Virus record (IMG/VR): IMGVR_UViG_3300045988_165036
Coordinates: 32,001-96,000 of that record
Length of the DNA: 64,000 nt
Direction: 5' to 3' (one strand)
Source: a virus
Program-made: the position numbers and the translations under genes
The notes under the pieces: generated by a model
Database searches by the model: none
What the model saw: only the letters and a program-made list of their open reading frames with translations
What the model was told of the DNA's origin: nothing
Shown: positions 1 through 64,000 of the stretch, piece by piece
How positions within the stretch are numbered: the first letter of the stretch is position 1
How the letters are laid out: every line of letters begins with the position of its first letter

Positions 1-335
1 CTGCGGTTGCTCGTGAGGCGGGTCTTGATCTCGACCAAACTGCAGCAGCGTTGACTACAATGATTGACGTGTCGCAGCAGGATGCGAGCAGTGTTGGTAA
101 CGCTTTCAGAACGATTCTTGCGAGATACGGGAATGTTAAAGCAACTGCGTTTACTTCTTTGGTTGGCGACTCTGATGATGTTGACGACACAAATAGTTCT
201 ATAAACGATACCGAAAAAGTACTCGGAGCGATTGGGATTAAAATCCGTTCGTCTTCGAGTGATATGCGTGACTTTGATGACGTTATGGATGAGCTCGCTG
301 ACAAGTGGGTAACTCTTACCGACGTCGAAAAGAAT
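1..335 (+). CDS. tail tape measure protein, exon 1 (5' partial, enters window from upstream)
   Basis: Frame is open from nt 3. The peptide ...AFRTILARYGN...DFDDVMDELADKWVTLTDVEKN is typical of a TP901-type tape measure core. The sensible frame breaks after AAT 333-335 and resumes at 638 and 2153. Confidence 0.8.
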
Positions 336-637
336 TTGAAACAAAGTTCCATTATGGAGCAATCCATAATTGCAAACCCATTGAATTGCTGGAACGCCCT
401 TAGAGTAGTATAAACTAAAACATAGCGATGAAATATACGCAAGTGTGAATGTGGAAAATTATACTGATTGGGTAATCAGCAGCTAAGCTCCGAATAGGAG
501 AAAGTTCAACGACTAAGTGGTGGCAAGCGCCATCCAGTGGTGGGCTCCACGAAAGTGGATGATGAGATAGTCTAATCTCATATGAAAGTATGAGGAACAA
601 AAGTTCGTATGATTTAGCGAATCATATAAATAAAATG
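336..637 (+). mobile_element. group I intron 1 (ORF-less) in tape measure gene
   Basis: 302 nt. P1 can be drawn with the splice-site U.G wobble (g332-a-a-U335 pairs G346-t-t-c349, extended by t336 t337/a344 a345). Hairpins attatgga-gcaa-tccataat (351-370) and ccac-gaaa-gtgg (547-558, GNRA loop). Core block aggagaaaGTTCAACGAC (496-513), then AGTCTA (569-574) followed by hairpin ctcata/tatgag. Terminal G637 directly precedes in-frame exon 2. Confidence 0.7.
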
Positions 638-661
638 GCCGTTTCAACGGCACTCGCGGGT
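638..661 (+). CDS. tape measure protein, 24-nt micro-exon 2 (AVSTALAG)
   Basis: GCC GTT TCA ACG GCA CTC GCG GGT supplies the AxxxALAG segment expected between ...LTDVEKN and VRQRNIFG... in tape measure proteins. It is bounded by G637 upstream and U661 downstream, as group I splice sites require. Confidence 0.65.
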
Positions 662-1038
662 AAATTTATGCCCGTGTGTGGGTTAAAATACACACAAAGA
701 ACACATTTAATTGCAGGTAAAACCTTAGAGCCTTTTACCACAATAATCAAGAAATTAGATTATGACGGTTTAAAAACAAAAGGATTGGTAGATCTGCAAC
801 GAAGCTCCTAAATGAATATTTCACAAGGAGAACGTTCAACGACCATCCCCCGATGAGGGGCGTATTAATTATGCTACAGGAGTACGGCGCAAATAAAGGC
901 GTGGGTGAAAATCCCTCAAATGGAAATGGTGTGACTCGGTATGAAAATACAGGGTTAAGAAATGGTCTATTCTTGCGCGAAAACGCAAGCTGAAATTTAA
1001 TATAATAATTAGTTATTGATTTAAAAGGGGATTAAAAG

Positions 1039-1224
1039 ATGAAAGAGTATTATAACGTTTCTCAATTAAGAGTTTGCCGATATCTTTACTCACTGGGATT
1101 TGAGAAAGAAAGTTGGTTCGACAAAAACGGAAAAGAACATTGGCGATTTGAAAAAACAGATGATTTGATGATTGCTATGGATTTTTACAAAAAAATGAGA
1201 GACAAAAATAAAGTAAATAATTAA
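1039..1224 (+). CDS. intron-encoded small protein, unknown function
   Basis: 61-aa ORF with SD aaaagggga upstream of the ATG. It lies inside intron 2. No recognisable motif. Confidence 0.45.
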   Translation: MKEYYNVSQLRVCRYLYSLGFEKESWFDKNGKEHWRFEKTDDLMIAMDFYKKMRDKNKVNN

Positions 1225-1243
1225 AATCTTGGAGGTTTTTCAT

Positions 1244-2017
1244 ATGAAAAAATGGACAGAAGAAGAAATTGAATGGTTAAAAGAGAATTTTCCACATAAA
1301 CAATTTAGCGAAATGGAACGATATCTTAACAGATCTTGTCAAGCTATTACAAAAATGGCGCATAGATTAAAAATCAAAAGAGATGAATTGGTTTATAAAA
1401 ATTTTACAAAGGAACAGGATGAATGGTTGAGAAAGTTCTATTATGATGCGAGTTGGGAAGATCTTTTACAGAAATTTTCAAATTTATCAAAAACGCAAAT
1501 TGAGGCCCGGGCAAAATATCTGAAAATTAAAAGAAAACCAACATTTTATAAGTTCTCTAAAGAAGAAGATGAAACATTAAAAAAGTATTTTGGGAAAATT
1601 TCAACAAAAGAAGTATCCTTGCTCCTTGATGGTAGGGATGAAAAGGCGATATATCATCGCGCAAGAAAATTGGGGCTGGAAGTATATAAAATATGGACAA
1701 AAGAAAAAGACGAGTTTCTTATCAACAATTATGATAAGCTAAGAATAAGGGATCTTATGAAAGCGCTTGGCTTAAATTCTAATACACCAATTTATAATCG
1801 TATGCGAGAACTTGGTCTGCAAAATTGTGGAATTGGAAGAATTTGGAATGATGGAGATGACAGATTTTTAATAGATAATTATAATTTACTAACAAATAAA
1901 GATATTGCTTCTATATTAAAAAGAACAGAAATTGCTATAAAGAGCCGAGCAAGTAATCTTGGTATCAAAAAAGAAATAAATATGGATTGGGAAACAATAC
2001 GCCAGAGCAGTTTATAG
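1244..2017 (+). CDS. intron-encoded protein with five tandem ~50-aa Myb/SANT-like helix-turn-helix repeats
   Basis: SD ggagg lies 8 nt before ATG 1244. Five repeats fit the pattern W/F-[TS]-x-E-[EQK]-D-x-x-L-...-A-x-x-LG[IL]K (KKWTEEEIEWL.., KNFTKEQDEWL.., YKFSKEEDETL.., KIWTKEKDEFL.., RIWNDGDDRFL..). No GIY-YIG, HNH, LAGLIDADG or His-Cys motif seen. Confidence 0.6.
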   Translation: MKKWTEEEIEWLKENFPHKQFSEMERYLNRSCQAITKMAHRLKIKRDELVYKNFTKEQDEWLRKFYYDASWEDLLQKFSNLSKTQIEARAKYLKIKRKPTFYKFSKEEDETLKKYFGKISTKEVSLLLDGRDEKAIYHRARKLGLEVYKIWTKEKDEFLINNYDKLRIRDLMKALGLNSNTPIYNRMRELGLQNCGIGRIWNDGDDRFLIDNYNLLTNKDIASILKRTEIAIKSRASNLGIKKEINMDWETIRQSSL

Positions 2018-2152
2018 AATTTGTTTCTAATTTTTTCCCAGAAAAATTGGAAACATTATTAAAATATATGAAAAAAACAATAAAAATAACTAATTAAAAA
2101 ATAAATTATATTAAATTTCGGGTCGGAGTTATGAACCGACTGAATTCAAAAG

Positions 2153-5100
2153 GTCAGACAGCGTAATATTTTCGGGATCTATATGGAAAATTACGACACA
2201 TACAAACAGGCAATTTCTGAAGCCGAAAAAGCCCAGGGAACCGCCGCTCGTAAAATGCAGGCGTATAATGAAAGTGTTGCGTATAGTATCAATCAGCTCT
2301 CTGCGGCATGGGAAGGATTTACGCAAAAACTTGAGGCAAGTCCGGCCGTCAAGGGTATTTATTGGATTTTGACGCAAGGAATAAAGAATCTTGATCACAT
2401 TTTGCAGTGGTTAATACCCATTATCGCAACATTTAATGCCGATAAAATCGTAAGTCTCGCTAAATTTTTGTTTCCTTTGGTGACGGCTATTCCGAAAGCG
2501 GTTGGAAATGGATTTAAAGATCGTCACGGTAATGAATTCTATGAAAATATGACTCAAAAGATGACCGCAGAAAATACCAATGCTATTGAAGAGTTAACCA
2601 ATGCGACAAAAGATAACACTGCGGCATTAAGAGGAAGAAAGTCGAAGAGCGGCGCTGGCGGAGTTGGTAAAGCAGATGAGGGGGCAACACCAAAGGGCCC
2701 CAAAACAAAACAAAAGCCATATCAAAAGTATACATCTGATGTAAGGTCTCGCATAGATAGTCTTAATTATCATATTTCTGAAGCGGAAAAACAAGGAAAT
2801 GTTTCGGACGTAGAAAAACTTAAGAAAATTAAGTCGGAAGAATTAAGAAAAATAGAAGGAAACAAACCGGAAATTATTTCTGCGTATAGAAAAGATACCA
2901 GGGATGCGACAGAATTAGCCCAAAAACAAATTAATGAAATTGACAAAAGAGTGCAAGATTCAAAGGCTAACGCCCTTATGAGAAAAGAAATTGCGGAAAA
3001 TGCCCATAAAAACGGGCAGGTACAATCGAAACTTAAAGAGAAGGACAGAAGGGCTGAAGCTTCGCAGATTCACGCGGCTGAAATGGAGGCTTCTGGAGAG
3101 CAGCAGAAGGAGCAGATATTTAAAGAAAGAAACGATAGGCTCAAAGAGATTAAAAAACGGACAAAAAAAGATTTACGAGAAGAAAATAAGAGATTAAAAC
3201 AACAGGAAGAGGAATATAATAGAGCCAATAGCACTGGGAGAGCTAAAACCAGAACAGACGTAAAAGAACTCGCCCCAGAAGAACGCGCAAATCTTGAGGC
3301 TCAAAAGAAACTGGAGCGTTCCGCTCGTCTAAAGACCGGTGTTGTTTCTGGCATTGGCGCCGGAGCCGTTCGCTTTGCAAACAAAGGATCAAGTTTCCTC
3401 GATGAGGCTATGGGTGTTTCTGGTGTCGAAGTTGACACCGGTGAAGCTCTTGCAATGGGCGTTGCTCAGGGTGCTCTAACTGGAGTTGCGACTGCGTTTA
3501 TGGGACCTGCCGGAGCAGTTCTTGCCTCAATTCTTGGAGACGTTTTGTCTTCTTTCTGGAAAAAAATTGCTCACGCAGACGAAATTGATCGTAAACAGCG
3601 TGTCGAAGATGCCAAAAAACAACTCGAAGCAATTAAAGGGATCGAAAGTTCAGTTACTGGTTTGATTGATTTAAACAAAAAAAATCAAGCGCTGTGGGAT
3701 TCTGATGAATGGAAACAATTCAACGAACAGGTTGAAACAATCAATGAAGCTCTTGAAAAATCAGAGCTCGGAGATAGAATAATCAACCTCGGCAACAGTA
3801 CACAAACCCTTTCTGAATATTTCGAAGAAGCGGCAAGAACCGGAAATAAAGATATGCTTTCTCGCGTCGAAGCGGAGAGAATTCGTTTTGAGGCTGAAAA
3901 GACATACGCTGCAGGAGAACAGGATCGTTATACCCTCCAAAAAGAGATTAACGAGAATCAAAAGAAGCTCGCAAAGCTTGATAACGACGAGATATCGAAA
4001 AGGAAAGAACTTAACGTAGCAATCAAAGCTGCGAGGTCAGAAATTAAAGACTATTCCGAAGCCCTGAAGAGGGGTTATATGCAAGCGTCGTTCTACTCTT
4101 CTGGCGTTGGAACAATGGAGTCTTATGACATTGGAAACGCAACGCTTGATAGAGTAATTATGCAAATCGCTCGAGAATGGGCAAAAGATAGTCCTGATAT
4201 TTTTGCTGGAAATCAGCTGACGAGCGATGCTCGTTTCGAAATTATTTCGTATCTGCGAGAACAGCCGGGCTATTCTTCTCTGTTTAAAAACGACACGAAG
4301 AATGTTGGAGATATGTTAACAGCAAGAGACGCAGTTGATGATTTGAGAAAATCTCTTAATATGTCTCAAAAACAATTGAAAGAGTTTGCCAATAGTAAAG
4401 ATCTTCTTAAAATTGGAAAGTCTTTCGGTTTAATTAAAGATGATATTATTGATATTAATCAATTGTCAGAAGCAGACAAATCTGCTGTTTATAAATTGAT
4501 CGATAAAATTAATCTTGTTGATGAAGACGGAATTACAACAATTGCACACGCAATGAATATGACCGTTGAAGAATTTGAAAGAGCAAATGCAGATGGAGCA
4601 TTTAACTGGCTAACAGCTGATGTTGCGATTGGTGGAATAGATAAGTTAAATGAAAAAATGCAGACATTTAACGATTTGTTATCTGCAGCATCCGAGGGTT
4701 CCCTTTTAACTTCTGAAAATCTAAACAAGATTGCAAATCAATTCCCAACATTGCTCCGTGGAGTTGACGAAGCTGGGAAATATACAAAAGATTTGAGCTC
4801 CGATAATATTCTTGATAATATAATCAGAATGATGACAGACGAAGATTCCTTACGAGAAATTTATTCTGGACTATTTTCTGGAAGCGTAGCAAAAGATTCT
4901 GAAATCTGGAATAATTTTATGACCCTTGGAAAAGGAAGCGAAATTGCTAATTCCAATCTTTCTGAAGAGATTAAAGAGCGTATTAAAAAAGCAGGCTCTT
5001 ATTCTGATATCGTCGATATTTTTGCAATGGATAAGATGAAAGAATATAATGACGCGTTTAAAGAGTATGTTACAAGTATGTATCCAATAACTGATTTACT

Positions 5101-6694
5101 TGATGCACAAGCAAAGATTTTGGAGGAATACGGAAAATATACTCTAGAGACAGAGATTTCTAATCTTGAGTCGGTTCGAGATTCTCTTGACGATGTTAAT
5201 AAACAGCGCGAGAAGGAACTTGAACTGATTAAAGCAAAAGAAGCTCTTGAAAATGCATCAAAAGAAAAGAAGCGCATATATCGTGCTGGAGTCGGATTTG
5301 TCTATACGACAGATCAAGAAGCTGTTAAATCTGCGCAGGGAAAAGTTGACGAACTAGAAAGACAACGTGACAAAGACAATATTCAATATCAGATTGATTC
5401 GTTGCAACAGCAGAAAGAAATTCTTGAAAATATTGAAAACAACAAGCAATTAGAGTCTCTCGTTGATACCGCAGAAAGGATTCTCGGTAGCGATGGTTCG
5501 AATAATGGCATTGCCGGAATTATTACTGCCGTTAATTCAATAACTAGTGATGAATTTATAAATAAAATCAAAGAACAGGTTAAGACCGGGATTACTGAAT
5601 CAATTCAAAAAACAAACGACGAATCAAAAGAATCGGCTTACAAGAGCTATAAAGAGGCACAGTCTAGCTTAGAAGATTTTCGCAAAGAAGAATATGTGAC
5701 GCCAGAGGGAGAAAAAACAGGGTATGCAAAAGGAGATATTTTGAATAATCCAAGATCCCCATATTATTCTTCTGTTTATGACGAATATAAGTCTAAAATA
5801 AATAGCGTGAATAAATATGCTGAAAATTACAATAAGTATGTACAAGATAATTCTAAAAAAATCAGCAAAGAAAAGGCTGATGAGTCTAAGCAAAAATTCG
5901 GGTTTTTTGCTCCTGCATCGGGGTTAAAAAGAGTTATGGGAGCAAAGTCGGGAAACGTATTTGTATTCGGAATAAGCCCGAGCGTTAATCCAAATTGGGC
6001 AAGTAACGATCAATACACAGCAGGGAATTCTTCTAATATTTATATATCTAAACAAACTGATGATGGCGGTTTTGGTGGATTTGAACAATCTCCGTGGAAG
6101 GGGACGGCAGAAGAGGCAATAAATAAAGTAAAAGGACCCGCCCTAATTGTAAACAATAAAGGTGGAAAAGACTATTTAATTTATAAAGATGTTAATGGGG
6201 AAATCCATAATACTGTTGTTAGATTAAATAATGGAGACGAGTCTTTAGATGGGGAGCTGAGTTATGATGCATTTTTTAATGGGAAAGTTTTTAGTGGATC
6301 TAATGGCTTAAAGGCATTAAGAAAAATGGCTGATAATTATAATCCATTTGCTTCTGGTACTCTTTCAGCCCCTGGTGGTCGCTCCCTGATCAACGAAAAC
6401 GGTCTTGAATCCATTATTACTCCTTCTGGAACAATCACTTCTCTTCCTGCTAAATCTGGCATTGTTCCTGCCGATCTTACTCGTAACTTGTGGGCTCTTG
6501 GTGAGGTTGCCCCTAACCTTATTGCTCGTCTTGGTGGCAACAGTCTCCAGACCAACAATTCTAATTCTTCTACTGACAATTCGATCAATATTCAGAATCT
6601 TGATGCTACGTTTAATACGCAAAGCGATTTCGACGGACGTCGATTCTTAACAGATCTTCGTAATCAGGTTATCTTGACTGCAAATAATCATTAA
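2153..6694 (+). CDS. tail tape measure protein, exon 3
   Basis: The frame upstream of ATG 2183 reads VRQRNIFGIY-MENYDTYKQAI..., continuing the tape measure core. A long coiled-coil K/E-rich body follows, and the C-terminus (SGTLSAPGGRSLINENGLESIITPSG) is typical of tape measures. Confidence 0.85.
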   Translation, partial: VRQRNIFGIYMENYDTYKQAISEAEKAQGTAARKMQAYNESVAYSINQLSAAWEGFTQKLEASPAVKGIYWILTQGIKNLDHILQWLIPIIATFNADKIVSLAKFLFPLVTAIPKAVGNGFKDRHGNEFYENMTQKMTAENTNAIEELTNATKDNTAALRGRKSKSGAGGVGKADEGATPKGPKTKQKPYQKYTSDVRSRIDSLNYHISEAEKQGNVSDVEKLKKIKSEELRKIEGNKPEIISAYRKDTRDATELAQKQINEIDKRVQDSKANALMRKEIAENAHKNGQVQSKLKEKDRRAEASQIHAAEMEASGEQQKEQIFKERNDRLKEIKKRTKKDLREENKRLKQQEEEYNRANSTGRAKTRTDVKELAPEERANLEAQKKLERSARLKTGVVSGIGAGAVRFANKGSSFLDEAMGVSGVEVDTGEALAMGVAQGALTGVATAFMGPAGAVLASILGDVLSSFWKKIAHADEIDRKQRVEDAKKQLEAIKGIESSVTGLIDLNKKNQALWDSDEWKQFNEQVETINEALEKSELGDRIINLGNSTQTLSEYFEEAARTGNKDMLSRVEAERIRFEAEKTYAAGEQDRYTLQKEINENQKKLAKLDNDEISKRKELNVAIKAARSEIKDYSEALKRGYMQASFYSSGVGTMESYDIGNATLDRVIMQIAREWAKDSPDIFAGNQLTSDARFEIISYLREQPGYSSLFKNDTKNVGDMLTARDAVDDLRKSLNMSQKQLKEFANSKDLLKIGKSFGLIKDDIIDINQLSEADKSAVYKLIDKINLVDEDGITTIAHAMNMTVEEFERANADGAFNWLTADVAIGGIDKLNEKMQTFNDLLSAASEGSLLTSENLNKIANQFPTLLRGVDEAGKYTKDLSSDNILDNIIRMMTDEDSLREIYSGLFSGSVAKDSEIWNNFMTLGKGSEIANSNLSEEIKERIKKAGSYSDIVDIFAMDKMKEYNDAFKEYVTSMYPITDLLDAQAKILEEYGKYTLETEISNLESVRDSLDDVNKQREKELELIKAKEALENASKEKKRIYRAGVGFVYTTDQEAVKSAQGKVDELERQRDKDNIQYQIDSLQQQKEILENIENNKQLESLVDTAERILGSDGSNNGIAGIITAVNSITSDEFINKIKEQVKTGITESIQKTNDESKESAYKSYKEAQSSLEDFRKEEYVTPEGEKTGYAKGDILNNPRSPYYSSVYDEYKSKINSVNKYAENYNKYVQDNSKKISKEKADESKQKFGFFAPASGLKRVMGAKSGNVFVFGISPSVNPNWASNDQYTAGNSSNIYISKQTDDGGFGGFEQSPWKGTAEEAINKVKGPALIVNNKGGKDYLIYKDVNGEIHNTVVRLNNGDESLDGELSYDAFFNGKVFSGSNGLKALRKMADNYNPFASGTLSAPGGRSLINENGLESIITPSGTITSLPAKSGIVPADLTRNLWALGEVAPNLIARLGGNSLQTNNSNSSTDNSINIQNLDATFNTQSDFDGRRFLTDLRNQVILTANNH

Positions 6695-6702
6695 AAACAA
6701 AA

Positions 6703-6736
6703 AGAGGGCTGCGGTGAGAGATTATCACAGCCCTCT
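6703..6736 (+). terminator. stem-loop after tape measure gene (weak terminator candidate)
   Basis: agagggctg (6703-6711) pairs with cagccctct (6728-6736). No T-run follows. Confidence 0.3.
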
Positions 6737-6752
6737 CTATGTTGGAGGATTT

Positions 6753-7379
6753 ATGAAATTTAACAAAAAATTAACAATTCTAATTTGGGTTCTTTCGTTC
6801 ACTTGGGCTCTTCCGACAACTCTTGTTGGGTGCGTCGTTGCGTTATATCTCCGATTTCGTGGAAATAAACTGAAAAGGTTCGGACCAATTTTTTACTTTC
6901 CGATCACAGAAGATTATGGGCTGAATCTTGGTCCTTTTATTCTTGCCCCTAAAAATACCGATTTTTACTTGAACGCGCACGAGCTTGGTCATCATCTTCA
7001 GGCGTGTTTCAGGTATGGACCTTTCACCGTTTTTGTTGTCGCAATTCCGAGCGTTATTCGTTTTTGGTTGAGAAAACAGAAAACATATGACGGAAAACTT
7101 TTATATGCTTGTCTGCTTGTAATCGCAATTTATATTGTGAGCGCAGCCCTTAGCTGGATCGGATATTTCACGAAAATTGTCGCACTTGCGTTTATCGGAT
7201 TATTTTTAACAATTTATGGAATTGCTATTCAGATTTGGTTGAATAGGTTCGAAGCCCCGCGTTATAAAGATGGGAACTATCCGTCGTATGATGACGCGTG
7301 GTTTGAGAGAGATGCGACTAAAAAGGGAAACGATTTTATGAGAAAGTATTTCAACGAAGAGGTGAAACGGTTTTGGTAA
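6753..7379 (+). CDS. polytopic membrane protein with HExxH motif
   Basis: SD ggagg before ATG 6753. Several hydrophobic segments. NAHELGHHLQ is a zincin-like HExxH motif. Confidence 0.55.
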   Translation: MKFNKKLTILIWVLSFTWALPTTLVGCVVALYLRFRGNKLKRFGPIFYFPITEDYGLNLGPFILAPKNTDFYLNAHELGHHLQACFRYGPFTVFVVAIPSVIRFWLRKQKTYDGKLLYACLLVIAIYIVSAALSWIGYFTKIVALAFIGLFLTIYGIAIQIWLNRFEAPRYKDGNYPSYDDAWFERDATKKGNDFMRKYFNEEVKRFW

Positions 7380-8035
7380 AATATAATTATGATTTGTCAA
7401 ATTATGATTATGTTTTAAGCTTCGACCTCGCAAAACAAAAGACTGGATGGGCACTTGTTAATATTAAATCAAACAGGGTCGAAATGTCCGGGATAATAAT
7501 TTTGAACGAAAAAGTAGATTCTGTTTGGCTTGATGTATACGATAAAATCGTAGTTGTTTTGGATGATGTTAAAAAACATTGTCAAAATTTGGATAAGAAG
7601 TTTTTCGTGTTGAAGGAGAAACTCCCAAATCAGGCCGGAAGATTTACGACAATTGCGTCTCTCCAAGGATTGGCGCAAGTCCACGCAATTTGGGAACTCG
7701 CTTGTAAAAAGTCGGAAGCAGAAGTTTATGATTTCGACGGCGTTCATTCTGTTAGTGTTAAGGCTTTCTTTAAGAGAAAATACGAGATTGAAAAACCTCA
7801 AAAGGAAGACATCGCGAAATTGGTTTGTAAAAATTATTGTTTTGACATCGGAGATAATCCATTAGATATTACTGATGCAATTGCTTGTGTTCAAACATTG
7901 ATTGAATATAAGTGGAATGAAGACATTAAAGATGAAATTAAAGAGCTCGAAAAAGAACAAAAAAATTATAAAACAAATAAAAAGAAAAATCAGATCGCCG
8001 AAAAAATTCAGCGGCTGGAAGTGTTGGAGGTTTAA
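7373..8035 (+). CDS. RuvC-like Holliday junction resolvase (putative)
   Basis: SFDLAKQKTGWALV (first acidic motif), LKEKLP, and DITDAIACV near the C-terminus resemble phage RuvC-type resolvases. The start (TTG 7373) is uncertain. Confidence 0.5.
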   Translation: MVKYNYDLSNYDYVLSFDLAKQKTGWALVNIKSNRVEMSGIIILNEKVDSVWLDVYDKIVVVLDDVKKHCQNLDKKFFVLKEKLPNQAGRFTTIASLQGLAQVHAIWELACKKSEAEVYDFDGVHSVSVKAFFKRKYEIEKPQKEDIAKLVCKNYCFDIGDNPLDITDAIACVQTLIEYKWNEDIKDEIKELEKEQKNYKTNKKKNQIAEKIQRLEVLEV

Positions 8036-8037
8036 AT

Positions 8038-8364
8038 ATGGAAAATATTGGTTTATATTTAGGTATTGGAGCTGTCGTTCTTGCCTTTCTTTCGTATCTT
8101 GTGCCGCAGATTATTAAGTTCTGTAAAATGTCTAAGGATGATAAAAAGAAGCTTTTATTAACATATCTTGCTGGACTTGTAACGATGGCAGAGGAAGAAA
8201 TTGGTTCGGGGCACGGAGCGGAGAAGCTAGAAAAGGTTGAAAATTATTTTAAGGCTCACGCCGGGGTTTTTTATAAAATTATTTTGCTAATTTTTGGGAA
8301 AGAAAATCTAAAAGATTTAATTGAACAAGCGCTTGCACTTGTTAAGAAAAATTTCGAAAAGTAA
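8038..8364 (+). CDS. holin-like protein (LL-H-type, putative)
   Basis: N-terminal TM helix LYLGIGAVVLAFLSYLVPQII, then TMAEEEIGSGHGAEKLEKV, which is reminiscent of LL-H family holins. SD ggagg present. Confidence 0.45.
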   Translation: MENIGLYLGIGAVVLAFLSYLVPQIIKFCKMSKDDKKKLLLTYLAGLVTMAEEEIGSGHGAEKLEKVENYFKAHAGVFYKIILLIFGKENLKDLIEQALALVKKNFEK

Positions 8365-8388
8365 TTTTTTATAAGGAGAGGCATTTGT

Positions 8389-9213
8389 ATGATTACACTT
8401 CAAAATTTTGTTAAAAACGCAAACGCATATACGCTTTTGCTGACAATGGGAGAATACGATACGGCAGATATGCTTCCTACAGCACAAAAACCGTTTTCTC
8501 CTGAGTTTTATCCGGTGTCGGTAGATTATGGTGTCCCTGCACCCGGTTCCGTTGCCATTAATTATTTCACACAGGAAAACTTTATGTTCGTCAACGGGAT
8601 GTGGGGAAAAGATAGCGTCCCCTCTGTTCTCGAACAACTTACGGTGACTGAAAACAACGTATATACTCCGGACGAAGGCGTAGATGGATATGATAAAGTT
8701 ACGGTTAATGTTCCACAATTAGATACTTCCGACGCGACTGCAGTTGCTGGGGACATTTTGACCGGTAAGACCGCATATGTAAAAGACAAGAAGGTGACTG
8801 GAACTCTCAGCACTCAAATGAAGACCGCGACCCCGAGTTCTGCTTCGCAGACGATTACCCCGGACGCCGGTAAGCTGTTAAGCAGCGTTGTTGTTGAAGC
8901 AGCTCCACTTGACGCTGCGAAGACCGTTGCGGCTAGTACTTCTGCCAAAACGGTATCGCCAAGCACAGGGAAACTTGGTATCAAATCGGTTATTATTGAA
9001 CCGACGCCGAGTTCGCCGAAAACTGTTACGCCGACGAAGTCTGTTCAAAATGTTACTCCTAATGAAGGAGAACTTCTTTCTGATGTCACAGTAAATGCAA
9101 TTCCAAATGAATATATTATTCCGACTGGAACACAGACGATTACCACAAATGGGACCGTCGATGTAACGAATCTGGCAAGTGTTGTGGTTAACGTTCCGAC
9201 GACTGCCGGATAA
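8389..9213 (+). CDS. structural protein with four degenerate ~25-aa repeats
   Basis: Repeats: VYTPDEGVDGYDKVTVNVP / QTITPDAGKLLSSVVVEAAP / KTVSPSTGKLGIKSVIIEPTP / QNVTPNEGELLSDVTVNAIP. SD aaggagagg present. Confidence 0.5.
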   Translation: MITLQNFVKNANAYTLLLTMGEYDTADMLPTAQKPFSPEFYPVSVDYGVPAPGSVAINYFTQENFMFVNGMWGKDSVPSVLEQLTVTENNVYTPDEGVDGYDKVTVNVPQLDTSDATAVAGDILTGKTAYVKDKKVTGTLSTQMKTATPSSASQTITPDAGKLLSSVVVEAAPLDAAKTVAASTSAKTVSPSTGKLGIKSVIIEPTPSSPKTVTPTKSVQNVTPNEGELLSDVTVNAIPNEYIIPTGTQTITTNGTVDVTNLASVVVNVPTTAG

Positions 9214-9231
9214 TAAAAGGAGAAAATAATT

Positions 9232-9483
9232 ATGGCTTGTAGAAATTGTGATCTGAAGAGAATTTATCGTCTTTTCGAAGAGAAAAAGCGTCGTGAAACC
9301 GAAGAAGCAGAAAAAAGAGCTCGTCGTGAGGCAGAAGATGTCGCAAAGCGTGCTCATAAAAAGAATACATATGTCCCGGTTGAAGCGGTCGTTGAACCGG
9401 TTGTCGAAACTGCAGAAGAAGTAAAAGCAGAAGATCCGGCTGTCGAAGAGTCTCGACCGGAAGATGATCTTGGTTTGATTTAA
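9232..9483 (+). CDS. hypothetical charged protein
   Basis: 83-aa ORF with good SD (aaaaggag). K/E/R-rich. Confidence 0.5.
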   Translation: MACRNCDLKRIYRLFEEKKRRETEEAEKRARREAEDVAKRAHKKNTYVPVEAVVEPVVETAEEVKAEDPAVEESRPEDDLGLI

Positions 9484-9492
9484 AAATGGGTG

Positions 9493-9529
9493 TGCGGGCG
9501 GGTCCGAGAGGAACCTCCGCCCGCCCGCA
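9493..9529 (+). terminator. GC-rich stem-loop (terminator candidate)
   Basis: tgcgggcggg (9493-9502) pairs perfectly with cccgcccgca (9520-9529). This is unusually GC-rich for the region. Only a weak T tract follows. Confidence 0.4.
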
Positions 9530-9563
9530 TACTTTCAAAATAATTAAAAAGGGGGTTTGAGAA

Positions 9564-12500
9564 ATGGCAATTTATAAACCAACAGACTGCAGTCCGTTTA
9601 ACGGAACGTTTGATTTATCGTCAGACTTGCCAATAGTTTTTGAATGCAAGATTGATACTTCTAATAGTCCTGTTACGGGGTATTCAATTGAAATATATAA
9701 CAGCAACAATGAAATAATTTTCCCCGGTGCCAATAGAACAACAGGCCCAATTAAAAGCAATGTAACATATTTAACAGATTTAAAAGAATATGTTGCGACT
9801 AATTTTTCGTCGCTGCTACCGAATTTAAAAAACATCAACTCCGGATTAAATGGAAGTTACCTTGAAATTCCGTTTTATGTTAAAGAAATCGATGCCAAGG
9901 TTGATTCAACAGTTTCTAGAAATCAAATGTCGGAAAATTCAATTCCGAATCTGGTTGAAGGTCAGACATATACGTGGAAAATCACACTGTACCAAGAAGT
10001 AAGAAAGGGAGATAGTGTAAGCGCGACAACAGATGATTCTATTTTTCCGCCGAATGCTGAAAAATATTATGATATGGTAGTTACAAGTGGAACGATAATC
10101 GGGCCTAATGAAAAAAGAATTCAAACCGCGCTAATCGATAGCGATGATAAGGTTGTTGACAATTTAGTTTTAATTGATAAGTTTGTTCAACCAATTAAAA
10201 TTGACAGGTTGAGTGGTTATGATCCAAGTAATCCTGTAACAAGTTGGAGCGGAACGATTCCAAAATCCTTTACGATGACGCGTTCATTGATTTCGGGTTA
10301 TGATTCAACATATGGATATATCTATCCGTCAACGGCAGAAGACAACGCGCTTGCCGAAGGTCAAATTGCCGAAGAAACAACAAACGGTTTTCAAATTTTT
10401 AAAAATGGCAACAACCCCGCTAATTTAACGGCAACTGATATGGTTGAATTTGTTTATAATGAAAAAAAAACAAAGGGAGAAATGGTTTGGAAATCAAATG
10501 TTGCAAAACCAGAACTTTCGTATTGGGAGCAAACATATTATCAAACCGCAGATCCAAATGGAACATACTATCCGCTTTCTGGTGATTATTATTCATATCC
10601 AATCTCTTCTGAAGAAAGAATTATATTTAATAATATTCAAGAATCAAAAGTAGAATTTGATAAAAAATATTATGGATCCCCATATAATGGAGTTTTCAAA
10701 CCTGATTTTTCATCAAAAAAGATAGAATTAAAATTTGAAGATTTGGATGGTAAAAGAATTATACCTGCTGGGCTTTATTTAATTAAAAAAAATCCGAGCT
10801 TAACAACTCTTTCCTGTAATATTTCTTTTAGTTCTTTTTGTCCAGACATAAATATTCAAGACAATTATATATATTCCGATATATTTATTAAACCCGGAAG
10901 TATTAGTTATATTGAAAACGATGTCGGAACAATTGTTGCATATGAAGATGGAGAGTGGACAGATGAGAAATGTAGATATATATCAATATCTTCTGATATC
11001 AAAGAGCCATATTCATATGAACTTATTCGTTTTTATAACTGGTTAAAAAACAACATAGAATCAGACATATGTTATCAAATCAAAACACAGTGGTTAAGAA
11101 CGCCAGACGCGACGACATGGGGCGCTCTTTCTAATAAAGTTGTTTACTGCCGTCAAGATGGTAAGAACTACGAAGTAAACACCAAAACACAGGCGGGAGA
11201 AACAAATAATACTCCGTTTAAATTTGTCGCAGAAAAGCCAGTTAGAATTTTCAATACGGTATCAAAACAGTCAAACACAGTTACTTTTAGTGAAGATTCC
11301 GAAGGTTTGCCGGGAACATATTTTGGAAATGTGAATGAAAAAATTTCTTCGCTTACTTCTGTTGTTCTTGCCAATGGTGTAGACATTACGAAGAATTGTC
11401 TATATTCCGTCGGAGATGGTGAAATCGTTATCAAAACGGGTGGGAAAATCAACCCGGATAATATTGCTGTAACATATGTTCCATACGCGCAAAGAGATTA
11501 TGCCGGAGTAATTTTCTACAACAAACAAACGAAATCCAATTCAGATACTGGAATTATTTATATCAGGCCTTCTATCAACATTAATAAAAATATGATCTTT
11601 AAAGAAATAACAACAACAGCTAAGCCAACTTGGTTTAATATCAATTATTTTAACAAAGATTATAATTATATTACTTACATTGGAAATCAGGGATTCAATC
11701 CAGAAATTGACAAAACTCGTTATCAGATTAAAAGTTTTTATAAAGATAGTGACTATAATCCGTTTTCAATTTACAAAAACCCGAAGATCGTATCGACAAT
11801 TTCTGAAAATGTAATTGACTCGGATAGAGGCATCAACGCAATAACAACTCGTAATTTTACAGTTACTTCGACTTATAGTCAAGATAACTATATTCAGTGG
11901 AAGAGTTACCAATGGATTTTATATGATTCTGCTAAAAGAACTGTTCTCGCGAAGACAGACGAACAATATGGCGGAGAAATAACTGCGACATTTTACGGGC
12001 TTGAATCACAACAATATTATATTTTGTCTCTTATTTTACAGACAAATACTGGTAAAATTATTGAAATCGATTATGTCATTTATTCTAATTTTACAGAAAC
12101 GGCAGAACAGAGAGATTTGGTTGATGCCGAATTTGATTGCGACACACTTGCAATGGAGGCGAGTCTGAAGTTTCTTGATGTTGTTTTGGCTCCCGACGCA
12201 GACCAATATTTGTCTGGGGCCGCTATCCCGATTAAAAATACGGCATATTATTATGATTTAAAGTCTGGTTTTTATAAAAAGGAAAACCAGGCCGTTGCTT
12301 CTGTTGATAACGGCGTTTTAACAATAACCGGGCAAAATTCGCTTGATTTTAGCAAATCTTTTGAAAATTACGCAATTAATTCAAGCACAAGAACCGGGTC
12401 AATTCAAATAGACGCGGATGAAATTGTAGTTGAGGGTTCTTTTGATTTTTCCAAAGATTATAATGGAGATATCTTTTCGGTTTCTCGTGGCGAAGAAGGA

Positions 12501-13361
12501 ACTGGCACTATTAAAGTCTCTATTCCAGAAGCAATTAAATCGATAGATTCAGATGGATTTGTCACTCTTTCAGACGATATTAACAAAGTTCAGATTGGAC
12601 CAAACTCCTATCTTAGAATAATTGATAAAACTGGAATAGTGTCAAAGTCAAAAGAATGGCAAAATTCCAGCGAATTCCATAACACATCGATTTGGCAGGT
12701 TGGCGGAATTGTTCCGAACGGGGACAGAATTAATGTTGCTAATTTTAAATATGCGGAAGTGGATAATGGAGATGGGACATATAACAAAGACACATATTTA
12801 AATATCGCCGGTCCGTTTAACACAAATTCGGATGAGGCGATACGAAATCCGATGGCAAAAAACGAACAGCCTTTCTCTTTTTATGATAATAAAAATATTA
12901 CTATGAAATGTAAAGATGGAGACCAAATAGTTGCCTTTCAAATCAATCAACCCGATAAACTTATCTGGGTTGATAACACGCCGGAAGGAAGTCCGAAAGA
13001 TGTTGTTATCAACGCAAATGGATCAGTCGTTACATCACAGCCAAGATCTGTTTTGTCAAAAGTGGCTCTTATATGGGACGACAACGCTGTTTGGAAAGAC
13101 GGAACATATTTGGAAAACGGAACCGGTCTTTCTGCTAAAATCGGGGAAGTACGAGTCAACGGGAATGTTGTCGAGATTGACGCAATCTCTGGAATAGAAA
13201 ACCCAACATATACGAATACTGATCTTGTTAAACAAGAAAAAGTTCAGGCATCAATCAAAGAGAGAGAGAATCTTTTGAAAACCAATCTTTCATTCAGAAT
13301 CTTTATTAATACAAATAATTTTACAATAGATCAGTTGAGAAGTGTTTGTTATGTCAATTAA
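9564..13361 (+). CDS. large tail/baseplate structural protein (1265 aa)
   Basis: Long ORF with SD aaaggggg. Lies in the tail module downstream of the tape measure. No catalytic motif recognised. Confidence 0.6.
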   Translation: MAIYKPTDCSPFNGTFDLSSDLPIVFECKIDTSNSPVTGYSIEIYNSNNEIIFPGANRTTGPIKSNVTYLTDLKEYVATNFSSLLPNLKNINSGLNGSYLEIPFYVKEIDAKVDSTVSRNQMSENSIPNLVEGQTYTWKITLYQEVRKGDSVSATTDDSIFPPNAEKYYDMVVTSGTIIGPNEKRIQTALIDSDDKVVDNLVLIDKFVQPIKIDRLSGYDPSNPVTSWSGTIPKSFTMTRSLISGYDSTYGYIYPSTAEDNALAEGQIAEETTNGFQIFKNGNNPANLTATDMVEFVYNEKKTKGEMVWKSNVAKPELSYWEQTYYQTADPNGTYYPLSGDYYSYPISSEERIIFNNIQESKVEFDKKYYGSPYNGVFKPDFSSKKIELKFEDLDGKRIIPAGLYLIKKNPSLTTLSCNISFSSFCPDINIQDNYIYSDIFIKPGSISYIENDVGTIVAYEDGEWTDEKCRYISISSDIKEPYSYELIRFYNWLKNNIESDICYQIKTQWLRTPDATTWGALSNKVVYCRQDGKNYEVNTKTQAGETNNTPFKFVAEKPVRIFNTVSKQSNTVTFSEDSEGLPGTYFGNVNEKISSLTSVVLANGVDITKNCLYSVGDGEIVIKTGGKINPDNIAVTYVPYAQRDYAGVIFYNKQTKSNSDTGIIYIRPSININKNMIFKEITTTAKPTWFNINYFNKDYNYITYIGNQGFNPEIDKTRYQIKSFYKDSDYNPFSIYKNPKIVSTISENVIDSDRGINAITTRNFTVTSTYSQDNYIQWKSYQWILYDSAKRTVLAKTDEQYGGEITATFYGLESQQYYILSLILQTNTGKIIEIDYVIYSNFTETAEQRDLVDAEFDCDTLAMEASLKFLDVVLAPDADQYLSGAAIPIKNTAYYYDLKSGFYKKENQAVASVDNGVLTITGQNSLDFSKSFENYAINSSTRTGSIQIDADEIVVEGSFDFSKDYNGDIFSVSRGEEGTGTIKVSIPEAIKSIDSDGFVTLSDDINKVQIGPNSYLRIIDKTGIVSKSKEWQNSSEFHNTSIWQVGGIVPNGDRINVANFKYAEVDNGDGTYNKDTYLNIAGPFNTNSDEAIRNPMAKNEQPFSFYDNKNITMKCKDGDQIVAFQINQPDKLIWVDNTPEGSPKDVVINANGSVVTSQPRSVLSKVALIWDDNAVWKDGTYLENGTGLSAKIGEVRVNGNVVEIDAISGIENPTYTNTDLVKQEKVQASIKERENLLKTNLSFRIFINTNNFTIDQLRSVCYVN

Positions 13362-13393
13362 TTATCAAAATACAAAGAAAGGAGCTCCGAATT

Positions 13394-14563
13394 TTGAAAT
13401 TAAAATTTTCGATTGGACCTGGGGATTCGTTAAATCCCGGAGTTCTTAATTCAGTTAGTACACAATATTTAAGCTCAAATTTTTTTTATTTATCTTCGTC
13501 CGAAAACGGAATTGCTCCAAGGGCGCAGGACGGAGCTCCAGAAAAAATCAACAACGCGAACATTCAGCAAGTTCTTGACGAAAACCTTCGTTCTGTTATC
13601 GGTCTTTTTAATTTTGAAGATATTAAAAAGGGCGAAGAAATAGTTGCGACTGCGGCAGCGGAAGGAGTTTCTAACGCCGACCAGTCGTTGTACGCGGTTT
13701 CTGTTTACAAGAAAGAAATTTGGTATGATAGAGAGACTGGAAAATCAATGGAGGAACCCGTTTGGACCCCCGTCGTATTAAATGAATCCTCTAATATTAT
13801 TCGAGACTTCAATATTGGAAATAATCGTTATTATAAATATGTTTTTCGACTTGTTGAAAACAAGACCGACGGAGGACTCGAATACCAGTCTGGAATTATT
13901 GTTCCGATTAAAACAAGTTGGCAGGGGTGGTCAATTACAGAACTTCACGAAACAGACGATCCGAAAGTCTTTACAGCCGCCCCAAAAGATGTTTGGAAAT
14001 TTAAGTATAATATTTCCAACGGAGCACAAACACAGAATGTCGCTAAAACACAGCAGGACACGCTGTCCCGATACCCGATTTTCAGTCACGGTGTGAAAAA
14101 TGCAGTTGGCGGAAGCGTTACCTGTTTGCTTGGTCGTGAAATGATTAACGCAGATTACACCAATAAAGAGTGGGTTTATGAACAAGCCCCGAATACATCA
14201 GAACCGAATTTTATCTGGAGAGAAAATAACGGGCCGTTCGAAAATCTCGGCGGTTATCGAGAGCGTCTTGGAAGGGTTCAAAACTTTTGCGGAACAAACC
14301 CCGATTATCTTTCCGCTTCAGTTCTTGGTTTCCGCAATTTAACATCTAACGAAGCAGTCGATATGCTCGACAAGTGGCGCGATGTTTGTTATTCCGGAAA
14401 TCCGAAACTGTTAAAAGATCAAAAGGGTCAAACTTTTATTATTCAAATTACCGATCCGAGCAATACTACGAACGAGGCTTGGGAGAAGATGCCAGAAGAA
14501 ATTTCGTTTAGCTGGATTGAGATTGCCGACGCAAAATACTGTCGTATCATTCAGACAGAATAA
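13394..14563 (+). CDS. tail/baseplate structural protein
   Basis: ORF 13346-14563. TTG 13394 has SD ggag 9 nt upstream. Function is inferred from position only. Confidence 0.55.
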   Translation: MKLKFSIGPGDSLNPGVLNSVSTQYLSSNFFYLSSSENGIAPRAQDGAPEKINNANIQQVLDENLRSVIGLFNFEDIKKGEEIVATAAAEGVSNADQSLYAVSVYKKEIWYDRETGKSMEEPVWTPVVLNESSNIIRDFNIGNNRYYKYVFRLVENKTDGGLEYQSGIIVPIKTSWQGWSITELHETDDPKVFTAAPKDVWKFKYNISNGAQTQNVAKTQQDTLSRYPIFSHGVKNAVGGSVTCLLGREMINADYTNKEWVYEQAPNTSEPNFIWRENNGPFENLGGYRERLGRVQNFCGTNPDYLSASVLGFRNLTSNEAVDMLDKWRDVCYSGNPKLLKDQKGQTFIIQITDPSNTTNEAWEKMPEEISFSWIEIADAKYCRIIQTE

Positions 14564-14565
14564 CA

Positions 14566-14887
14566 GAAAGGACTAGTTGTTAAGTAGTCTGTTTTATAGA
14601 CAAAAGCACAGACAGGTGGACAAGTGTATTATTACATTTCTTGTCTGTACTTGCTTGACAACAGGTTTCAAGCTTTAGTGAATGCTGTTTTACGAAAGTA
14701 ATCCTGCATGATGAACTACGTTGGGGAAAAGGTTAAAAACGCATCTTCGGATGTACTCGTCAGTCTGAAGCTCTGCGAGTGCCAATCAAGAAACTGTGCT
14801 AGTGTCCTGCATAGATAACAGAGAAACACATATACCCTCCCCGACATTGGCAAGACGAAAATTACTCCGAAAGGAAGGCATCCAGAG
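14566..14887 (+). ncRNA. candidate IscB omegaRNA (locus 1)
   Basis: ~320-nt non-coding, hairpin-rich stretch immediately 5' of iscB on the same strand. It shares ACTACGTT (14715-14722) and GGATGTACTCgtCAGTCTGAaGCtCTGCG (14749-14781), at similar spacing, with the region upstream of the second IscB (37870-37877, 37902-37935). Confidence 0.7.
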
Positions 14888-16135
14888 ATGGAAAACAAAA
14901 TTGAATACTGCTTTGTGGTTGATAAAAACAATCGGCCATTGGCGCCGACGAAAGTTAATAAAGGCTGGTATCTGGTTAGAAAAGGCAGGGCAAAAATAAA
15001 ATCCAGATATCCTATGGTAATACAGTTGGAAAAGGAAGTGGAACCTGATGAAGATGATGAAAGCCATATGGTCTGCGGTATTGATGACGGTTCTATGCAT
15101 GTAGGGCTTGCCATTGTTCAGAAATGTCCTACCAAAAATAAAGTGGTTTTTAAAGGGACGATGGAACAACGCCGGGACGTAAAACATTTAATAGATATCA
15201 GACGTGGATATAGGCGTTATCACCGTTATCATAAAAGATACAGGCAGACAAGATTTAATAACCGTTCATCTTCTAAACGAAGCAACAGGTTGGCGCCAAG
15301 TATCAGACAGAAGAAAGATGCTGTTTTAAGGGTATTGTATCGGCTTAATAAGTGGTGCAACATCCAGGAATACTTCCTTGAAGATGTCTGCATGGATGTC
15401 CGTGCAATGACAGATGGTTACAAACCCTATAGTTGGCAGTATCAGAAATCTAACCGTTTGGATGAAAACCTTAGAAAAGCCGCTATTCTGAGAGATAATT
15501 ATAAATGTCAGGAATGTGGGAAATCCGGCTGTGTGTTAGAAGTACATCATATCAGGGCAAGAAAATATGGCGGAGCAGATACCATTGGGAATCTGATCAC
15601 GTTATGTGGAAAGTGTCATGATAAAACAAAAGGCAGAGAGCGGGATTTTGAAAACAGATATTTTGATATGATCAAATCCCAGCCGAAAAAATTTGATTAT
15701 GCTATGCATGTTATGCAGGGAAAAACCTATCTGAGAGAAAAGATTTCTGAATTAGGAATATTGCATCTTACAAATGGCGGGGATACTGCTAATAAACGCA
15801 TTAACTGGAATATAGAAAAGTCCCATAGTAATGATGCGATATGCATTACAGATAGTATTCCTGATACGTGTGATGTGAAAGAATGGATTATTAAGCCAAT
15901 GAGAAGGAAGTCGAAAGCTAAAACGGATAATGTGTTAGGAATTAAGCATAGGGATTTAGTTTCTTATACATATAAAAATGGAGAAACTCATACAGGATAC
16001 GTCACTGCTTTATATCCAGAACGAGTAGCTTTGAATTTTCAATCAAAAACCAAACATTGTAAAAAAGTAAATGCGCGAAAATGCAAATTGCTTTGGAGGT
16101 TTAATAATATTTATTGGTTAGAACAACGCGTATAA
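14888..16135 (+). CDS. iscB: IscB RNA-guided nuclease (OMEGA system)
   Basis: 415 aa. PLMP-like N-terminus ([24 protein letters not shown]), RuvC-I ([15 protein letters not shown]), Arg-rich bridge helix ([22 protein letters not shown]), RuvC-II (FLEDV), HNH ([22 protein letters not shown]), RuvC-III (HSNDAICI), and a C-terminal TID-like segment. Confidence 0.9.
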
Positions 16136-16185
16136 TTTTACATATTCGTCTATATAAGCATATTTTGAGAAAGGGGGGCGGCATT

Positions 16186-17445
16186 ATGCCACAGATTTCT
16201 AACCAAATCAAAATGGGATCTGGCGAAAATTATAAGTATATCATTGACGGGAAGAATGCCGCCGTCGGCGATATTAAAAAGTATTTAAAAATTTCAGAGA
16301 TTAAAAAGATTATTGGAAGAAAAACAATTTACCCTCGATTCCGTATTTTTGTTTTGAATCCGGACGAAACAGTGAATTATCAGCTTCCAAACGAAGACAT
16401 TTTGTCCGGTGGTTCGTATAGTGAAAATTATCAAAACGGTTCTCGCCGGACGCTGTCTTTTTCATTAAACAATCAAGAAGGAAAATATACTCCGTCGATC
16501 AATAATTTGTGGGTAGATACGAAAGTTCGACTCGATGTTGGGTTGGAAGTTCCGGACGAAAATCTAATTATTTGGTTTCATAAAGGCGTTTTTGTGATTA
16601 CTTCTGCCGATCCATCAAAATCGACAGAAACCAAAACGGTGCCTATAAGTTGTGCTGACAAGTTCGAAATTTTGAATGGAAAACGCGGAACGGTTGGAAC
16701 GACGGTCGAGATTCCTCCAGGTATGCCAATCAGAGATGTTATTCAAGACATTTTGTGGTATGACAGCGGGACAGGCGATGTTCTCGACCCGATTCCGTTC
16801 TTTTATCATCCCGCGTTTGAGGGAAAAGTAACGCCGATTACGATAACACTGTCCGCCGGGTCGAATTATGGGAATTTGATTATGCAGATTGCGGATGTTC
16901 TGTCTGCAGAGGTCTTTTATGACTCCTACGGACAGTTAAATTTCGTTCCGGTTATTGATGTGATTTCTGACGGAGACAAACCAAACCTTTATGATTATTC
17001 AATTGAACATCTGCAAAATGAAAACTTTTCAATTGATTTAAACTCTTTTGTCAACTGTGTTTATGTTGTAGGGGCAAATATCAATGGACATATTTGCACG
17101 GCAGTTAAAAAGAACGAAGATCCGACTTCTCCGATTTCGGTTGGAAGAATCGGGCTTCGTGTCGCTGATGTGATTAATGACTCCAACATTACGACAGACC
17201 AATTGGCGGAAGAACGGGCAGAGTATGAATTGCGGAAAAAGATCATATCGGAAAGCACATTAAGCAGTTCTGTTATGTTTAATCCGCTTTTAAGTGTTAA
17301 TAATATAGTAACATATACAGATGAGGAAGATTTCGATATGAAACGAGAAAGATTTTTAATCCAGAGCATTTCCTTTAACTTGGGATACGACGGACTAATG
17401 TCATTGAACGTTTCGAATGTAAATAATCTTTCGTTTGTATATTAA
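16186..17445 (+). CDS. tail/baseplate protein
   Basis: ATG 16186 with SD aaagggggg. 419-aa ORF between IscB and the fibre gene. Function from context only. Confidence 0.55.
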   Translation: MPQISNQIKMGSGENYKYIIDGKNAAVGDIKKYLKISEIKKIIGRKTIYPRFRIFVLNPDETVNYQLPNEDILSGGSYSENYQNGSRRTLSFSLNNQEGKYTPSINNLWVDTKVRLDVGLEVPDENLIIWFHKGVFVITSADPSKSTETKTVPISCADKFEILNGKRGTVGTTVEIPPGMPIRDVIQDILWYDSGTGDVLDPIPFFYHPAFEGKVTPITITLSAGSNYGNLIMQIADVLSAEVFYDSYGQLNFVPVIDVISDGDKPNLYDYSIEHLQNENFSIDLNSFVNCVYVVGANINGHICTAVKKNEDPTSPISVGRIGLRVADVINDSNITTDQLAEERAEYELRKKIISESTLSSSVMFNPLLSVNNIVTYTDEEDFDMKRERFLIQSISFNLGYDGLMSLNVSNVNNLSFVY

Positions 17446-17460
17446 TAGAAAGGAGATAGT

Positions 17461-19665
17461 ATGGCAGAATTTAATTCGAGTACAGAATCCGGTTGCATTG
17501 CGGGCAATCTTCCGTTAAAGGTTATGCGCGTCGCGATGGAAAATAAGGGACTTCTTGAAAAAGCAGGATCCCTTTATTGTGGAACCGGGAAAGTAAATCC
17601 TGTAATAATTGAAAATGAAAGATATGACGTTCCTGTCACAATTGCTGTCGAACCCCCAGAAGGCGGAGTAAAAAGCAACACAACTTATGGAATCCAATTT
17701 ATGCTTGACGGAAATGAAAAAGTAGCTGGCGCAATTATGCGGCCATCGGGTTCTGCAGGAGGCTCTATAGGACCTACCGGTCCGCAGGGTCCTAAAGGGG
17801 AGCCCGGTCCGCAGGGTCCTAAAGGGGACAAGGGCGATCCAGGATTTGTGCCGACGGGCGGAAAGGTGCAAATCACTCATGTAACCTATAATAGCGATAC
17901 TGGGGCTATTTTTACAGGGATGCTAATTATGCCCGGAACGCCTAACGCAATAAGTATACCTTTTACAACAAACGTCCCTATTATATCCGGCAATAATGTA
18001 ACAATTAACGTGAATGAATCGGGCAATGCCTTAGTCATAACGGCAGAAGGAGGAACGGGGACTGATGGCAAATGGAACGATCAGGCTTATCGACTTCTTA
18101 AAACGGTGTTAGAAAACATTGCCTACACAGATGATCATACAGGACAAAATGCGGCAGAAAGCTTAATTGCAATATTGACAGCAGGGTCTCAAATCAACAG
18201 AATCACAGCGACTCTTAAAGAAAAAACAAGATATATAGGAGATGCTTTAACAGAAAATGATTTTACTGTGACAGGCTATTACGACAATGGAGATTCTGAA
18301 GTAATTACAAGTGGGTATACAGTGTCTCCCCAGACTATCACAGTTCTCAGTTTTAATGCGACAATCACTTACAATTCTCTTAAAACAACTGTTCCTGTAA
18401 CTGCACAGGAAAATCTAGCTCAGTCGTGGGTAATTGATAGCTATACACCAACTAAAACAGTGCTTTATGTTGACGACGATATCAAGACAAGTGGTTATTT
18501 TACCCACACAGTGACCTTTAACAATGGAAAAACACAGACATTGACTAGTTGGGACAATATTTCTGAAATCAATCCTAAAGTGTTTACAGACACGTCAACA
18601 ACAGTAACAGCAAAAATAGCTTATGCAGGACTATTCACCACTCAGGACTATACCATAACAGGAATTAAAGCAAAGCCTGTTGCAACGACACTAGAGGCAA
18701 CTTATACAGGGTCAACCAATGTCGGAACAGAGGTAACAGCTAGTAACTGGACGTATAAAGTAAAAGACCAGTATGGAAATGTTATCGATCCGGGTGGAAC
18801 TCTAGTACAGTCGCCCAATTTTGTTACTTTAATTGAAGGTGATAACACAATAGGCTTAACTCTCATGTTTAGTGGTGGACAAGTTTCCACACAGAAGGTA
18901 ATTGTTGGAGTTGCGGGCGCTCCCACACTTACAGGCTTAACAGCGACCTATACGGGTGGCGCAGTAGCAGCCGGCACAACTTTAGACCAACTAAACGAAG
19001 TCGTCAAAGCAACATACTCTGATGGCTCTACATCAACAGCTCTAACCAAAGGCACTGATTATACACTGTCCGGCGCACTAACTCCCGGTCAAACAAACAC
19101 CATCACAGTAACTGGCAAGGGCACATACGCAGGCTTTACAACCACCTTCTCGGTAACAGTGGAAGCAGCATCAACCTCTGTTACATACGCAAAAATGTAC
19201 ATTTACCCAGTTGATTATGATACAAGTTTAGGTGCGATGCAAAGTCCACACATACAAACAAACAGAGCTAATTCGGCTGGATGGAATATTGTTGGAAGCG
19301 GAACTACTACATCTCCAGCTGGTTTGCATGGCAATACTGGAAATGTTACTTTCGATCAGGCACTAACAGCAACTCCAAAAACTATCAAGATTACAAGAGT
19401 ATCTACAGAAGACCAGCCCACAGCCGCTAATGCCGGATACGATGGTGTATGGACTCTCAATGCAGATGCTACAACAGCTGATGGTCATTGTTACATTCTA
19501 TCAAATCATACAAAGAAATCTCTTGCTGTTGCTGCTGGTGACATTGAATGGATACGTGATGGTAACAATTATGCAGGTATTTCTAAATTCGTAACAAACT
19601 CCGCAGCTGTTCAGTATTTTGGAAAAACATGTCCTCATGGTGTGTTGTTAGAGGTGGAATGCTGA
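17461..19665 (+). CDS. tail fibre with collagen-like G-X-Y tract and Ig-like repeats
   Basis: GPTGPQGPKGEPGPQGPKGDKGDPG, followed by several ~70-aa repeats of the bacterial Ig-like type (..DFTVTGYYDNGDSEVITSGYTVSP.., ..VKATYSDGSTSTALTKGTDYTLSG..). Confidence 0.75.
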   Translation: MAEFNSSTESGCIAGNLPLKVMRVAMENKGLLEKAGSLYCGTGKVNPVIIENERYDVPVTIAVEPPEGGVKSNTTYGIQFMLDGNEKVAGAIMRPSGSAGGSIGPTGPQGPKGEPGPQGPKGDKGDPGFVPTGGKVQITHVTYNSDTGAIFTGMLIMPGTPNAISIPFTTNVPIISGNNVTINVNESGNALVITAEGGTGTDGKWNDQAYRLLKTVLENIAYTDDHTGQNAAESLIAILTAGSQINRITATLKEKTRYIGDALTENDFTVTGYYDNGDSEVITSGYTVSPQTITVLSFNATITYNSLKTTVPVTAQENLAQSWVIDSYTPTKTVLYVDDDIKTSGYFTHTVTFNNGKTQTLTSWDNISEINPKVFTDTSTTVTAKIAYAGLFTTQDYTITGIKAKPVATTLEATYTGSTNVGTEVTASNWTYKVKDQYGNVIDPGGTLVQSPNFVTLIEGDNTIGLTLMFSGGQVSTQKVIVGVAGAPTLTGLTATYTGGAVAAGTTLDQLNEVVKATYSDGSTSTALTKGTDYTLSGALTPGQTNTITVTGKGTYAGFTTTFSVTVEAASTSVTYAKMYIYPVDYDTSLGAMQSPHIQTNRANSAGWNIVGSGTTTSPAGLHGNTGNVTFDQALTATPKTIKITRVSTEDQPTAANAGYDGVWTLNADATTADGHCYILSNHTKKSLAVAAGDIEWIRDGNNYAGISKFVTNSAAVQYFGKTCPHGVLLEVEC
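17777..17828 (+). repeat. 27-bp-period tandem direct repeat inside collagen tract
   Basis: ccggtccgcagggtcctaaagggga occurs at 17777-17801 and identically at 17804-17828. Confidence 0.9.
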
Positions 19666-20816
19666 TGAGTACTTTACGTGGCAAATTTATAGTTTGTTCT
19701 GATTTACACAGCCGTTACACAAACGCTTATGGTAAAAAACACAGACTCATGGAACTGTACAGGGCTGAAAAGGCAAATGGTGTTGAAATACACACTTGCG
19801 GAGACTTTGCTGTAACTACAGGGGGGCTATTTAATAGCTCCTCTTGGCTTACATACTACAAAATATTTCTCGATGAATGGACTGATTTGGGTGGAATTAC
19901 AACAGCTGGAAATCATGACAGTGGAAATAATTTCGGCTCTGTAAATGTAACAGACAATGGAGTTGAGTATACTGCAATTGAGTACTGGAAGAAGAAAACA
20001 GGAGCTGATGACAATTTAATCATACAAAGACAATTCAATGATGGAAGGGATGTTTTGTTGTCGTTGTCTGAAAATACAGGCAAAGTCGATGGTTATAGTC
20101 AAGAAACAATAAATCGTGTTAAAAGTGTTATCACAAATAACCCGGACAAAAGAATATTCCTATTTATGCACTACCCGTGCTGGAAACAAGTTGATAATAC
20201 AACAGCTGTTTATACTATAACTACAGACGGTACAGTAACAGAGAAAACATTTCCTAAAAACTCTTTTGCAACACGTTATGGAACAGGACAAACAGGTAAT
20301 TGGGTAAATCCAACAGCTTACCCAGATCCCACAGAGTTTCTAACGTGGCTCTCCAATCAGCCCAATGTAATTATAATCAGCGGACACACACACAATGACT
20401 GGAGACTGCAAGAAGAGAAACTTACCTATACAGTAAATGGAACAACATACGTCGGTGGTGAGTTTCCAAATCTAAAATTCTACCACGTTCCAAATGGTGC
20501 TTACATGATCAACATTCCATCAATCAGATATCGCACAGAAGATGCTGTGTTTTCCATTTACAATGACAAAGTGGTAGTACAAGGCAGGGCTGGTGTATAT
20601 ACAAGCACAGGTAATTATGTAAGTGGCGAAGTCGATGAAATGAATGATAATGACACGTGGGAAATCAGAGATCTAGGTCCGGCTTATCAATACACTATAC
20701 CGCTATCAGAAGAAGCCAGTACAGGAATAACAGCTTACAATTACAATGGTCAGCAAATAACAACAGTCTATAACAAAGCAGGGCAATCTATAGCAGCAAT
20801 ATATCCATATCAATGA
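19665..20816 (+). CDS. calcineurin-like metallophosphoesterase
   Basis: Motifs VCSDLHS (DxH), GDF, AGNHD (GNHD), MHYP, SGHTHND (GHTH). ATG 19665 overlaps the stop of the fibre gene. Confidence 0.8.
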   Translation: MSTLRGKFIVCSDLHSRYTNAYGKKHRLMELYRAEKANGVEIHTCGDFAVTTGGLFNSSSWLTYYKIFLDEWTDLGGITTAGNHDSGNNFGSVNVTDNGVEYTAIEYWKKKTGADDNLIIQRQFNDGRDVLLSLSENTGKVDGYSQETINRVKSVITNNPDKRIFLFMHYPCWKQVDNTTAVYTITTDGTVTEKTFPKNSFATRYGTGQTGNWVNPTAYPDPTEFLTWLSNQPNVIIISGHTHNDWRLQEEKLTYTVNGTTYVGGEFPNLKFYHVPNGAYMINIPSIRYRTEDAVFSIYNDKVVVQGRAGVYTSTGNYVSGEVDEMNDNDTWEIRDLGPAYQYTIPLSEEASTGITAYNYNGQQITTVYNKAGQSIAAIYPYQ

Positions 20817-20896
20817 CATGCGCTCAAATTCACGATATAAAAAAATATTTCGTTATAATAAATATTTACAGATATTTCAACGGTTTTAAAAACTAC

Positions 20897-20925
20897 TTGA
20901 CAAACTAATAATTTTAGTGTATAAT
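20897..20925 (+). promoter_or_regulatory. sigma70/sigmaA-type promoter
   Basis: TTGACA 20897-20902, 17-bp spacer, TATAAT 20920-20925. Confidence 0.7.
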
Positions 20926-21047
20926 AGGGGTGGTTGGGCGGGAATAGATAATAATAATATATGATATATAGTATATATATCAATGATTATATAATTGCTA
21001 TATATATGCTATATCATATCTGTACCATTTGTTCAACCACCCCTATT
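20923..21047. repeat. long inverted repeat enclosing an AT-rich palindromic core
   Basis: aataggggtggttg (20923-20936) is the perfect reverse complement of caaccacccctatt (21034-21047). Inner arms atatgatata (20960-20969) pair with tatatcatat (21011-21020). (TA)n-rich centre. Confidence 0.75.
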
Positions 21048-21098
21048 CTCCCTATTTAGAAAATCAAATTAAAGAAAGGAGGGCTACTTGTAAATTAT

Positions 21099-21821
21099 AT
21101 GATTGACGCAAAAGATTTTTTAAACGTGACAAGAGATATAATTGAACAGCAAATCAGAGATCGTTCGACCGATGCTGTTTGTGAAATTGAAAGTATTAAT
21201 GAAGATGGGACGCTTAACGTTTTCGTGCTACCGGATAAACAAACAATACTCAAAAATATAATTAATGAATCTCGGTATAACTTCAGGCGTGGAGATAATG
21301 CACTGCTATATAAGATTCATAACCGGCTGTCAGATTCATTTGTCGTCGCAAAATTTCGCCCGAAGCAAGAAGACGCTGGAATTTCCGAAAAGTCAGTACA
21401 AAGCCTTATAGATAATGCCCTACAAAATTATCAAGGTGGTTCTGGAGGAGATTCTGGCGGGATTCAAGGCCCTCCTGGACCGCAAGGCATTCAGGGAGAT
21501 GTGGGTCCTACTGGACCTGCTGGAACGGTCCCGCATTTTTACAGACACGAAATCGAGAATATGAGTACCGGAACAATAGATGGGATACGCTTTTATCTTG
21601 ATATGACAACTCAAAATCCTACAGAACAGCAAATTCTTGATGCTATACCGAATGGACTTGTTGGACAATTTCTTGAAATTGGAACCGGATGGTTGCCTTG
21701 TTCTATTTATTATAATAGTAAAACAAATAAAATATCTTTTTGTTCTCCATCGTATCAAAATATAGATGACGAACCGTCTTTGTTTAATTTTGGAGTGAAA
21801 AAGACAACACAATTATTCTAA
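21099..21821 (+). CDS. collagen-like repeat protein (fibre-like)
   Basis: GGSGGDSGGIQGPPGPQGIQGDVGPTGPAG tract. 240-aa ORF. Confidence 0.6.
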   Translation: MIDAKDFLNVTRDIIEQQIRDRSTDAVCEIESINEDGTLNVFVLPDKQTILKNIINESRYNFRRGDNALLYKIHNRLSDSFVVAKFRPKQEDAGISEKSVQSLIDNALQNYQGGSGGDSGGIQGPPGPQGIQGDVGPTGPAGTVPHFYRHEIENMSTGTIDGIRFYLDMTTQNPTEQQILDAIPNGLVGQFLEIGTGWLPCSIYYNSKTNKISFCSPSYQNIDDEPSLFNFGVKKTTQLF

Positions 21822-21827
21822 AACCAC

Positions 21828-21856
21828 TTGACAAATTAATCGTTTTGTGGTATAAT
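21828..21856 (+). promoter_or_regulatory. sigma70/sigmaA-type promoter (TG-extended -10)
   Basis: TTGACA 21828-21833, 17-bp spacer, TGgTATAAT ending at 21856. Confidence 0.75.
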
Positions 21857-21907
21857 ATATATTGCCTGGGAATCGAAAATTTTCCCCGGCAGAAAGTAGA
21901 GGATTTT

Positions 21908-22378
21908 ATGAGAAAGTTCGAAGAAGTAAGAGATGAGTTTAAAGTGTTTCCTGATGTGGAAACGAAACTCCCGGAGAGAAGTGATTCGCGAAGCGCGGGA
22001 TACGATCTTCATTCAAAAGAAGATTATGTGCTTCAGCCGGGAGAATCGCACACGTTTTGGACAGATGTGTGTGCGACAATGTTTTTTGACAATGTAATGT
22101 TTATTTTTGCGAGATCTGGTCTTGGATGTAAGAAAGGCGTTGTGCCTAGAAACTGTGTTGGCGTAATAGATCCTAGTTATTATGGGAATTCTTCGACGGG
22201 TGGAAATTTGGCTGTTTGTTTGGAAAATAACGGAGATGAACCGCTTGAAGTGAAGATTGGCGACCGAATTGCGCAAATTGTGTACTGCCGCTATCTTGTA
22301 ACTGATGATGATCGCTTTCTCTCGCGGAAGGCCGATAAGGTTGAACGCACCGGTGGATTTGGAAGCACGGGGAGGTAA
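21908..22378 (+). CDS. dut: dUTP diphosphatase
   Basis: Motifs SAGYDL, GVIDPSYYG, RIAQIV, GGFGSTG. ATG 21908 preferred over the longest ORF start. Confidence 0.85.
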   Translation: MRKFEEVRDEFKVFPDVETKLPERSDSRSAGYDLHSKEDYVLQPGESHTFWTDVCATMFFDNVMFIFARSGLGCKKGVVPRNCVGVIDPSYYGNSSTGGNLAVCLENNGDEPLEVKIGDRIAQIVYCRYLVTDDDRFLSRKADKVERTGGFGSTGR

Positions 22379-22383
22379 TGGGA

Positions 22384-22590
22384 ATGAAAGTCGTATTTTA
22401 TACAATTGGGTGTCCAAAATGCCGCGTGCTTGAAAGTAAGCTGAAGGCAAAAAAAGTTGACTTTGAGGAATGCAGAGATATTGAAATTATGCAGGAGAAG
22501 GGGTTTGAGAATGCCCCGATGCTCGAAGTGGACGGAACTGCGATGAGTTTCGGAGACGCGGTAAAATGGATTAATAATTTGGAGGCATAA
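22384..22590 (+). CDS. glutaredoxin/NrdH-like redoxin
   Basis: VVFYTIGCPKCRVLESKL has a CxxC in a thioredoxin-fold context. Lies directly upstream of nrdD. Confidence 0.7.
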   Translation: MKVVFYTIGCPKCRVLESKLKAKKVDFEECRDIEIMQEKGFENAPMLEVDGTAMSFGDAVKWINNLEA

Positions 22591-22595
22591 TATAT

Positions 22596-24512
22596 ATGGA
22601 AATTAGCATTAATCTTGATAATGATTTTGAACTGGAATTAAAAAAGCTTGAGGCAAAATATGGGGAAGAGATTACAAAAATTAACGGATTTTCTTCTGAC
22701 CAATTGGACTATACGAGTTTTATAGACAATTTTGTCGATAGTGATAATGTTGCTAATGCAACGATCGATCCTAATGCTAATGCTAATTCAAAGGATGCTC
22801 GTGGGCTATTAGACGAAATGAACAAGCCACACTCTAAATTATTGAGTTTTAATAAAATTTATTATGAAATCAAAAAGAAATATGACAAAAAAGTTGCAAA
22901 CAAATGGTTAGAAGATGAGTTTTCTGGTGCTCTTTATATGCATGACGCCCCCTCCTCTTCGTTTTATTCATATTGTTACGCTTATGAGCTTCAAAATTTA
23001 GCAGAAAAAGGATTATACTTTTTGCCGAAAAGCAATACAGAACCTCCGAAGCATTTAACAACTTTTATGGCACATTTGCGCGAATTTATTGTATGGGTAT
23101 CTAATAGAACCGCTGGTGCTTGCGCCCTTCCGAGCTTTTTTGTATATACGTGGTATTTTTGGAATAAGGATGTTCAAGAAGGATATTATTTAAAAAATCC
23201 AGAATACTACAGAAAACAAATGTTTCAGCAATTTATTTTTGAGGTAAATCAAATTCATACTAGAATAATTCAGTCCGCATATACAAATTTAATTATTATG
23301 GACCGTAATTATTTGACTGAAATTTTTGGAGACCGTCAATTCCCCGATGGCTCTTATGTTATTGACCACATTGAGGATATTATTGAACATCAAAAAATTT
23401 ATATGCAAACGGAATCAGAGATTCGTCACGAAGTATTTCACACATTTCCTGTTTATACATATTCTCTTCTGTTTCAAAATGGGAAATTTGTAGATGAAGA
23501 GTTTGCGCGCTGGTGCAATAAACAAAATCTTGATTGGTATGATAGCAATTTTTATGTCGGAGATTCTGTTACAAATCTCGCGTCGTGCTGTCGGATGCTT
23601 AACGATTTGTCGAAGCAGAAACAGTTCCAGTCTAGTATTGGGGGAAGTCTTGTTGAAATAGGATCTGTAAAAGTTAGCACAATTAATTTAATGAGGGTTG
23701 CATTGGAGTCCGGAGGAGACAAAACAAAATTTATTAAAATTTTAAAAGACAGAACGAAATTAAATATGCTCGTCTTGGATCGGGTTAGATACATTATTAA
23801 AAGGAATATTGAAAAGGGGCTTCTTCCAAACTATTCATACAATGTTATCAACTTGGATAAACAAACAACCACAAACGGTCTTACAGCAATGTTTGAGGCA
23901 ATCAAGTATATGGGGATGACGCAAACAGACGATTTGGGATGCATCAGCTACACGGATGAGGGTGTTAAGTTTGCTTGCAAAATTATGGACACGGTTAATG
24001 AATTACAAGATTCTGCTGGTTATGATTATAATGTGTCGTTGGAAATTATTCCGGCTGAATCTGCGAATGTGAAACTGTGTAAAAAGGATAATATTATTTA
24101 CCATAGAAATGAAGAGTTTATTTATTCAAACCAATGGACAAGTTTGATGGCAAAATGCAGTATTAATGAAAGAATTAAACTTGCTTCAATTCTTGATAAA
24201 AAGGCCGGAGGTGGTCAAATTCTCCACATTTCTCTTGAGGGAGCAAGGCTTACTGAAGACGAGAGCTGGAAACTGCTTAATCATATTGCGAACAGTGGCG
24301 TAATTTATTTTGCTTTTAATCCAAAACTTTCTTTGTGTGAAAAACAACATACATTTTTTGGAGAAGTATGTCCAATTTGCGGAAGACCAAAAGTAGATGA
24401 AGCAAGTCGTATAGTTGGTTATCTAGTAGCAACGTCTTCATATTCCAAAGATCGTAAGAGCGAATACGAAAATAGAATGTGGTATAAGGTCGGAGAAGAC
24501 CAATATTTGTGA
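22596..24512 (+). CDS. nrdD: anaerobic ribonucleoside-triphosphate reductase (class III)
   Basis: 638 aa. C-terminal Zn-ribbon CEKQ..CPICG followed by glycyl-radical motif SRIVGYL. Adjacent nrdG. Confidence 0.9.
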   Translation: MEISINLDNDFELELKKLEAKYGEEITKINGFSSDQLDYTSFIDNFVDSDNVANATIDPNANANSKDARGLLDEMNKPHSKLLSFNKIYYEIKKKYDKKVANKWLEDEFSGALYMHDAPSSSFYSYCYAYELQNLAEKGLYFLPKSNTEPPKHLTTFMAHLREFIVWVSNRTAGACALPSFFVYTWYFWNKDVQEGYYLKNPEYYRKQMFQQFIFEVNQIHTRIIQSAYTNLIIMDRNYLTEIFGDRQFPDGSYVIDHIEDIIEHQKIYMQTESEIRHEVFHTFPVYTYSLLFQNGKFVDEEFARWCNKQNLDWYDSNFYVGDSVTNLASCCRMLNDLSKQKQFQSSIGGSLVEIGSVKVSTINLMRVALESGGDKTKFIKILKDRTKLNMLVLDRVRYIIKRNIEKGLLPNYSYNVINLDKQTTTNGLTAMFEAIKYMGMTQTDDLGCISYTDEGVKFACKIMDTVNELQDSAGYDYNVSLEIIPAESANVKLCKKDNIIYHRNEEFIYSNQWTSLMAKCSINERIKLASILDKKAGGGQILHISLEGARLTEDESWKLLNHIANSGVIYFAFNPKLSLCEKQHTFFGEVCPICGRPKVDEASRIVGYLVATSSYSKDRKSEYENRMWYKVGEDQYL

Positions 24513-24522
24513 GGTGTAAATT

Positions 24523-25481
24523 TTGAACTGTTTTAACATATCCAAAATGGAGAGGATTAAGTTAGACAAAAAAGAAGTAATAGATGCGATTTACGAATGC
24601 AAAAGTCAAAAGGAAATGGCAAAAAGACTTGGATGTGGCACAGATAAATTACGAAAATTTTTAAATGTTAGTGGTTTATATGAGCTGTTTTGCTCTGTTC
24701 GTAACGTGCCGTATAAACCACAAAAATTATTACCTTGCGTAATTTGTGGAGAAACAAGAAATACGAGTAGTCTTCGTGGATGTTTTTATTGTAAAAGACA
24801 TTATAATCAAATGTATCGATATGGAAAAATAGTGGAATCAACCATTTATGATAAAAATGAAATAATTATTGATGGGGTATTGCTAAAATAATTATTAAAG
24901 ATAAAAACCAAAATTATAAATGCGAATCTATTATTGATGCAGAAGATGTCGAAAAAATTAAAGATTATAAATGGTATGAAAGTTATGGGTATTGTGTTAC
25001 AAAAGGAGTAAATCCAGAAAATGGGGTAGATATTTCTAATATAATATTTAATGATTTTGAAAGCCATTTTGATCATCAAAACCACGACAGACTAGACAAC
25101 AGAAAGTCTAATTTAAGACCGGTTTCTGCACATCAAAACGCAATGAATATGGGCAAGAAATGTACTAACAATTCTGGGGTTACTGGTGTTCAAAGACAAA
25201 ATAAAAATAGCCCTCGTTGGACGGCTGTAATTACCTATAATTATAAACCCATTTGGCTTGGAGCGGACGAAGATTTCGACAAGGTCGTTTTGTATAGACT
25301 TTTAGGAGAGGTTAAGTATTTTAAGGAATATTCACCGAATTATAATGTAGAGCGCAATGCGGTTTGTTTAAAATATCGTTCGCAAAGTGATAATATGCTT
25401 CATTATATTGAAATTGATATGGATGGGAATGTTTTACAAAATACTACTTGTCTAGAGGTATTGGAAGATGAAAATAATTGA
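24523..25481 (+). CDS. HNH-AP2 homing endonuclease, frame broken by a -1 shift at GGGG 24874-24877
   Basis: The N-terminal ORF (24523-24891) ends ..NEIIIDGVLLK*. The -1 frame continues GIAKIIIKDKN...DHQNHDRLDNRKSNLR (HNH_3-type) and SGVTGVQRQNKNSPRWTAVITYNYKPIWLG (AP2-type) through to 25481. Confidence 0.75.
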
Positions 25482-25941
25482 TTTAATTGATGAAGATTTC
25501 ATAAATTATAAAAAACCGTCCTTGTTTTTAGCACTCCCTTTTTGCACATTTAAATGTGAAAAAGAATGTGGAATTCAGTGTTGCCAAAACAGTTCTCTTG
25601 CGAAACAGCCGATTATTGAAATTCCAACAGAAAAGCTCGTTCAACGGTATTTGGAGAATCCAATCTCCGAATCCGTTGTTATGGGTGGAATGGAGCCATT
25701 GGACTCTTTCGAAGATGTTATCGAATTCGTATCTGTTCTTAGAAGACATGCTGAAGATCCTATCATCCTCTACACCGGCTACTACAAATCGGAAATCGAA
25801 GACAAAATCGTACAACTCCAAAAATTTCCAAACATTATTGTTAAATTTGGACGGTTCAAACCAAATGAACCGCATCATATAGATCCAATTCTCGGCGTGG
25901 AATTGGCGTCAACAAATCAATACGCCGAAAAAATTTCATAG
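25468..25941 (+). CDS. nrdG: anaerobic RNR activating protein
   Basis: Cys cluster FCTFKCEKECGIQCCQN. Size and position next to nrdD fit. Confidence 0.75.
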   Translation: MKIIDLIDEDFINYKKPSLFLALPFCTFKCEKECGIQCCQNSSLAKQPIIEIPTEKLVQRYLENPISESVVMGGMEPLDSFEDVIEFVSVLRRHAEDPIILYTGYYKSEIEDKIVQLQKFPNIIVKFGRFKPNEPHHIDPILGVELASTNQYAEKIS

Positions 25942-25957
25942 TCGAGGAGATTAAATT

Positions 25958-26164
25958 ATGGTAATAGCGAAAGTTAATGATGATGAAGAACTCGTCACGG
26001 AAATTAGAGCAGCAATCAAGGATAACGACGGATACTGTTGCTGCGCTATCAAGCGCGTTCCTGAAGTAAAATGTCCCTGCACTAATTTCCGTCAGATGCT
26101 AAAAGAGGGGCGTGTTGGGGAGACTTGCCATTGCGGGCTTTACGAAATTGCGGAAGTGCGTTAA
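25958..26164 (+). CDS. ferredoxin-thioredoxin-reductase-catalytic-subunit-like Cys-rich protein
   Basis: 68 aa with CCC..CPC..CHC arrangement (GYCCCAIKRVPEVKCPCTNF...ETCHCGLY). Confidence 0.45.
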   Translation: MVIAKVNDDEELVTEIRAAIKDNDGYCCCAIKRVPEVKCPCTNFRQMLKEGRVGETCHCGLYEIAEVR

Positions 26165-26192
26165 AAATAATTAAGAAAAGGAGATATAAATT

Positions 26193-26822
26193 ATGCCAAA
26201 ATTTTTAACAATTCCGACATGGTATGATAAAAATGGACAATTGAATCAGATGCTGACGGGAGACGCGAGAAGTGCAGGCGTTGGCCCTAAGAACGTTTCG
26301 ATTGGGGAGACTTCTTCGGCTGGCGTAGCTAATGGCTCCGGTGGAAGTGTCGTTATTGGATATGGTGCGAGCGGAGAAAACGACGCTGTTGCTGTTGGGG
26401 CTCTTTCGTCTGCAAAGACGGGAAGCATTGCCATCGGCCGCTCAATAATCGCTTCCGATGGGGGGATTGGCATTGGAGGAGGCGCGTCTGCCGGTCAGAT
26501 ACAATTAGGAAACAAAAGTACGAAATACGATCTGACGGTTGGCGATGGGAATGGAACGGCCAAAATCGGAACTCTTGTTTTGGGAGATGAGGTGTTACCC
26601 AATAATATTTCATCAGCGGGTCTTTATTTATGTACGGCGAAGGTGACCGTTGGTGAGAACACTTCATGGGCTTCTGGTCTTATTTGGATTAATCACATGA
26701 TAGTGAACGCATATGCCGTCAATGGCTCTGTCTCTTTTAACTATAGCGGAAGTAACCATACAATAACCTGCGAAGGGGTAGGGGCTACGTTGGAAAAGTG
26801 TTTTAAAATCTTCCAAAAATAA
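26193..26822 (+). CDS. G/S/A-rich adhesin- or fibre-like protein
   Basis: Repetitive SxGxxAxAxG-type segments (SIGETSSAGVANGSGGSVVIGYGASGENDAVAVGALSSAKTGSIAIG). Good SD. Confidence 0.4.
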   Translation: MPKFLTIPTWYDKNGQLNQMLTGDARSAGVGPKNVSIGETSSAGVANGSGGSVVIGYGASGENDAVAVGALSSAKTGSIAIGRSIIASDGGIGIGGGASAGQIQLGNKSTKYDLTVGDGNGTAKIGTLVLGDEVLPNNISSAGLYLCTAKVTVGENTSWASGLIWINHMIVNAYAVNGSVSFNYSGSNHTITCEGVGATLEKCFKIFQK

Positions 26823-27007
26823 ATATACTAAATATTTATAAACAGACATTATGATATTTAGACCGTCATGTACTCGATTGGCGTGATAAGTCATTGCTTT
26901 GGTGCACATATTTTTTTAAAAAAGAAATGGAACAGAAATTCCAATCCCTTTATGGGTTGGGTGGTTCGCAAATAAAAAAATATATTCTAAAAGGAGAAAG
27001 ATTTGAA

Positions 27008-28240
27008 ATGAATAAGAAAAGGTTGAAGATTTCGGTTTATGCGATTATGAAGGATGAGGAGCAATTCTTTGAACGTTGGATCGAGTCAATGTGGGATAAT
27101 GGAGAGGGGGCAGATGAGATTTGTGTTCTTGATACCGGGTCGAAAGATGGTTGGAAAGAGGCATTATATGCTTCCGCTCGTAAATTCGAGATTCCGACAA
27201 ATAACCTGATTCTTGATCAAAAGAGATATTCTCCTTGGAGATTTGACACTCCTCGCAATGACAGTATGAAACTGATTTCGGACGATGCTGATATTTGTAT
27301 TTGCACGGATTTGGATGAGGTCCTGAAACCCGGTTGGGGAACGGAACTTCGACGGGTTGCGGAAGAGAATCTGACAGCGGGTCAGATTTATTACTATTAT
27401 GCTTGGAGCAGCGATGAAGTGACAGGAGATGCGAAACGGTATTTTTGGTATAACAAGTGTCACCGTCACCCGAAATTCGGAGTTGAATGGAAATACCCTG
27501 TTCACGAAACATTAACATATACAGATGAGTATAACGCAATGTTTCCGGACAGCGCGAGAATGACTGATAAGACAATCTGGCTGTGGCATTACCCGGATCA
27601 GACGAAGAGTCGCGGAAGTTATCTTGGGCTTCTTGAGCTTCGTGCGCAGGAGTCTCCGGATGATATGTATGGACTGTATTACCTCGCCCGCGAATATACT
27701 TTCCGTGAAATGTGGGATAAAGCAATTCAATGGGGTTCGTATCTGCTTGCTCGAATCAAGTCAACGGGAAACGATGATATGCTGATGGAGCCTGCGTTGT
27801 ATGTTCTGCTTGGAGAAAGTTACGATAAAATTGGCGCGAATGATGATTGTGAATTCTGTTATCGAGAATCAATCAAGTTGCACCCGACATACCGCGACGC
27901 ATATATTCGACTGGCACAGAAACTCGCATACTCCAACCATCCTGCGGAATGTTTCGAAGTTCTGAAGGAGATGGATGAAAAGTCCGCCAGGGTTCAGGAC
28001 TGGAGAAATCTGGACTATATGTGGAGAAATTGGAAGGTCGGTCAAATTAAGGCGGATGCATTGATGTGGATGGGCAGATACGCAGAAGCCGCTGTCGAGA
28101 TGAGATCGGCACTTTATGATATCCAATCAGATGATGATAGGCGCGAAGCACAGCAAGAAGGGTTTTACGGAGACCTGAAATTTTTGCAGGAAGAACTGAA
28201 AAAGCGTTTCCCTGATCTTGTAAAAACAGTTGAAATTTAG
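27008..28240 (+). CDS. glycosyltransferase-like N-domain plus TPR-like C-domain protein
   Basis: LKISVYAIMKDEEQFFERWIES...CVLDTGSKDG...CICTDLDE (GT2-like DxD context). Helical-repeat C-terminus. Confidence 0.6.
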   Translation: MNKKRLKISVYAIMKDEEQFFERWIESMWDNGEGADEICVLDTGSKDGWKEALYASARKFEIPTNNLILDQKRYSPWRFDTPRNDSMKLISDDADICICTDLDEVLKPGWGTELRRVAEENLTAGQIYYYYAWSSDEVTGDAKRYFWYNKCHRHPKFGVEWKYPVHETLTYTDEYNAMFPDSARMTDKTIWLWHYPDQTKSRGSYLGLLELRAQESPDDMYGLYYLAREYTFREMWDKAIQWGSYLLARIKSTGNDDMLMEPALYVLLGESYDKIGANDDCEFCYRESIKLHPTYRDAYIRLAQKLAYSNHPAECFEVLKEMDEKSARVQDWRNLDYMWRNWKVGQIKADALMWMGRYAEAAVEMRSALYDIQSDDDRREAQQEGFYGDLKFLQEELKKRFPDLVKTVEI

Positions 28241-28262
28241 GAAAATCAGGATGTAATATAAA

Positions 28263-28291
28263 AAAGAGGGGATTGTACCCCTCTTTTTTTT
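28263..28291 (+). terminator. rho-independent terminator
   Basis: aaagagggg-attgta-cccctcttt followed by a T8 run. Confidence 0.85.
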
Positions 28292-28346
28292 GTGCGTTTT
28301 AGCAAAATAAATAAAAGTGGGTTTTTATTTTTATTTTCAAAACCTC

Positions 28347-28375
28347 TTGACAAAAATGGGTTTTTGTGGTATACT
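28347..28375 (+). promoter_or_regulatory. sigma70/sigmaA-type promoter
   Basis: TTGACA 28347-28352, 17-bp spacer, TGgTATACT ending at 28375. Confidence 0.75.
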
Positions 28376-28429
28376 ATGCTCAAGGCAGAGACCTGCTAAC
28401 ATCATATTATTGTAAAGGAGTTAGAAAAA

Positions 28430-29026
28430 TTGAAGGCAATTTTACCTGAAAACAAGAACACCGGGTTCAGCCCAAATCGAAAGCATAGAAGAGATATGCT
28501 TCAAACGTTAAATCGAAAGGCGAAGCGTCCGCTGACCAAAGATGAGTTCGAGCAGTTTTTGATGGTTCAGAGACTCCGTCACGGAGATGTGCGAGATGAA
28601 GACATTCGCAAGATGGCAGATGGTGGCGTTGCACATTACGACAATCCAGATAAGTTTCCGAACGGAATTGAGGTCCGGCTGAATTATGCAGAGATTTCGC
28701 AAAGAAAGCGGGAGGACTTCCGAGAAGAGTATTGGCAGTGGATCGAAGAGCATAAAGATGGCGTGTTCCATCTTGATCGTGAGGAAAACGCAAGCTCGCT
28801 TGTTTGTCTCGCGGAAGATGAAAGATATCGCGAGATGGACGGAGAAAGGGTTCGGATTCCGAGATGGGAGTTTGACTTGTTTGCGGACCTGCTCGTAAAA
28901 AACGATGAGGGGGAATTCGTGTCTCCGTGGGACATTCCTGATAGCACAGAAGATTTTGTGTCGGCTGAGGAATTGACGAAGCAGCTTGATGACAACAAGG
29001 AGGAAGTTGGAAATGTCGATAATTGA
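28430..29026 (+). CDS. hypothetical protein
   Basis: 198-aa ORF. SD aaaggag before TTG 28430. Confidence 0.55.
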   Translation: MKAILPENKNTGFSPNRKHRRDMLQTLNRKAKRPLTKDEFEQFLMVQRLRHGDVRDEDIRKMADGGVAHYDNPDKFPNGIEVRLNYAEISQRKREDFREEYWQWIEEHKDGVFHLDREENASSLVCLAEDERYREMDGERVRIPRWEFDLFADLLVKNDEGEFVSPWDIPDSTEDFVSAEELTKQLDDNKEEVGNVDN

Positions 29027-29651
29027 GTATAATAAGATTGAAACTGTTTATCGCCGAGACGAAAAGACGAAAAAGCTCGTTATCGGAGAATTTACTAATC
29101 CAACGATTGAGTTTTGTAAAGATCTCCCATGGACTTTTACGGAGAAAGTTGACGGATCGAATGTGAGGATTTTTTGGGACGGACACACCGTAACGTTTGG
29201 CGGTCGTACAGATAAAGCACAGATGCCGACGGCTCTTATCAATCGGTTGAATGAGCTTTTTGGCGGCGAAGCAAACGCACAGTTGTTCGAGCAGAAGTTC
29301 GGTGAAACCGAAGTCATCCTTTTTGGAGAGGGATATGGTCCGAAGATTCAGAACGGCGGCGGTTATCGCAACGATGTCGATTTTATTATTTTCGATGCGA
29401 TGATTGCGGGTAATTATCAGCCCCGCTCGTCGGTCGAAGACATTGCGCAGTATTTCGGAATTGACATTGTTCCAATCGTTCTGGAAGGGACAATTGCAGA
29501 AGGAGTAGATTATGTGCTTCATAATCGTAAGAGTCTGATTGCAAAAAATGGTGCGCTGATTGAAGGTTTGGTCGGAAAACCGAAGATTGAGCTTCGAGAC
29601 AGAATCGGCAAGAGACTGATTTGCAAAATCAAATTCAAAGATTTTGAGTAA
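29013..29651 (+). CDS. RNA-ligase-family nucleotidyltransferase
   Basis: FTEKVDGSNVRIFWDG carries the KxDG adenylylation motif. ATG 29013 with SD ggagg. Confidence 0.65.
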   Translation: MSIIEYNKIETVYRRDEKTKKLVIGEFTNPTIEFCKDLPWTFTEKVDGSNVRIFWDGHTVTFGGRTDKAQMPTALINRLNELFGGEANAQLFEQKFGETEVILFGEGYGPKIQNGGGYRNDVDFIIFDAMIAGNYQPRSSVEDIAQYFGIDIVPIVLEGTIAEGVDYVLHNRKSLIAKNGALIEGLVGKPKIELRDRIGKRLICKIKFKDFE

Positions 29652-29669
29652 AAATTTTTTGAAAACCAC

Positions 29670-29698
29670 TTGACAAAAGATATTGAGTGTGTTATACT
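29670..29698 (+). promoter_or_regulatory. sigma70/sigmaA-type promoter
   Basis: TTGACA 29670-29675, 17-bp spacer, TATACT 29693-29698. Confidence 0.75.
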
Positions 29699-29764
29699 AT
29701 TATTGCAGTGGAGAAACCACGCAAAATAAACGAAAATTTTAATTAATGAAATGGAGTTTTAACA

Positions 29765-30883
29765 ATGGCAGCAACATTTGAATTCATAGGAAAACTGAAG
29801 AAAATCGAAAAAGAAACTGAGAAATTCAAAGCATTTGAAGAAAAGCATTATGATTCTGGTTGGACCAATCAGACTTTCAAGTTCAACGCAGTCAACGACA
29901 GCAACTCACACATTATGCAGGTTCGGGCCGGATTCTGGAGCAAGACAGACGGGTCTGTTGACGTAAGTAAGATGAAGATTTATACGCAGTCGAAGGCGGA
30001 GGGTGGTGCAAAGAGTCAGCAGATGGAAGTGGCGTTTGCAGACAGAGCAAATCCCGAGGTTCTTTCTCGCGTAGCATATTTCCGCAAATTCGGCATCAAC
30101 CTTAATGCGCCCGGGGAGGCGAAGGATTCTTCGAAAGACCTCGAGTTTGTTTTTGAGGGCGATTTTATGACCGCGCTCCGTAAGTTGATGGACAATCCGA
30201 AGTTTATGGAGCGTCGAGTAAAGATTAAGGGAACGATGAACATTCAGTATGGAGAAAGTACTGGCGTGTTTTACCGCACATTTGTTCCATCTCGTATCTG
30301 GTTTGCTTCTGATGACGAGAAAGATATGATGAGACTCTCTCTCGATTTGGTTTATGGTCCCGACGCAATTGACGATGGTGATGACGGCGTTCTTCGCGTA
30401 AACTGCCATCACAGATACTATGATATGAATTATCGCAAGGATGTTTGCAAAGGTCAGGTGACTTGTCCCATTCAGTTTGTCGTGAGGGATTCAAAGATTT
30501 TCGATCTTGTGCGTCGCAGATTTACTAATTTCCCTGATGAATGCACCTTTGCGAAAGCGGATGTGGTGCTCGACGTAATCAACAGAACAGAAATGGTGTC
30601 TATAACATATGATGACCTTTCTGACGAAGCAAAAGAGAATATTGATTTCGGTCTTTCTACTCTTGAAGATGAGATTCGTCTTGCGGGGGGGACGGTGTTT
30701 GGAGATCGTGTGACGGAGCTGCGCTTTGCAAGCTCGAGAAATATTCAGGGAACTGCGTATGAGGCGGAAGACCTGCTCCCCCCGAGGCACGATTATGCAG
30801 ACAAGACTGAGGATACGAAGAGCGATCTTTCGACGGATAAGAAGGCTGACGATGAAGACTTTGACCTCTTCGGGGATCTTTAA
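29765..30883 (+). CDS. putative ssDNA-binding protein
   Basis: 372 aa. Acidic C-terminal tip DDEDFDLFGDL resembles SSB tails. Lies upstream of a Sak4-like ATPase. Confidence 0.45.
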   Translation: MAATFEFIGKLKKIEKETEKFKAFEEKHYDSGWTNQTFKFNAVNDSNSHIMQVRAGFWSKTDGSVDVSKMKIYTQSKAEGGAKSQQMEVAFADRANPEVLSRVAYFRKFGINLNAPGEAKDSSKDLEFVFEGDFMTALRKLMDNPKFMERRVKIKGTMNIQYGESTGVFYRTFVPSRIWFASDDEKDMMRLSLDLVYGPDAIDDGDDGVLRVNCHHRYYDMNYRKDVCKGQVTCPIQFVVRDSKIFDLVRRRFTNFPDECTFAKADVVLDVINRTEMVSITYDDLSDEAKENIDFGLSTLEDEIRLAGGTVFGDRVTELRFASSRNIQGTAYEAEDLLPPRHDYADKTEDTKSDLSTDKKADDEDFDLFGDL

Positions 30884-30913
30884 TTTGGCGAGAAATAAGA
30901 GAGGGGAATAATT

Positions 30914-32110
30914 ATGGCAAGACGCGGAAGAATTTGTGAAATGAAAAGAAAGTTTGAAGATTATGATTATGTAATTCTTGGTGTAGGCGGCATTGGTAAG
31001 ACAACGCTCGCGCATGAAGTTGGCAAGAAGATTGCTGGAAGTGACGAAGGAACTTTTATTATTACCTGTGGCGCCGAAAACGAACCAATGCACATTAATG
31101 GGGCGTTTGGAGAGACTGATAAAACCTTTGAGGAACTGGTTGAATGCGTAAATTATCTTTGCGAACATAAAGATGAATATCCACACACTAAGTTTGTTGC
31201 AATTGATTCGCTCGATGAGCTTGTGAGAATTGCGTGCGATTATGTGGTTCGCGAATGGAACAGATTGTGTGAGAAGGCAGGTAAGCCGGAAGACAAGTGT
31301 AAGAGCGTGGCGCAGGCCTATAAGGGGTTCCAAAAGGGAGAGGATCGCGCCATAGATCTGATTATTAAGCAGATCGTAAAACTGAAGGATTCCGGATACC
31401 ATCTTCTTTACATTGGCCACACGAAGGTAAAGAGTTCCACTGATGTTATGCAAGATAACACCAAATTTGATCAGCTCACGTGTAGCGTTCAGCCGAAGTT
31501 CTATAATGCAATCAAAGATAAGGCAAACCTCGCTGTGATGTGTTATTTTGAGAACGAGATTGTTGGCGTTAAAGAAGAAAAGAACCCGTTCAATAAGAAG
31601 ATGGAAAAGAAGGGTACTCTCGTGAATAAAAAGAGAGTTATGCTTTTTACAGACGATTCTAATACTGTTGATACGAAGACTCATTTTGAGTATATTGTCA
31701 ACAAGGCAGATATGAGCGCCGACAATCTTATTGAGGCGGTCGAGGATGCGATTGCCGCAAAACTTGCCGCTCCTGTTGGGGCGCATAAGTCGCCTGAAAT
31801 GGTCGAAATGGCAATGTCTGCGTCCGAGTCTTCTTCCGATGAAGACCTCGACTCAACAGACGATGCCTCTGGCGTTGACGACCTCGACCCAGACACTTCC
31901 AACGTCGATCTCGATATGGACAATGCGGACACTGCTCCGACCATCGACAATCTTCGCGCGGAGATTCAGGGAAAGCTTCGTACAGCAAGCGCAGAGGTGA
32001 AGAAGAAGGCAAGAGAAATTCTGATTACCGAAGCGGCAGACCCGGAGAAGGTCAAGTTGGCGGATGCGACGGTTGAAACGCTGAACAAGATCCTTGCAAT
32101 TCTGGATTGA
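30914..32110 (+). CDS. Sak4-like P-loop ATPase (recombination)
   Basis: Walker A GVGGIGKTT, Walker B FVAIDSLDE, acidic S/D-rich C-terminal region. Confidence 0.6.
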   Translation: MARRGRICEMKRKFEDYDYVILGVGGIGKTTLAHEVGKKIAGSDEGTFIITCGAENEPMHINGAFGETDKTFEELVECVNYLCEHKDEYPHTKFVAIDSLDELVRIACDYVVREWNRLCEKAGKPEDKCKSVAQAYKGFQKGEDRAIDLIIKQIVKLKDSGYHLLYIGHTKVKSSTDVMQDNTKFDQLTCSVQPKFYNAIKDKANLAVMCYFENEIVGVKEEKNPFNKKMEKKGTLVNKKRVMLFTDDSNTVDTKTHFEYIVNKADMSADNLIEAVEDAIAAKLAAPVGAHKSPEMVEMAMSASESSSDEDLDSTDDASGVDDLDPDTSNVDLDMDNADTAPTIDNLRAEIQGKLRTASAEVKKKAREILITEAADPEKVKLADATVETLNKILAILD

Positions 32111-32121
32111 GGGGAATAACT

Positions 32122-32472
32122 GTGAAATTCATTATTTCGCGCACGAGCGAGTGGGGCGACTCCTCGCCGTGCGCAGAGGCGAAGAACGAGACAATCTGGG
32201 TTACGGAAAATAATAAGTGTTCAAGTTTTGAAGAATATGATAGATTGTATTCAAACAGAATACCTTGGCTATCTGTCGGCAAAAATCATAGGATTTCGTT
32301 AAATGGACACATTCAGAGAGATGTTGAACAAGCGGAATGGATAGTAGATATTAATTCGATGGAAGATTTGTCGGAACTGTCCAAAAAATATGGAGAGCTA
32401 ATAATAGGTACTCAGCTTTTTCCGGGGAAAATCGCTCCTTATATTGAGATTTACGATGATTATCGTGAATAA
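32122..32472 (+). CDS. hypothetical protein
   Basis: ORF with SD gagggga before GTG 32122. Confidence 0.5.
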   Translation: MKFIISRTSEWGDSSPCAEAKNETIWVTENNKCSSFEEYDRLYSNRIPWLSVGKNHRISLNGHIQRDVEQAEWIVDINSMEDLSELSKKYGELIIGTQLFPGKIAPYIEIYDDYRE

Positions 32473-32571
32473 AACCGCATTCAACCAATAAGACAGTAAA
32501 TAAGTGAGGGATCTGTTCAAGAACTTTATAGACGGAAGACACTCGACTCCGCTCTTTCTCCGTATAACGCA

Positions 32572-33270
32572 ATGCGTCTGTGTTGTGATAGCGAAGAGCA
32601 CCCCGAAACAGTCCCTGTTATTCTTGCACTCGATGTAACGGGGTCTATGGGTAAGGCGGCGGAAAAAATCGCTAAAAAGCTCAATGTTATTATGACGAAG
32701 CTTTTCGGGGAAGTAAAAGATATCGAGTTTATGACGATAGGAATTGGAGATCTCGCATATGATTCCTATCCGATTCAGGCAACGCAGTTTGAATCCGATA
32801 TTCGAATTGCGGAACAGCTTGGAAAGATTTATTTCGAATTTGGTGGTGGTACGAATCCGTATGAATCATATACCGCCGCGTGGTATTTCGGACTTCATAA
32901 CACGGAACTTGATTGTTGGAAGCGTAACAAGAAAGGTATTATCGTAACTATTGGCGACTAATTTATCAACCCGATTCTGCCGTATAGAAACCTAAATGCC
33001 ATTCTTGGAAGTTCGGAACAGTCTGATGTTGAAACAAAGGCTCTTTACGAAGAGGTAGCGAAGAAGTTTGATGTTTATCATATCGACATTTCGCACCGTA
33101 CCAGATATTCGGAAGACGAACTTCATAAGTCTTGGGCTATTCTTGGAGATCATTATATCAGATCTGATCTCAATAGCACAGTAGATAACATCATTGATGT
33201 GATTAAGCGTTCGGTTGATGGCATTAGCACTGGAAATGTTTCTGTCGGAGCGGACGGAATTAGTTGGTAA
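32572..33270 (+). CDS. von Willebrand factor A domain protein interrupted by one in-frame TAA (32959-32961)
   Basis: MIDAS context VILALDVTGSMG. After ..IIVTIGD-TAA the same frame stays open for 102 more codons (FINPILPYRNLNAILGS...VGADGISW*) with no start codon of its own. The 5' start is also uncertain. Confidence 0.6.
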
Positions 33271-33288
33271 AATATAGGAGATAATAAA

Positions 33289-34452
33289 ATGTTGGAAAGC
33301 GTTAAATTTGTAATCGGGTCCAATTTTGGAGACGAGGGAAAAGGTCTTGTAACAAATTATTTTTGCGAACAGGCTTTTGCTAATGAGAAGAAGTGTGTAA
33401 ACATTTTGACAAATGGCGGTTCTCAAAGAGCTCACACGGTTGAATTCCCCGATGGCAAAAGACACGTTTTCCAACATTTTGGTTCTGGAACATTTTCGGG
33501 AGCGATTACTTTTCTTTCTGGGTTTTTCATTGTTAATCCAATGACTTTCCGAACAGAGCATCAAACGCTTCTAAATATAGGAGAACATCCGGTCGTATTG
33601 TGTGATTATCATTGCCGATTTTCCACACCGTGGGATATGATGATTAATCAAATTGTCGAAGCAAGTCGCGGCGATAAAAAGCACGGTTCTTGTGGAATGG
33701 GAATTTGGGAGACGGTTGATCGGTACGGAACCAAAAATGGAATCACTATTGCCGACATCTACTATTTAAGCCGTGAATCAAGACGGTTGTATTTAAGCGG
33801 TCTTCGAGACAATTATTTCAAAAATAGATTGGAAAAATATGGGATGAAGAAAGTTCCCGATGAATGGTCGGAAATTTGGTATTCTCCAATTTTACTCGAA
33901 AATTTTCTAAACGATTTAGCCTATTTCTTTTTGAATGTTCAATTGGAATATTCGACGGCGATTAAGAAATTCGATACGGCAGTCTTTGAAAACGGACAGG
34001 GACTTTTGTTGAGCAATCCAATGTATGGAGATAACACAACTCCCTCCAACACTGGAGCAACATATGGAGCGTCAATTCTGTGGGAGCTCGGATTAGAAAA
34101 TGTAGACACCGAACTTTGCTATGTTTCTCGAACATATATGACACGCCACGGAGCCGGAGATTTTATTACGGAAAGCAAAAGTTCGACATTTGGTGGGCTT
34201 GTGGATAAAACTAATATTTCAAATCCATTTCAGGGGTCTTTGAGGTATGGAGATTTGAATACGAAGGGTTTGTTTGAGCGAGTGCGAGCAGACAGTGAAG
34301 AGGCTTCAAGAAAGTTGCATAATGTTAAAACGTCTGTTATCTTTACGCACACTAATGAATTGGGAATTGATTTGAATGGAATAAAATGTTCTGGAATTGA
34401 TACCATTTATGGCTCTGATTCTCCCTTTTCGGATTCAATTAAAATGATTTAA
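33289..34452 (+). CDS. divergent adenylosuccinate synthetase-like enzyme (PurA/PurZ family)
   Basis: N-terminal P-loop IGSNFGDEGKGLVTNYF, GGSQRAHTV in place of PurA GGHNAGHT, HGSCGMGIWET in place of GTTGRGIGP. 387 aa. Confidence 0.75.
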   Translation: MLESVKFVIGSNFGDEGKGLVTNYFCEQAFANEKKCVNILTNGGSQRAHTVEFPDGKRHVFQHFGSGTFSGAITFLSGFFIVNPMTFRTEHQTLLNIGEHPVVLCDYHCRFSTPWDMMINQIVEASRGDKKHGSCGMGIWETVDRYGTKNGITIADIYYLSRESRRLYLSGLRDNYFKNRLEKYGMKKVPDEWSEIWYSPILLENFLNDLAYFFLNVQLEYSTAIKKFDTAVFENGQGLLLSNPMYGDNTTPSNTGATYGASILWELGLENVDTELCYVSRTYMTRHGAGDFITESKSSTFGGLVDKTNISNPFQGSLRYGDLNTKGLFERVRADSEEASRKLHNVKTSVIFTHTNELGIDLNGIKCSGIDTIYGSDSPFSDSIKMI

Positions 34453-34460
34453 AAACTTTC

Positions 34461-34488
34461 AAAACCCTCTTGACAACGAGAGGGTTTT
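34461..34488 (+). terminator. terminator-like hairpin whose loop carries the -35 box
   Basis: aaaaccctct (34461-34470) pairs perfectly with agagggtttt (34479-34488). Loop is tgacaacg. 3' T-run present. Confidence 0.5.
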
Positions 34489-34498
34489 GTGTTATACT
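34470..34498 (+). promoter_or_regulatory. sigma70/sigmaA-type promoter
   Basis: TTGACA 34470-34475, 17-bp spacer, TATACT 34493-34498. Confidence 0.75.
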
Positions 34499-34528
34499 TA
34501 TGATAGAAACTGGAAGGAGAATTGATTT

Positions 34529-35071
34529 ATGTTGAATATTGGTTATTTGACTTCTGATACAACCGCTTGCGGGGATGAGATGTATACCCCGTTTTATGCA
34601 GTTGCGCCTCTTGTCAAGCACTTGAAGAATAGCGGGTATAAAACCATTTGGTGTCCGTTTGACGAGGAGTGGAGCGCGTATGTCAGAATGTTCAAAGAAG
34701 AGGGGTTTAACGTTATTCGGAGCTTGTTGTCTGATGGAAAAGACTTCTTTCAATATGAGCCCGACGAGCCGTATGATGTTATTATTAGTAATCCGCCGTT
34801 TTCAAAAAAAGACGAGGTTATTCGCCGACTTGATGAACTCGGAAAACCGTTCGCGATTCTCCTTCCGTTAAATAGTTTACAGGGGAAGTCACGATTTGAT
34901 GTTTTCAAAAATGGAATTCAACTTTTGAGTTTTGACCAACGTATCGGATTTCATACTCCAAAAAGTATGAAGACGCCCCTTGAGGGCAGCCCGTTTGCAT
35001 CTGCGTATTTTTGCCGAGATTTCTTGCCGAGATTTCTTGCCGAGAGACTTGATTGTAGAGCGGTTGGATAA
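34529..35071 (+). CDS. small NPPF-motif methyltransferase (putative N6-adenine type)
   Basis: VIISNPPFSKKDE carries the amino-methyltransferase motif IV. The 3' end is altered by a 13-bp tandem duplication. Confidence 0.5.
   Translation: MLNIGYLTSDTTACGDEMYTPFYAVAPLVKHLKNSGYKTIWCPFDEEWSAYVRMFKEEGFNVIRSLLSDGKDFFQYEPDEPYDVIISNPPFSKKDEVIRRLDELGKPFAILLPLNSLQGKSRFDVFKNGIQLLSFDQRIGFHTPKSMKTPLEGSPFASAYFCRDFLPRFLAERLDCRAVG
35012..35045 (+). repeat. 13-bp tandem duplication (2.6 copies)
   Basis: tgccgagatttct at 35012-35024 and 35025-35037, then partial copy tgccgaga at 35038-35045. Confidence 0.9.
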
Positions 35072-35107
35072 ATATGATAGACCTCTAATAGAGGATGGTG
35101 CGAGTGG

Positions 35108-35638
35108 ATGTTAATTGAGTGTTTTTGCGGTTGCCGGAACAAAATCGAGCAATCTTGCGCATATAAGGTTGTTCTCGGTGGAACTCGTAAAGTTTACTTT
35201 TTGAACGAACAACATTATCGCCGTTGGCAGGACAAAAATTCGGCAAAATCCAATAAGATTGATGAAAAAGAATTCGCTCCGATTTACGATGCTGTGCTCG
35301 ATATTTGCGGAGGAAAATTTACCGGACGAACCATCGTTTGGAAGGAATACTTGACTTGGAAAGAAGCCGTCGATGGGAATGGCAACAAAGTCAAGTGGTA
35401 TTTGACAGAGAATAAACGCTCGCTGTCGGAGACATTGAAGAAAAAGTATTTTGAGAGCGACTTCGGTATGATTAAATATTTGAGTGCAATTGTTAAAAGC
35501 AATGTGGCGCAGTATCGGTCGAATGAGTATATGAGTTTGCCGCTGAAAGAATCTGAATCACAGGTGAAAGAAAATACGGCGGTAATCCCGAATAGTAAAC
35601 GAAGAAAGTCGTTGGCAGAATTGGAGGACGAAGCGTAA
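35108..35638 (+). CDS. hypothetical protein
   Basis: 176-aa ORF upstream of the helicase gene. Confidence 0.55.
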   Translation: MLIECFCGCRNKIEQSCAYKVVLGGTRKVYFLNEQHYRRWQDKNSAKSNKIDEKEFAPIYDAVLDICGGKFTGRTIVWKEYLTWKEAVDGNGNKVKWYLTENKRSLSETLKKKYFESDFGMIKYLSAIVKSNVAQYRSNEYMSLPLKESESQVKENTAVIPNSKRRKSLAELEDEA

Positions 35639-35640
35639 AC

Positions 35641-37248
35641 ATGTGTCAGATGGAACAGTTTGTAACAGGTGTTGTTGATCAGTATCCGCAGGAGCTTCTT
35701 GAAAATAGATTAACAATTGAAGGAAATTTAATTGCGTGCCTTTACGCAGATATTACGCTGTATGACGATATAAAATCCACGGTTTCTTCGGAAACATTTC
35801 TCTCTCGGCACGGAAGACTTCTTTTTGGAGTTGTTAAATATCTTCGCGAAAAGCACTTTAATGTAATCGATGAGGTGACAGTTCTTTCCAATTGTCCGGA
35901 AGAGGTCCTTGATCGTCTGCAGAGTATCGGTGGTTGGAAGACAATTCAGAAACTTGCTTCCACCGTTGATCTGAAGAACTGGGATGCGATTCTGGACGAG
36001 TTCAACAAAAGCAACATTATTCTGAAACTTCACAAGAATGGATTTAATCTTCTCGAAGAAGTAACGCTTGACAATGGGAAGAAGATTAAACCACTGAAAC
36101 TGTTTGAGAAGTTTAGCGCCAACAACGTTACTGAATGGTATGAAGAGAGGATTGCTAATATTTCAATTAACAATAGCGCTTCTTCGATGAAGATTATTAG
36201 TGACGGAGCTGCTTTGTTTGGGGATGAGTTTCTTGAAAGTTTGAAAGAAGACGGAGATGATGGGGTATCTCTTAGTGAGGCTGGATTGAATTTTGAAGAA
36301 AAAGAAATACCGATGTTTCCATTTTTGTCAAGACAGACATCTGGACTTCATCGTGGGACAACGAGTGCGCTCGCCTCTCACTCCGGATGCGGTAAAACAA
36401 ACCTTATGATGAACATTGTCTTTACTCTTCTTCAAAAGGGGCTTCGTGGCGTTTTTATTAGTAACGAAATGTCAGAAAGAGAACTAAAAATAATTATGAT
36501 GATGATTATTTTGGTTCAATATAGAAATTATTGGAAGATTACGAAGAAAAAGCTTCGTAATAACGATTTGACAGAGGAAGACAAAGACGAAGTTCGAGCT
36601 GCTTCGAAATGGTGGGATAATGGACCAGGAAAAAACTTAAAAATTGTCACAATGAGCGACGCCGATTCCTCTTTGACACATGATATTATTAAAAAAGAGG
36701 CTCTTCGCAATGGAATTGATTTTTATGTCGTGGACACTTTCAAGATGACACTCGAAGAGGGTGGAAACTCTGCGTTCTGGATTGATTTGATTAAAGATTC
36801 TCGAGATATGGATTCTCTCGCGAAAAAATACAATCTTATCGGTCTTTATACCATTCAGCTTGTTGCGAACAGTATTGGAAACCTGTTCCTTAATGCGTCG
36901 GCACTTTCCGGTTCGAAAGCTATAAAAGAGGTTGTCAGTTTGTTGTTTTTCCTTAGAAAATGTGAGGCAGAAGAGCTCGAAGCAGGCGGCCCATATGATT
37001 TCAGACCGTTTAGGTCGAAACAACAATCCGATGGATCGTGGAAAGATGAACCATACGATCTGGATGAAAAAGAGCGCAGAGAGGTTTATCGCGTTTTATC
37101 AGTTGACAAAAATCGATACGGAGCGGATGCTGGAGATAACGGAGTTGCGTTCTTGTATAAATATCGTGGGGATTTTTGTAAATGGGGAGAAACTTGTAAG
37201 GTTAGACCTGTTCATAAACGAATTGGACAGGATACAAACGCAAGATAA
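35641..37248 (+). CDS. DnaB-like replicative helicase
   Basis: Walker A SHSGCGKTNLMMN, Walker B FYVVDTF, RecA-like C-domain. Confidence 0.8.
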   Translation: MCQMEQFVTGVVDQYPQELLENRLTIEGNLIACLYADITLYDDIKSTVSSETFLSRHGRLLFGVVKYLREKHFNVIDEVTVLSNCPEEVLDRLQSIGGWKTIQKLASTVDLKNWDAILDEFNKSNIILKLHKNGFNLLEEVTLDNGKKIKPLKLFEKFSANNVTEWYEERIANISINNSASSMKIISDGAALFGDEFLESLKEDGDDGVSLSEAGLNFEEKEIPMFPFLSRQTSGLHRGTTSALASHSGCGKTNLMMNIVFTLLQKGLRGVFISNEMSERELKIIMMMIILVQYRNYWKITKKKLRNNDLTEEDKDEVRAASKWWDNGPGKNLKIVTMSDADSSLTHDIIKKEALRNGIDFYVVDTFKMTLEEGGNSAFWIDLIKDSRDMDSLAKKYNLIGLYTIQLVANSIGNLFLNASALSGSKAIKEVVSLLFFLRKCEAEELEAGGPYDFRPFRSKQQSDGSWKDEPYDLDEKERREVYRVLSVDKNRYGADAGDNGVAFLYKYRGDFCKWGETCKVRPVHKRIGQDTNAR

Positions 37249-37271
37249 AAAATGAGTAAGGAGAAAATAAA

Positions 37272-37757
37272 ATGATTATTATTGGATTTCCCGGGATTGG
37301 TAAAAGTAGCGTAACTCGCGCATATGAGGGCGACGCCAACACAACTGGTTATATCGACCTTGAAAGCAGTAATTTTGTTAAGGACGACAACTGGGTGAAG
37401 GAATACTGCGACCTTGCTCTTGACCTTGATTTACAGGGATATAATGTTTTTGTTTCGTCTCACAAGAATGTGCGAGAATATTTAGTAGAGAAACAAGACA
37501 TTTTTCCGTACATTATGGTGATATTCCCGTCGAAAGAAATACGTACCGAGTGGCTGAACAGGCTCGAATCTCGTTATATGAAGTGCAAAACTGATAAAAA
37601 CGAAAGAGCTCTAAGCTATATGCGCAACAATTTCGATGATGCCGTAGATGAAATGGAGCACGATGCGATTGTTCATAAGGTTCTGATCACCAAAGAAAAT
37701 ATGAATGATTTGAAGAAGGCGATGGTGGATTATTGGAATAAGTGGTATTCTGAATAA
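37272..37757 (+). CDS. P-loop (nucleotide/nucleoside) kinase-like protein
   Basis: MIIIGFPGIGKSSV Walker A. 161 aa. Confidence 0.55.
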   Translation: MIIIGFPGIGKSSVTRAYEGDANTTGYIDLESSNFVKDDNWVKEYCDLALDLDLQGYNVFVSSHKNVREYLVEKQDIFPYIMVIFPSKEIRTEWLNRLESRYMKCKTDKNERALSYMRNNFDDAVDEMEHDAIVHKVLITKENMNDLKKAMVDYWNKWYSE

Positions 37758-37759
37758 TT

Positions 37760-38038
37760 AAAAAAATAATTTTATTTGGAGGATATTGTGGTCAACCGCC
37801 CAGTTTCCTAAATGAGATGTGGGCTTGAGTAATCGAGCCCACTGATTGATCAGACTAAGTGTTTCGAGCACTACGTTATCAAAGAATATATAGGCACCGT
37901 TGGATGTACTCTCCAGTCTGACGCACTGCGGTATGTGATTAAACAGTTCTGATGGGTAGGAACAGTGTTGCATACGAAAACCTTTGAATAACATTGTCGT
38001 GGAGTAACTACTCTAACATACAGGAGGTTATAGAAACA
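37760..38038 (+). ncRNA. candidate IscB omegaRNA (locus 2)
   Basis: ~280-nt non-coding stretch 5' of the second iscB. Shares ACTACGTT (37870-37877) and GGATGTACTCtcCAGTCTGAcGCaCTGCG (37902-37930) with locus 1. Hairpin gtgggcttgagtaatcgagcccac. Confidence 0.65.
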
Positions 38039-39286
38039 TTGGTGTATGTGTTAAACAAACAAAGTAATCCCTTGATGCCTTGTAAAGAAGCAAAAGCAAG
38101 AAAATTGCTAAAACAAAATAAAGCTATTATAGTAAAATATGAGCCATTTACAATTCAATTGACTTTTGAGTGTGAAAATCAAACGCAAGAAATTTCTCTC
38201 GGAGTTGATGCTGGAAGTAAACACATTGGCATTTCTGCAACAACAGAGAAACAAGTTTTGTATGAAGCAGACGTTGAATTAAGAAACGATATCGTAGATA
38301 AACTCTCTTCTCGTAGAGAAGCAAGAAGAACGAGAAGAAACAGATTGAGATATCGTCCCACAAGATTCAACAATCGAGTTCATTCAAAACACAAAGGTTG
38401 GCTTGCTCCAAGCATCGAGCAGAAAATCAATTCGCATATTCAGGCAATCAAAAGACTTCATCAAATTCTTCCGATTTCAAAAATTATTGTGGAAACGGCG
38501 CAGTTTGATATTCAAAAAATTCAGAATCCAGATATTGAAGGAGAACAATATCAACAAGGTGATCAAATGGGGTTTTGGAATGTACGTGAATATGTGCTTT
38601 TCAGAGATGATCACAAGTGTCAGTATTGTAAAGGAAAATCTAAAGACAATCGATTAAATGTTCATCATATTGAGGGTCGTAAGACGGGCGGAAACGCTCC
38701 GAATAATTTAATTACGTTGTGCGAAACCTGCCATAATGATTATCATCAAGGGAAAATTCAGCTAAATATTAAGCGCGGAAAGAGCTTTCGAGATGCGACA
38801 TTTATGGGCATTATGAGAAAGACATTGTTGTTGAGATTAAGGGAAATATATCCGAATGTTCAAGAAACTTTTGGTTATATTACGAAGAACACCAGAATTG
38901 AAAATAGTCTTCCGAAAGAACATTATATAGACGCAAGATGTATTAGTGGAAATCCTTTAGCAAAACCGTTAGGATATTATCTTTATTAAAAATGTGTTAG
39001 AAGACAAAATCGTAAAATGACGAAAGATAATTTTATCAGAGGTGGAGTTAAAAAAAGTAATCAGTTAGTTGGCGATGTCTTCGGATTTGGGTTATTTGAT
39101 ACGGTTGAATATCAAAAGAAGAAGTATTTTGTGTTTGGTAAACGAAAATCTGGATTTCTGGACATTAGAACACTTGATGGAGAAAAAGCTAACAACGGCT
39201 CTATAAGCTACAAAAAACTAAAATTAATTCAAAAGAATAATAATATATTAACAGAAAGGAGTTTGTCAATTCCTACGCAACCATAA
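38039..39286 (+). CDS. iscB: IscB RNA-guided nuclease with one in-frame TAA (38987-38989)
   Basis: PLMP (QSNPLMPCKEAKARKLL), RuvC-I (GVDAGSKHIGISA), bridge helix (RREARRTRRNRLRYRPTRFNNR), RuvC-II (IIVETAQ), HNH (CQYCKG..VHHIEG..NLITLCETCHND), RuvC-III (HYIDARCI). After ..GYYLY-TAA the same frame continues KCVRRQNRKMTKD... (TID-like) to 39286. Confidence 0.85.
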
Positions 39287-39316
39287 AGGGATTGCTGTTT
39301 CTTTGGCAATAGTATT

Positions 39317-39481
39317 ATGAACGAGGCGGTCAAAGTTGGGTTTTATCCAAAAGATTTGTTTATACTTTTAGCGAAGAACCGGCTTGTGGCAGATTGGCAA
39401 ATTCAGAATCAAAAGAACGCAAGAAAGTTTCATAGTTATTTTTGGGTCTTCGAAAAGTCTGACAAAAAAATAGAATATTAA
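39317..39481 (+). CDS. small hypothetical ORF (54 aa)
   Basis: ATG 39317 to TAA 39481. No motif and no strong SD. Confidence 0.3.
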   Translation: MNEAVKVGFYPKDLFILLAKNRLVADWQIQNQKNARKFHSYFWVFEKSDKKIEY

Positions 39482-39488
39482 TTTTTGC

Positions 39489-39515
39489 AAAACCTCTTGA
39501 CAAACAGGAGGTTTT
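39489..39515 (+). terminator. terminator-like hairpin whose loop carries the -35 box
   Basis: aaaacctc (39489-39496) pairs with gaggtttt (39508-39515). The loop contains TTGACA. Confidence 0.45.
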
Positions 39516-39525
39516 GCGCTATAAT
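39497..39525 (+). promoter_or_regulatory. sigma70/sigmaA-type promoter
   Basis: TTGACA 39497-39502, 17-bp spacer, TATAAT 39520-39525. Confidence 0.75.
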
Positions 39526-39613
39526 AATAGTAGAAATGAAAGATTGGCTTTATTTACAAAGGATTTTTGAAAAGGAGAGAAAAAAATGACTATTGTTGAC
39601 TTTTATAAGAAAG

Positions 39614-40801
39614 GTGAAAGCGATTATAAAAACAATTCGAGTAATGTTGCTTCCAAACAACAAACAGCAAACTAAATTATTTCAATATGCCAATACTGCT
39701 CGTTTTGCTTATAACTGGGCAATAGGAAGAGAACAAGAAAATTATAAGAATGGTGGAAAATTTATATCTGATGGAGACTTACGAAAAGAGTTTACACAAT
39801 TAAAGAAAACTTCTGAATATGCGTGGCTAAACAATGTTTCTAACAATGTAACAAAGCAAGCAATTAAAGATGCTTGTGAGGCGTACAAAAATTTCTTTAA
39901 GGGAATTACAAAGTCCCCACGATTTAAGAGTAAGAAATATTCAATGCCGAAATTCTACCAAGATAATGTAAGAATTCAGTTTACAGACACACATGTAAAG
40001 ATTGAGGGTTTTGCTACGTCTAAGAAAAAGAATAAGCAAAGACTTAACTGGATAAGACTTGCCGAACGCGGAAGAACACCTATTGGAAATACAAAGTATA
40101 TGAATCCACGCATTAAATATGATGGACTTAATTGGTATATCACAGTTGGAATTGAATACGAAAATTCTACCGCTCCTCCAACCAACGAAGGTGTTGGAAT
40201 CGATTTAGGCATTAAAGATTTGGCAATATGTTCTGACAAGAACAAGTATCAGAATATAAACAAAACCCAAAGAGTTAAGAAGTTAGAAAAAAGAAAGCGC
40301 AGGCTACAACGTTCCATATCAAGAAAATATGAGAATAATAAGAAAGGAGAGCGTTACTGCAAAACAAGCAATATTATAAAAAGTGAAAAAGAACTTTTAA
40401 AATTGAATCACAGACTAACGAATATTCGTCAGAACTACCTACATCAAACAACATCTGAAATTGTAAAACGAAAACCAAGTTTTATCTGTATGGAAGATTT
40501 GAATGTGAGTGGAATGATGAAGAATAAACATTTGTCTAAAGCAGTTCAGCAACAAGGGTTTTATGAATTTAGGAGACAGATTGAATATAAGTCTGAGTGG
40601 AATAACATTCCAGTAATTATAGCAGATAGATTCTTCCCGAGTTCTAAGTTATGTAGTTGTTGTGGAAATATCAAAAAGGATTTGAAACTTAGCGACCGCA
40701 TTTACAAGTGTGAATGTGGAAATATCATAGATAGAGATTATCAAGCAAGTCTAAATCTGAAAAGACATGGAGAAATGTTATTAGAACAATCTGCATTATA
40801 A
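39614..40801 (+). CDS. tnpB: TnpB RNA-guided nuclease (IS200/IS605 OrfB family)
   Basis: RuvC triad contexts GIDLGIKD / CMEDLN / IDRDYQASLN. Zn-ribbon CSCCG..CECG. N-terminus IRVMLLPNNKQQTKLFQ. GTG 39614 chosen as start (the longest ORF starts at TTG 39593). Confidence 0.9.
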   Translation: MKAIIKTIRVMLLPNNKQQTKLFQYANTARFAYNWAIGREQENYKNGGKFISDGDLRKEFTQLKKTSEYAWLNNVSNNVTKQAIKDACEAYKNFFKGITKSPRFKSKKYSMPKFYQDNVRIQFTDTHVKIEGFATSKKKNKQRLNWIRLAERGRTPIGNTKYMNPRIKYDGLNWYITVGIEYENSTAPPTNEGVGIDLGIKDLAICSDKNKYQNINKTQRVKKLEKRKRRLQRSISRKYENNKKGERYCKTSNIIKSEKELLKLNHRLTNIRQNYLHQTTSEIVKRKPSFICMEDLNVSGMMKNKHLSKAVQQQGFYEFRRQIEYKSEWNNIPVIIADRFFPSSKLCSCCGNIKKDLKLSDRIYKCECGNIIDRDYQASLNLKRHGEMLLEQSAL

Positions 40802-40975
40802 CACTTTCAAGTTAATGCAGATATGTACTGGCACGTTAGTCAGGAATTTACGCCTATAGAGTGTACAAGAACTTGTGAGTAGTATATCAGAAATGATTAC
40901 AAAAGCATATACGATGAAATAGGAATGAAACATAAAAGTTTATAACTTTTTATAAGTTTTCAGTAACGGAAGCCA
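40700..40975 (+). ncRNA. candidate TnpB omegaRNA/reRNA (locus 1); boundaries approximate
   Basis: By the known architecture, the omegaRNA overlaps the tnpB 3' end and the right end of the element. Perfect 10-bp hairpin atctgcatta/taatgcagat spans the stop codon. A ~175-nt non-coding tail runs up to the primase start. Confidence 0.45.
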
Positions 40976-40977
40976 CG

Positions 40978-41988
40978 ATGCTCACAGATGTTAAACAAAT
41001 GTTAATAGAAAACCCAGAGCACATCGTGGAATTGCTCGAAAGGTTTGAGTTCTGCCACATCCATCTCAAACGAACAGAAATTCGGTTTGCCCGTAACGAA
41101 GAAGGTGGTCAGAACATCTCAATTCGGCTCGAAGATAATCCTTCAATTTATGTTAAAGATTTCGTAACAAATGAGAACGGCGACATTATCGCGTATATAA
41201 TGAAAAGTCGTTCGGTGAAGTTTGTCGAAGTCTTGTCGGAAATCAAGAGCGTTCTCGGGCTTGGAGACGATTGGGAGCCCCCAAAGCGCGATATGTTGTT
41301 CGGTGGATTTTATGACCGAATTGGAGAGGATAGACATATTGAGATTACGACGTATCCCGAATCGATTATGGACCAATATGTCGATAAGGGAAATCGGCGC
41401 TGGCTCGATGATAACATTTCACTTGCGGTTCAGCACGAGTTCGGGGTCAGATTTGACCCGATAGAAGACCTGATTGTGTTTCCGTGGAGGTCGCCCGTCG
41501 GAGGAGAGATTATCGCAGTAAAAGCTCGCGTTAATCACCCGTTGGAAGATGGTCAACAGAAATATTGGTATGTTTACAAGGGCGCCGTCAGTAATTCTCT
41601 TTATGGTATTATGGAGAATTATAGCGGACTGTTTGGAAACGAAATTTGTGTTGTTGAAAGCGAAAAAGCCGTCCAGCAACTGGCGACAATGGGATATCGA
41701 AACACAGTGGCTCTTGGGTCGAGCAATTTGTCAGAGGAGCAGGCTCGGCTAATTATGACGCTTTCTCCGACTTCCGTTGTGTTCTTGTTGGACGAAGGAC
41801 TGGAAAAGGAACACACGATGAAAAATGTGGAAACATTGCGTCAGTATTGCGTATTAAGAGATTTGCCGATTCGTTGGTGGAATTGGACGAAAAGCTCGGT
41901 TGTTGATGGGAGCGGGAAGAATAGTCCGACCGATTTGGGGAAAGAGAGGTTTGACAAGGTTATGAGAGAGGAGCTAGAAGTGATTTAA
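40978..41988 (+). CDS. TOPRIM-domain DNA primase
   Basis: VVESEKAVQQLATMGY (TOPRIM Glu) and VVFLLDEGLE (DxD-like). Lies upstream of the polymerase. Confidence 0.6.
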   Translation: MLTDVKQMLIENPEHIVELLERFEFCHIHLKRTEIRFARNEEGGQNISIRLEDNPSIYVKDFVTNENGDIIAYIMKSRSVKFVEVLSEIKSVLGLGDDWEPPKRDMLFGGFYDRIGEDRHIEITTYPESIMDQYVDKGNRRWLDDNISLAVQHEFGVRFDPIEDLIVFPWRSPVGGEIIAVKARVNHPLEDGQQKYWYVYKGAVSNSLYGIMENYSGLFGNEICVVESEKAVQQLATMGYRNTVALGSSNLSEEQARLIMTLSPTSVVFLLDEGLEKEHTMKNVETLRQYCVLRDLPIRWWNWTKSSVVDGSGKNSPTDLGKERFDKVMREELEVI

Positions 41989-42947
41989 TGGGCGCATTTA
42001 AAGATATAACTGGACAGCAATTCGGAGACTTCATCATCGACTCTTTTGACCCGACAAAAGGTAAGTATAAATATTATTGGAATTGTCATTGTGTAAAATG
42101 TGGTTATAAAAAATCAGTAGAAGGAAGCAGTATTAGAGCCGGAAATAGTACAAGATGTATTTGTGATAAGTCTTTTGGACGAAGAGAAAGTCTCGGATAC
42201 GAAAAAGATATATCTGGAAAAGTTTATGGTGGTTTAACTGTTTTGGGCTATTGCGACACGAAAAGCACACGTTCAAGATGGCTGTGTAAATGCAATTGTG
42301 GGAACGAGGAAGTTTTTAGTATTTCACAATTAAAAAGAAGAAAAAATCTGATGTGTTCCCAATGTGTGGAAAAATATAAAGATATAAGAAATGTGATTTC
42401 AGAAGAAAATTTAGACTCTAATGGGATTCCAATAAATATTGTTCAATCTACTCAAAGAAAACAAAACAAATATGAAATTCAAAACGATGAGACTATTATC
42501 AACGATAAAATTATTGTAGATAGTAAGTTTATGGATTGTTTGAAATCATTCGATAGATACATTAGTATAGACAGCCGTGGATATGCATATTTTTCATATT
42601 GTGGTCAAGATGTATATTTACACAGACTTTTGACAAACACCTCATTATTTTTCGATACGAATGGCAAAGACATAGAAATAATCGATCATATAAACAGAAA
42701 TAGATGCGATAACAGAATTGAAAATTTAAGAACGATTAAAAAATCTGAAAACTCCATCAATTGTTCAGTATATTCAAATAATAAAAGTGGGTATAAAGGT
42801 ATTTCTTGGCTTGAAAGATTACAAAAATGGCAAGTGAACATTCAATACAGAAAGATAAATTATTATGTTGGCGTGTTTGAAAATATTGATGATGCAATTT
42901 TAGCAAGAAAACGAGCAGAAATGGATTTATTTGGAAAGGTGAATTAA
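41988..42947 (+). CDS. HNH-AP2 homing endonuclease (free-standing)
   Basis: IDHINRNRCDNRIENLR (HNH_3-type) and SGYKGISWLERLQKWQVNIQYRKINYYVGVF (AP2-type). N-terminal Cys-rich repeats. Confidence 0.8.
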   Translation: MGAFKDITGQQFGDFIIDSFDPTKGKYKYYWNCHCVKCGYKKSVEGSSIRAGNSTRCICDKSFGRRESLGYEKDISGKVYGGLTVLGYCDTKSTRSRWLCKCNCGNEEVFSISQLKRRKNLMCSQCVEKYKDIRNVISEENLDSNGIPINIVQSTQRKQNKYEIQNDETIINDKIIVDSKFMDCLKSFDRYISIDSRGYAYFSYCGQDVYLHRLLTNTSLFFDTNGKDIEIIDHINRNRCDNRIENLRTIKKSENSINCSVYSNNKSGYKGISWLERLQKWQVNIQYRKINYYVGVFENIDDAILARKRAEMDLFGKVN

Positions 42948-42949
42948 AA

Positions 42950-45900
42950 ATGCAAAATCTTCATCGGCATACTTCGTATTCAAATGTTTGTATTGCAGAT
43001 TCTGCGGCAACAAATGAACAATATGCCAAAAGAGCGGTAGAATTGGGTCACAAAGTAATTAGTAGCGTCGAGCACGGGTGGCAGGGATATTATTATCAAT
43101 GTTATGAACTTGCTCAAAAATATAATCTCAAATTTGTTTTTGGAGCAGAGGCATATTGGGTAAAAGACAGGAAAAAAGAATATGAAGAAATTGATCCATT
43201 GACAGGAGAACCGTTAAAAAATAAAGACGGAACAATAAAGGCGCATAAAGATAACTCTAATTGTCATATATTACTTCTTGCAAAAACAGAAATCGGAAGA
43301 CGCGCCATCAACAAAATTCTTTCAGAGGCAAACGAAACGGGGTATTATTTTAGACCCCGTGTCGATCTCGAACTTCTTCTTTCCCTCCCTCCTGACGATG
43401 TGGTCGTAACAACTGCTTGTGTGGCATATTGGAAATATGAAGATATCGAAGATATTACTCTTCGGTTGTGGAAACATTTTGGAAAAAACTTTTATCTGGA
43501 GATCCAAGCGCATAAAACAGAACAACAGAGAGAAATCTCCCGTAGAATTCTTTCCTTGTCGCGAAGATATGGAATTGAAATGATTGTTGGTCTTGACAGT
43601 CATTACATTTATCCGGAACAGGCACAGGAGAGAGAATATATTCTTGAAGCAAAAGACGTCCATTATAAAGACGAAGAGGGGTGGTATATGGACTATCCCG
43701 ACGACGAAGAGGTTATGAGACGTTTTATGGAGCAAGGAGTTTTTACAAGGGAACAGGTTCAAAGAGCGATGGATAACACGGACATCTCTCTAACGTTTGA
43801 TGATTATGCAAAAGACAATCCTGTTTTCAGCAAAGATATTAAACTTCCTACTCTTTATCCGAATCTTTCACAAGAAGAAAGAAACAAAAAATATAGTGTT
43901 CTGATTAGTAAGCTTTTTAGAGAGTATGCAGAGAAACATCACATTACGGGAGAAGAGTATAAGAGATATCTTGAAGGAATCAAAATGGAAGTTCAGACGG
44001 TTAAAGATACCGGAATGGCCGATTACTTCCTTCTCGACTATGAAATCGTCAAAAGAGCGATTGAAAAAGGGGGCGTTTTGACAGACAGTGGAAGAGGATG
44101 TTTTACGTCTGACGCAATGGCTTTAACGATGGGCGGAATCAAACATATTAACGAAGTTAAAGTTGGAGATTTTGTAATAGATCAAAACGGAAATCCGCAA
44201 AAAGTTGTTAACACAATGGAATATGATTGCGATGAGGAAATAGTTCAACTTCTTTATGCATATGGACCAAATACTCATAATCCATTGATTTGCACAAAAG
44301 ATCACAAGATCTTGATTCATAGAAACGGGCAAAATTCTTGGATTGAAGCCGGGAAAATTCAGCAAGGAGACTATGTTTGTTCTCCGAAAATTCATTTCGA
44401 AAATCGAGCACCTGAATATATTGATTTAAATGATTATAATGTTTTTGGGTATGATTTTGACGACGAATACATTTACGAATATCGTCCAGCTGCAAATGGT
44501 GTTGTTGAATTTAACTCCATTGATGTTTCTAAACACATTGGATGTTCCAAGCCGTGGGTTTTGCAAGTCGTTAAAAATCCTAATCGCACGAAGTTTAAGC
44601 ATCCCGAATATGTGGACAGATTATTGAAATATACCGGATTTAGTTCTCTTCAAGAATATAGGGATTATTTAAAAAACTCTCATGTTATCAAGATTAAGAG
44701 ATTTATAAAAAACGACGAGCTGTTCAACACGTGGATTGGTATGATGTATGGCGATGGATGGGTTCGCGGCGCGAAAGAATCTACAGAGGTTGGAATGGCG
44801 TTTTCTACCTATGGACACAAACAGTCTTACAACAGAGAGATTTGTATTAAAATGATCGAACGTTTTGGTGCTCCGTATAATTGTGCCATCCATAAAACAA
44901 AACAATTGGAACAAATTATTATGAAGAGCCGCATCGTTAATGAATTTTGTAAAAATTTTCTATTCACAAGTAAGAAGGGAAAGGCAAAAATCTTTAATCA
45001 AGATTTATTTTATCAATCCGAAAATAACTTAAGCGCGCTATTAAACGGTTTAACGATTACTGATGGGAGCATGGGAAAAGAAAAAAGAAGAGACAGCTTT
45101 GACAACACGTCTCAAAGCATTGTTGGAGCATATAAAATTTTAGTGTCGGCAGTCTCTCCTTGCCCCACAAGTCTGCTTGTCAGAAACGCATACGAAGATA
45201 GTAGAGGATATCATTCTCAGACTGGTTATAAAATAAGAGTTATGAAAGATACGGACACTCATGTGCTTTCGGCGTATAGAACTCTTTCTGACAACAACTA
45301 TGTTTATCTTCCTGTTTCTCAAATTAAGGCAATTGAGAAAAGCAAACGAAAAGTATATGACATTACCGTTGAAAATTCCCACAGTTATGTATTAGATAGC
45401 ATAGTTGTTCATAATTCATCAGTTGGATATTTCACAAACACTCTTCTTGGTTTTTCAAAAGTCGATAGATTTCAAAGTCCGATAACTCTTTATCCTGAAC
45501 GATTTATTAGTAAAACAAGAATTCTAGAAACCCATTCTCTTCCAGATATTGATATGAACTGGGGAACCCCCGAAATTGCAGAAGAAGCACAGAAAGAAAT
45601 TCTTGGAGACGACCACGCAATTCCAATGATCGCCTTCGGAACCTGTAAAAAGAAGTCGGCGTTTAAATTGTTCGCTCGTTCTCAAAATATGGATTTCGAA
45701 CTGGCAAACACCATCTCTTCGCAAATTGCAGATTATGAAGAAGCAGTTAAAAACGCAGAAGATGATGATAAAGATCAGATTGATATTTATGATTTTGTAG
45801 ATAAAAAATATTCCAACTATATTGAACAGAGCAAAAAGTATTGGGGCATTATTATGGATAAGAAGAAAGCTCCTTGTGCCTTTCTTCTTTATCAAGGCAA

Positions 45901-47554
45901 TATCCGAGAAGAAATTGGTCTGATTAAATGTAAGTCGGAATCAACAGGAAAAGAATTTTTAACAGCCGTTGTAGACGGAGCGATTGCAGAAAATTATAAA
46001 TTTCTAAAAAACGATATTCTTTGTGTAAGTATTGTTCTTTTGGTTGATAAGATTTATCGTAGAATTGGAATTCCGCACAAAACGGTTGAAGAACTGAAAG
46101 ATTTCGTTAAAAACGATCCAAAAACTTGGGACATTTATAAAAACGGATATACTCTTGGGGTTAATCAGTGTGAGCAAGTAAGTTCTGCAAAGAAAATGAT
46201 GCGCTTTCAAGCAAAAAACATTTCAGAACTTTCGGCGTGGATTGCCGCAATTCGCCCTGCTTTCAAGTCGATGTACTCCAAGTTTGAATCGAGGGAATCT
46301 TTTAGTTATGGAATTCCTGCCTTTGACAAACTCCTACAGACAGAAGAACTTCCGCAGTCGTGGATTTTGTATCAGGAGCAGTCGATGTCTGTTCTTTCGT
46401 ATGCAGGATTTCCGATGGATGAATGTTATGGAATCATAAAGGCAATTGCTAAAAAACACCCCGAAAAGGTTCGTCCGTTGAAGGATAGATTTATCGAAGG
46501 ATTCAAAAAGAGGATTGTTACAGAGGAAGGAATTGAAGAAACTCAAGCGCAGGAAATGAGCGAACGGGTTTGGCAAATCATCAACGACTCTTGCGGGTAC
46601 GGTTTCAATTCTGCTCACGCATATTGTATGGCAATCGATAGTCTTTCTTGCGCAATGTTGAAAGCGAATTATCCATACGAATTTTATGAGGTGCTTTTAC
46701 AGTTCCATTCAGATAGAGGAGAAAAAGATAAGGTTGGCGCTCTAAAAGCGGAAATGAAAAAGGCTTTTGGAATTCAAGAAGGTCCATATCGATTTGGAGA
46801 AGATAACCGAAAGTTTAATGCAATTCCGGAAAGAGGAATTATTCAACCGTCTCTCTTGTCAATTAAGGGATTGAGTCAGGATTTGGCAAACGACCTTTAT
46901 GAACTTTCTAAAACAAAACGATTCGATAATTTTATAGACCTGTTGAGAGAATTCGATCATATGAAATCAATGAATGTTGCGAAGTTGGATACATTGATTA
47001 AACTCAATTATTTCTCGCAATTCGCACCTATTGGAAAACTTCTGAACATTGTCGAGCTCTATAATAAGTTCGGAACCAGCAAAACACTCAAAGAATCTGA
47101 CGTTTTGTCTCTTCCAACGCCTATTCAAGAAGTTATTGCAAAATATACCGTTAAACCGAAAACACAGTATAAAATCACAGATAGCGACGGAATGCTCCGG
47201 GAACTCGCGGGGTTGGTTGGAGAACGCCCGATTACGATGATGATGCGGCTGGAATGGGAGCAACAGTATTTGGGTTATTGCGCTTCTACCGACCCATCGC
47301 AACAGGGAAGTTGGTTAGTTCTGGACGCCGATACTAAATATTCTCCGAAGTTGACAATTTTTTCTATTTGGAGTGGAGAACAGCGTGTTGTTAAAGTCTC
47401 GAAGCGCGACTTCCAATCCAATCCTCTCACCAAAGGTGATACAATTCGTCTGACTATCGAACAACGTCCGAAGGCGAAGCTCGTAGATGGACAGTGGGTT
47501 AAGGACGAAAACGTTAAAGAAGATTGGCTAAAATATTATTCAATTGTAAAGTAA
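42950..47554 (+). CDS. dnaE: DNA polymerase III alpha (DnaE-type) precursor containing an intein
   Basis: PHP domain (NLHRHTSYSN...SSVEHGW). Pol III core SGRG/SSVGYFTNTLLGFSKVD is split by the intein. 1534-aa ORF. Confidence 0.9.
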   Translation: MQNLHRHTSYSNVCIADSAATNEQYAKRAVELGHKVISSVEHGWQGYYYQCYELAQKYNLKFVFGAEAYWVKDRKKEYEEIDPLTGEPLKNKDGTIKAHKDNSNCHILLLAKTEIGRRAINKILSEANETGYYFRPRVDLELLLSLPPDDVVVTTACVAYWKYEDIEDITLRLWKHFGKNFYLEIQAHKTEQQREISRRILSLSRRYGIEMIVGLDSHYIYPEQAQEREYILEAKDVHYKDEEGWYMDYPDDEEVMRRFMEQGVFTREQVQRAMDNTDISLTFDDYAKDNPVFSKDIKLPTLYPNLSQEERNKKYSVLISKLFREYAEKHHITGEEYKRYLEGIKMEVQTVKDTGMADYFLLDYEIVKRAIEKGGVLTDSGRGCFTSDAMALTMGGIKHINEVKVGDFVIDQNGNPQKVVNTMEYDCDEEIVQLLYAYGPNTHNPLICTKDHKILIHRNGQNSWIEAGKIQQGDYVCSPKIHFENRAPEYIDLNDYNVFGYDFDDEYIYEYRPAANGVVEFNSIDVSKHIGCSKPWVLQVVKNPNRTKFKHPEYVDRLLKYTGFSSLQEYRDYLKNSHVIKIKRFIKNDELFNTWIGMMYGDGWVRGAKESTEVGMAFSTYGHKQSYNREICIKMIERFGAPYNCAIHKTKQLEQIIMKSRIVNEFCKNFLFTSKKGKAKIFNQDLFYQSENNLSALLNGLTITDGSMGKEKRRDSFDNTSQSIVGAYKILVSAVSPCPTSLLVRNAYEDSRGYHSQTGYKIRVMKDTDTHVLSAYRTLSDNNYVYLPVSQIKAIEKSKRKVYDITVENSHSYVLDSIVVHNSSVGYFTNTLLGFSKVDRFQSPITLYPERFISKTRILETHSLPDIDMNWGTPEIAEEAQKEILGDDHAIPMIAFGTCKKKSAFKLFARSQNMDFELANTISSQIADYEEAVKNAEDDDKDQIDIYDFVDKKYSNYIEQSKKYWGIIMDKKKAPCAFLLYQGNIREEIGLIKCKSESTGKEFLTAVVDGAIAENYKFLKNDILCVSIVLLVDKIYRRIGIPHKTVEELKDFVKNDPKTWDIYKNGYTLGVNQCEQVSSAKKMMRFQAKNISELSAWIAAIRPAFKSMYSKFESRESFSYGIPAFDKLLQTEELPQSWILYQEQSMSVLSYAGFPMDECYGIIKAIAKKHPEKVRPLKDRFIEGFKKRIVTEEGIEETQAQEMSERVWQIINDSCGYGFNSAHAYCMAIDSLSCAMLKANYPYEFYEVLLQFHSDRGEKDKVGALKAEMKKAFGIQEGPYRFGEDNRKFNAIPERGIIQPSLLSIKGLSQDLANDLYELSKTKRFDNFIDLLREFDHMKSMNVAKLDTLIKLNYFSQFAPIGKLLNIVELYNKFGTSKTLKESDVLSLPTPIQEVIAKYTVKPKTQYKITDSDGMLRELAGLVGERPITMMMRLEWEQQYLGYCASTDPSQQGSWLVLDADTKYSPKLTIFSIWSGEQRVVKVSKRDFQSNPLTKGDTIRLTIEQRPKAKLVDGQWVKDENVKEDWLKYYSIVK
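44099..45415 (+). mobile_element. intein with LAGLIDADG homing endonuclease domain (439 aa)
   Basis: Starts with Cys right after SGRG (CFTSDAMALTMGG). Block B TKDHKIL. LAGLIDADG motifs WIGMMYGDGW and LLNGLTITDGS. Ends VVHN, followed by Ser +1. Confidence 0.85.
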
Positions 47555-47710
47555 AGGAGAAAAGTTTATGAATGATTCACTAAAGTGGAATAGGAGGGCG
47601 AGCAATGGAGCAGGTACATTAACGCGGACACTTTTCAAAAGTTTCTCGAAGACAAAATTGAAGAAGCAAAACTTGACGAGGAGAACAGTTGCGGGGATGT
47701 ATGCTACGAT

Positions 47711-47932
47711 ATGGCAGTCGAGGCAATAGAGTGTGCCTTTAGAGAGATATTGTCGGAATTAAAAAACGAGCCAACCGCCGACGTAGAAGAAATTAAACAC
47801 GCTAAATGGGAAATGATCGGCAATTATAAGGTCGAATGTACAAATTGTCATCACATTAGAGACATCAAAACACAATGCGGTTGGAATTTCTGCCCAGCTT
47901 GCGGCGCGAAGATGATGGAGGAAGAAAAATGA
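47711..47932 (+). CDS. small Zn-ribbon protein (HAKW...CxxC...CPACGAKM family)
   Basis: 73-aa ORF. A better start (SD aggaggg plus ATG 47605) lies upstream in the -1 frame relative to this ORF; see findings. Confidence 0.55.
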   Translation: MAVEAIECAFREILSELKNEPTADVEEIKHAKWEMIGNYKVECTNCHHIRDIKTQCGWNFCPACGAKMMEEEK

Positions 47933-48210
47933 CAAACAAAGAAGCGATAAAATGTATTGAGAAACACAATGAACACCACAGCAAAAGCGAGCCATTCGCA
48001 GTCTATATAACGGAGGCATTAGCAATGGGGGTTGAAGCTCTCGAAAAACAGATTCCGAAAAAACCAAAACCAGACAAGGAATACCTTCTTGACAGAGTAT
48101 GCCCCAGATGCGGTTGTTATCTTGGAAATGTGCAATTTGTACCGAATAATTATCTTTATTGTCAACGGTGCGGTCAAGCGTTAGATTTGAGTGAAGAAAA
48201 TGAGAAATAA
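47929..48210 (+). CDS. small Zn-ribbon protein
   Basis: CPRCG...CQRCG. ATG overlaps the upstream stop. Confidence 0.55.
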   Translation: MTNKEAIKCIEKHNEHHSKSEPFAVYITEALAMGVEALEKQIPKKPKPDKEYLLDRVCPRCGCYLGNVQFVPNNYLYCQRCGQALDLSEENEK

Positions 48211-48520
48211 ATCAAGAAAACGCATAATGCACGAATTACGAATTGAAAACGAAAGACTTAAAGCCTCACTGCGGGGGTGCCGTGAAGAGCTATTCGGATA
48301 TAAGCAAATGTATGATATACGAGAAATTAGCGGTGCCGTCCTTGTGCCGAATTATGTGAGCGACGAAGAAAGGCAACAATATTTCAACCGATTCAAAATG
48401 GAAATGTCTCACAAAATTTGCGACTATGCTGATAGCAAAATACGCATCACACGGATTGGCGAAGAGCCTTTCTTGGATTGCGTTAGATATGAAGCCAATG
48501 TCAAACTGGCGCTATTTTGA
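48200..48520 (+). CDS. hypothetical protein
   Basis: ORF 48191-48520. The first in-frame ATG is at 48200. Confidence 0.5.
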   Translation: MRNKSRKRIMHELRIENERLKASLRGCREELFGYKQMYDIREISGAVLVPNYVSDEERQQYFNRFKMEMSHKICDYADSKIRITRIGEEPFLDCVRYEANVKLALF

Positions 48521-48532
48521 TGGCGGGATAAA

Positions 48533-48844
48533 ATGTCTAATTATATTGATAGAGACCTTGCAATTGAAATGATAACAAATGATGCGCCCGACCTTGTTTA
48601 TTATAACAAAAAAGATGCAGTAGATTGCCTTAAATGCGTTCCGCTTGCAGATGTGGAAGAAGTGCGACATGCTAAGTGGATTTATAAAGGTCATCACGAG
48701 ATGATGGGTCACGCATTTCAATGTTCTGCGTGTGAGCGATAGATGTTTACTAATTCTCCAAACCACGTTGTCGAAGAATACCCCTATTGTCATTGTGGTG
48801 CGAAGATGGAAGACATCCAAGGATTTGGAGAAAACTATGATTGA
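48533..48844 (+). CDS. Zn-ribbon paralog of 47711-47932, split by an in-frame TAG (48740-48742)
   Basis: ..ADVEEVRHAKW..QCSACER-TAG-MFTNSPNHVVEEYPYCHCGAKMED.. parallels ..ADVEEIKHAKW..CTNCHH...FCPACGAKMME.. in the paralog. Confidence 0.5.
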
Positions 48845-49067
48845 TGAAGTAAGAGCTAAGAAAATTGTTGATGAGCTTGATAAGAGCTATCCAATGTTGG
48901 ACTATCAAAAAGAATTGATGATAAATATACTAGTTAATGAACGCCCCGACTATTCCTCTTATATTTTAAAGATGCAAAAACTTAATTTGTTATATCTACA
49001 ATATGTAAATAATATATTGTGTAAATCATTATTATTTAACAGAAAAGGAGACAAACGAAATGGATAA
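48837..49067 (+). CDS. hypothetical protein
   Basis: ATG 48837 with SD ggagaa. Confidence 0.5.
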   Translation: MIDEVRAKKIVDELDKSYPMLDYQKELMINILVNERPDYSSYILKMQKLNLLYLQYVNNILCKSLLFNRKGDKRNG

Positions 49068-49329
49068 TCAGAAATTTGTAGAACTTGCAAAAAAGGCTGT
49101 TGCAGATTATTTTAACAGCCACAAAGAAATTACCGACGAAGGTCGGCTAACGCCAGACGACGTCTATGTCGTATGGTTGTGTAAAACACTTCAAAACAAC
49201 AAGGCTCTTTTGAGCACAAATGTTTGGGATGGCATGTATTACGAAGCAACATATAACGGTGATAAAAACGAAATGTATTTGGATGCCTACAAAAAATGGG
49301 ACAACAAGTGTATTAAAAACGAAGAGTAA
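49060..49329 (+). CDS. hypothetical protein
   Basis: 89-aa ORF. SD aaaaggag. Confidence 0.6.
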   Translation: MDNQKFVELAKKAVADYFNSHKEITDEGRLTPDDVYVVWLCKTLQNNKALLSTNVWDGMYYEATYNGDKNEMYLDAYKKWDNKCIKNEE

Positions 49330-49371
49330 ATAAAACTATAATTTCATTAGCAAGAAAGGAGAACAATTAAG

Positions 49372-49599
49372 ATGGATGTGCATTTTCCATGCAGTTTCGG
49401 GGATACGGTTTACTATATTTCCGAAGTTGACAATACGACAATAAAAGAAGCCGTCGTTAGAGGGTTCCGCTTTTATCAATATTATACATTATATGATGTG
49501 TATGATAAAGAAGAAAATCGCTATTTTGTACTTGAATCCGATGAAATATATTTTACGAAAGAAGAAGCAGAAGAGGCTCTCGAAGAAGGAGAACAATAA
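49372..49599 (+). CDS. hypothetical protein
   Basis: 75-aa ORF. SD gaaaggag. Its 3' end is duplicated as a remnant at 53536-53637. Confidence 0.6.
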   Translation: MDVHFPCSFGDTVYYISEVDNTTIKEAVVRGFRFYQYYTLYDVYDKEENRYFVLESDEIYFTKEEAEEALEEGEQ

Positions 49600-49601
49600 T
49601 T

Positions 49602-49853
49602 ATGGAATACAAAAAGACAAAACTCCCATTTGTATTGGGAAGAAAATACAATAATCTTCTAAAAGATTATGAAGATGTGGTTTATAAGCTTGAAACTTTG
49701 TTGCTTACAGTAACCGGGAAGCTTTCAAAATCTACCTACCCGATCGATGTGATGCTGTCTGAATCAATTCGACACACAGAAGAGTTGGTCGACGAGGCAG
49801 TTGAAAGAGTTCTGAAAGAAAGTTTGGAGGTCGATGATGGCGACACAAACTAA
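49602..49853 (+). CDS. hypothetical protein
   Basis: 83-aa ORF. SD ggagaa. Confidence 0.55.
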   Translation: MEYKKTKLPFVLGRKYNNLLKDYEDVVYKLETLLLTVTGKLSKSTYPIDVMLSESIRHTEELVDEAVERVLKESLEVDDGDTN

Positions 49854-50877
49854 AAAATCATACCAGCAGCCAAAATTCTCATATTCTCGAACGGAAGTAT
49901 ATGAGAATTGTCCCTACCGATATTATCTTCAATATGTGAAAGGGCATTATATTCCGGTAACAAGTCTTGCAATTTCATACGGACAAATTGTCCACAAAAT
50001 AAATCAGCTCCAAACCGAGATGCTTCTCGCCGGGAAACCCATCGACTATCCGATGCTGAAAGATTATTTCCAAAATGTGAACATTCCAAAGAAAAGTCCG
50101 AAAGACAAGGATGGAGATATTTTCGGAGTAAACATTCTTCGACGGATGTTCCCCGACGATTGGGAGGCTCTCGACAAAACAGGAAGAACATTCGAAGAGA
50201 AGGCACAAGCGTTTTTGGAAAGAGGGATTTATCGGCAAGAAGAGTATCTTGCAGAACATCCGGAACTCAAACTTTTTGCCGCAGAAATGCCGTTTGAATA
50301 TTACTTCGACAAAGTTCTTTTCACGGGTTCAATTGACCGCGTTCTTCGATGCCGCGATGACCCGAAGCACTTTGTAATCCACGACCTAAAGACAAGTGCG
50401 GAAGCATATGACGAGAAGAAGCTGGCAAGTCCCCGACAGATGTGGGTTTATGTCGGGGCGCTAAAGGAGCGGTTTGGGGATGACATTCAAGTTGATTGTG
50501 AATACGAATTCCCGGTAGCGGAAGAAACGCGGAGGGCTGGAACTAAGGGTTGGGAGAAGCGTTGCGGAACGAAGATGCGAAAAATACTGGATAATATTTT
50601 CAACGAAAACTGGACGGCGCACCCGTCTCCGCTGTGCTTCTACTGCGCGTTTTGTAATAACAATCCGAATCAACCGGCAGGAGCGGTGAATCTTTGCCCG
50701 TATTATAGTCTCTGGACTCCACAGGATAGATCGTTTGCTGTTCGGCTCCCGTGGCAAGGAATTGAGATGGATGAAATTCAGCACAAAAAACTTGAACAGC
50801 TCGAAGCGCTGGATAACGAGTTCGCCGACAAAATTGAAGAAGAAGCGGCGGAACTGGATGATGATTGGGACCTCTAA
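49834..50877 (+). CDS. PD-(D/E)XK nuclease, Cas4/RecB-like with Cys cluster
   Basis: GSIDRVL...VIHDLKTS nuclease motifs. N-terminal Cys (ENCPYRYY) plus C-terminal CFYCAFC...CPYY, as in Cas4-type Fe-S nucleases. Confidence 0.75.
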   Translation: MMATQTKKSYQQPKFSYSRTEVYENCPYRYYLQYVKGHYIPVTSLAISYGQIVHKINQLQTEMLLAGKPIDYPMLKDYFQNVNIPKKSPKDKDGDIFGVNILRRMFPDDWEALDKTGRTFEEKAQAFLERGIYRQEEYLAEHPELKLFAAEMPFEYYFDKVLFTGSIDRVLRCRDDPKHFVIHDLKTSAEAYDEKKLASPRQMWVYVGALKERFGDDIQVDCEYEFPVAEETRRAGTKGWEKRCGTKMRKILDNIFNENWTAHPSPLCFYCAFCNNNPNQPAGAVNLCPYYSLWTPQDRSFAVRLPWQGIEMDEIQHKKLEQLEALDNEFADKIEEEAAELDDDWDL

Positions 50878-50910
50878 AAAAAATAATTTAAAGAAATTTT
50901 TGAAAACCTC

Positions 50911-50939
50911 TTGACTTTTCTTATAAAGTGTAGTATAAT
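50911..50939 (+). promoter_or_regulatory. sigma70/sigmaA-type promoter
   Basis: TTGACT 50911-50916, 17-bp spacer, TATAAT 50934-50939. Confidence 0.7.
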
Positions 50940-50972
50940 ATAGTCAAGAAAAAAAGAGAGAGGTAAAGTAAA

Positions 50973-51497
50973 ATGGCTGAGGTAATTTTTTGCAAGTGTG
51001 GACACATCCATGTTGTATCGGATGAGCAGATCGATAAGGCAATTGCAAACAACAAAGACCATTTGCTTATTTGTGCTGCCTGTGGGGCAACCTATGCAAT
51101 TGGAGCTGATTATATGGGTTCTGAGGAAGGATACTACATGCATAGATATAATCTCAATGAAGGAGAAATAATGTCTCCTGATAACATCAAGGAACGTTTC
51201 AGTGAAGTTGTTTATTCCAAGGGCTATGCGGTTCCCATGATGAACGGTTGCTTGGCGAATTATTATTTCGACGGAAGATTTTCTGACACAAGTGCACTCA
51301 CGACAATCGAAATTAAGCATCGGATGTTTCAGGACCAGATTTCGTTTGAGGAAGCATTTAAACGAATTAACAAGGACAGATGTACTGTTAACATGAAACT
51401 GTTTATTTGCTGGACTCCTGATTCTGTGCTTAAGTGGTTGTGTTCGTATCATATCAAGGGATTCAACTGGTGTGGCACTGAATACGACGAGAAGTAA
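50973..51497 (+). CDS. Cys-containing hypothetical protein (tandem paralog A)
   Basis: VIFCKCGHIHVVSDEQ...LLICAACGATY...IKGFNWCGTEYDEK. Confidence 0.6.
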   Translation: MAEVIFCKCGHIHVVSDEQIDKAIANNKDHLLICAACGATYAIGADYMGSEEGYYMHRYNLNEGEIMSPDNIKERFSEVVYSKGYAVPMMNGCLANYYFDGRFSDTSALTTIEIKHRMFQDQISFEEAFKRINKDRCTVNMKLFICWTPDSVLKWLCSYHIKGFNWCGTEYDEK

Positions 51498-51527
51498 ACT
51501 TTAAAAAAGAGAAAGAGGTAAGATAAA

Positions 51528-52007
51528 ATGTTTCAAGATGATGTTCTTTTCTGCGGCTGCGGCCACATTCATGTTGTATCTGGAAAGGATTATTCCGATG
51601 CTGTCGAAGCAGGCAAAGAGAATCTCCTGATCTGTGGTAACTGCGGGGCGATGTACATTCATGGTGCAGAGGAGGTCGAGGGCGGCTATTCTCTGTATCG
51701 ACACGAACTCCCTCAGAATCTCATGACAAGCGAAAACAACTACTCCACAGACCTCACTGATTACCTGAAGAGATTTTATAAGGTGAACTATTCGGTGTGT
51801 TATGGTGTTCCGATGACCACTGGTTATTTCGCGGATACGCTTTTCTGTGGAAGCTTTCTCGACAATACGCACGATGATAATAACCAGCGGGTCGATATGA
51901 CGAGGTTTCTTCAAATAACTCCCGACCACGTTCTCAAGATGGTAAGTCAATACTACATCAGAGCCTTCAACTGGTCGAATACGAAATACGAACGGAAGAC
52001 AGTATAA
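51528..52007 (+). CDS. Cys-containing hypothetical protein (tandem paralog B)
   Basis: VLFCGCGHIHVVSGKD...LLICGNCGAMY...IRAFNWSNTKYERK. Collinear with 50973-51497. Confidence 0.6.
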   Translation: MFQDDVLFCGCGHIHVVSGKDYSDAVEAGKENLLICGNCGAMYIHGAEEVEGGYSLYRHELPQNLMTSENNYSTDLTDYLKRFYKVNYSVCYGVPMTTGYFADTLFCGSFLDNTHDDNNQRVDMTRFLQITPDHVLKMVSQYYIRAFNWSNTKYERKTV

Positions 52008-52066
52008 GAAATACTAAAAATTAGAGTTTGTGGAAAACCTCTTCAAAACCACGGAGAGGAAATATT

Positions 52067-52444
52067 ATGCTTACCACTTACAAAACTGCTGAACAGAAAT
52101 ATCTTTTCGAAGCCTACGCGAACGAAGAAGGATTCATCACTCAAGAAACCGTCGACAAGCTCTCCGATATGCTTTCCGATGATGTCTATGTTCGTCCGGA
52201 AGGAGGATGTGACTACAAGACGAAGGCGACCAATGCAGAAAAGAAGTTCCTTGCGCAGCTTCTCGGAGCTGGACTCTTGGCAATCAGAGACGGAGGCGAA
52301 TTCTATTCGGTTGCGAATGCTCTTGAATATATGTTCGTGCGTTGGAACTCCGACAGCAAGGGAAGACATCTGAACAGTTATTTGACTTTCTACTGTCCTC
52401 TCGCAAGACTGTGCGGAAGAGGGGAGAAAGAAAATGAAAAATAA
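52067..52444 (+). CDS. hypothetical protein
   Basis: ATG 52067 with SD ggagagga. Confidence 0.55.
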   Translation: MLTTYKTAEQKYLFEAYANEEGFITQETVDKLSDMLSDDVYVRPEGGCDYKTKATNAEKKFLAQLLGAGLLAIRDGGEFYSVANALEYMFVRWNSDSKGRHLNSYLTFYCPLARLCGRGEKENEK

Positions 52445-52730
52445 AGGATTGAAGAGGGTAAGCAGGAGGCGTCTTAAGCAGATATATCCTAATAAGAAGC
52501 TTTCCATAGGACTTTCCTATTATGTCGGAATGACGACCGAACTGGAGTATGTATTGATCGCCAAGATGAATTTCTTCGGAGGATTGATTACTATTCTTGG
52601 AGCTCCTGTTTTTATTCTGATTGAAGGAGTAGCGTCTTATAAGGAGACCCTTTTGTCTGACATTCATCGTGAGGAGTCCTGTACTATCCTCCAGGAAAAT
52701 TACGAAAGATTGTTGAATAAAAGACTCTGA
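52434..52730 (+). CDS. hypothetical membrane protein
   Basis: 98-aa ORF with hydrophobic segment FFGGLITILGAPVFILIEGV. Confidence 0.5.
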   Translation: MKNKGLKRVSRRRLKQIYPNKKLSIGLSYYVGMTTELEYVLIAKMNFFGGLITILGAPVFILIEGVASYKETLLSDIHREESCTILQENYERLLNKRL

Positions 52731-52848
52731 GTTGAGACAGACTGAGTTCTTTTTGATGAGAAGAGGCGGAGGATGCTTCTCCTTCAAACAAAAATATTTT
52801 TTCAAAAGAAAGTTTTATTAAGAAAGAACAAGGAGGAACAACCTCACA

Positions 52849-53145
52849 ATGACGAATATTTACGAGGCGTGCGACGGCAGACAATTTACCGACTATAAAA
52901 CCGCTACAGACTACGAAACTTTATTACAAACTTTTGTGCTTTTCACCGATGATGGAGATATTACCTTCGGTCTTGGTGCTGCGATGTATCTTTTTTGCCC
53001 TACGGTTGATAGTATTAACAACTTTAATCATTGCTATAAAGATAGACTGTCTCGTCTCATCGATGATAGAGTACCGGGGCTATATATTAAACAAGAGGGA
53101 TGTTTTATGGATCCGATTTTTGTAAAGATGTCTTCGAATGAATAA
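52849..53145 (+). CDS. hypothetical protein
   Basis: 98-aa ORF. SD aaggagg. Confidence 0.55.
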   Translation: MTNIYEACDGRQFTDYKTATDYETLLQTFVLFTDDGDITFGLGAAMYLFCPTVDSINNFNHCYKDRLSRLIDDRVPGLYIKQEGCFMDPIFVKMSSNE

Positions 53146-53202
53146 GTTGTTTTAGTTCGGCACAGTCTATTAAACATTAAAAATTAGAAAAGGAGAAGTT
53201 TT

Positions 53203-53346
53203 ATGAAAATTGTTTTGATTTGCTTAGCATCGCTAATTCTTGTTACGGTTTTGCTTTTTTTAATAGCCTGCTGTATGGTATCGGGAAGGTGCTCGAAGCA
53301 GGAAGAACTAAGGAATAGGATGACCGAGTATGAGGAGACTTTTTAA
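53203..53346 (+). CDS. small membrane peptide (47 aa)
   Basis: SD aaaggag. MKIVLICLASLILVTVLLFLIACC hydrophobic N-terminus. Confidence 0.45.
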   Translation: MKIVLICLASLILVTVLLFLIACCMVSGRCSKQEELRNRMTEYEETF

Positions 53347-53535
53347 TTATTTCTTAGAGTGGTATTATAGAGAATGCTATGCTTGCAGATATAGGCATCG
53401 ATGGGATGCGTGTTACGAATGCAAGTGTCGAGGAAAACATTCGCTGTGGCGACGAAAATAGCTTCCTTTGAAGGATATAGATCATAAAAAAGAAAGGAAG
53501 ATGGTTTTTATTATGAACAGAAATAATAAAATTTT

Positions 53536-53637
53536 TCAGAATATGATGTGTATAATAAAGAAGAAGATGACTACTTTGTATTGGAATCAGACAACATATA
53601 TTTTACGAGGGAAGAAGCGAAAGGAGAATTAAAATGA
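53536..53637 (+). pseudogene. start-less 3' remnant paralogous to gene 49372-49599
   Basis: Translates ..EYDVYNKEEDDYFVLESDNIYFTREEAKGELK*, versus ..LYDVYDKEENRYFVLESDEIYFTKEEAEEAL.. in the intact gene. TAA stops lie immediately upstream and there is no start codon. Confidence 0.6.
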
Positions 53638-53882
53638 ACGAAGCCTATCTTGTCGTGAAAGGGAGGAAAGAAATGAGTAAATGTGATTGCTATCAATTTG
53701 AAACCAAAAGACGCTATTTATCAAACATTGACAAAATAACTTACACATTGGCCACTGAAAGGCTTGCGCCCGAATATATTGATGAAGAAGTTGGTGTTTG
53801 TTATGGCACTAAAGAAAAAGATGTTTGTAATTGCGGTGGAGATTGGAGAGTATTGGGGAACAGATCCGATTTATTATGTTGA
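53634..53882 (+). CDS. Cys-rich hypothetical protein
   Basis: 82-aa ORF. SD aaaggag. Confidence 0.5.
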   Translation: MNEAYLVVKGRKEMSKCDCYQFETKRRYLSNIDKITYTLATERLAPEYIDEEVGVCYGTKEKDVCNCGGDWRVLGNRSDLLC

Positions 53883-53965
53883 CTCTAAAAACAAGGAAGA
53901 AGACGGAGCGGCGAAATTGTGTTGTAAAATTCTGGAAGCAATTCGGGTGTCACGGGGAGGAATCG

Positions 53966-54277
53966 ATGGAGAAAATTCTTGAAAACACGCCAGAAACACA
54001 CGAATATCTCGAATCGCTTCCAAAGATTTATATGATCGCCTGTTGGGCGGGATATGGTGTTCGAGAATTTCCATTCGCTGGAAAGTATACGATAGATGGT
54101 ATTCCGTTTGTGTGGATATATGACGACTGTAACGGGACTTGCGATTGTTATTTCGTGCGCAAATTAACTCACACAACAACCGGCTGGATTTATGCTTGGA
54201 CGACAAGCAAGAGTCGCGCTGAAGAGATTGCGAGGGCATTAAATGAGGTTGCAGGGGAAGGTTGGAGGAATCAATGA
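53966..54277 (+). CDS. hypothetical protein
   Basis: ATG 53966 with SD ggggagg. Lies within the longer ORF 53831-54277. Confidence 0.55.
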   Translation: MEKILENTPETHEYLESLPKIYMIACWAGYGVREFPFAGKYTIDGIPFVWIYDDCNGTCDCYFVRKLTHTTTGWIYAWTTSKSRAEEIARALNEVAGEGWRNQ

Positions 54278-54378
54278 TGTCAATTATCTTGTCTTCAATT
54301 GCTATCGTTTCATCTGTCGTTTCACTTTTCATTGTGCTTTCGATAGATCGAGATAACGAGAATTAAATTATTTTTTCA

Positions 54379-54405
54379 AAAAGCCCTTGACAACTGAGGG
54401 CTTTT
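54379..54405 (+). terminator. terminator-like hairpin whose loop carries the -35 box
   Basis: aaaagccct (54379-54387) pairs perfectly with agggctttt (54397-54405). Confidence 0.45.
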
Positions 54406-54415
54406 GTGGTATACT
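54387..54415 (+). promoter_or_regulatory. sigma70/sigmaA-type promoter
   Basis: TTGACA 54387-54392, 17-bp spacer, TGgTATACT ending at 54415. Confidence 0.75.
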
Positions 54416-54444
54416 GTTTCCAGAAAGAAAAAGGAGTAAGTACA

Positions 54445-54621
54445 ATGTGTAAAAATATCTCAACAAACAACATTCTTTACAAAAATTTAGATGTTTCTAC
54501 TCCTATCACAACAGAAGTGATTTTACCAAAAGATATGGTGATTTTTATACCAGAAGATTCGTTTGCAAAGGAAAGGGGATTAAAGTGTCAACAAGTAGAA
54601 TTATCGTCGAGGGGTTTGTAA
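54445..54621 (+). CDS. small hypothetical ORF overlapping the helicase start
   Basis: ATG 54445 with SD aaaggag. 58 aa. Confidence 0.35.
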   Translation: MCKNISTNNILYKNLDVSTPITTEVILPKDMVIFIPEDSFAKERGLKCQQVELSSRGL

Positions 54622-56924
54622 ATAAGCAAATCTTTCCTCGGACAAAAGTAAAAAGTGGCGATTTCGCCATATTTACGTTTTCACCGGAAAGTGTAATCGG
54701 CGAAATCGACAAGCGGGCTAAAAATCCAAAATATAGAACCGACGATATAACATTTAAGGGTCGTGTCCCCGAACTCGATGGCGGAACAAGATATAAAATA
54801 ACCGCAGACCTCAAGCAGGACGCAAAATATGGCTGGCAGTATGATATCGTCAGCATTAACTCCGTTGTTAAACTCGACACAGAGGCAGATGTTAGAAAGT
54901 TTCTCGGTTATGTTTTTACGGAAAATCAAATCAACGCACTATACGAAGCATATCCGAACCCCGTTGAGATTCTGGAGCGCGGAGATATCGAGGCGCTGTG
55001 TAAAATCAAGGGAATCAAAGAGGCAAAAGCAGAAAAGCTTTTAAGTAAGTATAATGCCTCCAAAGATAGTAGTAAGGCATATATGACACTGTCGGAGTTT
55101 GGGCTGTCAAAGGCAACCATAAACCGTTTGGTTGAACATTATGGCTCCGCAGATATTCTCGCCGAAAAAGTAAAAAATAACCCATACGCACTGATTGGAG
55201 AGGGCGTTCGAATCGGCTGGTCGAAGGCGGACGGTATGGCGTTGCGAAAAGGAATCCCAACAAATTCTCAGTTTCGAATTAACGCATATGCGCTGTATTA
55301 TTTGAGAAACCTTGCGGAGCTTGACGGTCACACGTGGGTTCCGTTAGAAGCTCTTGGTTCCGGCATTAAAGGATTGTCCACAGATATCTCCACCGAAATG
55401 GTAAAAAGAGAACTTCAAGGAATGGTCGAAAACAAAACGCTGTTTTACGACAGGGAGACAAAGCGAATCGGACTTATGAAATATCGAAAGCTCGAAGAGA
55501 TGATTTGTCGCGAGCTTTTGAGACTTCAGGACGCAGAGTGTCGCAAAATGGAGTTCGTTGAAGAGACAATCGCGGAGTGCGAGGAAACCGTTGGTTTCCA
55601 ATATACCGAAGAACAGAAAGATGCGATACGAAATTTAGTGAATAAAAACGTCATTTTAATGACGGCTCTCGGAGGTAGTGGCAAGACAACGTTGATGTAT
55701 CCAGTCTCTCGGATCTTCAGAAGGAATGGATTAGGTTTCGAAATCTGCGCTCTCTCTGGGAAAGCATCGCTAAACCTTCATGAGATCACGAAAGAAGATG
55801 GTAAAACAATTCATCGCCTTCTTGGATGGAATCCAAAGTTCGGTGGACCGACCTTCACAAAGAAAAATCCTCTAAAAACCGATGTCGTTATTTTGGACGA
55901 AGTTTCAATGGTCGGTGGAGAGTTGTTTTATTCGTTAATTTCTGCGATTCCCGATGGCGGTCGTCTGATTATGCTGGGAGACCCCGGGCAGTTGGAGTCA
56001 ATTGGTTTGTGTAACCTGATTTCAGATATTCAAAACTCTAGGAAGATAACAAACGTAAAACTGACAAAGATATTTCGTCAGGCGCAGCGCTCAGGGATAA
56101 TCACGGACTCTCACAAGGTTTATAATCAAGTTCCAATTATCCCGCAGAAGTTCCACGGAGAAGAAATCCACGGAGAGCTAAAAGATCTAAAAATCATAAC
56201 AAAGTCTTCTTCTGAAGAATGCCTCGAAACAATCAAAAGAGAGTTTAAGCGACTTTACTTCGACGAGAATATTCCGATCGAAGACATTTTGATTCTTTCC
56301 GCAAAGCGTTCAATGGGAGATTTGTCTGGACTGTCAATCAACCACGAAATTCAGAGTATGATTCAATTCGAGGACGAAAACCCGCTAAAAATCACATATT
56401 CTGATGAAATCAAATATGATGTATTGTATCACGTTGGTGATAGAGTGATTGTGATGAAAAACAATTATGAGGCAAAAACACCAGAAGGAAATACAATAGA
56501 AATTTTTAATGGAAACATCGGTACAGTAATTGCTAAAGATAATTTCCGCCGACAACTCGTTGTTCGTCTCACTCAAGGAGATGTCATCATTGAGGGAGAT
56601 ATGTTGCTTGAACTTCAACTCGGATATGCAATTTCTTGCCACCGAGCGCAAGGTTCCGGTTTTCCATACGTCATTGTGGCGTGCGACCCCGTGGCGTATC
56701 AACTTCTCACAAAGCAATGGTTGTATACGGCACTGTCGAGAGCAAAGAAGTATTGTGTTCTTGTTGGGACAGACAAATCAATCAATCAGTGTATTAAAAC
56801 AGACAGGGTGACAAGAAAATCAACGTGGCTTGCAGAGTTGCTGATGTTCCCCGAAAGAATTTGTTGTATTCGGATGACGGATTCAACGCAAGACGAAAGA
56901 ATTCAAATAGATATGGAGGATTAA
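54585..56924 (+). CDS. RecD-like SF1 helicase
   Basis: ALGGSGKTT (Walker A), VILDEVSMV, GDPGQLESIG, SCHRAQGSGFPYVIV. Confidence 0.85.
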   Translation: MSTSRIIVEGFVNKQIFPRTKVKSGDFAIFTFSPESVIGEIDKRAKNPKYRTDDITFKGRVPELDGGTRYKITADLKQDAKYGWQYDIVSINSVVKLDTEADVRKFLGYVFTENQINALYEAYPNPVEILERGDIEALCKIKGIKEAKAEKLLSKYNASKDSSKAYMTLSEFGLSKATINRLVEHYGSADILAEKVKNNPYALIGEGVRIGWSKADGMALRKGIPTNSQFRINAYALYYLRNLAELDGHTWVPLEALGSGIKGLSTDISTEMVKRELQGMVENKTLFYDRETKRIGLMKYRKLEEMICRELLRLQDAECRKMEFVEETIAECEETVGFQYTEEQKDAIRNLVNKNVILMTALGGSGKTTLMYPVSRIFRRNGLGFEICALSGKASLNLHEITKEDGKTIHRLLGWNPKFGGPTFTKKNPLKTDVVILDEVSMVGGELFYSLISAIPDGGRLIMLGDPGQLESIGLCNLISDIQNSRKITNVKLTKIFRQAQRSGIITDSHKVYNQVPIIPQKFHGEEIHGELKDLKIITKSSSEECLETIKREFKRLYFDENIPIEDILILSAKRSMGDLSGLSINHEIQSMIQFEDENPLKITYSDEIKYDVLYHVGDRVIVMKNNYEAKTPEGNTIEIFNGNIGTVIAKDNFRRQLVVRLTQGDVIIEGDMLLELQLGYAISCHRAQGSGFPYVIVACDPVAYQLLTKQWLYTALSRAKKYCVLVGTDKSINQCIKTDRVTRKSTWLAELLMFPERICCIRMTDSTQDERIQIDMED

Positions 56925-56958
56925 TCGATGCTAATAATTTATATGGAGCGCAAGAGCA

Positions 56959-56978
56959 CCCGTGGCTTTAGTCGTGGG
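56959..56978 (+). repeat. left-end subterminal imperfect palindrome of TnpB element 2
   Basis: The reverse complement of cccgtggctttagtcgtggg (cccacgactaaagccacggg) resembles the right-end motif ctcacgactaaagtcgcgag (58231-58250). Confidence 0.4.
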
Positions 56979-57043
56979 ATGAATTGCGCTTAGAATGTTA
57001 TAAATTAAACAATATATTAAAAATCAAAAAGGAGGTGAAGGGC

Positions 57044-58159
57044 GTGGAAAAGGCTTATAAATACCGCATATACCCAAACGAACGGCAAAAAGAAATAATT
57101 GCAAAAACATTTGGTTGTTGCCGATTTGTATATAACAAATATCTTGCAGAAAAGATTGAATTATATAAAACCGAAAAGAAAAACATAACATATGTTAAAT
57201 GTGCAAAAGCAATGTCTGAATTGAAAAACGAGCTTGAATGGCTTACGGAAGTCGATTCCACGGCTCTTCAATCCTCGTTAAAAGACTTAGATAACGCTTA
57301 TAAAAAATTTTTCAAAGAACATGCGGGTTATCCAAAATTCAAAAGCAAGAAAGATAATCATAAGTCTTACAAATCTAAATACACAAATGGTAATATAGAA
57401 TATCTGAACAACCACATTAAACTACCGAAACTTGGTTTGGTAAAAACGAGAAACAAGTTAATACCGCAAGGAAGGATAGTTAATGCAACAATATCACAAG
57501 AACCAACTGGAAAGTATTTTGTATCGTTGTGTTGTGTGGGCGTGAATATTCAGCCATTACCAACCACAAACAATTTGGTCGGTATAGATTTGGGGATTAA
57601 AGAATTCTGTATAACCAGTGATGGTGAGCTTGTGAACAACCCGAAATATCTTAAACAATCTCTTGACAAGCTTGCGAAAGTGCAGAGAGAACTATCTCGA
57701 AAAACAAAAGGTGGCTCTAACCGCAATAAAGCAAGAATAAAAGTTGCGAGATTGTACGAGAAGGTTTCTAATCAACGAAGAGACTTTTTGCAAAAACTTT
57801 CAACGCAAATAATAAAAGAAAATGACATGATTTGTCTCGAAGATTTGCAAGTTAAGAATATGGTTAAAAACCATAAACTTGCACGAGCAATCAACGATGT
57901 TTCTTGGTCGGAGTTTGTAAGAGAATTAGAATATAAAGCTCGTTGGTATGGAAGGACGGTAATTAAAGTCAGCAAATTCTTTCCGAGTTCACAGACTTGC
58001 AGTATTTGCGGTTGTAAAAATGCAGAAACAAAAAGTCTTAAGGTTAGAGAGTGGGATTGCCCCGTTTGTCACGCACACCATGACAGAGATGTAAATGCGG
58101 CGATAAATATTTTAAACGAAGGATTAAATGTTTGGCGGAATGAGAAAAATATGTTATAA
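57044..58159 (+). CDS. tnpB: TnpB RNA-guided nuclease (IS200/IS605 OrfB family)
   Basis: N-terminus [17 protein letters not shown]. RuvC triad contexts GIDLGIKE / CLEDLQ / [10 protein letters not shown]. Zn-ribbon CSICG..CPVC. SD aaaggagg 7 nt before GTG 57044. Confidence 0.9.
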
Positions 58160-58259
58160 TACAAACAACCGTTGGGACAACGGGGATAGCTTGGTAAATA
58201 TTTCGACAGTGGTCGGAAATTCCCAAGAATCTCACGACTAAAGTCGCGAGAGGTTCAAC
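58050..58259 (+). ncRNA. candidate TnpB omegaRNA/reRNA (locus 2); 5' boundary approximate
   Basis: Overlaps the tnpB 3' end. Hairpins ccgttgggacaacgg and ctcacgac-taaa-gtcgcgag (58231-58250), ending in gaggttcaac (58250-58259), a plausible scaffold terminus. Confidence 0.5.
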
Positions 58260-58359
58260 AGATTCACGAAATGTCTTACGGATACGAAGACTATCGTGAT
58301 ACCATCGTGAAATCATAGAAAGCTGTGATTGCTTCGAAGCGGAAGAAGACGGCGAATCT

Positions 58360-58710
58360 TTGATTGTGTTTTGTAAAAACGCGGTATATTCATACGACGA
58401 AAGCGTTCATTATGAGATAGAAGAAGTTGATGTTGATGATGAGATGGAGGGCGGAAGAATGAAAGATCAAAAACACATTCCCGGCAAGCCGATGTATTCC
58501 GTTGGAGATCGGGTTTCTTTTCAAATGACCATTGATGAAAATATTGAAATCTTCGACGGAACTATCGAAATTGTCGATAGATTTGGCGCGTGGGATATTG
58601 ACTACCCCAGCGAACCCTCATACGACATTTTGGTTTGTAACTGGCGTGGAAGCGGAGAGATAATGCTCGTCAAACATATTAGAGAATCGGTAATCACGAA
58701 AAAATATTAA
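58360..58710 (+). CDS. hypothetical protein (start uncertain)
   Basis: ORF from TTG 58360. The strongest SD (ggaggg) precedes ATG 58459. The frame is open from 58300. Confidence 0.5.
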   Translation: MIVFCKNAVYSYDESVHYEIEEVDVDDEMEGGRMKDQKHIPGKPMYSVGDRVSFQMTIDENIEIFDGTIEIVDRFGAWDIDYPSEPSYDILVCNWRGSGEIMLVKHIRESVITKKY

Positions 58711-58729
58711 ATTATTTTCCATAAACCTC

Positions 58730-58758
58730 TTGACAACCAAGGTGTCTTGTGATATAAT
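58730..58758 (+). promoter_or_regulatory. sigma70/sigmaA-type promoter
   Basis: TTGACA 58730-58735, 17-bp spacer, TATAAT 58753-58758. Confidence 0.75.
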
Positions 58759-58786
58759 AATAGTGGAAACGAAAGGAGGAAATAAA

Positions 58787-59110
58787 ATGGTTTGTGAAAT
58801 TTGTGGGAAAAATTTTGAGCACAAAATGTATTATAGAGAATATTCTAATTGTTGTTCTGGAAGATGTTTTACAAGAAAATTTTGGAACAATATTATGGAG
58901 GAAAAAGACGAACACGTTATTGTAGACGGAACTTGTTATGTGATTGCCAATACTCCGACCAACGGATTTTGTGGATTCGGTGGTTGTCGGTTTAAAATTA
59001 AAATGTTTGATACTGGAGAAGTTATAGAAACCAATAATCTTTGGTGTCAAGGAAAAATTCCAGAAGAATATCGTGACCAGTTCCCCGATACAGCTCAATT
59101 CATCGTATAA
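58787..59110 (+). CDS. Cys-rich hypothetical protein
   Basis: ATG 58787 with SD aaaggagg. MVCEICGKNFEH...CCSGRC. Confidence 0.6.
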   Translation: MVCEICGKNFEHKMYYREYSNCCSGRCFTRKFWNNIMEEKDEHVIVDGTCYVIANTPTNGFCGFGGCRFKIKMFDTGEVIETNNLWCQGKIPEEYRDQFPDTAQFIV

Positions 59111-59128
59111 AATTAGAGGAAAATTTTT

Positions 59129-59412
59129 ATGAAAAAAGAATTATTAGAATTGTTGTTTCAGTCCTGCTTGTTATATCACTTTTCGTTTTCTGCGGATGTG
59201 CTTCTTGTGAAAGAAGCTTTAAAAGCTGCAATGCGGATATTTCCGGCGGTTTGCATCGTACGGTAAATGTTTATTCGTTAGATGGTAAACTATTGGCGAC
59301 ATACGATGGCAAAATTGATATCGACGATAATACAAACGGTTCTGTTATGTTCGATCTTGACGGGAAGCGTTATGTTTATTATCATGCAATTGTAGAAGTT
59401 ATAGAGAAATAG
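59129..59412 (+). CDS. putative lipoprotein, frame broken at A6 run 59132-59137
   Basis: ATG 59129 is followed by six A. With seven A it would read MKKRIIRIVVSVLLVISLFVFCGCASCERS... (signal peptide plus lipobox-like FCGC) through to TAG 59412. As written, that frame has no start codon. Confidence 0.5.
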
Positions 59413-59448
59413 TTTGAAAGTTATCAACAAACAAAAGGTGAAAACAAA

Positions 59449-59817
59449 ATGATTACCAAAGAACAAATTGAAAAGATTATCGAGGAGAGATATTCTGATT
59501 ATCCAAAGCTTCTTGAAACAACAATTCAAAAGATGGATACGAAATTTAAAACAAGAGCGGCTCTTTACGGTGAAAGAAAGATTGAATATACTATCAACAA
59601 TCCAGGCCCGGTCGTAGACCGTCTTTGCGGAGACCTCGCAAATTATTATACTATGCTTGGGTTTTTCGGAGGTATTGATGTGAACGAAGCCGGAAATATC
59701 GTTGTTACACTGTCCATAGATCCTCCTGCAGAATCGGTTTCAACAGGTTCCGCAGATGCACCTCTGGTGCCAGCTGATACAGACGCTCCCGCAGAAATCC
59801 TGGAAGAAAATAAGTAA
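59449..59817 (+). CDS. hypothetical protein
   Basis: 122-aa ORF. SD aaaggtg. Confidence 0.6.
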   Translation: MITKEQIEKIIEERYSDYPKLLETTIQKMDTKFKTRAALYGERKIEYTINNPGPVVDRLCGDLANYYTMLGFFGGIDVNEAGNIVVTLSIDPPAESVSTGSADAPLVPADTDAPAEILEENK

Positions 59818-59844
59818 AGCCATAAAGAAATTTACTAAAACCCC

Positions 59845-59873
59845 TTGACAACCAAGGTGTCTTGTGATATAAT
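59845..59873 (+). promoter_or_regulatory. sigma70/sigmaA-type promoter
   Basis: TTGACA 59845-59850, 17-bp spacer, TATAAT 59868-59873. 34 nt identical to the promoter at 58729-58762. Confidence 0.75.
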
Positions 59874-59920
59874 AATATCAGAAGGAAGAGTCCTTCAAAA
59901 TATTTTTGAGAGGAAAAATT

Positions 59921-60133
59921 ATGAGAAAGTTCTTTCAGAAGGTTTCCAAATTTACAAAGAGGTTTTGTCTGCCGATTTCGACAATTGCTATCGCAATCGT
60001 TGGTGGAATTTGCGGCTTCTTCTTCGACTCCGCTCTATTCGGGATTAATCCTGTATTTGCGGCATCGACCGAAGCGCTTCTTCTGGCAATGATTTACGTT
60101 GCACTGGAGACAAAAGGACAGAAACTCAATTAA
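59921..60133 (+). CDS. small membrane protein
   Basis: ATG 59921 with SD gagagga. TM segment LPISTIAIAIVGGICGFFF. Confidence 0.55.
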   Translation: MRKFFQKVSKFTKRFCLPISTIAIAIVGGICGFFFDSALFGINPVFAASTEALLLAMIYVALETKGQKLN

Positions 60134-60153
60134 TCTTAAAGGAAGGTGACTTA

Positions 60154-60792
60154 TTGTTGGAAAATTTAGGTATTGTTATTCCCAAAAATGTGGAGAATCT
60201 TCAGCTCCCCGACCCCGATCTTCTTCATCAGTATGAAGATGAGGAAGCGAGAAGAATTTATCTTGAGGGGACAATTGGTACTGAAGACGATCCAATGAAC
60301 GACAACTCGATTGGAATTGTTAAAAGAATTCTACGGTATAATCGAGAGGATGGGGGACTTTCTATTGAGGAAAGAAAGCCGATTATGCTTTATATCGACA
60401 GTCCCGGAGGTGATGTAACAGGCGCCCTCGTGTTGTGTCACATCATTATGATGTCGAAAACACCGATTTATACTGTAAATATGTGTGCGTGTTTCAGTGC
60501 TTCGGGAGTCATTCTTGCCTGTGGGCACAAGAGATATGCGCTAAAGGGCTCATCTGTTCTGATTCACAGTGGTTCAACATACCTTGGCGGAACACGTGAA
60601 CAGGCAGACTCGGCAAAGAAGTTCGTTGATAAATCAGATAAGAAGTTCAATGACATTCTCTTCAAAAAGACAAAGATTGACCAGAAGACCTATCGCTCGA
60701 AAGCTCCGAAAGATTGGTTTCTCGATGATGAGGAATGTCTGAAGTACGGCGTTATTGACGAAATCGTCGAAGACATTGATTCAATTCTCTAA
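60154..60792 (+). CDS. clpP: ClpP-family serine protease
   Basis: LYIDSPGGDV, CFSASGVILACG, VLIHSGS contexts typical of the ClpP fold. Confidence 0.7.
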   Translation: MLENLGIVIPKNVENLQLPDPDLLHQYEDEEARRIYLEGTIGTEDDPMNDNSIGIVKRILRYNREDGGLSIEERKPIMLYIDSPGGDVTGALVLCHIIMMSKTPIYTVNMCACFSASGVILACGHKRYALKGSSVLIHSGSTYLGGTREQADSAKKFVDKSDKKFNDILFKKTKIDQKTYRSKAPKDWFLDDEECLKYGVIDEIVEDIDSIL

Positions 60793-60839
60793 TCTTTTAT
60801 TCAAAATAACCAAAAAATAACCCTAAACCGCAAGGTTGA

Positions 60840-60880
60840 GGAGGACAGACTTTTCAAACAATCTGCTCGTCCTCCGTTTT
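60840..60880 (+). terminator. stem-loop with short T-run (terminator candidate)
   Basis: ggaggac (60840-60846) pairs with gtcctcc (60869-60875), followed by gtttt. Confidence 0.4.
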
Positions 60881-60893
60881 GGAAAGGATCTAT

Positions 60894-62324
60894 ATGAGCA
60901 AAAAGTCTAAAAGTAAAATTAACATAAAATTCTGCGGCGGAAACTCTTGGGATGTAACCGGTTCAATGATATATATCGAAACCCCAAATCGGAAAATTCT
61001 TCTGGAATGTGGCTTATGGCAATCGACCGGAAGCACTCTCGAGAATTGGAAAATTAATTCGAGAAGGTTTGATTTTAAGCCAAATAAACTTGATTATGTG
61101 TTTTCCTGTGATAGACACGTAGATCACACCGGACTAATCCCACAACTGTACGCCTCTGGGGCAACCTGCCCGATTATCGCTCCTCGCGGTTCTAAACCAA
61201 TCGCAGAAATCTTGATGAGAGATAGCGCAAGGATTATCGCAGGAGATGCCGCTTCGCTTTCAGATAAGCTTGGACGAGAGTATGTTCCATTCTATCTTGA
61301 TTCCGATGTTGACACGGCACTCGGATATTGGACGGAGTATCATGATGAAATCGTTACGCTGGACGAATTCGTAAAATTCAGATTTGTTCCATCCGGACAC
61401 ATTCCGTTTGCAAGACAGCTTGAATTGTGGATTACGGAAGGAAATGTGACAAAGAAAATCGTCTATACTTCCGACCTCGGAAATATTCATTTGCCAAAAC
61501 CTTATACGGAACCGTTCAAGTCAGTTTTTGGACAAAGAGCAGACATTGTTATTGCCGAATCGACATATGCGCACGAAGAAAAAATCGCCAATAAAAAGAT
61601 GCGCAAAAAAGACCTTGAAAAACTTCGGATGGTTGTTGAGCAGACCTGTGTAGAACAACAAAGGAGGATTCTGATTCCGAGTTTTGCACTGGCAAGGACC
61701 CAGGAAATCTTAACTGTTTTATACGACCTGTTTTCAAAAAAAGATTTCGACATTCCGGTGTATATCGACTCTCCGATGGGGCAGAACATTAGCCGTGCAT
61801 ACTGTGATGTTCTAGAAGGGGAAGCTGCAGAAGAGTGGCGAGAGGTTCTTGCTTGGAAAAATATTCATTTTGTTGGAGATTATATCGAAAGCAGGGAACT
61901 TCGCGATTCCGGGAAACCATGTATTGTAATTGCTTCTTCCGGGTTTATGGTCGCCGGACGCTCCGTTGCTTGGTGTGCAAGCCTTCTTCCGAATACGGAC
62001 GACAGAATCGTTACGATTGGTTATGCTCCTCCGGGTTCAATGGCATATACGATCAAGCAAGGTGAGCAGAAAACGATTTCAATCTCCGGAAAGAGATACA
62101 CAAACCGTTGTCAAATTACAAATCTTGGAAGTTTTTCCTCACACATTCAAAGAGACAGTATTGTTAAAGAATATGGGAAGATAAACGCCGAAAAGTTGTT
62201 TCTTGTTCACGGAGATATGGAGGGAAGAGTCTCGATAAAACCAGAGATTGAAAAGGAACTCTCAAATAACAACCTGTCAACAAAGGTTGTTATTGTGCAA
62301 AAAAATATGATTGTAAGCATATAG
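60894..62324 (+). CDS. metallo-beta-lactamase fold, beta-CASP-type hydrolase (RNase J/CPSF-like)
   Basis: CDRHVDHTG (degenerate HxHxDH), PSGHIPFA, ESTYA, LVHGD motifs. ATG 60894 preferred. Confidence 0.7.
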   Translation: MSKKSKSKINIKFCGGNSWDVTGSMIYIETPNRKILLECGLWQSTGSTLENWKINSRRFDFKPNKLDYVFSCDRHVDHTGLIPQLYASGATCPIIAPRGSKPIAEILMRDSARIIAGDAASLSDKLGREYVPFYLDSDVDTALGYWTEYHDEIVTLDEFVKFRFVPSGHIPFARQLELWITEGNVTKKIVYTSDLGNIHLPKPYTEPFKSVFGQRADIVIAESTYAHEEKIANKKMRKKDLEKLRMVVEQTCVEQQRRILIPSFALARTQEILTVLYDLFSKKDFDIPVYIDSPMGQNISRAYCDVLEGEAAEEWREVLAWKNIHFVGDYIESRELRDSGKPCIVIASSGFMVAGRSVAWCASLLPNTDDRIVTIGYAPPGSMAYTIKQGEQKTISISGKRYTNRCQITNLGSFSSHIQRDSIVKEYGKINAEKLFLVHGDMEGRVSIKPEIEKELSNNNLSTKVVIVQKNMIVSI

Positions 62325-62331
62325 GTTATTT

Positions 62332-62739
62332 TTGTATGGAATTGAGGTGATGTTTTTGAATGTTCTCGCAACAAAGGTAAAATTGACCAACCATGCACGG
62401 CAACGCATTTATGAGCGGTTTGGAAACCTCTCCGATCGCGAGATTTCAGACCTTGTAAGAAATGCAAGACTAAAAGGGCACACGATAGCAACGATGGATC
62501 AAGACCATTACGAATATGGGCTATACAAGCGTATCTTTCGGCGCGAGAGTGGGTCTCGTATGGTCCGATTATACAAGGACGCATACTTCGTTTTTGTTAG
62601 CGGTAACAAGACTGCTGGGTGTAAACTGTTGGTGACGGTGATTTTGTATGATCTGGACTGGCGAGATAAAAGAGAAGCCTCTTTCCGGAAAGGAGAAGAA
62701 AGGGTTGAGAAAGATGACGATGACAAATCTAACCAATAA
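62332..62739 (+). CDS. hypothetical protein (start uncertain)
   Basis: ORF from TTG 62332. In-frame ATG at 62350. Confidence 0.5.
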   Translation: MYGIEVMFLNVLATKVKLTNHARQRIYERFGNLSDREISDLVRNARLKGHTIATMDQDHYEYGLYKRIFRRESGSRMVRLYKDAYFVFVSGNKTAGCKLLVTVILYDLDWRDKREASFRKGEERVEKDDDDKSNQ

Positions 62740-63109
62740 CCCTCAATCGGTATTGCCGGACAAAGTAATTCTGGACGTACCAACTTTGAAAACCGGAGAG
62801 GAATATTGGTATATTATGACCAATGATTTCGAGAGTTGTGTCATCGGTTACGGAAAGCTGGTCAATCAAATCAATCGTATTAAGAGTCTGATTACGACAA
62901 GAAGCGCCTACGATTCGCAATTTGAAAAAATCTTAGTTTTTGAAAACCAGTTCGAAAAAGTATACGTATATTCTATAAGTAGAGTATTTTCAGAACTCGA
63001 AACTTTAGTAAAAACTGTTCGTGGAACATATCGAACCATTAGTTTTTCTGTTTCTGCGGTCGTTAAAGTACAAGAGATGGGAACGGATATAGTTAGACTT
63101 TTCAATTAA
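62714..63109 (+). CDS. hypothetical protein
   Basis: ATG 62714 within ORF 62648-63109. Confidence 0.5.
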   Translation: MTMTNLTNNPQSVLPDKVILDVPTLKTGEEYWYIMTNDFESCVIGYGKLVNQINRIKSLITTRSAYDSQFEKILVFENQFEKVYVYSISRVFSELETLVKTVRGTYRTISFSVSAVVKVQEMGTDIVRLFN

Positions 63110-63180
63110 AACTACGTCAATGGAGAGGAAATTGCAAATTCATCCGCAATCCTAAAATTAAATATTGATTAAAAAACTAA

Positions 63181-63209
63181 AAAAGATCCGATTTTTCAGA
63201 TCTTTTTTT
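63181..63209 (+). terminator. rho-independent terminator
   Basis: aaaagatc (63181-63188) pairs with gatctttt (63199-63206). T-run follows. Confidence 0.7.
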
Positions 63210-63217
63210 AAAAGGGC

Positions 63218-63246
63218 TTGACAAACGAATGGAAATATAGTATAAT
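63218..63246 (+). promoter_or_regulatory. sigma70/sigmaA-type promoter
   Basis: TTGACA 63218-63223, 17-bp spacer, TATAAT 63241-63246. Confidence 0.75.
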
Positions 63247-63275
63247 AGGATCAGAAAAGGAAGGGGCTGAAAACT

Positions 63276-64000
63276 ATGATTACCAAAACTTATATGATTC
63301 CAGAAGAGAATGTCGAAAATTTGGAGAAGAAGTTCAACGCTGCGGCTCGCAAGATTCGCAAGATCAATCCTGAACTCGAACCAACAATGGCAAAAAGCAA
63401 TCATACAATTATTCTCATACGCAAAATTGAGTTTCATACTTGCGACTGCCGCTCCGAGACGGCTGTTAAAGAAGTTCCTTATGAAGCCCGCAGAATTGAG
63501 CTGAAAATCCCGGACGAGGCTGTCTTTGTAGAAAACAATTGGGCGTTCGGCGGTTCCGTAGAACCCAGTGGAGTGGAGGGGAAAAACTTCGTTAATGTTA
63601 ATTTATCTGGCAAGAATCTAGGATTTGTTGTTCCGTCAAAATATTTCACATCCGATTCTTGCACTTGCGACTACTGCAAGACAAACCGCAAGCGCAATAA
63701 AACCTATCTCGTTGTCAATCAGGAAACAGGTGAGTGGAAACAGCTCGGCAAAGAGTGTTTGAAGCTCTTCGTAACCGGAATCGATGTCGACGCAATCGCG
63801 ACCTTCGAGTCTTTCATCAAAGAAGCGGAAGATATGACGAATCCGTCTGATGGGTTCTTTTATGAAAGAAGGTTCAGATTTGTGAAGGTTACAGATGCTC
63901 TTGCTTTCGCGTGTGCGGTTTACCGCGAAAGAGGCTATCTTGCGACGAGAGATTTCGATGGTAATTCCAACGATCTTTGTAACAAGAATATTGTTCAAAG
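63276..64000 (+). CDS. hypothetical protein, 3' partial (runs off window)
   Basis: ATG 63276 with SD aaggaagggg. My own translation (MITKTYMIPEENVENLEKKF...CTCDYCKTNRKRNKTYLVVNQETGEWKQLGKECL...) has no stop to the window end. It is not in the supplied ORF track because it lacks a stop. Confidence 0.6.
   Translation, partial: MITKTYMIPEENVENLEKKFNAAARKIRKINPELEPTMAKSNHTIILIRKIEFHTCDCRSETAVKEVPYEARRIELKIPDEAVFVENNWAFGGSVEPSGVEGKNFVNVNLSGKNLGFVVPSKYFTSDSCTCDYCKTNRKRNKTYLVVNQETGEWKQLGKECLKLFVTGIDVDAIATFESFIKEAEDMTNPSDGFFYERRFRFVKVTDALAFACAVYRERGYLATRDFDGNSNDLCNKNIVQ

Follow-up and report, generated by a model that had tools for sequence, protein, structure and literature searches.

Very short exons between group I introns are known from Staphylococcus phage Twort, in which a 23-nt exon of orf142 lies between introns 2 and 3 and skipping of this exon has been observed (Landthaler and Shub 1999, as described in PMC10136302 and PMC3073962). 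The two Twort introns are described as highly similar, and this similarity is proposed as the basis of the skipping. In the 23S rRNA gene of Coxiella burnetii, a 34-nt exon lies between a pair of group I introns, each from a different subgroup (PMC10136302). Tail tape-measure protein (TMP) genes of Bacillus cereus-group prophages carry group I introns at three sites, TMP-IVS1, TMP-IVS2 and TMP-IVS3 (Tourasse and Kolsto 2008, PMC2504315); the introns at IVS1 and IVS2 show 80% identity and seldom occupy the same gene (PMC2504315). IStrons are chimeras of a group I intron and an IS605-family TnpB (PMC10690162).

We analysed a window of 64,000 nt from an uncultivated large phage, the + strand of which encodes, at positions 1–6694, a TMP whose gene is split by a pair of group I introns around a 24-nt coding exon (Table 1). 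This tandem-intron gene is a new and well-supported example of the arrangement known from phage Twort. Given the precedents in Twort orf142, Coxiella 23S rRNA and the B. cereus TMP genes, the arrangement is already known, and the finding leaves the present understanding of group I introns unchanged. The first-pass annotation of this DNA had called two introns only 24 nt apart unusual, which was overstated in view of the 23-nt Twort and 34-nt Coxiella exons (PMC10136302).

The likeness to Twort orf142 lies in the two phage group I introns around a very short coding exon (24 nt here, 23 nt there) and in the fact that skipping is possible in principle. The host gene is a different one, however, and splicing is here a prediction from sequence; moreover, the present introns have only the universal core in common and use different guides, in contrast to the high similarity reported for the Twort pair. 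The Coxiella case concerns a bacterial rRNA gene rather than a phage protein-coding gene. With the B. cereus prophages the likeness is at the level of the gene: introns of IA type in a TMP gene, presence/absence polymorphism, endonuclease genes that are in some cases degenerate, and the targeting of conserved stretches. Unlike those introns, the introns of the phage group studied here are dissimilar, lie 24 nt apart and often co-occur. A likeness to IStrons is confined to two sister alleles (L008 and L138) with TnpB inside intron 2, and the window is without TnpB; in L008, TnpB sits within the periphery of the intron and stops short of the 3′ splice site by about 90 nt.

Table 1. Features of the interrupted tape-measure gene in the window, and related loci grouped by intron content
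Feature	Position or loci	Strand	Evidence
TMP exon 1	3–335	+	Pfam PF10145 PhageMin_Tail, profile positions 105–192 of 201, E 4e-14
Intron 1, 302-nt group I intron without ORF	336–637	+	RF00028 84.6 bits, E 4e-20
Micro-exon, 24 nt, AVSTALAG	638–661	+	A[VI][SA]TA[LM][AG]G at the same place in uninterrupted homologs
Intron 2, 1491-nt group I intron	662–2152	+	RF00028 48.5 bits at 652–989
61-aa ORF inside intron 2	1039–1224	+	Pfam DUF5659 E 2e-4, weak, below cut-off
Truncated intron-encoded protein, Myb/GcrA-like helix-turn-helix repeats	1244–2017	+	PHROG 323, PHROG 1891
Out-of-frame endonuclease C-terminus remnant (YGLGNNTPEQFIEFVSNFFPEKLETLLKYMKKTIKITN*)	1981–2097	+	Frame-2 translation matches L003 and L005 C-termini
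TMP exon 3 (VRQRNIFGIYMENYDTYK...)	2153–6694	+	ORF open from 2153, 1513 codons to stop
No-intron alleles	L004, L128–L133		
Intron-1-only alleles	L135, L140, L141		
Intron-2-only alleles	L006, L134, L007		
Both-intron alleles	Window, L001, L005, L008, L137, L138		

Exon 1 as seen in the window is the 3′ end of a far longer exon that is truncated by the window start (the corresponding exon of allele L007 encodes 1469 aa). It terminates at 335 with ...GAA AAG AAU (...LTDVEKN), and the unspliced frame meets a stop at 411–413. The first-pass annotation had the TMP frame broken at 335 and resumed at 2153, with the missing piece, AVSTALAG, encoded at 638–661, and these coordinates proved exact. The micro-exon consists of the codons GCC GUU UCA ACG GCA CUC GCG GGU, and exon 3 begins with GUC AGA CAG CGU (VRQR). 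When 335 is linked to 638, and 661 to 2153, the frame is kept at both junctions, as had been claimed, and the product reads LTDVEKN-AVSTALAG-VRQRN, or ...DVEKNAVSTALAGVR... across both junctions of the predicted spliced protein.

A megablast search of positions 1–2700 against 50,697 phage records returned 0 matches, so no cultured close relative was usable for comparison. We compared 27 related loci, obtained by scans of IMG/VR and metagenome contigs and by look-ups of individual proteins; 19 of these are complete across both intron sites. Two intron-less loci (L129 and L132) encode LTDVEKN-AVSTALAG-VRQRN contiguously. A protein search with the predicted spliced product as query identified uninterrupted homologs that run through both junctions, including P0007 (...WINLTDVEKNAVATAMAGTRQRNAF...), P0009 (...SKNAISTAMAGVRQRENL...) and P0010 (...TRNAVATSFAGIRQRE). 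Their consensus at the site is N-A[VI][SA]TA[LM]AG-[VTI]RQR, with [VTI]RQRN... immediately after ...ALAG; the AVSTALAG/VRQRN continuity, with which the earlier reading stood or fell, is conserved in homologous tape measures. Comparison of the predicted spliced protein with a tape-measure profile, a check suggested in the first-pass annotation, points the same way: the PF10145 match extends to profile position 201 of 201 once the micro-exon is included, and scores 55.8 bits with the micro-exon compared with 53.1 bits for a product that skips it.

The proposal of two group I introns around a micro-exon is borne out by covariance-model matches, by the uninterrupted homologs and by alleles from which the introns are precisely absent. 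In the search that had been proposed, with the Rfam group I intron model (RF00028; curated gathering score, 50 bits), intron 1 scored 84.6 bits (match at 326–594, whole-window search) and intron 2 scored 48.5 bits (E = 9e-11 when 2 kb were searched, 3e-9 for the whole window). The second score is 1.5 bits under the gathering score; intron 2 of the sister allele L008 reaches 54.4 bits and is above it. The two wobble pairs noted earlier, U335.G346 and U661.G670, are present inside plausible P1 helices, and both 3′ junctions in the window do follow a G (G637 and G2152).

In intron 1, P1 is formed by GAAUUU (332–337) and AAGUUC (344–349), with U335.G346 as the wobble; P2 (351–358/363–370) is closed by a GCAA loop, the P7 strands lie at 511–515 and 568–572, and the 3′ terminal base is G637. 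A possible P10 pairs GAAAC (338–342) with GUUUC (641–645) of the micro-exon, 3 nt off the splice site. A full secondary structure was drawn up from P1 to P9.1, in which P7 and P10 are pseudoknots, and its pairs were scored on 12 alleles, 10 of them distinct. Across the distinct alleles, 99.9% of cells are paired over 88 modelled pairs in 16 helices, and 5 pairs show compensatory changes (P5a, 1; P6, 2; P9, 1; P9.1, 1). None of 500 shuffles reached these values, and when the 3′ partners were slid by 1–3 columns as a control, pairing was about 36%.

Intron 2 consists of a ribozyme core (~662–1011), a peripheral insert that bears the ORFs (~1012–2098) and a 3′ terminal hairpin (2122–2126/2136–2140), and ends in G2152. 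Its P1 pairs the exon strand CGCGGGU (655–661) with the guide GCCCGUG (670–676), the wobble being U661.G670, and the alignment to the model covers all 253 positions, with CGACC/GGUCU as P7. The core is ~97–100% identical to those of sister alleles, the above-threshold allele included, and because it is almost invariant it offers little covariation. Nevertheless, G658-C673 of P1 is replaced by A-U in L006 and L007, a P9 pair occurs as G-C, G.U or A-U, and the P10 guide covaries with the start of exon 3 (UUUAU with AUAAG or GUAAG; CUAGC with GUUAG or ACUAG). P10 is weak in the window, where GUCAG faces UUUAU with 4 of 5 pairs, wobbles included. Both introns look like members of the IA type: in the alignments to the model, each appears to have P7.1/P7.2-like inserts after the 5′ strand of P7 and before the 3′ strand of P3. 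The two inserts carry ribozyme signatures and structural covariation, and their boundaries are exact.

It is very probable, in our judgement, that the TMP gene has acquired, at neighbouring sites, two group I introns that are unrelated to each other, each of which excises itself to leave one continuous TMP with the micro-exon included. A separate guide sequence in each ribozyme would direct it to its splice sites: AAGUUC of intron 1 would pair with the exon sequence GAAU and the first two intron bases, UU, and GCCCGUG of intron 2 would pair with the exon sequence CGCGGGU. As members of the group I family, both introns would be expected to leave by the standard guanosine-initiated, two-step reaction, with 335 joined to 638 and 661 to 2153. 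The 5′ part of the micro-exon would act as the 3′ exon of intron 1 (through P10, at 641–645) and its 3′ part (655–661) as the 5′ exon strand of intron 2 P1; because these segments do not overlap, the two reactions need not compete. Intron 1 would probably be the first to splice, because its transcription is complete some 1.5 kb ahead of the 3′ end of intron 2. As the P1/P10 sets, guides and cores of the two introns are dissimilar, the micro-exon is expected to be included as the main outcome, and in-frame skipping, with a loss of 8 aa, would be a by-product at most. Self-splicing, the order of splicing and the dominance of inclusion are all predictions from the sequences. Observations that speak against this model are the sub-threshold score of intron 2, the weak or offset P10 pairings, the three sister alleles in which intron 2 ends in A, and a nuclease assignment of the cargo protein that is based on a motif and a weak fold match.

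Skipping could instead be the main or a regulated outcome, as in Twort orf142, with 335 ligated to 2153 and a TMP without AVSTALAG. Such a join would be in frame, the skipped protein still matches PF10145, and there are documented cases in which a short exon flanked by group I introns is skipped (PMC10136302, PMC3073962). We regard this outcome as improbable, however: AVSTALAG is conserved in every intron-less homolog, and the present introns differ in their guides and have dissimilar cores, a combination that suppressed skipping in an engineered two-intron (Tetrahymena) system, in which introns furnished with different splice-site recognition elements tended towards inclusion of the exon (PMC10136302). 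Unlike the present pair, introns 2 and 3 of Twort are highly similar.

The score of intron 2 slightly under the Rfam threshold and its broken endonuclease gene would also suit a decayed relic that no longer splices, with intron 2 or both introns left in place and the N- and C-terminal parts of TMP made as separate proteins, the latter from the ATG at 2183; gene callers do begin the downstream protein there, at MENYDTYK. We consider this highly improbable. The near identity of the core to those of sister alleles, one of them above threshold, argues against decay of the ribozyme, and the window intron has both the U.G pair and the terminal G. In addition, codons 2153–2182 are conserved as coding sequence, the first of them being V, I or T as in intron-less homologs, and no convincing ribosome-binding site was seen on inspection of the sequence upstream of ATG 2183.

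Self-excision of two separate introns also fits the distribution of the introns in related contigs. Among the 19 alleles that are complete across both sites, 7 have neither intron, 3 have intron 1 only, 3 have intron 2 only and 6 have both (Table 1), and at every site that lacks its intron the flanking exon sequences meet precisely, at 335/638 or at 661/2153. Intron 1 is precisely absent from the three intron-2-only alleles, intron 2 from the three intron-1-only alleles, and both from all intron-less alleles. The four occupancy states with exact junctions identify two separate optional insertions at these boundaries, and the introns have been gained or lost independently, at the DNA level, in the phage population. 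We give virtually no credence to one composite element at 336–2152, whether a twintron or one large intron, in which the 24 nt are a chance in-frame match, for which nothing but the proximity of the two inserts speaks and which is refuted by the exact junctions of the single-intron alleles, by the occurrence of each intron alone and by the 24 nt, which encode conserved residues and are ordinary coding sequence in intron-less alleles.

The micro-exon differs synonymously between occupancy states. Its Gly codon is GGU in all alleles that bear intron 2 and GGC or GGA in all alleles without it; the GGU codon is the source of the splice-site U in the U.G pair of intron 2. We also considered the idea that intron 1 is found only together with intron 2 and might hitch-hike by co-conversion on the endonuclease of the latter, and dropped it because the metagenome scan yielded three intron-1-only alleles. 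The related contigs form a natural series at one site (empty, with either intron and with both, and with different cargoes in intron 2) that would lend itself to studies of how introns are gained and lost, of co-conversion and exchange of cargo, and of whether skipping is avoided by closely spaced, dissimilar ribozymes.

The first-pass annotation had read a 17/18-nt block shared by the two inserts, GGAGAANGUUCAACGAC, as a sign of paralogy. The block is there, but the conclusion drawn from it is not supported. BLAST comparison of intron 1 with intron 2 gives only matches of 18, 31 and 26 nt, all within the universal core, and the shared block is the J6/7-P7 core segment. At least 119 unrelated viral contigs, giant-virus bins among them, contain this block, which is therefore a family-wide core element. 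Each intron has closer relatives in other phages: intron 1 shares 82% identity with an intron of Streptococcus phage Str-PAP-1 along 136 nt and 78% with a capsid-gene intron of Bacillus phage SP-15, and intron 2 is about 73–75% identical to introns of Staphylococcus phages. With nearer kin elsewhere than in each other, the two look like independent arrivals.

The peripheral insert of intron 2 carries protein-coding cargo. The 61-aa ORF is kept in every allele with the repeat-protein cargo and is identical or near-identical in L001, L005 and L007. PHROG 323 and PHROG 1891 ('HNH endonuclease') match only the repeat region of the ORF at 1244–2017. Full-length relatives of this protein (388–395 aa; L001, L005, L007 and P0015–P0034) have an extra C-terminal domain with the invariant motif HH...H..FH..YG.G.N. 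Compared with L005, this block has been lost from the window through a frameshifting deletion of 313 bp, and the endonuclease gene in the window intron is decayed; intron 2 as found in the window has no intact intron-encoded endonuclease of a recognized family.

The C-terminal domain of the intact relatives gave no match in sequence searches of Pfam (E up to 10) or the PDB. An AlphaFold2 model of the cargo protein (pLDDT 82.6) has a weak Foldseek match to the SciA endonuclease of phage T5 (probability 0.97, E = 0.096). A firm 'HNH' label based on the motif was downgraded, as the Pfam and PDB sequence searches were empty and the Foldseek match is no more than suggestive; we describe the domain as a putative His-Me/HNH-type homing nuclease, for which the motif and the weak fold match suggest nuclease activity. 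Intron 2 was presumably mobilized by its own endonuclease, and the copy in the window, with this gene dead, would now be inherited passively. The cargo differs between alleles: L001 and L007 have a second, divergent version of the protein, L008 and L138 have an IS605-family TnpB instead (PF01385, PF07282 and PF12323), and L006 and L134 have a 396-nt version of the intron without an ORF. The region downstream of TnpB in L008 was tested for an RNA motif, with nothing significant found.

In about a third of intron 2 alleles (L001, L006/L134 and L007), A stands in place of G immediately before the 3′ splice site that preserves the frame. Of these, L006 and L134 have the same sequence in two independent assemblies. 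The A-ending alleles lie in TMP genes that are intact and essential. The A-ending site is supported by the covariation in P10, and the A-ending alleles tend towards a stronger P10; their downstream TMP frame is open for at least 730–1439 codons, and the P7 guanosine-binding helix is unchanged. Two alternative placements of the boundaries were rejected. Just one pair of sites has the U and the G and keeps the frame (3′ site after ...AGACAG), but it deletes the conserved xRQ and has no P10 support; a one-base shift of both boundaries works for L006 only and leaves the 5′ splice site with a G-C pair. We know of no terminal-A group I intron in phages, and if the A-ending alleles splice efficiently, they would, as far as we know, be the first reported case of an omega-A group I intron from a phage or bacterium. 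The mitochondrial ND5 gene of a sea anemone has a natural group I intron with a terminal A (PMC8146996). We put forward, tentatively and as a rather unlikely proposal, that the terminal guanosine has become dispensable in the intron 2 lineage and that, in addition, the 24-nt exon could allow a minor TMP isoform, 8 aa shorter, by skipping. If true, the alleles would offer a natural G/A pair for dissecting the selection of 3′ splice sites.

For annotation, TMP in this phage group is a single gene of roughly 3000 codons, which gene callers at present break into four or five ORFs; recognition of the 24-nt exon restores a conserved motif to the protein. Dense packing of group I introns is seen in environmental viral contigs as well: in L076, 14 RF00028 matches occur within 8.5 kb, with 38–90 nt between matches.

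The final base of a group I intron is normally a universal G. Four sister alleles of the tape-measure gene (TMP), carried on related viral or metagenomic contigs, have an intron 2 that ends in A and not G (L001 position 9006, L006 position 4753, L134 position 4253 and L007 position 6167), the 3′ boundary in these alleles being set by the reading frame together with P10 covariation. Their ribozyme cores, including P7, are unaltered and their TMP frames are intact. G ends the intron in eight other alleles (the window, L003, L005, L008, L136, L137, L138 and L144).

The exon flanks vary with intron occupancy, as judged from the window (638–661) and the same site in L004, L128–L135, L140 and L141. 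The Gly codon that closes the micro-exon is GGU in every allele with intron 2 and GGC or GGA in the rest. In alleles with intron 1 the micro-exon reads GCCGUUUCAACGGCA, with GCU at the first codon in one of them; the closest alleles that lack introns read GCCGUGAGUACUGCU. Such tracking of flank sequence with occupancy fits either co-conversion or selection for P1/P10.

The cargo of intron 2 differs among alleles. The endonuclease-type gene of the window is a pseudogene; relative to the intact version in L005, a 313-bp deletion removes the invariant HH...H..FH domain, and the 38 C-terminal codons now lie in another reading frame. The short ORF with a weak DUF5659 match is near-invariant across all intron-2 alleles that carry the repeat-protein cargo. 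In L008 and L138 neither the DUF5659-like ORF nor the repeat protein is present, and a TnpB takes their place; the L008 protein shares 26% identity with the TnpB encoded elsewhere in the window, and the sequence downstream of its gene gave no match to a known RNA motif. A natural ORF-less version occurs in L006 and L134, in which the last approximately 54 nt of the intron are joined straight onto the ribozyme core, and this version would serve splicing assays as a ready-made minimal construct.

Features of intron 2, the TMP locus and the HEARO and TnpB loci
Feature	Contig	Coordinates	Details
Endonuclease-type pseudogene	window	1244–2097	intron-2 cargo
61-aa ORF	window	1039–1224	weak DUF5659 match
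IS605-family TnpB, 372 aa	L008; also L138	5159–6277 (L008)	intron-2 cargo
ORF-less intron 2, 396 nt	L006; L134	4358–4753; 3858–4253	natural version
Gene called upstream of TMP exon	L001	1–5830	product >2600 aa; PDDEXK_1 nuclease domain match
HEARO RNA, then directly 331-aa protein	window	37791–38989	128.6 bits; RRXRR and HNH domains
HEARO match, then 415-aa protein	window	14619–16135	weak, 34.4 bits, below threshold; RRXRR and HNH domains
TnpB gene, 402 aa, then RAGATH-18 RNA motif	window	39593–40925	OrfB_IS605 and Cas12f1-like TNB domains

The N-terminal TMP exon alone encodes 1469 aa in L007, and the assembled protein would therefore reach about 3000 aa.

Environmental viruses may commonly carry tandem group I introns with very short exons between them. 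The minus strand of L076 (IMG/VR contig 3300034096_001425; 660–8954) has 14 group I intron matches within 8.5 kb, some separated by gaps of only 38–90 nt between model matches, and two further contigs, L011 and L014, have 7 and 4 matches, respectively.

Elsewhere in the window, the stronger HEARO match and the protein that follows it look like an IscB-type RNA-guided nuclease unit within a phage. The weaker match and its RRXRR–HNH protein are situated among tail genes, and the RAGATH-18 motif (69.4 bits) lies 52 nt downstream of the 402-aa TnpB gene.

Follow-up and report, generated by a model that had tools for sequence, protein, structure and literature searches.

A transposase-free IscB-omegaRNA element in the tail operon of a gut phage: a candidate for RNA-guided homing between co-infecting phages

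How does an RNA-guided nuclease gene come to lie between two tail genes of a phage with no transposase at its side, and how does it persist and spread from there? The question is a general one, as most natural iscB and tnpB genes lack a transposase and the persistence and spread of such copies are debated. We analysed a stretch of 64,000 nt (the window) from the genome of a human-gut phage of roughly 134 kb. Its tail module includes a tape measure gene (2183-6694), a tail protein gene (phrog_1887, 1.7e-41; 16186-17445) and a tail fibre gene (17461-19665). Within this module lies a discrete insertion of 1,603 bp, at window positions 14572-16174, made up of an omegaRNA and iscB alone. The exact window protein was found on at least 24 gut-metagenome contigs in identical context, and two of them, both of 134,160 bp, are probably the full genome; the sequence of that length is filed in ENA as ERZ963251 k127_22350.

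The iscB coding sequence (14888..16135, plus strand) specifies 415 aa in an intact reading frame. Pfam recognizes an RRXRR domain (5.9e-46, residues 9-187) and an HNH domain (1.5e-11), and the protein carries the whole set of IscB hallmarks: the N-terminal RRXRR region, a split RuvC, an arginine-rich bridge helix, an inserted HNH and a C-terminal TAM-interacting domain (TID). Its top match among solved structures is HfmIscB (PDB 9k2z, chain 9k2z_A; E 2e-249), which aligns end to end (residues 4-414) with about 87% amino acid identity; compared as a protein chain alone, it belongs to the same clade and has the same length and domain order. The deposited HfmIscB chain reads EVAHI where the window protein reads EVHHI, which looks like an engineered HNH mutation. 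OgeuIscB, solved with its omegaRNA (PDB 7utn, 7xht), is among the more distant structure matches (E ~1e-21) and shares the order RuvC-bridge helix-HNH-RuvC-TID and the catalytic motifs. In the structure alignments, the window protein keeps the RuvC-I GID, the RuvC-II LE, the HNH HH...N and the RuvC-III H..D. Residues D66, E165, H220/H221, N235, H313 and D316 align with the OgeuIscB motifs, and we take their catalytic roles to be those known for OgeuIscB. The first-pass annotation had called an intact IscB, and the Pfam domains, the HfmIscB alignment and the full complement of RuvC and HNH catalytic residues all agree with it; the N-terminal motif that it gave as PLMP in fact reads PLAP.

The gene is also maintained. 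Its dN/dS against family members is 0.03-0.15, that is, strong purifying selection, and the ORF is undamaged in 72 of the 75 copies of the element. These observations bear on the idea that the locus is a decaying or nuclease-independent relic, for instance an RNA-guided repressor acting on the tail operon. TnpB derivatives of that kind (TldR) are known in phages, and a second IscB in the same window is broken by an in-frame stop. Against a relic stand the presence of every catalytic residue and purifying selection over the whole protein, together with a guide that differs at each insertion site and the recent lateral spread described below. We consider this explanation very improbable.

The stretch 5' of iscB (14564-14887) is non-coding. 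In it we place an omegaRNA scaffold of about 320 nt at 14572..14892 on the plus strand, about 316 nt of which precede the iscB ATG, on the basis of a sub-threshold HEARO match, covariation and a family profile. The Rfam HEARO model (RF02033) matches 14619-14865 with 34.4 bits (E=8.5e-5), not reaching the gathering score of 83, and its alignment misses or misaligns the P1 stem. For these two reasons the Rfam model was replaced by a family alignment and covariation counts. The window IscB has 74 close relatives (66-94% amino acid identity) on IMG/VR viral contigs. Alignment A1 consists of 33 non-redundant upstream regions of iscB homologues, and its structure was predicted with RNAalifold. Compensatory double changes occur in 41 of the 68 predicted pairs, and 97.7% of the alignment cells at predicted pairs show standard pairing. 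Shuffled controls gave 17.2±2.4 covarying pairs, none of 500 attaining the observed 41, and slid-partner controls gave 9-15. In the predicted fold, P1 is formed by 14577-14585 with 14653-14661. The scaffold is opened by the first conserved nucleotide, A14572-C-U pairing with a GGU located after P1, and the final hairpin, UCCAGAGAUGGA (14881-14892), encloses the iscB ATG.

An nhmmer profile of A1 matches the core of the second omegaRNA in the window (37869-37930, E=3e-7), so the two omegaRNAs are homologous. We regard the region 5' of iscB as confirmed, by sequence comparison, to specify an omegaRNA, which would be a divergent member of the HEARO class. It shares with OgeuIscB/HEARO RF02033 the position 5' of the gene, the P1 stem and the conserved core. 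Unlike them, it attains only 34 of the 83 bits that Rfam demands and has a scaffold of about 320 nt that ends in a start-codon hairpin. The structured non-coding region suggested at first sight is thus real; as an omegaRNA it matches the covariance model only below the threshold, and its support comes from the independent covariation. Its start had been put 2 nt past the upstream stop codon and must be moved, since the conserved element begins at 14572, 8 nt past the TAA (14561-14563).

The boundaries of the element were given by the limits of homology and by empty sites. Homology among the 75 copies runs from about 14567-14572 to 16160-16177. To the left of ACUA(A/G)UUGUUAAG their sequences are unrelated, conservation stopping exactly there. 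The element is absent from seven related phage contigs, five of them in IMG/VR (L001-L005) and two in metagenomes (L141, L164). In these empty relatives, 14571 is joined directly to about 16168-16174 and the flanking genes are adjacent; the upstream gene and the downstream tail gene are neighbours in L001-L005 as well. The insertion between tail genes read from the window alone is therefore borne out, and the insert-free relatives define an element of 1,603 bp, with an ambiguity of 2-3 nt (GG/AGG) at the boundary. On the left it abuts a tail-module gene, a 405-aa ORF (13346..14563, plus strand) that has neither a Pfam nor a PHROG match; the left flank is made of its last codons, the TAA and a spacer. 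The right end of the element (16136..16174, plus strand) closes with AGAAAGG at 16168-16174. It is followed by the right flank (16175..17445, plus strand), with the remaining Shine-Dalgarno (SD), the ATG at 16186 and the downstream tail protein gene (DUF5048, phrog_1887). A megablast of 12500-18500 against GenBank phages gave no match, hence there is no annotated relative.

The landing site is peculiar. The insertion falls inside the SD of the downstream tail gene, with the element in the same orientation as the genes. Empty sites of the window locus read AAAGG^GGGCGGC (a caret marks the junction), and the element's own terminal AAAGG rebuilds the 5' half of the downstream SD. No plus-strand terminator was predicted inside the element. 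A target-site duplication of 7-8 bp was considered, AGAAAGG being present at both ends in the window and in one relative (L007). It was rejected on the empty state of a sister site (TTAGG^AG), which indicates that the right-hand AAAGG is element sequence and that the target is not duplicated.

The same mode of insertion is found throughout the family. The 75 copies are spread over about 33 distinct sites in gut phages, at all of which the element lies upstream of a co-oriented gene. The junction consensus across sites is ..A(A)GG^ACUAAU ... AAA^GGAG, with GG at most junctions. At 30 of 31 distinct sites the SD-like motif is followed, 9-19 nt on, by the start codon of a co-directional frame of 40 codons or more; at 19 of the 31, a co-directional ORF terminates no more than 46 nt upstream. 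A search of 185,579 species-representative genomes gave only 8 relatives, each of them on a MAG contig classified as Firmicutes (Bacillota), which means that the clade is mostly phage-borne.

What moves such an element? Neither Y1_Tnp (PF01797) nor Resolvase was found among the 90 window ORFs of 95-420 aa, representing 64 kb of the ~134-kb genome, in agreement with the transposase-free locus described by the first-pass annotation. There is no room for another gene within the 1.6-kb element. Consisting of omegaRNA and iscB only, with no Y1 TnpA in the window, it is non-autonomous. This is common: tnpA lies beside only about 1.5% of iscB genes, and some 98.5% are without it (Meers et al., PMC10055086). 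The element shows no target-site duplication and has a short conserved motif adjoining the insertion, as is characteristic of IS200/IS605. It is an element of OMEGA type, of the IS200/IS605 superfamily (ISC type), without a transposase of its own. Membership of the IS607 family was rejected because, despite GG at most junctions, there is no Resolvase domain in the window; moreover, iscB is not known to occur with serine TnpA (Meers et al., PMC10055086). IS607-type TnpB elements with RAGATH-18 reRNA (TAM AGGAG/GAGGG; insertion at GG) resemble ours in the SD-like motif and in GG at both junctions, and differ in combining a TnpB nuclease with a serine recombinase.

The ends of the element were inspected for hairpins. 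The left one (14587-14601) forms part of the omegaRNA. The right one (16124..16148, plus strand) covers the iscB stop codon, is conserved in the family and is a candidate subterminal transposon-end hairpin. Its covariation is modest (3 of 10 pairs), too weak for it to be taken as a proven transposon end, and that assignment was dropped. Its predicted energy is -2.2 kcal/mol in the window, compared with -8.5 in L007 and L012, and it is weakened in every copy at the window site, though those copies spread.

Several of these features would suit a conventional IS200/IS605 passenger, excised and set down beside a short motif by a Y1 TnpA that the host or another part of the phage genome supplies in trans; its IscB only restores the donor site (the model of Meers et al.) and does not invade other phages. 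Such a passenger would leave the target unduplicated, carry its omegaRNA at one end, have hairpins close to both and adjoin a conserved motif (GGAG/CTCC); about 98.5% of iscB genes likewise have no adjacent tnpA, and the ~33 different sites demand some transposition-like route. The absence of TnpA from the window and the spread of the window-site lineage despite a degraded right-end hairpin already speak against it. So does the comparison of filled and empty genomes.

At the window's own site, an empty phage (L141) is 98.7% identical to the window across 2,960 nt upstream, and 99.6% identical upstream to another filled phage (L155). Its junction reads ...CAGAAAGG^GGGCGGCATTATG, with the 20-mer left of the insertion point matched exactly. 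Three filled genomes (L155, L169, L181) carry elements that are 99.8-99.9% identical, in upstream regions of 1.1 kb that are just 83-88% identical (the upstream gene differs by 12-17%); the downstream 1.3 kb of L169, L172 and L181 is 92-96% identical. The discordance also runs the other way: the flanks of the window and L155 are 99.1% identical and their elements are 2.8% apart. On the left, the eight genomes do not differ at all in the final 23 nt ahead of the junction, divergence setting in at position -24, and on the right the filled genomes other than the window share a flank of about 40-100 nt. Near-identical elements in divergent flanks, with only a short stretch of flank shared, indicate that the element is the unit of transfer and has arrived repeatedly at one precise site.

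A second site, represented by the L012 family, tells the same story: 16 of its genomes are empty and 9 are filled. When empty, the site has the sequence ...GTAGTTAGG^AGAAGAAAATATG (in short, GTAGTTAGG^AGAAG), and when filled ...GTAGTTAGG^ACTAAT...TTTTATAAAGG^AGAAG, the left junction being TTAGG^ACUAAU and the right one AUAAAGG^AGAAG, with no target-site duplication. In eight filled genomes the elements are 99.8-100% identical, in flanks whose identity is 77-83% in the 850 nt upstream and 71-98% in the 2.8 kb downstream. Filled genomes are interspersed with empty ones, as in the filled-empty pairs L092F-L101e (98.3% identical) and L095F-L104e (97%). When filled backgrounds are compared with one another, divergence in the upstream flank is 0% over 100 nt, 2-3% up to 400 nt and more than 30% farther out. 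Both sites thus display the features by which homing elements are recognized, namely presence/absence polymorphism, an element phylogeny at odds with that of the flanks, and short tracts of co-conversion.

Across the two sites, elements 99.8-100% identical occupy backgrounds that are 12-29% different, and a motif of 4-5 nt cannot account for near-identical elements at one exact site in such backgrounds. Furthermore, the empty alleles of the window site (GGGGG) differ from the product that precise excision of the common filled allele (GGAGG) would leave. For these reasons we hold the conventional passenger to be unlikely. Element-flank discordance could in principle also be caused by ordinary recombination in a mosaic tail module, and a shared repeat could lead metagenome assemblies to mis-join strains.

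We therefore think that the first-pass suggestion of RNA-guided homing between co-infecting phages, which now has good indirect support from the element-flank discordance and the L141 empty site, is the probable reading of these sequence data: a non-autonomous IscB-omegaRNA element that would home by RNA-guided cleavage and recombinational copying. In the model that we propose, a read-through transcript of the late operon would include the final ~16 nt of phage flank immediately ahead of the scaffold, and this stretch would serve as the guide. The IscB-omegaRNA complex would next cleave the matching sequence of a co-infecting relative without the insert, in which the target leads into the SD core (GG/AG-rich, the candidate TAM) and not into the scaffold (ACUAG...). 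Recombinational repair templated by the element-bearing genome would copy the element in, a TnpA-independent, 'non-restorative' form of homing. Because the AAAGG end of the element would keep the downstream tail gene translatable, the phage would pay little. Guide transcription and processing, the TAM, cleavage and copying driven by the double-strand break are the steps that we infer from the comparative evidence. Colonisation of new sites is possibly due to TnpA in trans or to an illegitimate event.

The guide assignment follows the arrangement described by Meers et al. (PMC10055086), in which the omegaRNA sits at one transposon end, the flank supplies the IscB guide and the TAM adjoins the opposite end. 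It had first been sought at the 5' end of 14566-14887; the presumed guide lies instead at the 3' end of the upstream gene, around 14552-14571. The presumed guide or target segment is CAGACAGAATAACAGAAAGG (14552..14571, plus strand), which is flank DNA bordering the scaffold on its 5' side; the guide as proposed, on the plus strand in the left flank of the element, would read CAGAAUAACAGAAAGG. A guide of 16 nt would likely correspond to 14556-14571, or to 14554-14569 if GG is part of the element. In either case it would consist of flank, that is, of the upstream-gene end, the TAA and the spacer. The sole promoter-like match upstream (14523-14550, sigma-70-like, 9/12) is at chance level (14 sites found, 9.6±3.3 expected). 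An element-borne promoter for the guide was ruled out, since the flanks differ between sites.

The candidate TAM, the SD core GG^AG or GGGG, was derived from 31 junctions and the empty sites; it would be the sequence that follows the target in empty sites, GGGCGG here and AGAAGA at the sister site. In a filled genome it is the scaffold (ACUAGU) that comes after the target, which would give self-protection. Under one guide-scaffold partition, self (GGAC) and target (GGAG/GGGG) differ at a single TAM position.

How often is the target present in nature? The exact 20-mer CAGACAGAATAACAGAAAGG has no occurrence in IMG/VR. Metagenome contigs of the window phage lineage do contain it, five of them filled and two empty (L141, L164). 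Three IMG/VR empties (L001-L003) have 2-3 mismatches in the target, roughly as their overall divergence predicts. Among the sister-site empties, the 25 nt beside the junction are the most variable stretch and the presumed target is mismatched in 9 of the 16. This variability fits escape alleles or, equally, an unconstrained spacer. Many empty alleles in nature retain a perfect target, and a drive, if there is one, must be far from saturation.

Empty relatives with a perfect target would also suit the other idea raised by the first-pass reading, that of a domesticated weapon or exclusion device between phages, in which the ribonucleoprotein destroys the DNA of a target-bearing competitor phage (or of the host) to the benefit of the carrier. 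The intact nuclease residues and the late-operon location are in keeping with it, and an identical 22-mer also lies upstream of cca in an abundant gut bacterium (a Firmicute). We think it very unlikely that this perfect match of 22 nt is a real host target, a bacterial match being within chance for a 20-mer in roughly 1e12 nt by our estimate. Moreover, the guide is whatever flank the element landed in, and the element is mobile, polymorphic and found at ~33 sites, as one would expect if it were selfish and not a gene fixed in the phage. Killing and converting can coexist. The weapon is not needed to explain the data, and we consider it improbable.

RNA-guided homing, the reading that we prefer, can be set beside better-known systems. 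The IscB elements of the IS605 family in Geobacillus stearothermophilus (Meers et al., PMC10055086) are organised alike: the omegaRNA abuts one end, the guide comes from the flank, the motif at the other end is the TAM, there is no target-site duplication and most copies lack tnpA. They differ from ours in being chromosomal, in their AT-rich TAM (TTCAT), in a demonstrated TnpA and in IscB restoring the donor site; ours is carried by a phage, uses an SD-core motif, has no TnpA in the window and shows a pattern of transfer between genomes. Closer to our proposal is the TnpB-driven gene drive of IS605 shown experimentally in plasmid populations (Mears et al., PMC11870625), where the orthologous empty site on a co-resident replicon is cut and the copying is TnpA-independent. 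That drive concerns TnpB and plasmids and is experimental, whereas the present case concerns IscB and phages and rests on comparative evidence. 'Transposon non-restorative homing' has been proposed in principle (review PMC13565253). The free-standing homing endonuclease genes of T-even phages (SegF, SegB, Mob) are likewise intergenic, polymorphic and placed between conserved phage genes, and spread in co-infections with short co-conversion tracts. Their targets are recognized by protein, and self is told from non-self by sequence polymorphism; in our element, an RNA guide would recognize the target and the insertion itself would protect self.

According to Goltsman et al., IscB/HEARO nucleases borne by viruses or prophages are found on more than 16% of the contigs that carry a HEARO. 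As virus-borne IscB and the homing idea have already been published, and a near-identical protein has been structurally solved, the molecule and its class are known. In the literature that we searched, we found no description of an SD-embedded, polarity-neutral mode of insertion and no report of a population-genomic signature of single-site transfer between phages.

It is tempting to go further and to propose that a phage-restricted IscB lineage gave up transposase-dependent movement and now acts as an RNA-guided homing drive, with the SD core as TAM, operon junctions as harmless sites and a guide re-set by each new flank; we give this broader view an even chance. If homing between phages is true, OMEGA nucleases would join the protein homing endonucleases as drivers of phage mosaicism, and the accumulation of four OMEGA nucleases in one phage genome would be explained. 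The locus is a natural test system for this, providing an intact nuclease with a structure-solved homologue, a presumed guide, filled and empty phages that are about 99% identical in the upstream flank, an exact 20-nt target and mismatched target alleles. SD-directed, polarity-neutral insertion moreover offers a ready-made blueprint for cargo that propagates itself in phage genomes.

The window contains further selfish elements. The second IscB belongs to another clade (33% identity), is interrupted by an in-frame TAA and is accompanied by a strong HEARO at 37791-38011. There are two TnpBs, one of them with a RAGATH-18 reRNA in an IS607-type element (39593-40925), as well as a group I intron, an intein within DnaE and an HNH_3 ORF. 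This phage lineage is a hotspot for selfish nucleases, and several of the selfish elements of the window are polymorphic among its relatives.

A second IscB locus lies at 37791-39286, and its protein belongs to a different clade from that of the first IscB, with 33% amino acid identity between the two. The locus carries a strong HEARO omegaRNA match (37791-38011, 128.6 bits). The iscB ORF, which starts at 37994, meets an in-frame TAA at 38987-38989, beyond which the frame stays open to 39286 and spans the C-terminal domain. The gene is likely to be either a recent pseudogene or the source of a truncated protein without the TAM-interacting domain. The element is missing from the related contig L122 and is found in another relative, L120, at 94% identity.

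In L120 (440-1280), an additional gene of ~820 nt stands 5' of this second omegaRNA, so that the flank ends in ...GACAAAGTAAGT and the scaffold begins with GGTCAACC. In the window (37776-37790) that gene is gone, and its Shine-Dalgarno sequence and spacer, ...GGAGGATATTGT, adjoin GGTCAACC directly. Since the scaffold abuts the Shine-Dalgarno sequence and spacer of the missing gene, the deletion endpoint is exactly the scaffold boundary, and the presumed guide, that is, the flank DNA directly 5' of the scaffold, has been altered.

For the first IscB, the presumed guide target plus GG forms the 22-mer CAGACAGAATAACAGAAAGGGG (14552-14573), which occurs exactly in the metagenome contig L143 (6487-6508) and in 53 other metagenome contigs. 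These contigs, of up to 386 kb, come from an abundant gut bacterium, and in them the 22-mer lies between uppP and cca, directly 5' of the cca start. The flanks of the 22-mer in the window and in the bacterial contigs are unrelated. By our own estimate, ~0.3-2 loci per 20-mer are expected by chance in roughly 1e12 nt, and a single further match was found besides the uppP-cca locus, the singleton L167. Consequently, we think that the bacterial match is probably due to chance. At the other end of the element, a hairpin spans the stop codon of the first iscB (16124-16148). Family members at other sites have a strong form of it (-8.5 kcal/mol), and each of the five copies known from the tail-gene insertion site has a degraded one (-2.2 kcal/mol); the degrading change also replaces the penultimate IscB residue, C to R.

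Two TnpB genes, 31% identical to each other, are also present. The first (402 aa; HTH_OrfB, OrfB_IS605 and Cas12f1-like TNB domains) forms a locus at 39593-40925 with a RAGATH-18 RNA (40853-40925, 69.4 bits), which is the class of reRNA reported for TnpB of the IS607 type. Its surroundings contain no serine recombinase. This locus is found in L122 and not in L117-L120. Upstream of it, a perfect sigma-70-type promoter sequence, TTGACA-17-TATAAT (39498-39527), sits in a conserved block of ~60 nt that is shared with L120 and L122. Because relatives have this block in front of different genes, it appears to be a portable promoter cassette of the phage and not a part of the TnpB element. The second TnpB (56984-58159, 391 aa; OrfB_IS605, 2.8e-32) has no Rfam reRNA on its 3' side except a sub-threshold Ref70 match (58163-58228).

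The group I intron family RF00028 matches 326-594 with 84.6 bits, and this intron lies inside or just 3' of a minor-tail/tape-measure-like ORF (51-413, PhageMin_Tail), and the tape-measure frame picks up again at 2183; the intervening ORF 1229-2017 has no Pfam match. The DNA polymerase III alpha gene (42950-47554) contains an intein at ~44100-45415 (Intein_splicing and PT-HINT matches), a segment of ~1.3 kb missing in L118 and L120. Between a primase-like gene and dnaE, an ORF with an HNH_3 domain (41988-42947, 319 aa) probably encodes a free-standing homing endonuclease.

Follow-up and report, generated by a model that had tools for sequence, protein, structure and literature searches.

OMEGA elements of a human gut phage: four independent insertions and comparative signs of homing in two families

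Do the RNA-guided nucleases of insertion sequences behave as homing elements once they reside in a phage genome? The question is raised by a 134-kb phage from the human gut, the host of which is probably a member of the Clostridia. Within a 64-kb stretch of this genome, here called the window and the source of all coordinates below, four OMEGA elements are present, two with IscB and two with TnpB, and all features described for them lie on the plus strand. The first-pass annotation had interpreted the four as a candidate RNA-guided system for homing or competition and had regarded the missing transposase as noteworthy.

Four OMEGA elements in one phage window

The phage nature of the DNA was evident from genes for tail proteins, DnaB, primase, an intein-bearing DnaE, RecD2 and NrdD, and Pfam domains, Rfam matches and covariation agreed on two IscB and two TnpB genes, each with an adjoining structured RNA. 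A PurZ-like gene is also located in the window (33289-34452). A repeat comparison of the window revealed no DNA repeats common to the four elements, indicating that they are independent selfish elements rather than the single system first proposed; they are unrelated, canonical insertion elements of already known kinds.

The transposase search, performed by phmmer with IS608 TnpA, S. tokodaii TnpA and one serine TnpA as queries, covered approximately 80 kb of the 134-kb genome, namely the window and 7.8 kb and 8.3 kb past its two ends, and gave no TnpA match in any of these parts; as a positive control, the same search detected TnpA beside bacterial homologues. Neither TnpA nor an intact serine recombinase was thus found in the window, in line with the annotation, but a 29-codon serine-recombinase remnant lies beside TnpB-1. 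This absence is the norm, however, as a nearby tnpA is lacking for approximately 75% of tnpB genes and 98.5% of iscB genes (PMC10055086), and it is also compatible with the passive carriage considered below.

The IscB-1 element, like IscB-2 of the IS200/IS605 type, occupies 14572-16174 (1603 bp) and is missing from five related phages (L075-L079). Its apparently intact reading frame (14888-16135, 415 aa) carries the Pfam RRXRR and HNH domains, with RuvC and HNH motifs legible in the translation, and resembles the solved HfmIscB structure over its full length (PDB 9k2z; 830 bits over 411 residues). The HEARO-type omega RNA scaffold is assigned to 14572-14887, its first helix beginning at ACTAGTTG (position 14572); the Rfam HEARO match at 14619-14865 is weak (34 bits, under the gathering score) but gains support from RNAalifold on 19 homologues, which predicted 72 pairs, 26 of them with compensatory changes. 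Directly 5' of the scaffold, the guide segment CAGAATAACAGAAAGG (14556-14571) spans the last part of the preceding intergenic region and, beyond it, the 5' half of a Shine-Dalgarno sequence. The latter belongs to a tail gene (ATG at 16186), to which the distal end of the element brings a replacement Shine-Dalgarno. Because AGAAAGG is found at both 14565-14571 and 16168-16174, the element boundary has a 7-bp register ambiguity, and the distal-end hairpin appears degraded on reading of the window copy. The split ribosome-binding site is a family trait: among viral contigs, at least 32 distinct left flanks were found, nearly always dividing AAGG/AGG, and the right flank at 32 sites mostly begins with AGG or AG following the element-borne AAAGG. 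Insert-free relatives differ from the window guide by one (L076) or two (L075, L077) mismatches. No relative compared carries a same-site counterpart of the window copy, which leaves homing into its own site unsupported, and the family pattern described below comes from other phages.

The second IscB element extends over 37791-39316, possibly starting at 37790, with the TAM ATGAA in its flank at 39317-39321, the reverse complement of the TTCAT recognized by GstIscB (PMC10055086). It is inserted between the Shine-Dalgarno sequence and the ATG of a 54-aa ORF and begins with a HEARO RNA (37791-38011) that matches Rfam RF02033 over the full model (128.6 bits), directly preceded by the guide segment ATTTGGAGGATATTGT (37774-37789). 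The iscB-2 reading frame (37994-39286) is broken by a TAA stop in frame (38987-38989); the RRXRR and HNH domains fall in 37994-38989, and the N-terminal product of 331 aa is without the C-terminal domain of a complete IscB. In the L070 homologue, an 87% identical copy located at a different site and again followed by ATGAA, the codon is CAG and the frame continues. IscB-2 is absent from L068, L069 and L072, of which L069 has an identical guide sequence with AATGA at the position expected for ATGAA. Given the premature stop, IscB-2 is probably a decaying copy.

TnpB-1 is a remnant of IS607 type, from which both the serine recombinase and the left end are gone. Its ORF (39593-40801; HTH_OrfB, OrfB_IS605 and Cas12f1-like_TNB domains; E 8e-84 to PDB 8iaz) has an intact frame with intact D-E-D and zinc-finger motifs and 98% amino acid identity to the copy in L068, but where L068 has its ATG start the window reads ATT, leaving the start codon uncertain. 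The 29-codon remnant of an IS607-type tnpA, MTIVDFYKKGESDYKNNSSNVASKQQTAN (39586-39675), aligns with the C-terminus of the MerR and Resolvase protein encoded ahead of the TnpB homologue of Enterocloster phage CB457P1 (OP172753). The two elements share 78.6% DNA identity, the RAGATH-18 RNA and an invariant right end, whereas the CB457P1 copy retains the full recombinase gene and the window copy has neither that gene nor a left end. With both deleted, TnpB-1 cannot transpose as an IS607. The 3' part of its omega RNA and the right end lie at 40853-40969, including RAGATH-18 at 40853-40925 (RF03064, 69 bits) and closing with TTTTCAGTAACGG; the right end is invariant across four copies, and the sequences diverge immediately beyond it. 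The guide segment that follows, AAGCCACGATGCTCAC (40970-40985), covers the primase start codon and preceding bases and reads AAACCACGATGCTCAC or AAACCACGATGCTCGC in element-free relatives, corresponding to one or two mismatches. Directly upstream of TnpB-1 is a phage promoter-like repeat (39481-39542; TTGACA, a 17-nt spacer and TATAAT), which occurs at least nine times in the window and also in relatives without TnpB-1. With its left end gone and its start codon in doubt, this element is probably decaying as well.

TnpB-2 is a non-autonomous IS605-type element (56943-58258) with hairpins near its left and right ends. Its intact ORF (57044-58159, 371 aa, GTG start) lies in a region, 56984-58159, with HTH_OrfB, OrfB_IS605 and Cas12f1-like_TNB matches; it resembles ISDra2 TnpB (8bf8, E 1.5e-101), and the motifs GIDLG, LEDL and DRDVNAA are legible, giving the RuvC D-E-D triad together with a zinc ribbon. 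No Y1 HUH TnpA is encoded in the element or within the approximately 80 kb searched, so it is not an autonomous IS200/IS605 element. The predicted omega RNA runs into the right end, with a structured core of three helices (58167-58258); it matched no Rfam family, and RNAalifold on 18 homologues found compensatory changes in 17 of 27 pairs. Its guide, CAGATTCACGAAATGT (58259-58274), is the right flank itself and corresponds to codons 6-11 of a disrupted 114-aa gene. At the left-end junction lies the TAM TTTAT (56938-56942), which is shared with bacterial autonomous relatives (L157-L159) and is identical to that of GstTnpB2 (PMC10055086). The junctions were set by comparison with the insert-free sites in L004 and L005; the empty site reads TTTAT/CAGATT, and there is no target-site duplication. 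The guide segments derive from flanking DNA, adjoining scaffolds or right ends in the canonical fashion, as had been proposed.

Identity tracts and insert-free sites in related phages

Among the relatives compared, which are metagenome assemblies throughout, TnpB-2 is found at the same site in L003 and L006 with 0 mismatches over 56910-58347, and the surrounding DNA diverges by 10-20%, with 25 mismatches in approximately 220 bp leftward and about 79% identity further to the right. The identical tract thus continues for 33 and 89 bp beyond the two ends of the element and takes in remnants of a neighbouring gene. A comparable arrangement holds for members of the IscB-1 family in other phages: same-site copies have 0 mismatches over their 1603 bp, whereas the adjoining 1200 bp contain 226-545 mismatches on the left and approximately 260 on the right, the closest of them at about -190 and +30 to +39. 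In both families the identical tracts consequently end tens to approximately 200 bp into the flanks. TnpB-2 and the IscB-1 family thus share the hallmarks of phage homing elements, being present or absent at a given site among relatives, more similar than the DNA around them and bordered by short, apparently co-converted stretches, and element-centred tracts of this kind are the pattern that homing with co-conversion predicts, although nuclease-independent recombination could in principle produce them. Since only two backgrounds are represented, the window lineage and that of L003 and L006, the transfer of TnpB-2 may be a single event.

An uninterrupted and exact copy of TTTAT followed by the 16-nt TnpB-2 guide is present in the close relative 3300045988_169799 (L005, position 10149). 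The proposed match of guides to empty sites in relatives was thus found in full for TnpB-2, but most other insert-free sites have one to three guide mismatches or a shifted TAM and may, judged by their sequence, not be cleavable.

Passive carriage, in which non-autonomous copies hop only with a host TnpA, the nuclease merely re-cuts the donor site after excision (restorative homing) and nothing passes from phage to phage, is the strongest competitor, and we consider it unlikely. Related copies do occupy many different sites in related phages, and virulent phages with TnpB-only IS elements have been known since 2010 (PMC2853527). Furthermore, the closest bacterial relatives of TnpB-2, in genomes of Clostridia and Lachnospiraceae, are complete IS605 elements with 67-72% amino acid identity, a Y1 TnpA directly upstream and the same left end, right end and TAM. 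These relatives make it likely that TnpB-2 originally arrived by transposition in trans, and, together with the copies at different sites, indicate that ordinary transposition in trans has also occurred. What passive carriage explains poorly is the identity itself: the window contains 378 TTTAT sites, and an identical copy landing independently at the same one in diverged phages is improbable, nor would transposition extend identity into the flanks, by 33 and 89 bp for TnpB-2 or approximately 190 and 30-39 bp for the IscB-1 family. In addition, 86 assembly blocks are indexed for the exact TnpB-2 protein, yet the 25 contigs read place it in three contexts only, each directly after a RecD2 with 0, 1 or 2 inteins, and at no second site.

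Ordinary mosaicism, i.e., general homologous recombination that swaps small modules and carries the elements along with the nuclease uninvolved, appears less probable still. These phages are highly mosaic, as inteins, HNH genes and small genes vary among relatives at the same loci, and the gene remnants within the TnpB-2 tract would agree with such exchange. However, each tract has an element at its centre and stops no more than tens to about 200 bp past the element boundaries, in two unrelated families and several phage groups alike, and the empty allele holds a perfect TAM and guide target. A domesticated function, either as a TldR-like RNA-guided repressor or in attacking the host or unrelated competitors, is very improbable: phage-encoded domesticated TnpB relatives are known (PMC10705468) and TnpB-1 lies without a transposon left end directly behind a phage promoter, but RuvC D-E-D, inactivated in TldR, is intact in both TnpBs, the guides are each element's own flank rather than host genes or, as in TldR, a host promoter, IscB-2 is truncated, and the window holds no CRISPR array, so that phage-encoded type II or type V CRISPR-Cas does not describe these loci either.

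Homing among related gut phages

Judged from the related phages, at least two of the element families appear to have spread by cutting the insert-free site and copying themselves into related genomes. We assign a probability of about 0.6 to the reading, derived from comparative sequence data, that the four independent elements entered via host TnpA and that at least TnpB-2 and the IscB-1 family then spread by homing. The homing idea of the first-pass annotation thereby gained comparative support, but a benefit to the phage is unsupported and transposition in trans has contributed as well. Under the homing reading, TnpA supplied in trans by the host would have moved the elements into phage genomes, where each nuclease would form a complex with an omega RNA that takes its guide from the phage DNA next to the element. 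As the guide is the element's own flank, such a complex would recognise precisely its own locus in the insert-free state, and self and non-self would be distinguished simply by the insert that lies between guide and TAM. In a co-infected cell, the empty site of a related phage would be cut by the nuclease, and recombinational repair from the insert-bearing genome would copy in the element with a short stretch of flank, a step for which no TnpA would be needed. Nuclease activity of IscB-1 and TnpB-2 is likely, given their closeness to HfmIscB and ISDra2 TnpB.

Free-standing homing endonucleases of T4-like phages (SegF, SegB and Mob) carry out intronless homing with localized marker exclusion. 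The elements studied here resemble them in being present or absent between related phages with short co-converted flanks, and in their position between conserved genes of replication and structural modules, where introns, inteins and HNH genes are found as well; unlike in these enzymes, the target of an OMEGA nuclease is read by a flank-derived guide RNA and not by the protein. The RNA-guided chemistry and flank-derived guide correspond to the IS200/IS605 TnpB and IscB of Geobacillus stearothermophilus, which cleave the donor joint, and there too the TAM equals the transposase target motif, most elements are non-autonomous and no target-site duplication is made (Meers et al., 2023; PMC10055086). 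In contrast to those elements, the window copies reside in a phage genome with no TnpA in the 80 kb examined, and the evidence points to copying into a co-infecting relative rather than restoration at the same locus.

A closer parallel is the spread of IS605 among plasmid copies, which depends on TnpB and not on TnpA (ref. 89 in PMC13565253; preprint PMC11870625) and is termed 'transposon non-restorative homing' in the review PMC13565253, where phages figure as a theoretical target only. As outlined there, the insert-free orthologous site on a homologous replicon is cut and repair copies the element; here the replicon is a phage, the setting would be co-infection, and the support is comparative instead of experimental. 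Phage-to-phage homing by such elements has thus been predicted, and we found no report demonstrating it in phages. TnpB-only IS elements in the Campylobacter phages CP220 and CPt10 (PMC2853527) and the introns, HEARO and RAGATH-18 listed for Silviavirus phages (PMC13346280) show a similar content, with several OMEGA elements per virulent-type phage, mostly without TnpA and beside group I introns; those reports are descriptive, unlike the guide-to-target and identity-tract analysis presented here.

More tentatively, and somewhat short of an even chance, IscB and TnpB elements may sweep related gut phages by TnpA-independent, RNA-guided homing during co-infection, with one IscB lineage, that of IscB-1 and HfmIscB-like proteins, specialised for phages. 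If the PurZ-like gene of this phage is functional, the nucleases would then act on diaminopurine-containing DNA. The specialised IscB lineage would split the Shine-Dalgarno sequence at its insertion site, bring a distal replacement and so keep the downstream gene translated, and would depend on read-through transcription for its guide.

OMEGA elements and transposase genes in the phage genome

The presence of two IscB and two TnpB genes, each with an adjoining structured RNA, was borne out by Pfam, Rfam and covariation. The IscB proteins are encoded at 14888-16135 (IscB-1) and 37994-38989 (IscB-2) and the TnpB proteins at 39593-40801 (TnpB-1) and 56984-58159 (TnpB-2), all on the + strand, and in Rfam searches HEARO matched 37791-38011 and, below threshold, 14619-14865, and RAGATH-18 matched 40853-40925. 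Since covariation folds were obtained for IscB-1 and TnpB-2 in addition to these matches, the expected RNA partner is present for all four nucleases. No CRISPR array was found in the window, nor any repeats common to the four element loci. The first-pass annotation had grouped the four nucleases as one RNA-guided system; a coordinated four-part system was rejected because the elements have no repeats in common and separate histories, and the four loci are unrelated, canonical OMEGA elements.

All window genes lie on the + strand, and phage genes for tail proteins, a DnaB-like helicase, primase, a DnaE polymerase with an intein, RecD2 and NrdD are present. Over the 9116 bp compared, the window was 100% identical to a contig of 134,160 bp from a human-gut metagenome (ENA ERZ963251, SRR2236714, k127_22350), and more than 20 assemblies hold the same genome. 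Megablast of three 6-7-kb window stretches against GenBank phages gave no close relative, the sole match being the TnpB-1 element.

The earlier statement that the window lacks TnpA held when phmmer was run with IS608 TnpA (confirmed as the PDB 2a6m sequence), S. tokodaii TnpA and one serine TnpA, and it was extended to the 7.8 kb and 8.3 kb past the window ends, so that about 80 kb of the 134-kb genome was covered without a match. In the first 156 loci, which total about 1.6 Mb and take in each of the 74 IscB-1-family loci together with 3-kb flanks, there was no Y1 TnpA and only three serine-recombinase matches, in CB457P1, MT838565 and, as a fragment, in the related phage locus L077. As a positive control, the same search detected Y1 TnpA immediately upstream of many bacterial TnpB-2 homologues, and also of more distant viral ones (70% identity or less). 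Published figures for genes with a tnpA nearby are about 25% for tnpB and 1.5% for iscB, making the tnpA-less state the usual one (PMC10055086). More TnpB genes occur at other loci of related phages (L077, 4516-5827; L069, 5602-6684); that of L077 follows the serine-recombinase fragment and is thus another truncated IS607-type copy.

Several further features of the genome were recorded. A group I intron (326-594, 84.6 bits) and a second intron-like match just under threshold (652-989, 48.5 bits) coincide with the end of the called tape-measure ORF (>2760 aa; see also L322, 1-8231), a gene call that stops at window position 413. DnaE (42950-47554) carries an intein (Intein_splicing at aa 441-822), and the HNH_3 endonuclease gene just upstream (41988-42947) varies between relatives, as it is missing in L068. 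A promoter-like repeat of 62-nt units (AAAACCNCTTGACAA, spacer, TATAAT) has at least nine copies in the window (21812, 28331, 29654, 34454, 39481, 54371, 58714, 59829 and 63202), one of them directly upstream of TnpB-1, and several copies have an inverted repeat overlapping the -35 element. Within a 734-aa tail-fibre-like gene lies a perfect 27-bp tandem duplication (17777-17828), and exact-protein look-up of the 62648-63109 product gave no record. The product of 33289-34452 is a divergent homologue of adenylosuccinate synthetase. It matches PHROG 1211 (E 1e-47), which bears the annotation '2-aminooxy adenylosuccinate synthetase' and is probably PurZ-like, and the gene may hint at a diaminopurine (Z) genome. 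A PDB sequence search with this protein returned only ordinary adenylosuccinate synthetases (PurA, about 1e-11), and among ten unannotated ORFs checked with Pfam, those around the gene included, none was a MazG or HD partner.

TnpB-2 and its empty target in a related phage

The junctions of the TnpB-2 element (56943-58258) were defined by comparison with related IMG/VR phages. The left flank ends TTTAT, the element starts ATGGAGCGCAAGAGCACCCGTGG and ends GAGAGGTTCAA, and the right flank starts CAGATTCACGAAATGT; the empty site in L005-type phages is TTTAT-CAGATTCACGAAATGT. A small gene was split by the insertion, and its window copy has decayed since then. From 18 homologous 3' regions an omega RNA of 27 pairs was derived, 17 of them with compensatory changes, which ends GAGAGGTTCAA at 58258; when the single sequence is folded alone, its advantage over shuffled versions is marginal (z = -1.8). 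The protein matches ISDra2 TnpB (E 1.5e-101), and its closest bacterial relatives (67-72% aa) belong to autonomous IS605 elements of Clostridiaceae and Lachnospiraceae genomes, with TnpA present and with end hairpins and TTTAT identical to those of TnpB-2. TTTAT is also the TAM of GstTnpB2 (PMC10055086).

When viral contigs were scanned for TTTAT followed by the 16-nt guide, a single match was obtained, in an intact 114-aa gene of contig 3300045988_169799, a close relative of the window phage (98% DnaB identity). That contig, the source of L005, was also the sole match when the 114-aa gene was searched in viral contigs, and an exact-pattern scan of JGI metagenome contigs with the TnpB-2 left end gave no match. 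Compared with the insert-bearing loci L003 and L006, the window showed 0 mismatches from 56910 to 58347, whereas the flanks held 25 mismatches in about 220 bp on the left and, on the right, were 97% identical to 58443 and about 79% thereafter. The exact TnpB-2 protein is indexed in 86 assembly blocks, and in the 25 contigs read it occurred in three contexts, each directly after RecD2 (with 0, 1 or 2 inteins); TTTAT itself occurs 378 times in the window alone.

Homologues of the window RecD2 (54585-56924) in L002-L006, L320 and L321 contain one or two inteins, all in frame, at two positions: within the Walker A motif (GNAG|C...SSN|CGKS) and near window position 56641; the window RecD2 is without inteins. 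A group I intron reading of these insertions was rejected, as Rfam found none and they are in-frame inteins.

IscB-1, IscB-2 and TnpB-1

The IscB-1 element (14572-16174) is missing in five relatives and encodes a protein scoring 830 bits against the solved HfmIscB, on which our literature search found no paper. Its omega RNA was supported by 72 pairs from 19 homologous upstream regions (26/72 with compensatory changes). Because the first helix begins at ACTAGTTG, position 14572, we assign 14572-14887 to the scaffold and the preceding 16 nt to the guide, which differs at one or two positions from the empty sites of relatives. AGAAAGG stands on both sides of the element, leaving a 7-bp boundary ambiguity. 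The repeat could be an element-encoded end motif with AAAGG as TAM, but this is disfavoured; bases left of ACTAATTG vary within a subfamily in which the distal AAAGG is constant, and for this reason we tentatively prefer the scaffold start as boundary. A second boundary example, an empty site for the closest relative, L083, was sought without a match.

In viral contigs the family comprises 74 loci, at 66-94% aa identity and mostly no lower than 80%; among them there are at least 32 different left flanks. At nearly all loci the left flank ends A(A)GG and the element ends TTTT(N)AAAGG, followed by AG(G), a spacer and ATG, and from this junction pattern the family appears to sit inside a Shine-Dalgarno sequence and to supply a replacement AAAGG at its distal end. 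Family members (L083-L156) almost always share the orientation of the downstream gene. A distal-end hairpin conserved across the family reads AACGCGTA...TACATATT in the window (16124-16147) and AATGTGTA...TACACATT in L083 and L084; only 5/8 pairs would form in the window, and this degradation may mean that transposase recognition is lost.

The IscB-2 element (37791-39316) lies between the Shine-Dalgarno and the ATG of a 54-aa ORF, and is flanked on the right by ATGAA, which reads TTCAT, the TAM of GstIscB, on the opposite strand (PMC10055086). It is missing in L068, L069 and L072, and L070 has a copy elsewhere, 87% identical and again followed by ATGAA, which indicates that transposition has occurred. 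The window copy is probably inactive, since a TAA where L070 has CAG removes about 100 C-terminal residues. L069 matches the IscB-2 guide perfectly with the TAM shifted by one base.

The TnpB-1 element (about 39573-40969) has a right end finishing in TTTTCAGTAACGG; this end and the RAGATH-18 RNA are both conserved in four copies, with divergence immediately after. In the Enterocloster phage CB457P1 a MerR+Resolvase serine recombinase precedes the tnpB-1 homologue, and TnpB-1 is therefore an IS607-type element. Of that recombinase, no more than the last 29 codons survive in the window and in L068, and the left end is absent. The tnpB-1 start is ATG in L068 and ATT in the window. The guide spans the primase start codon together with the bases immediately preceding it, and relatives without TnpB-1 differ from it at one or two positions. 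For most of its length the element differs from L068 by 1-3%, and the primase gene by about 7%, a weaker contrast between element and flank than for TnpB-2.

Proposed homing between phages

Cas12 and Cas9 descend from TnpB and IscB, and classical homing endonucleases thrive in phages. To our knowledge, the only natural roles demonstrated for TnpB and IscB are retention of the transposon in a single genome and, from recent work, spread among plasmid copies. TnpB-only IS elements were described in virulent phages in 2010 (PMC2853527), introns, HEARO and RAGATH-18 have been listed together in Silviavirus phages (PMC13346280), and donor joint cleavage by TnpB and IscB is established (PMC10055086). 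A 2026 review describes 'transposon non-restorative homing', with co-infecting phages or plasmids as recipients, as a theoretical mode for which there is plasmid evidence (PMC13565253), and our literature search found no report of OMEGA homing shown between phages.

The existence of autonomous bacterial relatives, together with family members at different sites, supports an origin of the elements by TnpA acting in trans. The element-centred identity islands, the single-site distribution and the perfect empty target fit what would be expected of homing with short co-conversion. For the homing proposed in the first-pass annotation, the TnpB-2 target and the identity islands of TnpB-2 and the IscB-1 family speak in favour. 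In other phage groups the latter family has the same identity signature as TnpB-2: aligned with L090, L139 and L150, L088 has 0 mismatches over 1603 bp, whereas the 1200 bp on the left differ at 226-545 positions and the 1200 bp on the right at about 260, starting at about -190 and +30 to +39. In contrast, the exact IscB-1 protein was found only in the window phage context, and for this particular site homing is therefore only a possibility. Guide plus TAM matched an empty site exactly for TnpB-2; the empty sites of IscB-1 and TnpB-1 had one or two mismatches to the guide, and the perfect IscB-2 guide match had a shifted TAM. Nuclease-independent recombination may lie behind the identity islands. 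Transposition or selection would not readily produce them, because non-coding and synonymous positions are also identical.

The elements themselves are of known families; what merits further work is the comparative evidence that they home from phage to phage. An intact TnpB element, an exact empty target in a sequenced relative and tracts fitting recent transfer provide a natural test case, making RNA-guided homing between co-infecting viruses directly testable. If true, phage homing would help explain the frequency of transposase-less OMEGA elements in large phage genomes, and the Shine-Dalgarno-replacing IscB family suggests how such elements keep their cost low in a compact viral genome.

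Follow-up and report, generated by a model that had tools for sequence, protein, structure and literature searches.

A phage-borne PurA-like protein of a third adenylosuccinate synthetase clade, encoded beside a vWA-like partner and predicted to use a different second substrate

This locus raises the question of what a phage does with a protein that belongs to the same superfamily as the purine-pathway enzyme adenylosuccinate synthetase (PurA) and the phage enzyme PurZ and has altered substrate-site motifs. The window analyzed, a stretch of viral DNA of 64,000 nucleotides, carries the intact PurA-like open reading frame (ORF) at positions 33289 to 34452 on the plus strand, as are the features mapped below between 32500 and 35071; it starts with ATG, encodes 387 amino acids (aa), and is preceded by a ribosome-binding site read from the sequence, AGGAG (33276 to 33280), 8 nucleotides 5' of the ATG and 5 nucleotides past the stop codon of a vWA-like gene. 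We predict from sequence, with moderate confidence, a PurA-type ligase of a third clade that is encoded in a vWA-linked operon and combines an IMP-like nucleotide with a different second substrate. The sequence-only reading of this DNA had recognized a divergent, phage-borne member of the PurA/PurZ superfamily with the motifs GDEGKG, GGSQRAHTV, and HGSCGMGIWET; profile scores and alignments bore this out, and all three motifs were confirmed at their mapped positions.

The ORF matched the superfamily model PF00709 in Pfam at 90 bits (cut-off, 27 bits; E = 1.7e-25), in a match spanning only profile positions 2 to 280 of 416, and the PHROGs family phrog_1211 with an E value of 1.2e-47; judged by these profiles, its similarity to the adenylosuccinate synthetase superfamily far exceeds chance. 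It missed the cut-offs of the NCBIfam equivalog models for PurA, scoring 41 to 70 bits versus 368 to 700 (69.9 versus 395.55 for TIGR00184, 67.3 versus 402 for NF002223, and lower for the others), and with the PurZ model NF038379 it reached 17.7 of the 300 bits required, in a match confined to residues 5 to 67. With an AlphaFold model of the protein (pLDDT 88.3, pTM 0.90), Foldseek ranks 1 to 24 were all PurA (TMq up to 0.76), and PurZ and PurZ0 appeared from rank 25 (TMq 0.51 to 0.64); the predicted fold is closer to that of bacterial PurA than to that of PurZ. Purifying selection on the gene is strong: its dN/dS against four relatives is 0.07 to 0.11.

The sequence-only reading had framed the phylogenetic placement as one between PurA and PurZ/PurZ0, and the family falls in neither. 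In a neighbor-joining tree that sampled only 3 cellular PurA sequences, the family was split from PurA plus PurZ with a bootstrap value of 100; the 3 PurA sequences formed one clade and PurZ plus PurZ0 another (bootstrap 100 each), with the family outside both. Identity of the protein is 22 to 23% to PurA and 16 to 20% to PurZ. As drawn from these sequences, the family constitutes a third large clade, mostly of phage and prophage origin, that is separate from both housekeeping PurA and PurZ/PurZ0. It comprises at least 3,500 clusters at 50% identity (3,509 with E ≤ 1e-30), and it is abundant in phages of gut Lachnospiraceae. The best 150 representatives are all single-domain proteins of about 250 to 480 aa, mostly 370 to 450, with no domain fusion that would name a substrate; in the literature we found no characterized member of the clade, no biochemical data, and no link between vWA proteins and PurA. 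NARP3 proved unrelated. In databases, members are named either "PurA-like" or "2-aminooxy adenylosuccinate synthetase," a PurZ name that comes from phrog_1211 and has been copied by RefSeq phage records. This label falsely suggests that hundreds of phages have Z-genomes, among them cluster C mycobacteriophages and jumbo-size Rhizobium and Vibrio phages, an error that setting the clade apart corrects.

The same label speaks for a PurZ-type enzyme, as the sequence-only reading had proposed, that would join dGMP and aspartate for dZTP synthesis and thereby place 2-aminoadenine in phage DNA. Consistent with this, the segment aligned with the guanine motif TKLD of PurA reads THTNE (34345 to 34359; aa 353 to 357), in which Lys331 has become His and Asp333 Asn; ATP-using PurZ likewise has no NKxD and has Asn at the Asp333 position. 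The sequence-only reading had already found no (N/T)KxD motif, and there is none anywhere in the 387-aa protein; [NT]KxD occurs in the last 120 aa of only 5 of 120 relatives. Moreover, a dUTPase is encoded at 21845 to 22378, and Dut-like enzymes stand in for MazZ/DatZ in PurZ0 phages (PMC12884076). Against these points, the position of PurA Asp13, which is Ser14 in phiVC8 PurZ, is Asp in 124 of 124 aligned family members and Ser in all five PurZ/PurZ0 references. Ser is found there in 100% of 147 phage PurZ proteins (PMC12884076). The PurZ model score and the tree also separate the family from PurZ, a tblastn search with phiVC8 PurZ returned a disjoint set of phages, and the window encodes a DnaE-type Pol III alpha as its replicase rather than PolA/DpoZ. 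As the sequence-only reading had noted, the window has no visible MazG/HD partner: the scanned ORFs (19.6 to 64 kb of a genome that is probably larger, related contigs being 140 to 230 kb) include no HD, MazG, DatZ, MazZ, DUF550, or PolA protein. On this evidence, synthesis of 2-aminoadenine by the enzyme is disfavored, and a PurZ function appears very improbable.

The predicted chemistry rests on which PurA residues persist. The P-loop GDEGKG (33328 to 33345; aa 14 to 19) places Asp15 at the position of the catalytic base, Asp13 of Escherichia coli; GGSQRAHTV (33415 to 33441; aa 43 to 51) keeps the catalytic His41 as His49 and has Gln46 in place of Asn38, a contact of the IMP 5'-phosphate; and FENGQG (33985 to 34002) keeps the base contact Gln224 as Gln237. 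K16, H41, Q224, and T239 are kept in 124 of 124 family members and R143 in 123 of 124, the Arg143 equivalent being alignment dependent (R145 in two of three alignments, K149 in the third). Among positions identical in 3 PurA and 5 PurZ/PurZ0 sequences, the family keeps 17 of 35, and its family-wide changes at shared positions are N38Q, T129C, V273H, and R305Q, together with loss of T301. In the protein itself, HGSCGMGIWET (33682 to 33714; aa 132 to 142) has Cys135 for Thr129 and Met137 for Arg131, and TRHGAG (34141 to 34158) has His287, invariant in the family, for Val273. The aspartate loop GATTGRRRRTG gives way to FQGSLRYG (34228 to 34251), which lacks the Thr300/Thr301 segment, has other residues for Arg303 and Arg305, and retains only the equivalent of Arg306; a profile-profile alignment likewise deletes GATT and turns R303 to R305 into G/S/L, and T301 and R305 are changed in all 15 diverse members compared, in a region where the result depends on the alignment. 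Since the C-terminal third of the protein aligns poorly and the aspartate-loop region of the model has a lower pLDDT of 68 to 78, the loop loss is itself alignment dependent, and other invariant residues (N309, N312, Q315, and R319) could hold aspartate instead. The C-terminal guanine-binding STGP segment (Ser414) is absent.

Because the P-loop Lys, the Asp13 base, the His41 acid, Gln224, and Thr239 are retained, the enzyme probably still carries out the opening half-reaction of PurA, in which the γ-phosphate of a nucleoside triphosphate (NTP) would be transferred to the 6-oxo group of an IMP-like nucleoside monophosphate, a purine without a 2-amino group; Arg143 from the dimer partner would also serve this step by two of the three alignments. 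The donor is probably not specifically GTP, as the guanine-specificity residues are gone. The second half would differ: without the loop by which PurA and PurZ hold L-aspartate, the attack probably comes from an amine other than aspartate. This could be ammonia, a different amino acid, or an amino group of the vWA-like or Met-rich partner described below, and the product would be either an N6-substituted purine nucleotide of a new kind or an adduct of nucleotide and protein. That the enzyme joins the 6-oxo position of an inosine-type nucleotide to a non-aspartate amine is a tentative proposal.

The conserved first-step residues are equally what an ordinary auxiliary PurA would have. Such an enzyme would make adenylosuccinate from IMP, L-aspartate, and an NTP, leaving host PurB to finish, and would serve either to supply AMP and dATP for an A+T-rich genome or to rebuild adenylate pools drained by infection or by ATP- or NAD-depleting defenses. 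All first-step catalytic residues are present, including Asp13, which 99% of cellular PurA proteins keep (PMC12884076); the closest solved structures are of bacterial PurA; and the window offers a nucleotide and replication neighborhood (dUTPase, NrdD, NrdG, DnaB, and Pol III alpha). Relatives also lie near NAD-salvage and ADP-ribose-sensing genes, with an NrtR-like gene in 55 of 80 genome loci and Nampt in 11 loci. However, the score of 70 bits is far from the PurA equivalog cut-off of 395, all members have deleted or replaced T300, T301, R303, and R305, which PurA and PurZ have in common, and N38, T129, and V273 differ throughout the family. Obligate pairing with a vWA-like protein, moreover, is not known from any PurA. 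We consider an auxiliary PurA possible and rather unlikely.

That partner, which the sequence-only reading had flagged as relevant, is indeed a fixture of the family: a vWA-like gene lies directly upstream from the PurA-like gene in 78 of 80 IMG/VR viral loci and 74 of 75 genome loci, and also upstream in Rhizobium phage RHph_TM30, Vibrio phage Va1, and mycobacteriophage Sebata. A Met-rich gene (in 74 of 80 viral loci) or a J-domain/kinase-like gene (in 31 loci, plus gp260 of Sebata) usually precedes the vWA-like gene, giving a conserved operon order of Met-rich or J-domain/kinase-like gene, then vWA/MIDAS-like gene, then PurA-like gene last. We call phrog_2971 together with the present clade the vWA-linked PurA-like module, a name coined here. 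The vWA assignment itself is weak: the protein has no Pfam match, its AlphaFold model has a pLDDT of 58, and its Foldseek match to vWA/I-domains (E = 3e-4) is only suggestive. Searches with the two partner proteins against Pfam, PHROGs, NCBIfam, PADLOC, and PDB profiles gave nothing significant, the best PDB profile matches, TssA (E = 0.12) and eIF5A (E = 0.9), being noise.

Strict pairing with a vWA-like protein would also fit a regulatory or assembly NTPase that drives the vWA/MIDAS protein on the model of MoxR-vWA pairs, with ligase chemistry lost or secondary and with the Met-rich or J-domain protein providing chaperone-like client binding. Both alternative first genes look chaperone related (Met-rich tails in one, a J-domain with an HPD motif in the other), and the kinase-like partner, as read from the sequences, lacks the catalytic Asp. 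But Asp13, His41, Gln224, and Thr239, which serve purine activation only, are invariant across a very diverse family, and a plain NTPase switch would not require them; the vWA fold, too, is only weakly supported. We regard this analogy-based reading as improbable. For the predicted third-clade ligase, the vWA-like partner would most likely bind or regulate the enzyme or the enzyme's target.

In this window the module is damaged. The vWA-like gene matches its profile at 32500 to 33270, upstream from the PurA-like ORF on the same strand, in two parts (HMM E = 9e-85 and 4e-23). The first part (32500 to 32958) is truncated at its 5' end, covers profile positions 32 to 181, and contains the MIDAS-like LDVTGSMG; its first ATG is at 32572, and ORF 32572 to 32961, the vWA neighbor of the sequence-only reading, carries the DVTGSMG motif. 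An in-frame TAA follows (32959 to 32961) where intact relatives have Glu (TIGDE), and the second part (32962 to 33270) continues in the same frame over profile positions 184 to 277 and ends in GISW. Stop-codon recoding was rejected as an explanation for the split, because TAA is also the codon that terminates the gene and because GAA or GAG (Glu) occupies the internal site in relatives. Upstream, a deletion junction (32481 to 32512) leaves about 30 bp for about 790 bp in three relatives (L002 to L004), and the DNA missing relative to these corresponds to the whole Met-rich gene of about 200 aa plus the first 33 or so vWA-like codons. A profile search of the window found no remnant of a Met-rich or J-domain/kinase-like first gene; the Met-rich gene is intact in three other relatives (L093 to L095). 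Fragmentation is not a feature of the family, as 78 of 80 copies of the vWA-like gene are full length, and apparent second vWA fragments elsewhere were unrelated 103-aa ORFs joined through single-linkage clustering. We saw no relaxed selection after the damage: against a 97%-identical relative, omega is 0.11 for the PurA-like gene and 0.14 for the vWA remnant. The damage to the partner genes therefore looks fresh beside an intact enzyme gene, pointing to a recent event or an assembly error. As the partners are broken here, the enzyme may work without them.

Downstream, the small NPPF methyltransferase-like ORF (34529 to 35071) is present, as the sequence-only reading had described, but the link drawn there between an adenine methyltransferase and the PurA-like gene is not supported. 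The methyltransferase-like gene is not a conserved neighbor in the loci compared, and it forms its own transcription unit: a 13-bp hairpin directly 3' of the PurA-like stop (34460 to 34489) makes a terminator-like end, and the methyltransferase-like gene is preceded by a near-consensus promoter, TTGACA-17-TGnTATACT (11/12; 34470 to 34498), one of four copies in the window.

The clade is large and under strong constraint, and its vWA-like partner recurs in phages from three bacterial phyla. Under the tentative proposal above, large phages and prophages would make wide use of the module as a metabolic or counterdefense device, and an ADP-ribose-sensing NrtR-like regulator may switch it in many prophage-like loci. 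Should the second substrate prove new, a classic purine-pathway fold would gain a third type of reaction, and the module could represent a new phage strategy for nucleotide pools or against host defense.

Compared with known systems, the protein shares its fold with PurA (EC 6.3.4.4; PF00709; E. coli 1ADE and 1CG0 and Bacillus anthracis 4M9D; Foldseek TMq 0.72 to 0.76), along with GDEGKG and its catalytic Asp, His41, Gln224, Thr239, and, by two of three alignments, Arg143. Unlike PurA, it is about 45 aa shorter, without TKLD and the STGP segment, and its family has N38Q, T129C, V273H, a deleted or replaced aspartate loop, and a paired vWA-like gene. PurZ/PurZ0, the N6-succino-2-amino-2'-deoxyadenylate synthases (phiVC8 6FM1, S-2L 7ODX, and PurZ0 7VF6), are likewise phage-borne, shortened PurA homologs without NKxD, and ATP-using PurZ shares the Asn at the Asp333 position. 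PurZ, however, keeps the aspartate loop TTVTKKVRR that the present family is missing, has the hallmark Ser where the family has Asp, and is accompanied by DatZ/MazZ/DpoZ or DutZ/DmtZ instead of a vWA-like protein; it forms a separate clade at 16 to 20% identity. The "PurA-like adenylosuccinate synthetase" of cluster C mycobacteriophages (Sebata gp263; 28% identity) belongs to the same clade and has the common gene order of kinase-like gp260, vWA-like gp261 (phrog_2971), and PurA-like gp263. At 442 aa, the mycobacteriophage proteins are longer and still have the Asp that corresponds to Asp333, and the first gene is of the J-domain/kinase-like rather than the Met-rich type. MoxR-vWA and TerY-type vWA/kinase modules also encode an NTPase or kinase-like protein beside a MIDAS-bearing vWA protein, a likeness of architecture only: the MoxR NTPase is of the AAA+ class and the present one a PurA-fold protein of the SIMIBI class, and the module described here has no PP2C phosphatase.

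The ORF at 33289-34452 (+ strand) starts with an ATG, 8 nt downstream from an AGGAG site, and encodes a 387-aa PurA-like protein belonging to a third, as yet uncharacterised clade within the PurA superfamily; a literature search found no paper describing the function of any member of this clade. The sequence-only reading had described it as a divergent adenylosuccinate synthetase, and every motif on which that description relied is present: GDEGKG at aa 14-19, GGSQRAHTV at aa 43-51, and HGSCGMGIWET at aa 132-142. The same reading had found no clear guanine-specificity motif, and indeed [NT]KxD does not occur anywhere in the 387 aa. Pfam PF00709 (adenylosuccinate synthetase) matches with an E of 1.7e-25, limited to profile positions 2 to 280 of 416, and phrog_1211 matches with an E of 1.2e-47. 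The family is large, with 3509 clusters at 50% identity (E<=1e-30).

Several lines of evidence separate this family from both PurA and PurZ. The NCBIfam PurA equivalog models score the protein at 41 to 70 bits against cutoffs of 368 to 700, and the PurZ model scores it at 17.7 bits against a cutoff of 300. A PDB sequence search retrieved bacterial PurA at an E of about 1e-11 and no PurZ chain below 0.01. The phage genomes found by tblastn with the PurA-like protein (a gut phage at 42% identity, Rhizobium RHph_TM30-like phages, Vibrio Va1-like phages, and 201 cluster C mycobacteriophages) are other phages than those found with the PurZ of phiVC8, which came from Arthrobacter, phiVC8-like Vibrio, Acinetobacter, Microbacterium, and Gordonia phages. 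The phylogenetic placement against PurA, PurZ, and PurZ0 that had been proposed as a check puts the family outside both clades: in a neighbor-joining tree (23 sequences, 347 columns), the PurA clade, the PurZ-plus-PurZ0 clade, and the split of the family from both each received a bootstrap value of 100. Identity of the window protein is 22 to 23% to PurA and 16 to 20% to PurZ. PurZ has a published hallmark, a Ser where PurA has Asp13 (E. coli numbering here and below), found in 100% of 147 phage PurZ proteins, with Asp in 99% of cellular PurA (PMC12884076; also bioRxiv 10.1101/2025.10.22.683976). All five PurZ/PurZ0 references have Ser at this position; the window protein and 124 of 124 relatives have Asp. 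A gene of the PurZ type, as the earlier suggestion of a Z-genome implied, is thus not borne out by the hallmark residue, the model score, or the tree, and this explanation is highly improbable. RefSeq phage records (e.g., NC_070966 and NC_041993) give clade members the PurZ name "2-aminooxy adenylosuccinate synthetase"; the name was apparently taken over from phrog_1211 and, judged by the residue at Asp13, is a misannotation.

The proposed link to a vWA protein proved real and strong. The PurA-like gene is immediately preceded, on its own strand, by a gene of about 290 aa in 78 of 80 IMG/VR loci and in 74 of the 75 loci with enough room among 80 from bacterial genomes and metagenome-assembled genomes. 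The product of this upstream gene begins with MGGGxW, carries a MIDAS-like LDVTGSMG, QFESDIRIAEQL, GGGGNxYESY, and TIGDE, and ends in ISW; it belongs to phrog_2971 (unknown function) and has no Pfam match, and a vWA fold is weakly supported. The vWA-like and PurA-like genes are also paired in three cultured phages, Rhizobium phage RHph_TM30 (gp018/gp019), Vibrio phage Va1 (038/039), and mycobacteriophage Sebata (gp261/gp263). In 74/80 IMG/VR loci the vWA-like gene is itself preceded by a gene for a highly conserved Met-rich protein (about 200 aa, acidic tail), whose distant counterparts are TM30 gp016 and, in Va1, an unannotated ORF of about 240 aa directly upstream from Va1_038 (L010:4237-4962, in the Va1 locus); about 1 kb further upstream, L010:3227-3886 encodes a domain that by eye resembles NADAR/YbiA. 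A second variant of the module instead starts with a gene for a protein of about 340 aa with an HPD J-domain (DnaJ score, 19 to 25 bits, slightly under the cutoff) and a kinase-like part lacking the catalytic Asp; this protein matches Sebata gp260 (Pkinase E=1.7e-9).

NrtR-like genes, with a NUDIX domain and the NrtR winged helix, flank the module at up to 6 kb in 55/80 genome-derived loci (L096 to L175; e.g., L127:7405-8298, L151:3255-3983, and L130:2580-3437) and in 0/80 IMG/VR loci; their Nudix box is degenerate in some cases (RKLREK) and intact in others (REVREE). DUF4291 and Nampt genes recur in the genome-derived loci, Nampt being nearby in 11 loci overall, and these neighbors hint at a tie to ADP-ribose/NAD metabolism. 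On the Clostridium carboxidivorans P7 chromosome (L160, 2352025-2365062), the J-domain/kinase-like, vWA-like, and PurA-like genes lie among neighbors that by eye are not phage-like (DUF2382-like stress proteins, an amine-oxidase-like flavoprotein, and HxlR-type regulators), so the module may extend beyond phages.

In the window itself the module is damaged. Relatives with PurA-like proteins 88 to 97% identical have intact genes of 195 to 203, 285, and 387 aa, including the closest (L093, 97%). Relative to these, about 790 bp are missing from the window, comprising the whole Met-rich gene and some 33 codons at the 5' end of the vWA-like gene; the remainder (32481-33270) has an in-frame TAA at 32959-32961, where relatives encode Glu. 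The same gene is split into 93 plus 192 aa in another relative, L004. The PurA-like gene is intact (dN/dS, 0.07 to 0.11). Because selection on the vWA remnant has not yet relaxed (omega, 0.14), the gene is either a fresh pseudogene or the product of an assembly artifact. The neighboring methyltransferase, also proposed as a partner, is incidental: the downstream genes differ between relatives, and a 13-bp hairpin after the PurA-like stop codon (34460-34489) is overlapped by a near-consensus promoter of the methyltransferase-like gene's own (34470-34498). The promoter-like element, CTCTTGACA-N-TGnTATAaT, has four copies in the window (28344, 34467, 39494, and 58727; zero expected by chance). 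A similar stretch of about 55 bp recurs elsewhere in relatives (L002 16044-16096).

The window comes from a large tailed phage; every gene called in it is on the + strand, and all 2-kb bins of 1-64000 have positive GC skew, so that cumulative skew climbs monotonically. The left part encodes the tail (tape measure and tail proteins) and has an HNH gene inserted; the right is a nucleotide and replication block encoding dUTPase, NrdD, NrdG, a glycosyltransferase/TPR protein, RNA ligase, a Sak4-like ATPase, the vWA-like, PurA-like, and small NPPF methyltransferase-like proteins, DnaB, primase, intein-bearing Pol III alpha, a PD-(D/E)XK nuclease, RecD2, ClpP, and a beta-CASP nuclease. Dut-like enzymes of PurZ0 phages hydrolyze dATP and dGTP (PMC12884076); nothing points to such activity for the dUTPase-family gene at 21845-22378. 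The 448-aa glycosyltransferase/TPR protein (26894-28240; weak family-2 matches) is also found in L002 to L004. Pol III alpha (42950-47554; 1534 aa; PHP, NTPase, finger, and HHH domains) carries an intein (Intein_splicing/HINT) at about aa 390 to 822, which is absent from the 1026- to 1054-aa proteins of relatives. An IscB-like ORF (RRXRR plus HNH) adjoins a TnpB gene (HTH_OrfB, OrfB_IS605, and Cas12f1-like TNB), the two occupying 37994-38989 and 39593-40801; a second TnpB lies at 56984-58159, and HNH homing-endonuclease-like genes (1229-2017, 14888-16135, and 41988-42947) are dispersed over the tail and replication modules. With these elements the window is unusually rich in selfish DNA. Positions 39600-40000 share 82% DNA identity with Enterocloster phage CB457P1. 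Close relatives lie on contigs of 140 to 230 kb, and a near relative of the module in Mediterraneibacter hominis NSJ-55 has surroundings resembling the same phage type. Since most genomic relatives come from Lachnospiraceae, this is the likely host family.

The residues kept and altered by the family bear on its possible chemistry. P-loop residues Gly12, Lys16, and Gly17 are kept in 124/124 members, as are Asp13, His41, Gln224, Thr239, and Arg272; R306 is found in 123/124, and Arg143 is kept in 123/124 by two of three alignments. In E. coli PurA these residues phosphorylate the 6-oxo group and anchor the base and the 5'-phosphate. The first half-reaction of PurA, on an IMP-like nucleotide, would thus be preserved. 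A regulatory NTPase, for which the strict pairing with the vWA-like gene might speak, seems unlikely beside the invariant purine-activating residues (Asp13, His41, Gln224, and Thr239). An ordinary auxiliary PurA is a less distant possibility: for the confident AlphaFold model (pLDDT, 88.3; pTM, 0.90), all 42 significant PDB structure matches are PurA or PurZ, the top 24 being PurA (TMq up to 0.76) and PurZ/PurZ0 following from rank 25 (TMq, 0.51 to 0.64). Against it stand the substitutions. Of 35 positions at which three PurA and five PurZ/PurZ0 proteins all agree, independently of IMP or dGMP and GTP or ATP, the family retains 17; Asn38 is Gln and Thr129 is Cys family-wide, Val273 is His and Arg305 is Gln in 15/15 members, and Thr301 is lost. 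In a profile-profile alignment, the aspartate loop has lost its GATT and has G/S/L in place of RRR(303-305); in the guanine motif Lys331 is His and Asp333 is Asn, and the C-terminal guanine-binding segment is absent, the C-terminal alignment being the weak point of this argument. Amine substrate and NTP specificity have probably changed. As the likeliest mechanism we somewhat favor one in which the enzyme would activate an IMP-like nucleotide as PurA does but use an amine other than aspartate. PurZ, which also uses aspartate, retains the aspartate loop (TTVTKKVRR).
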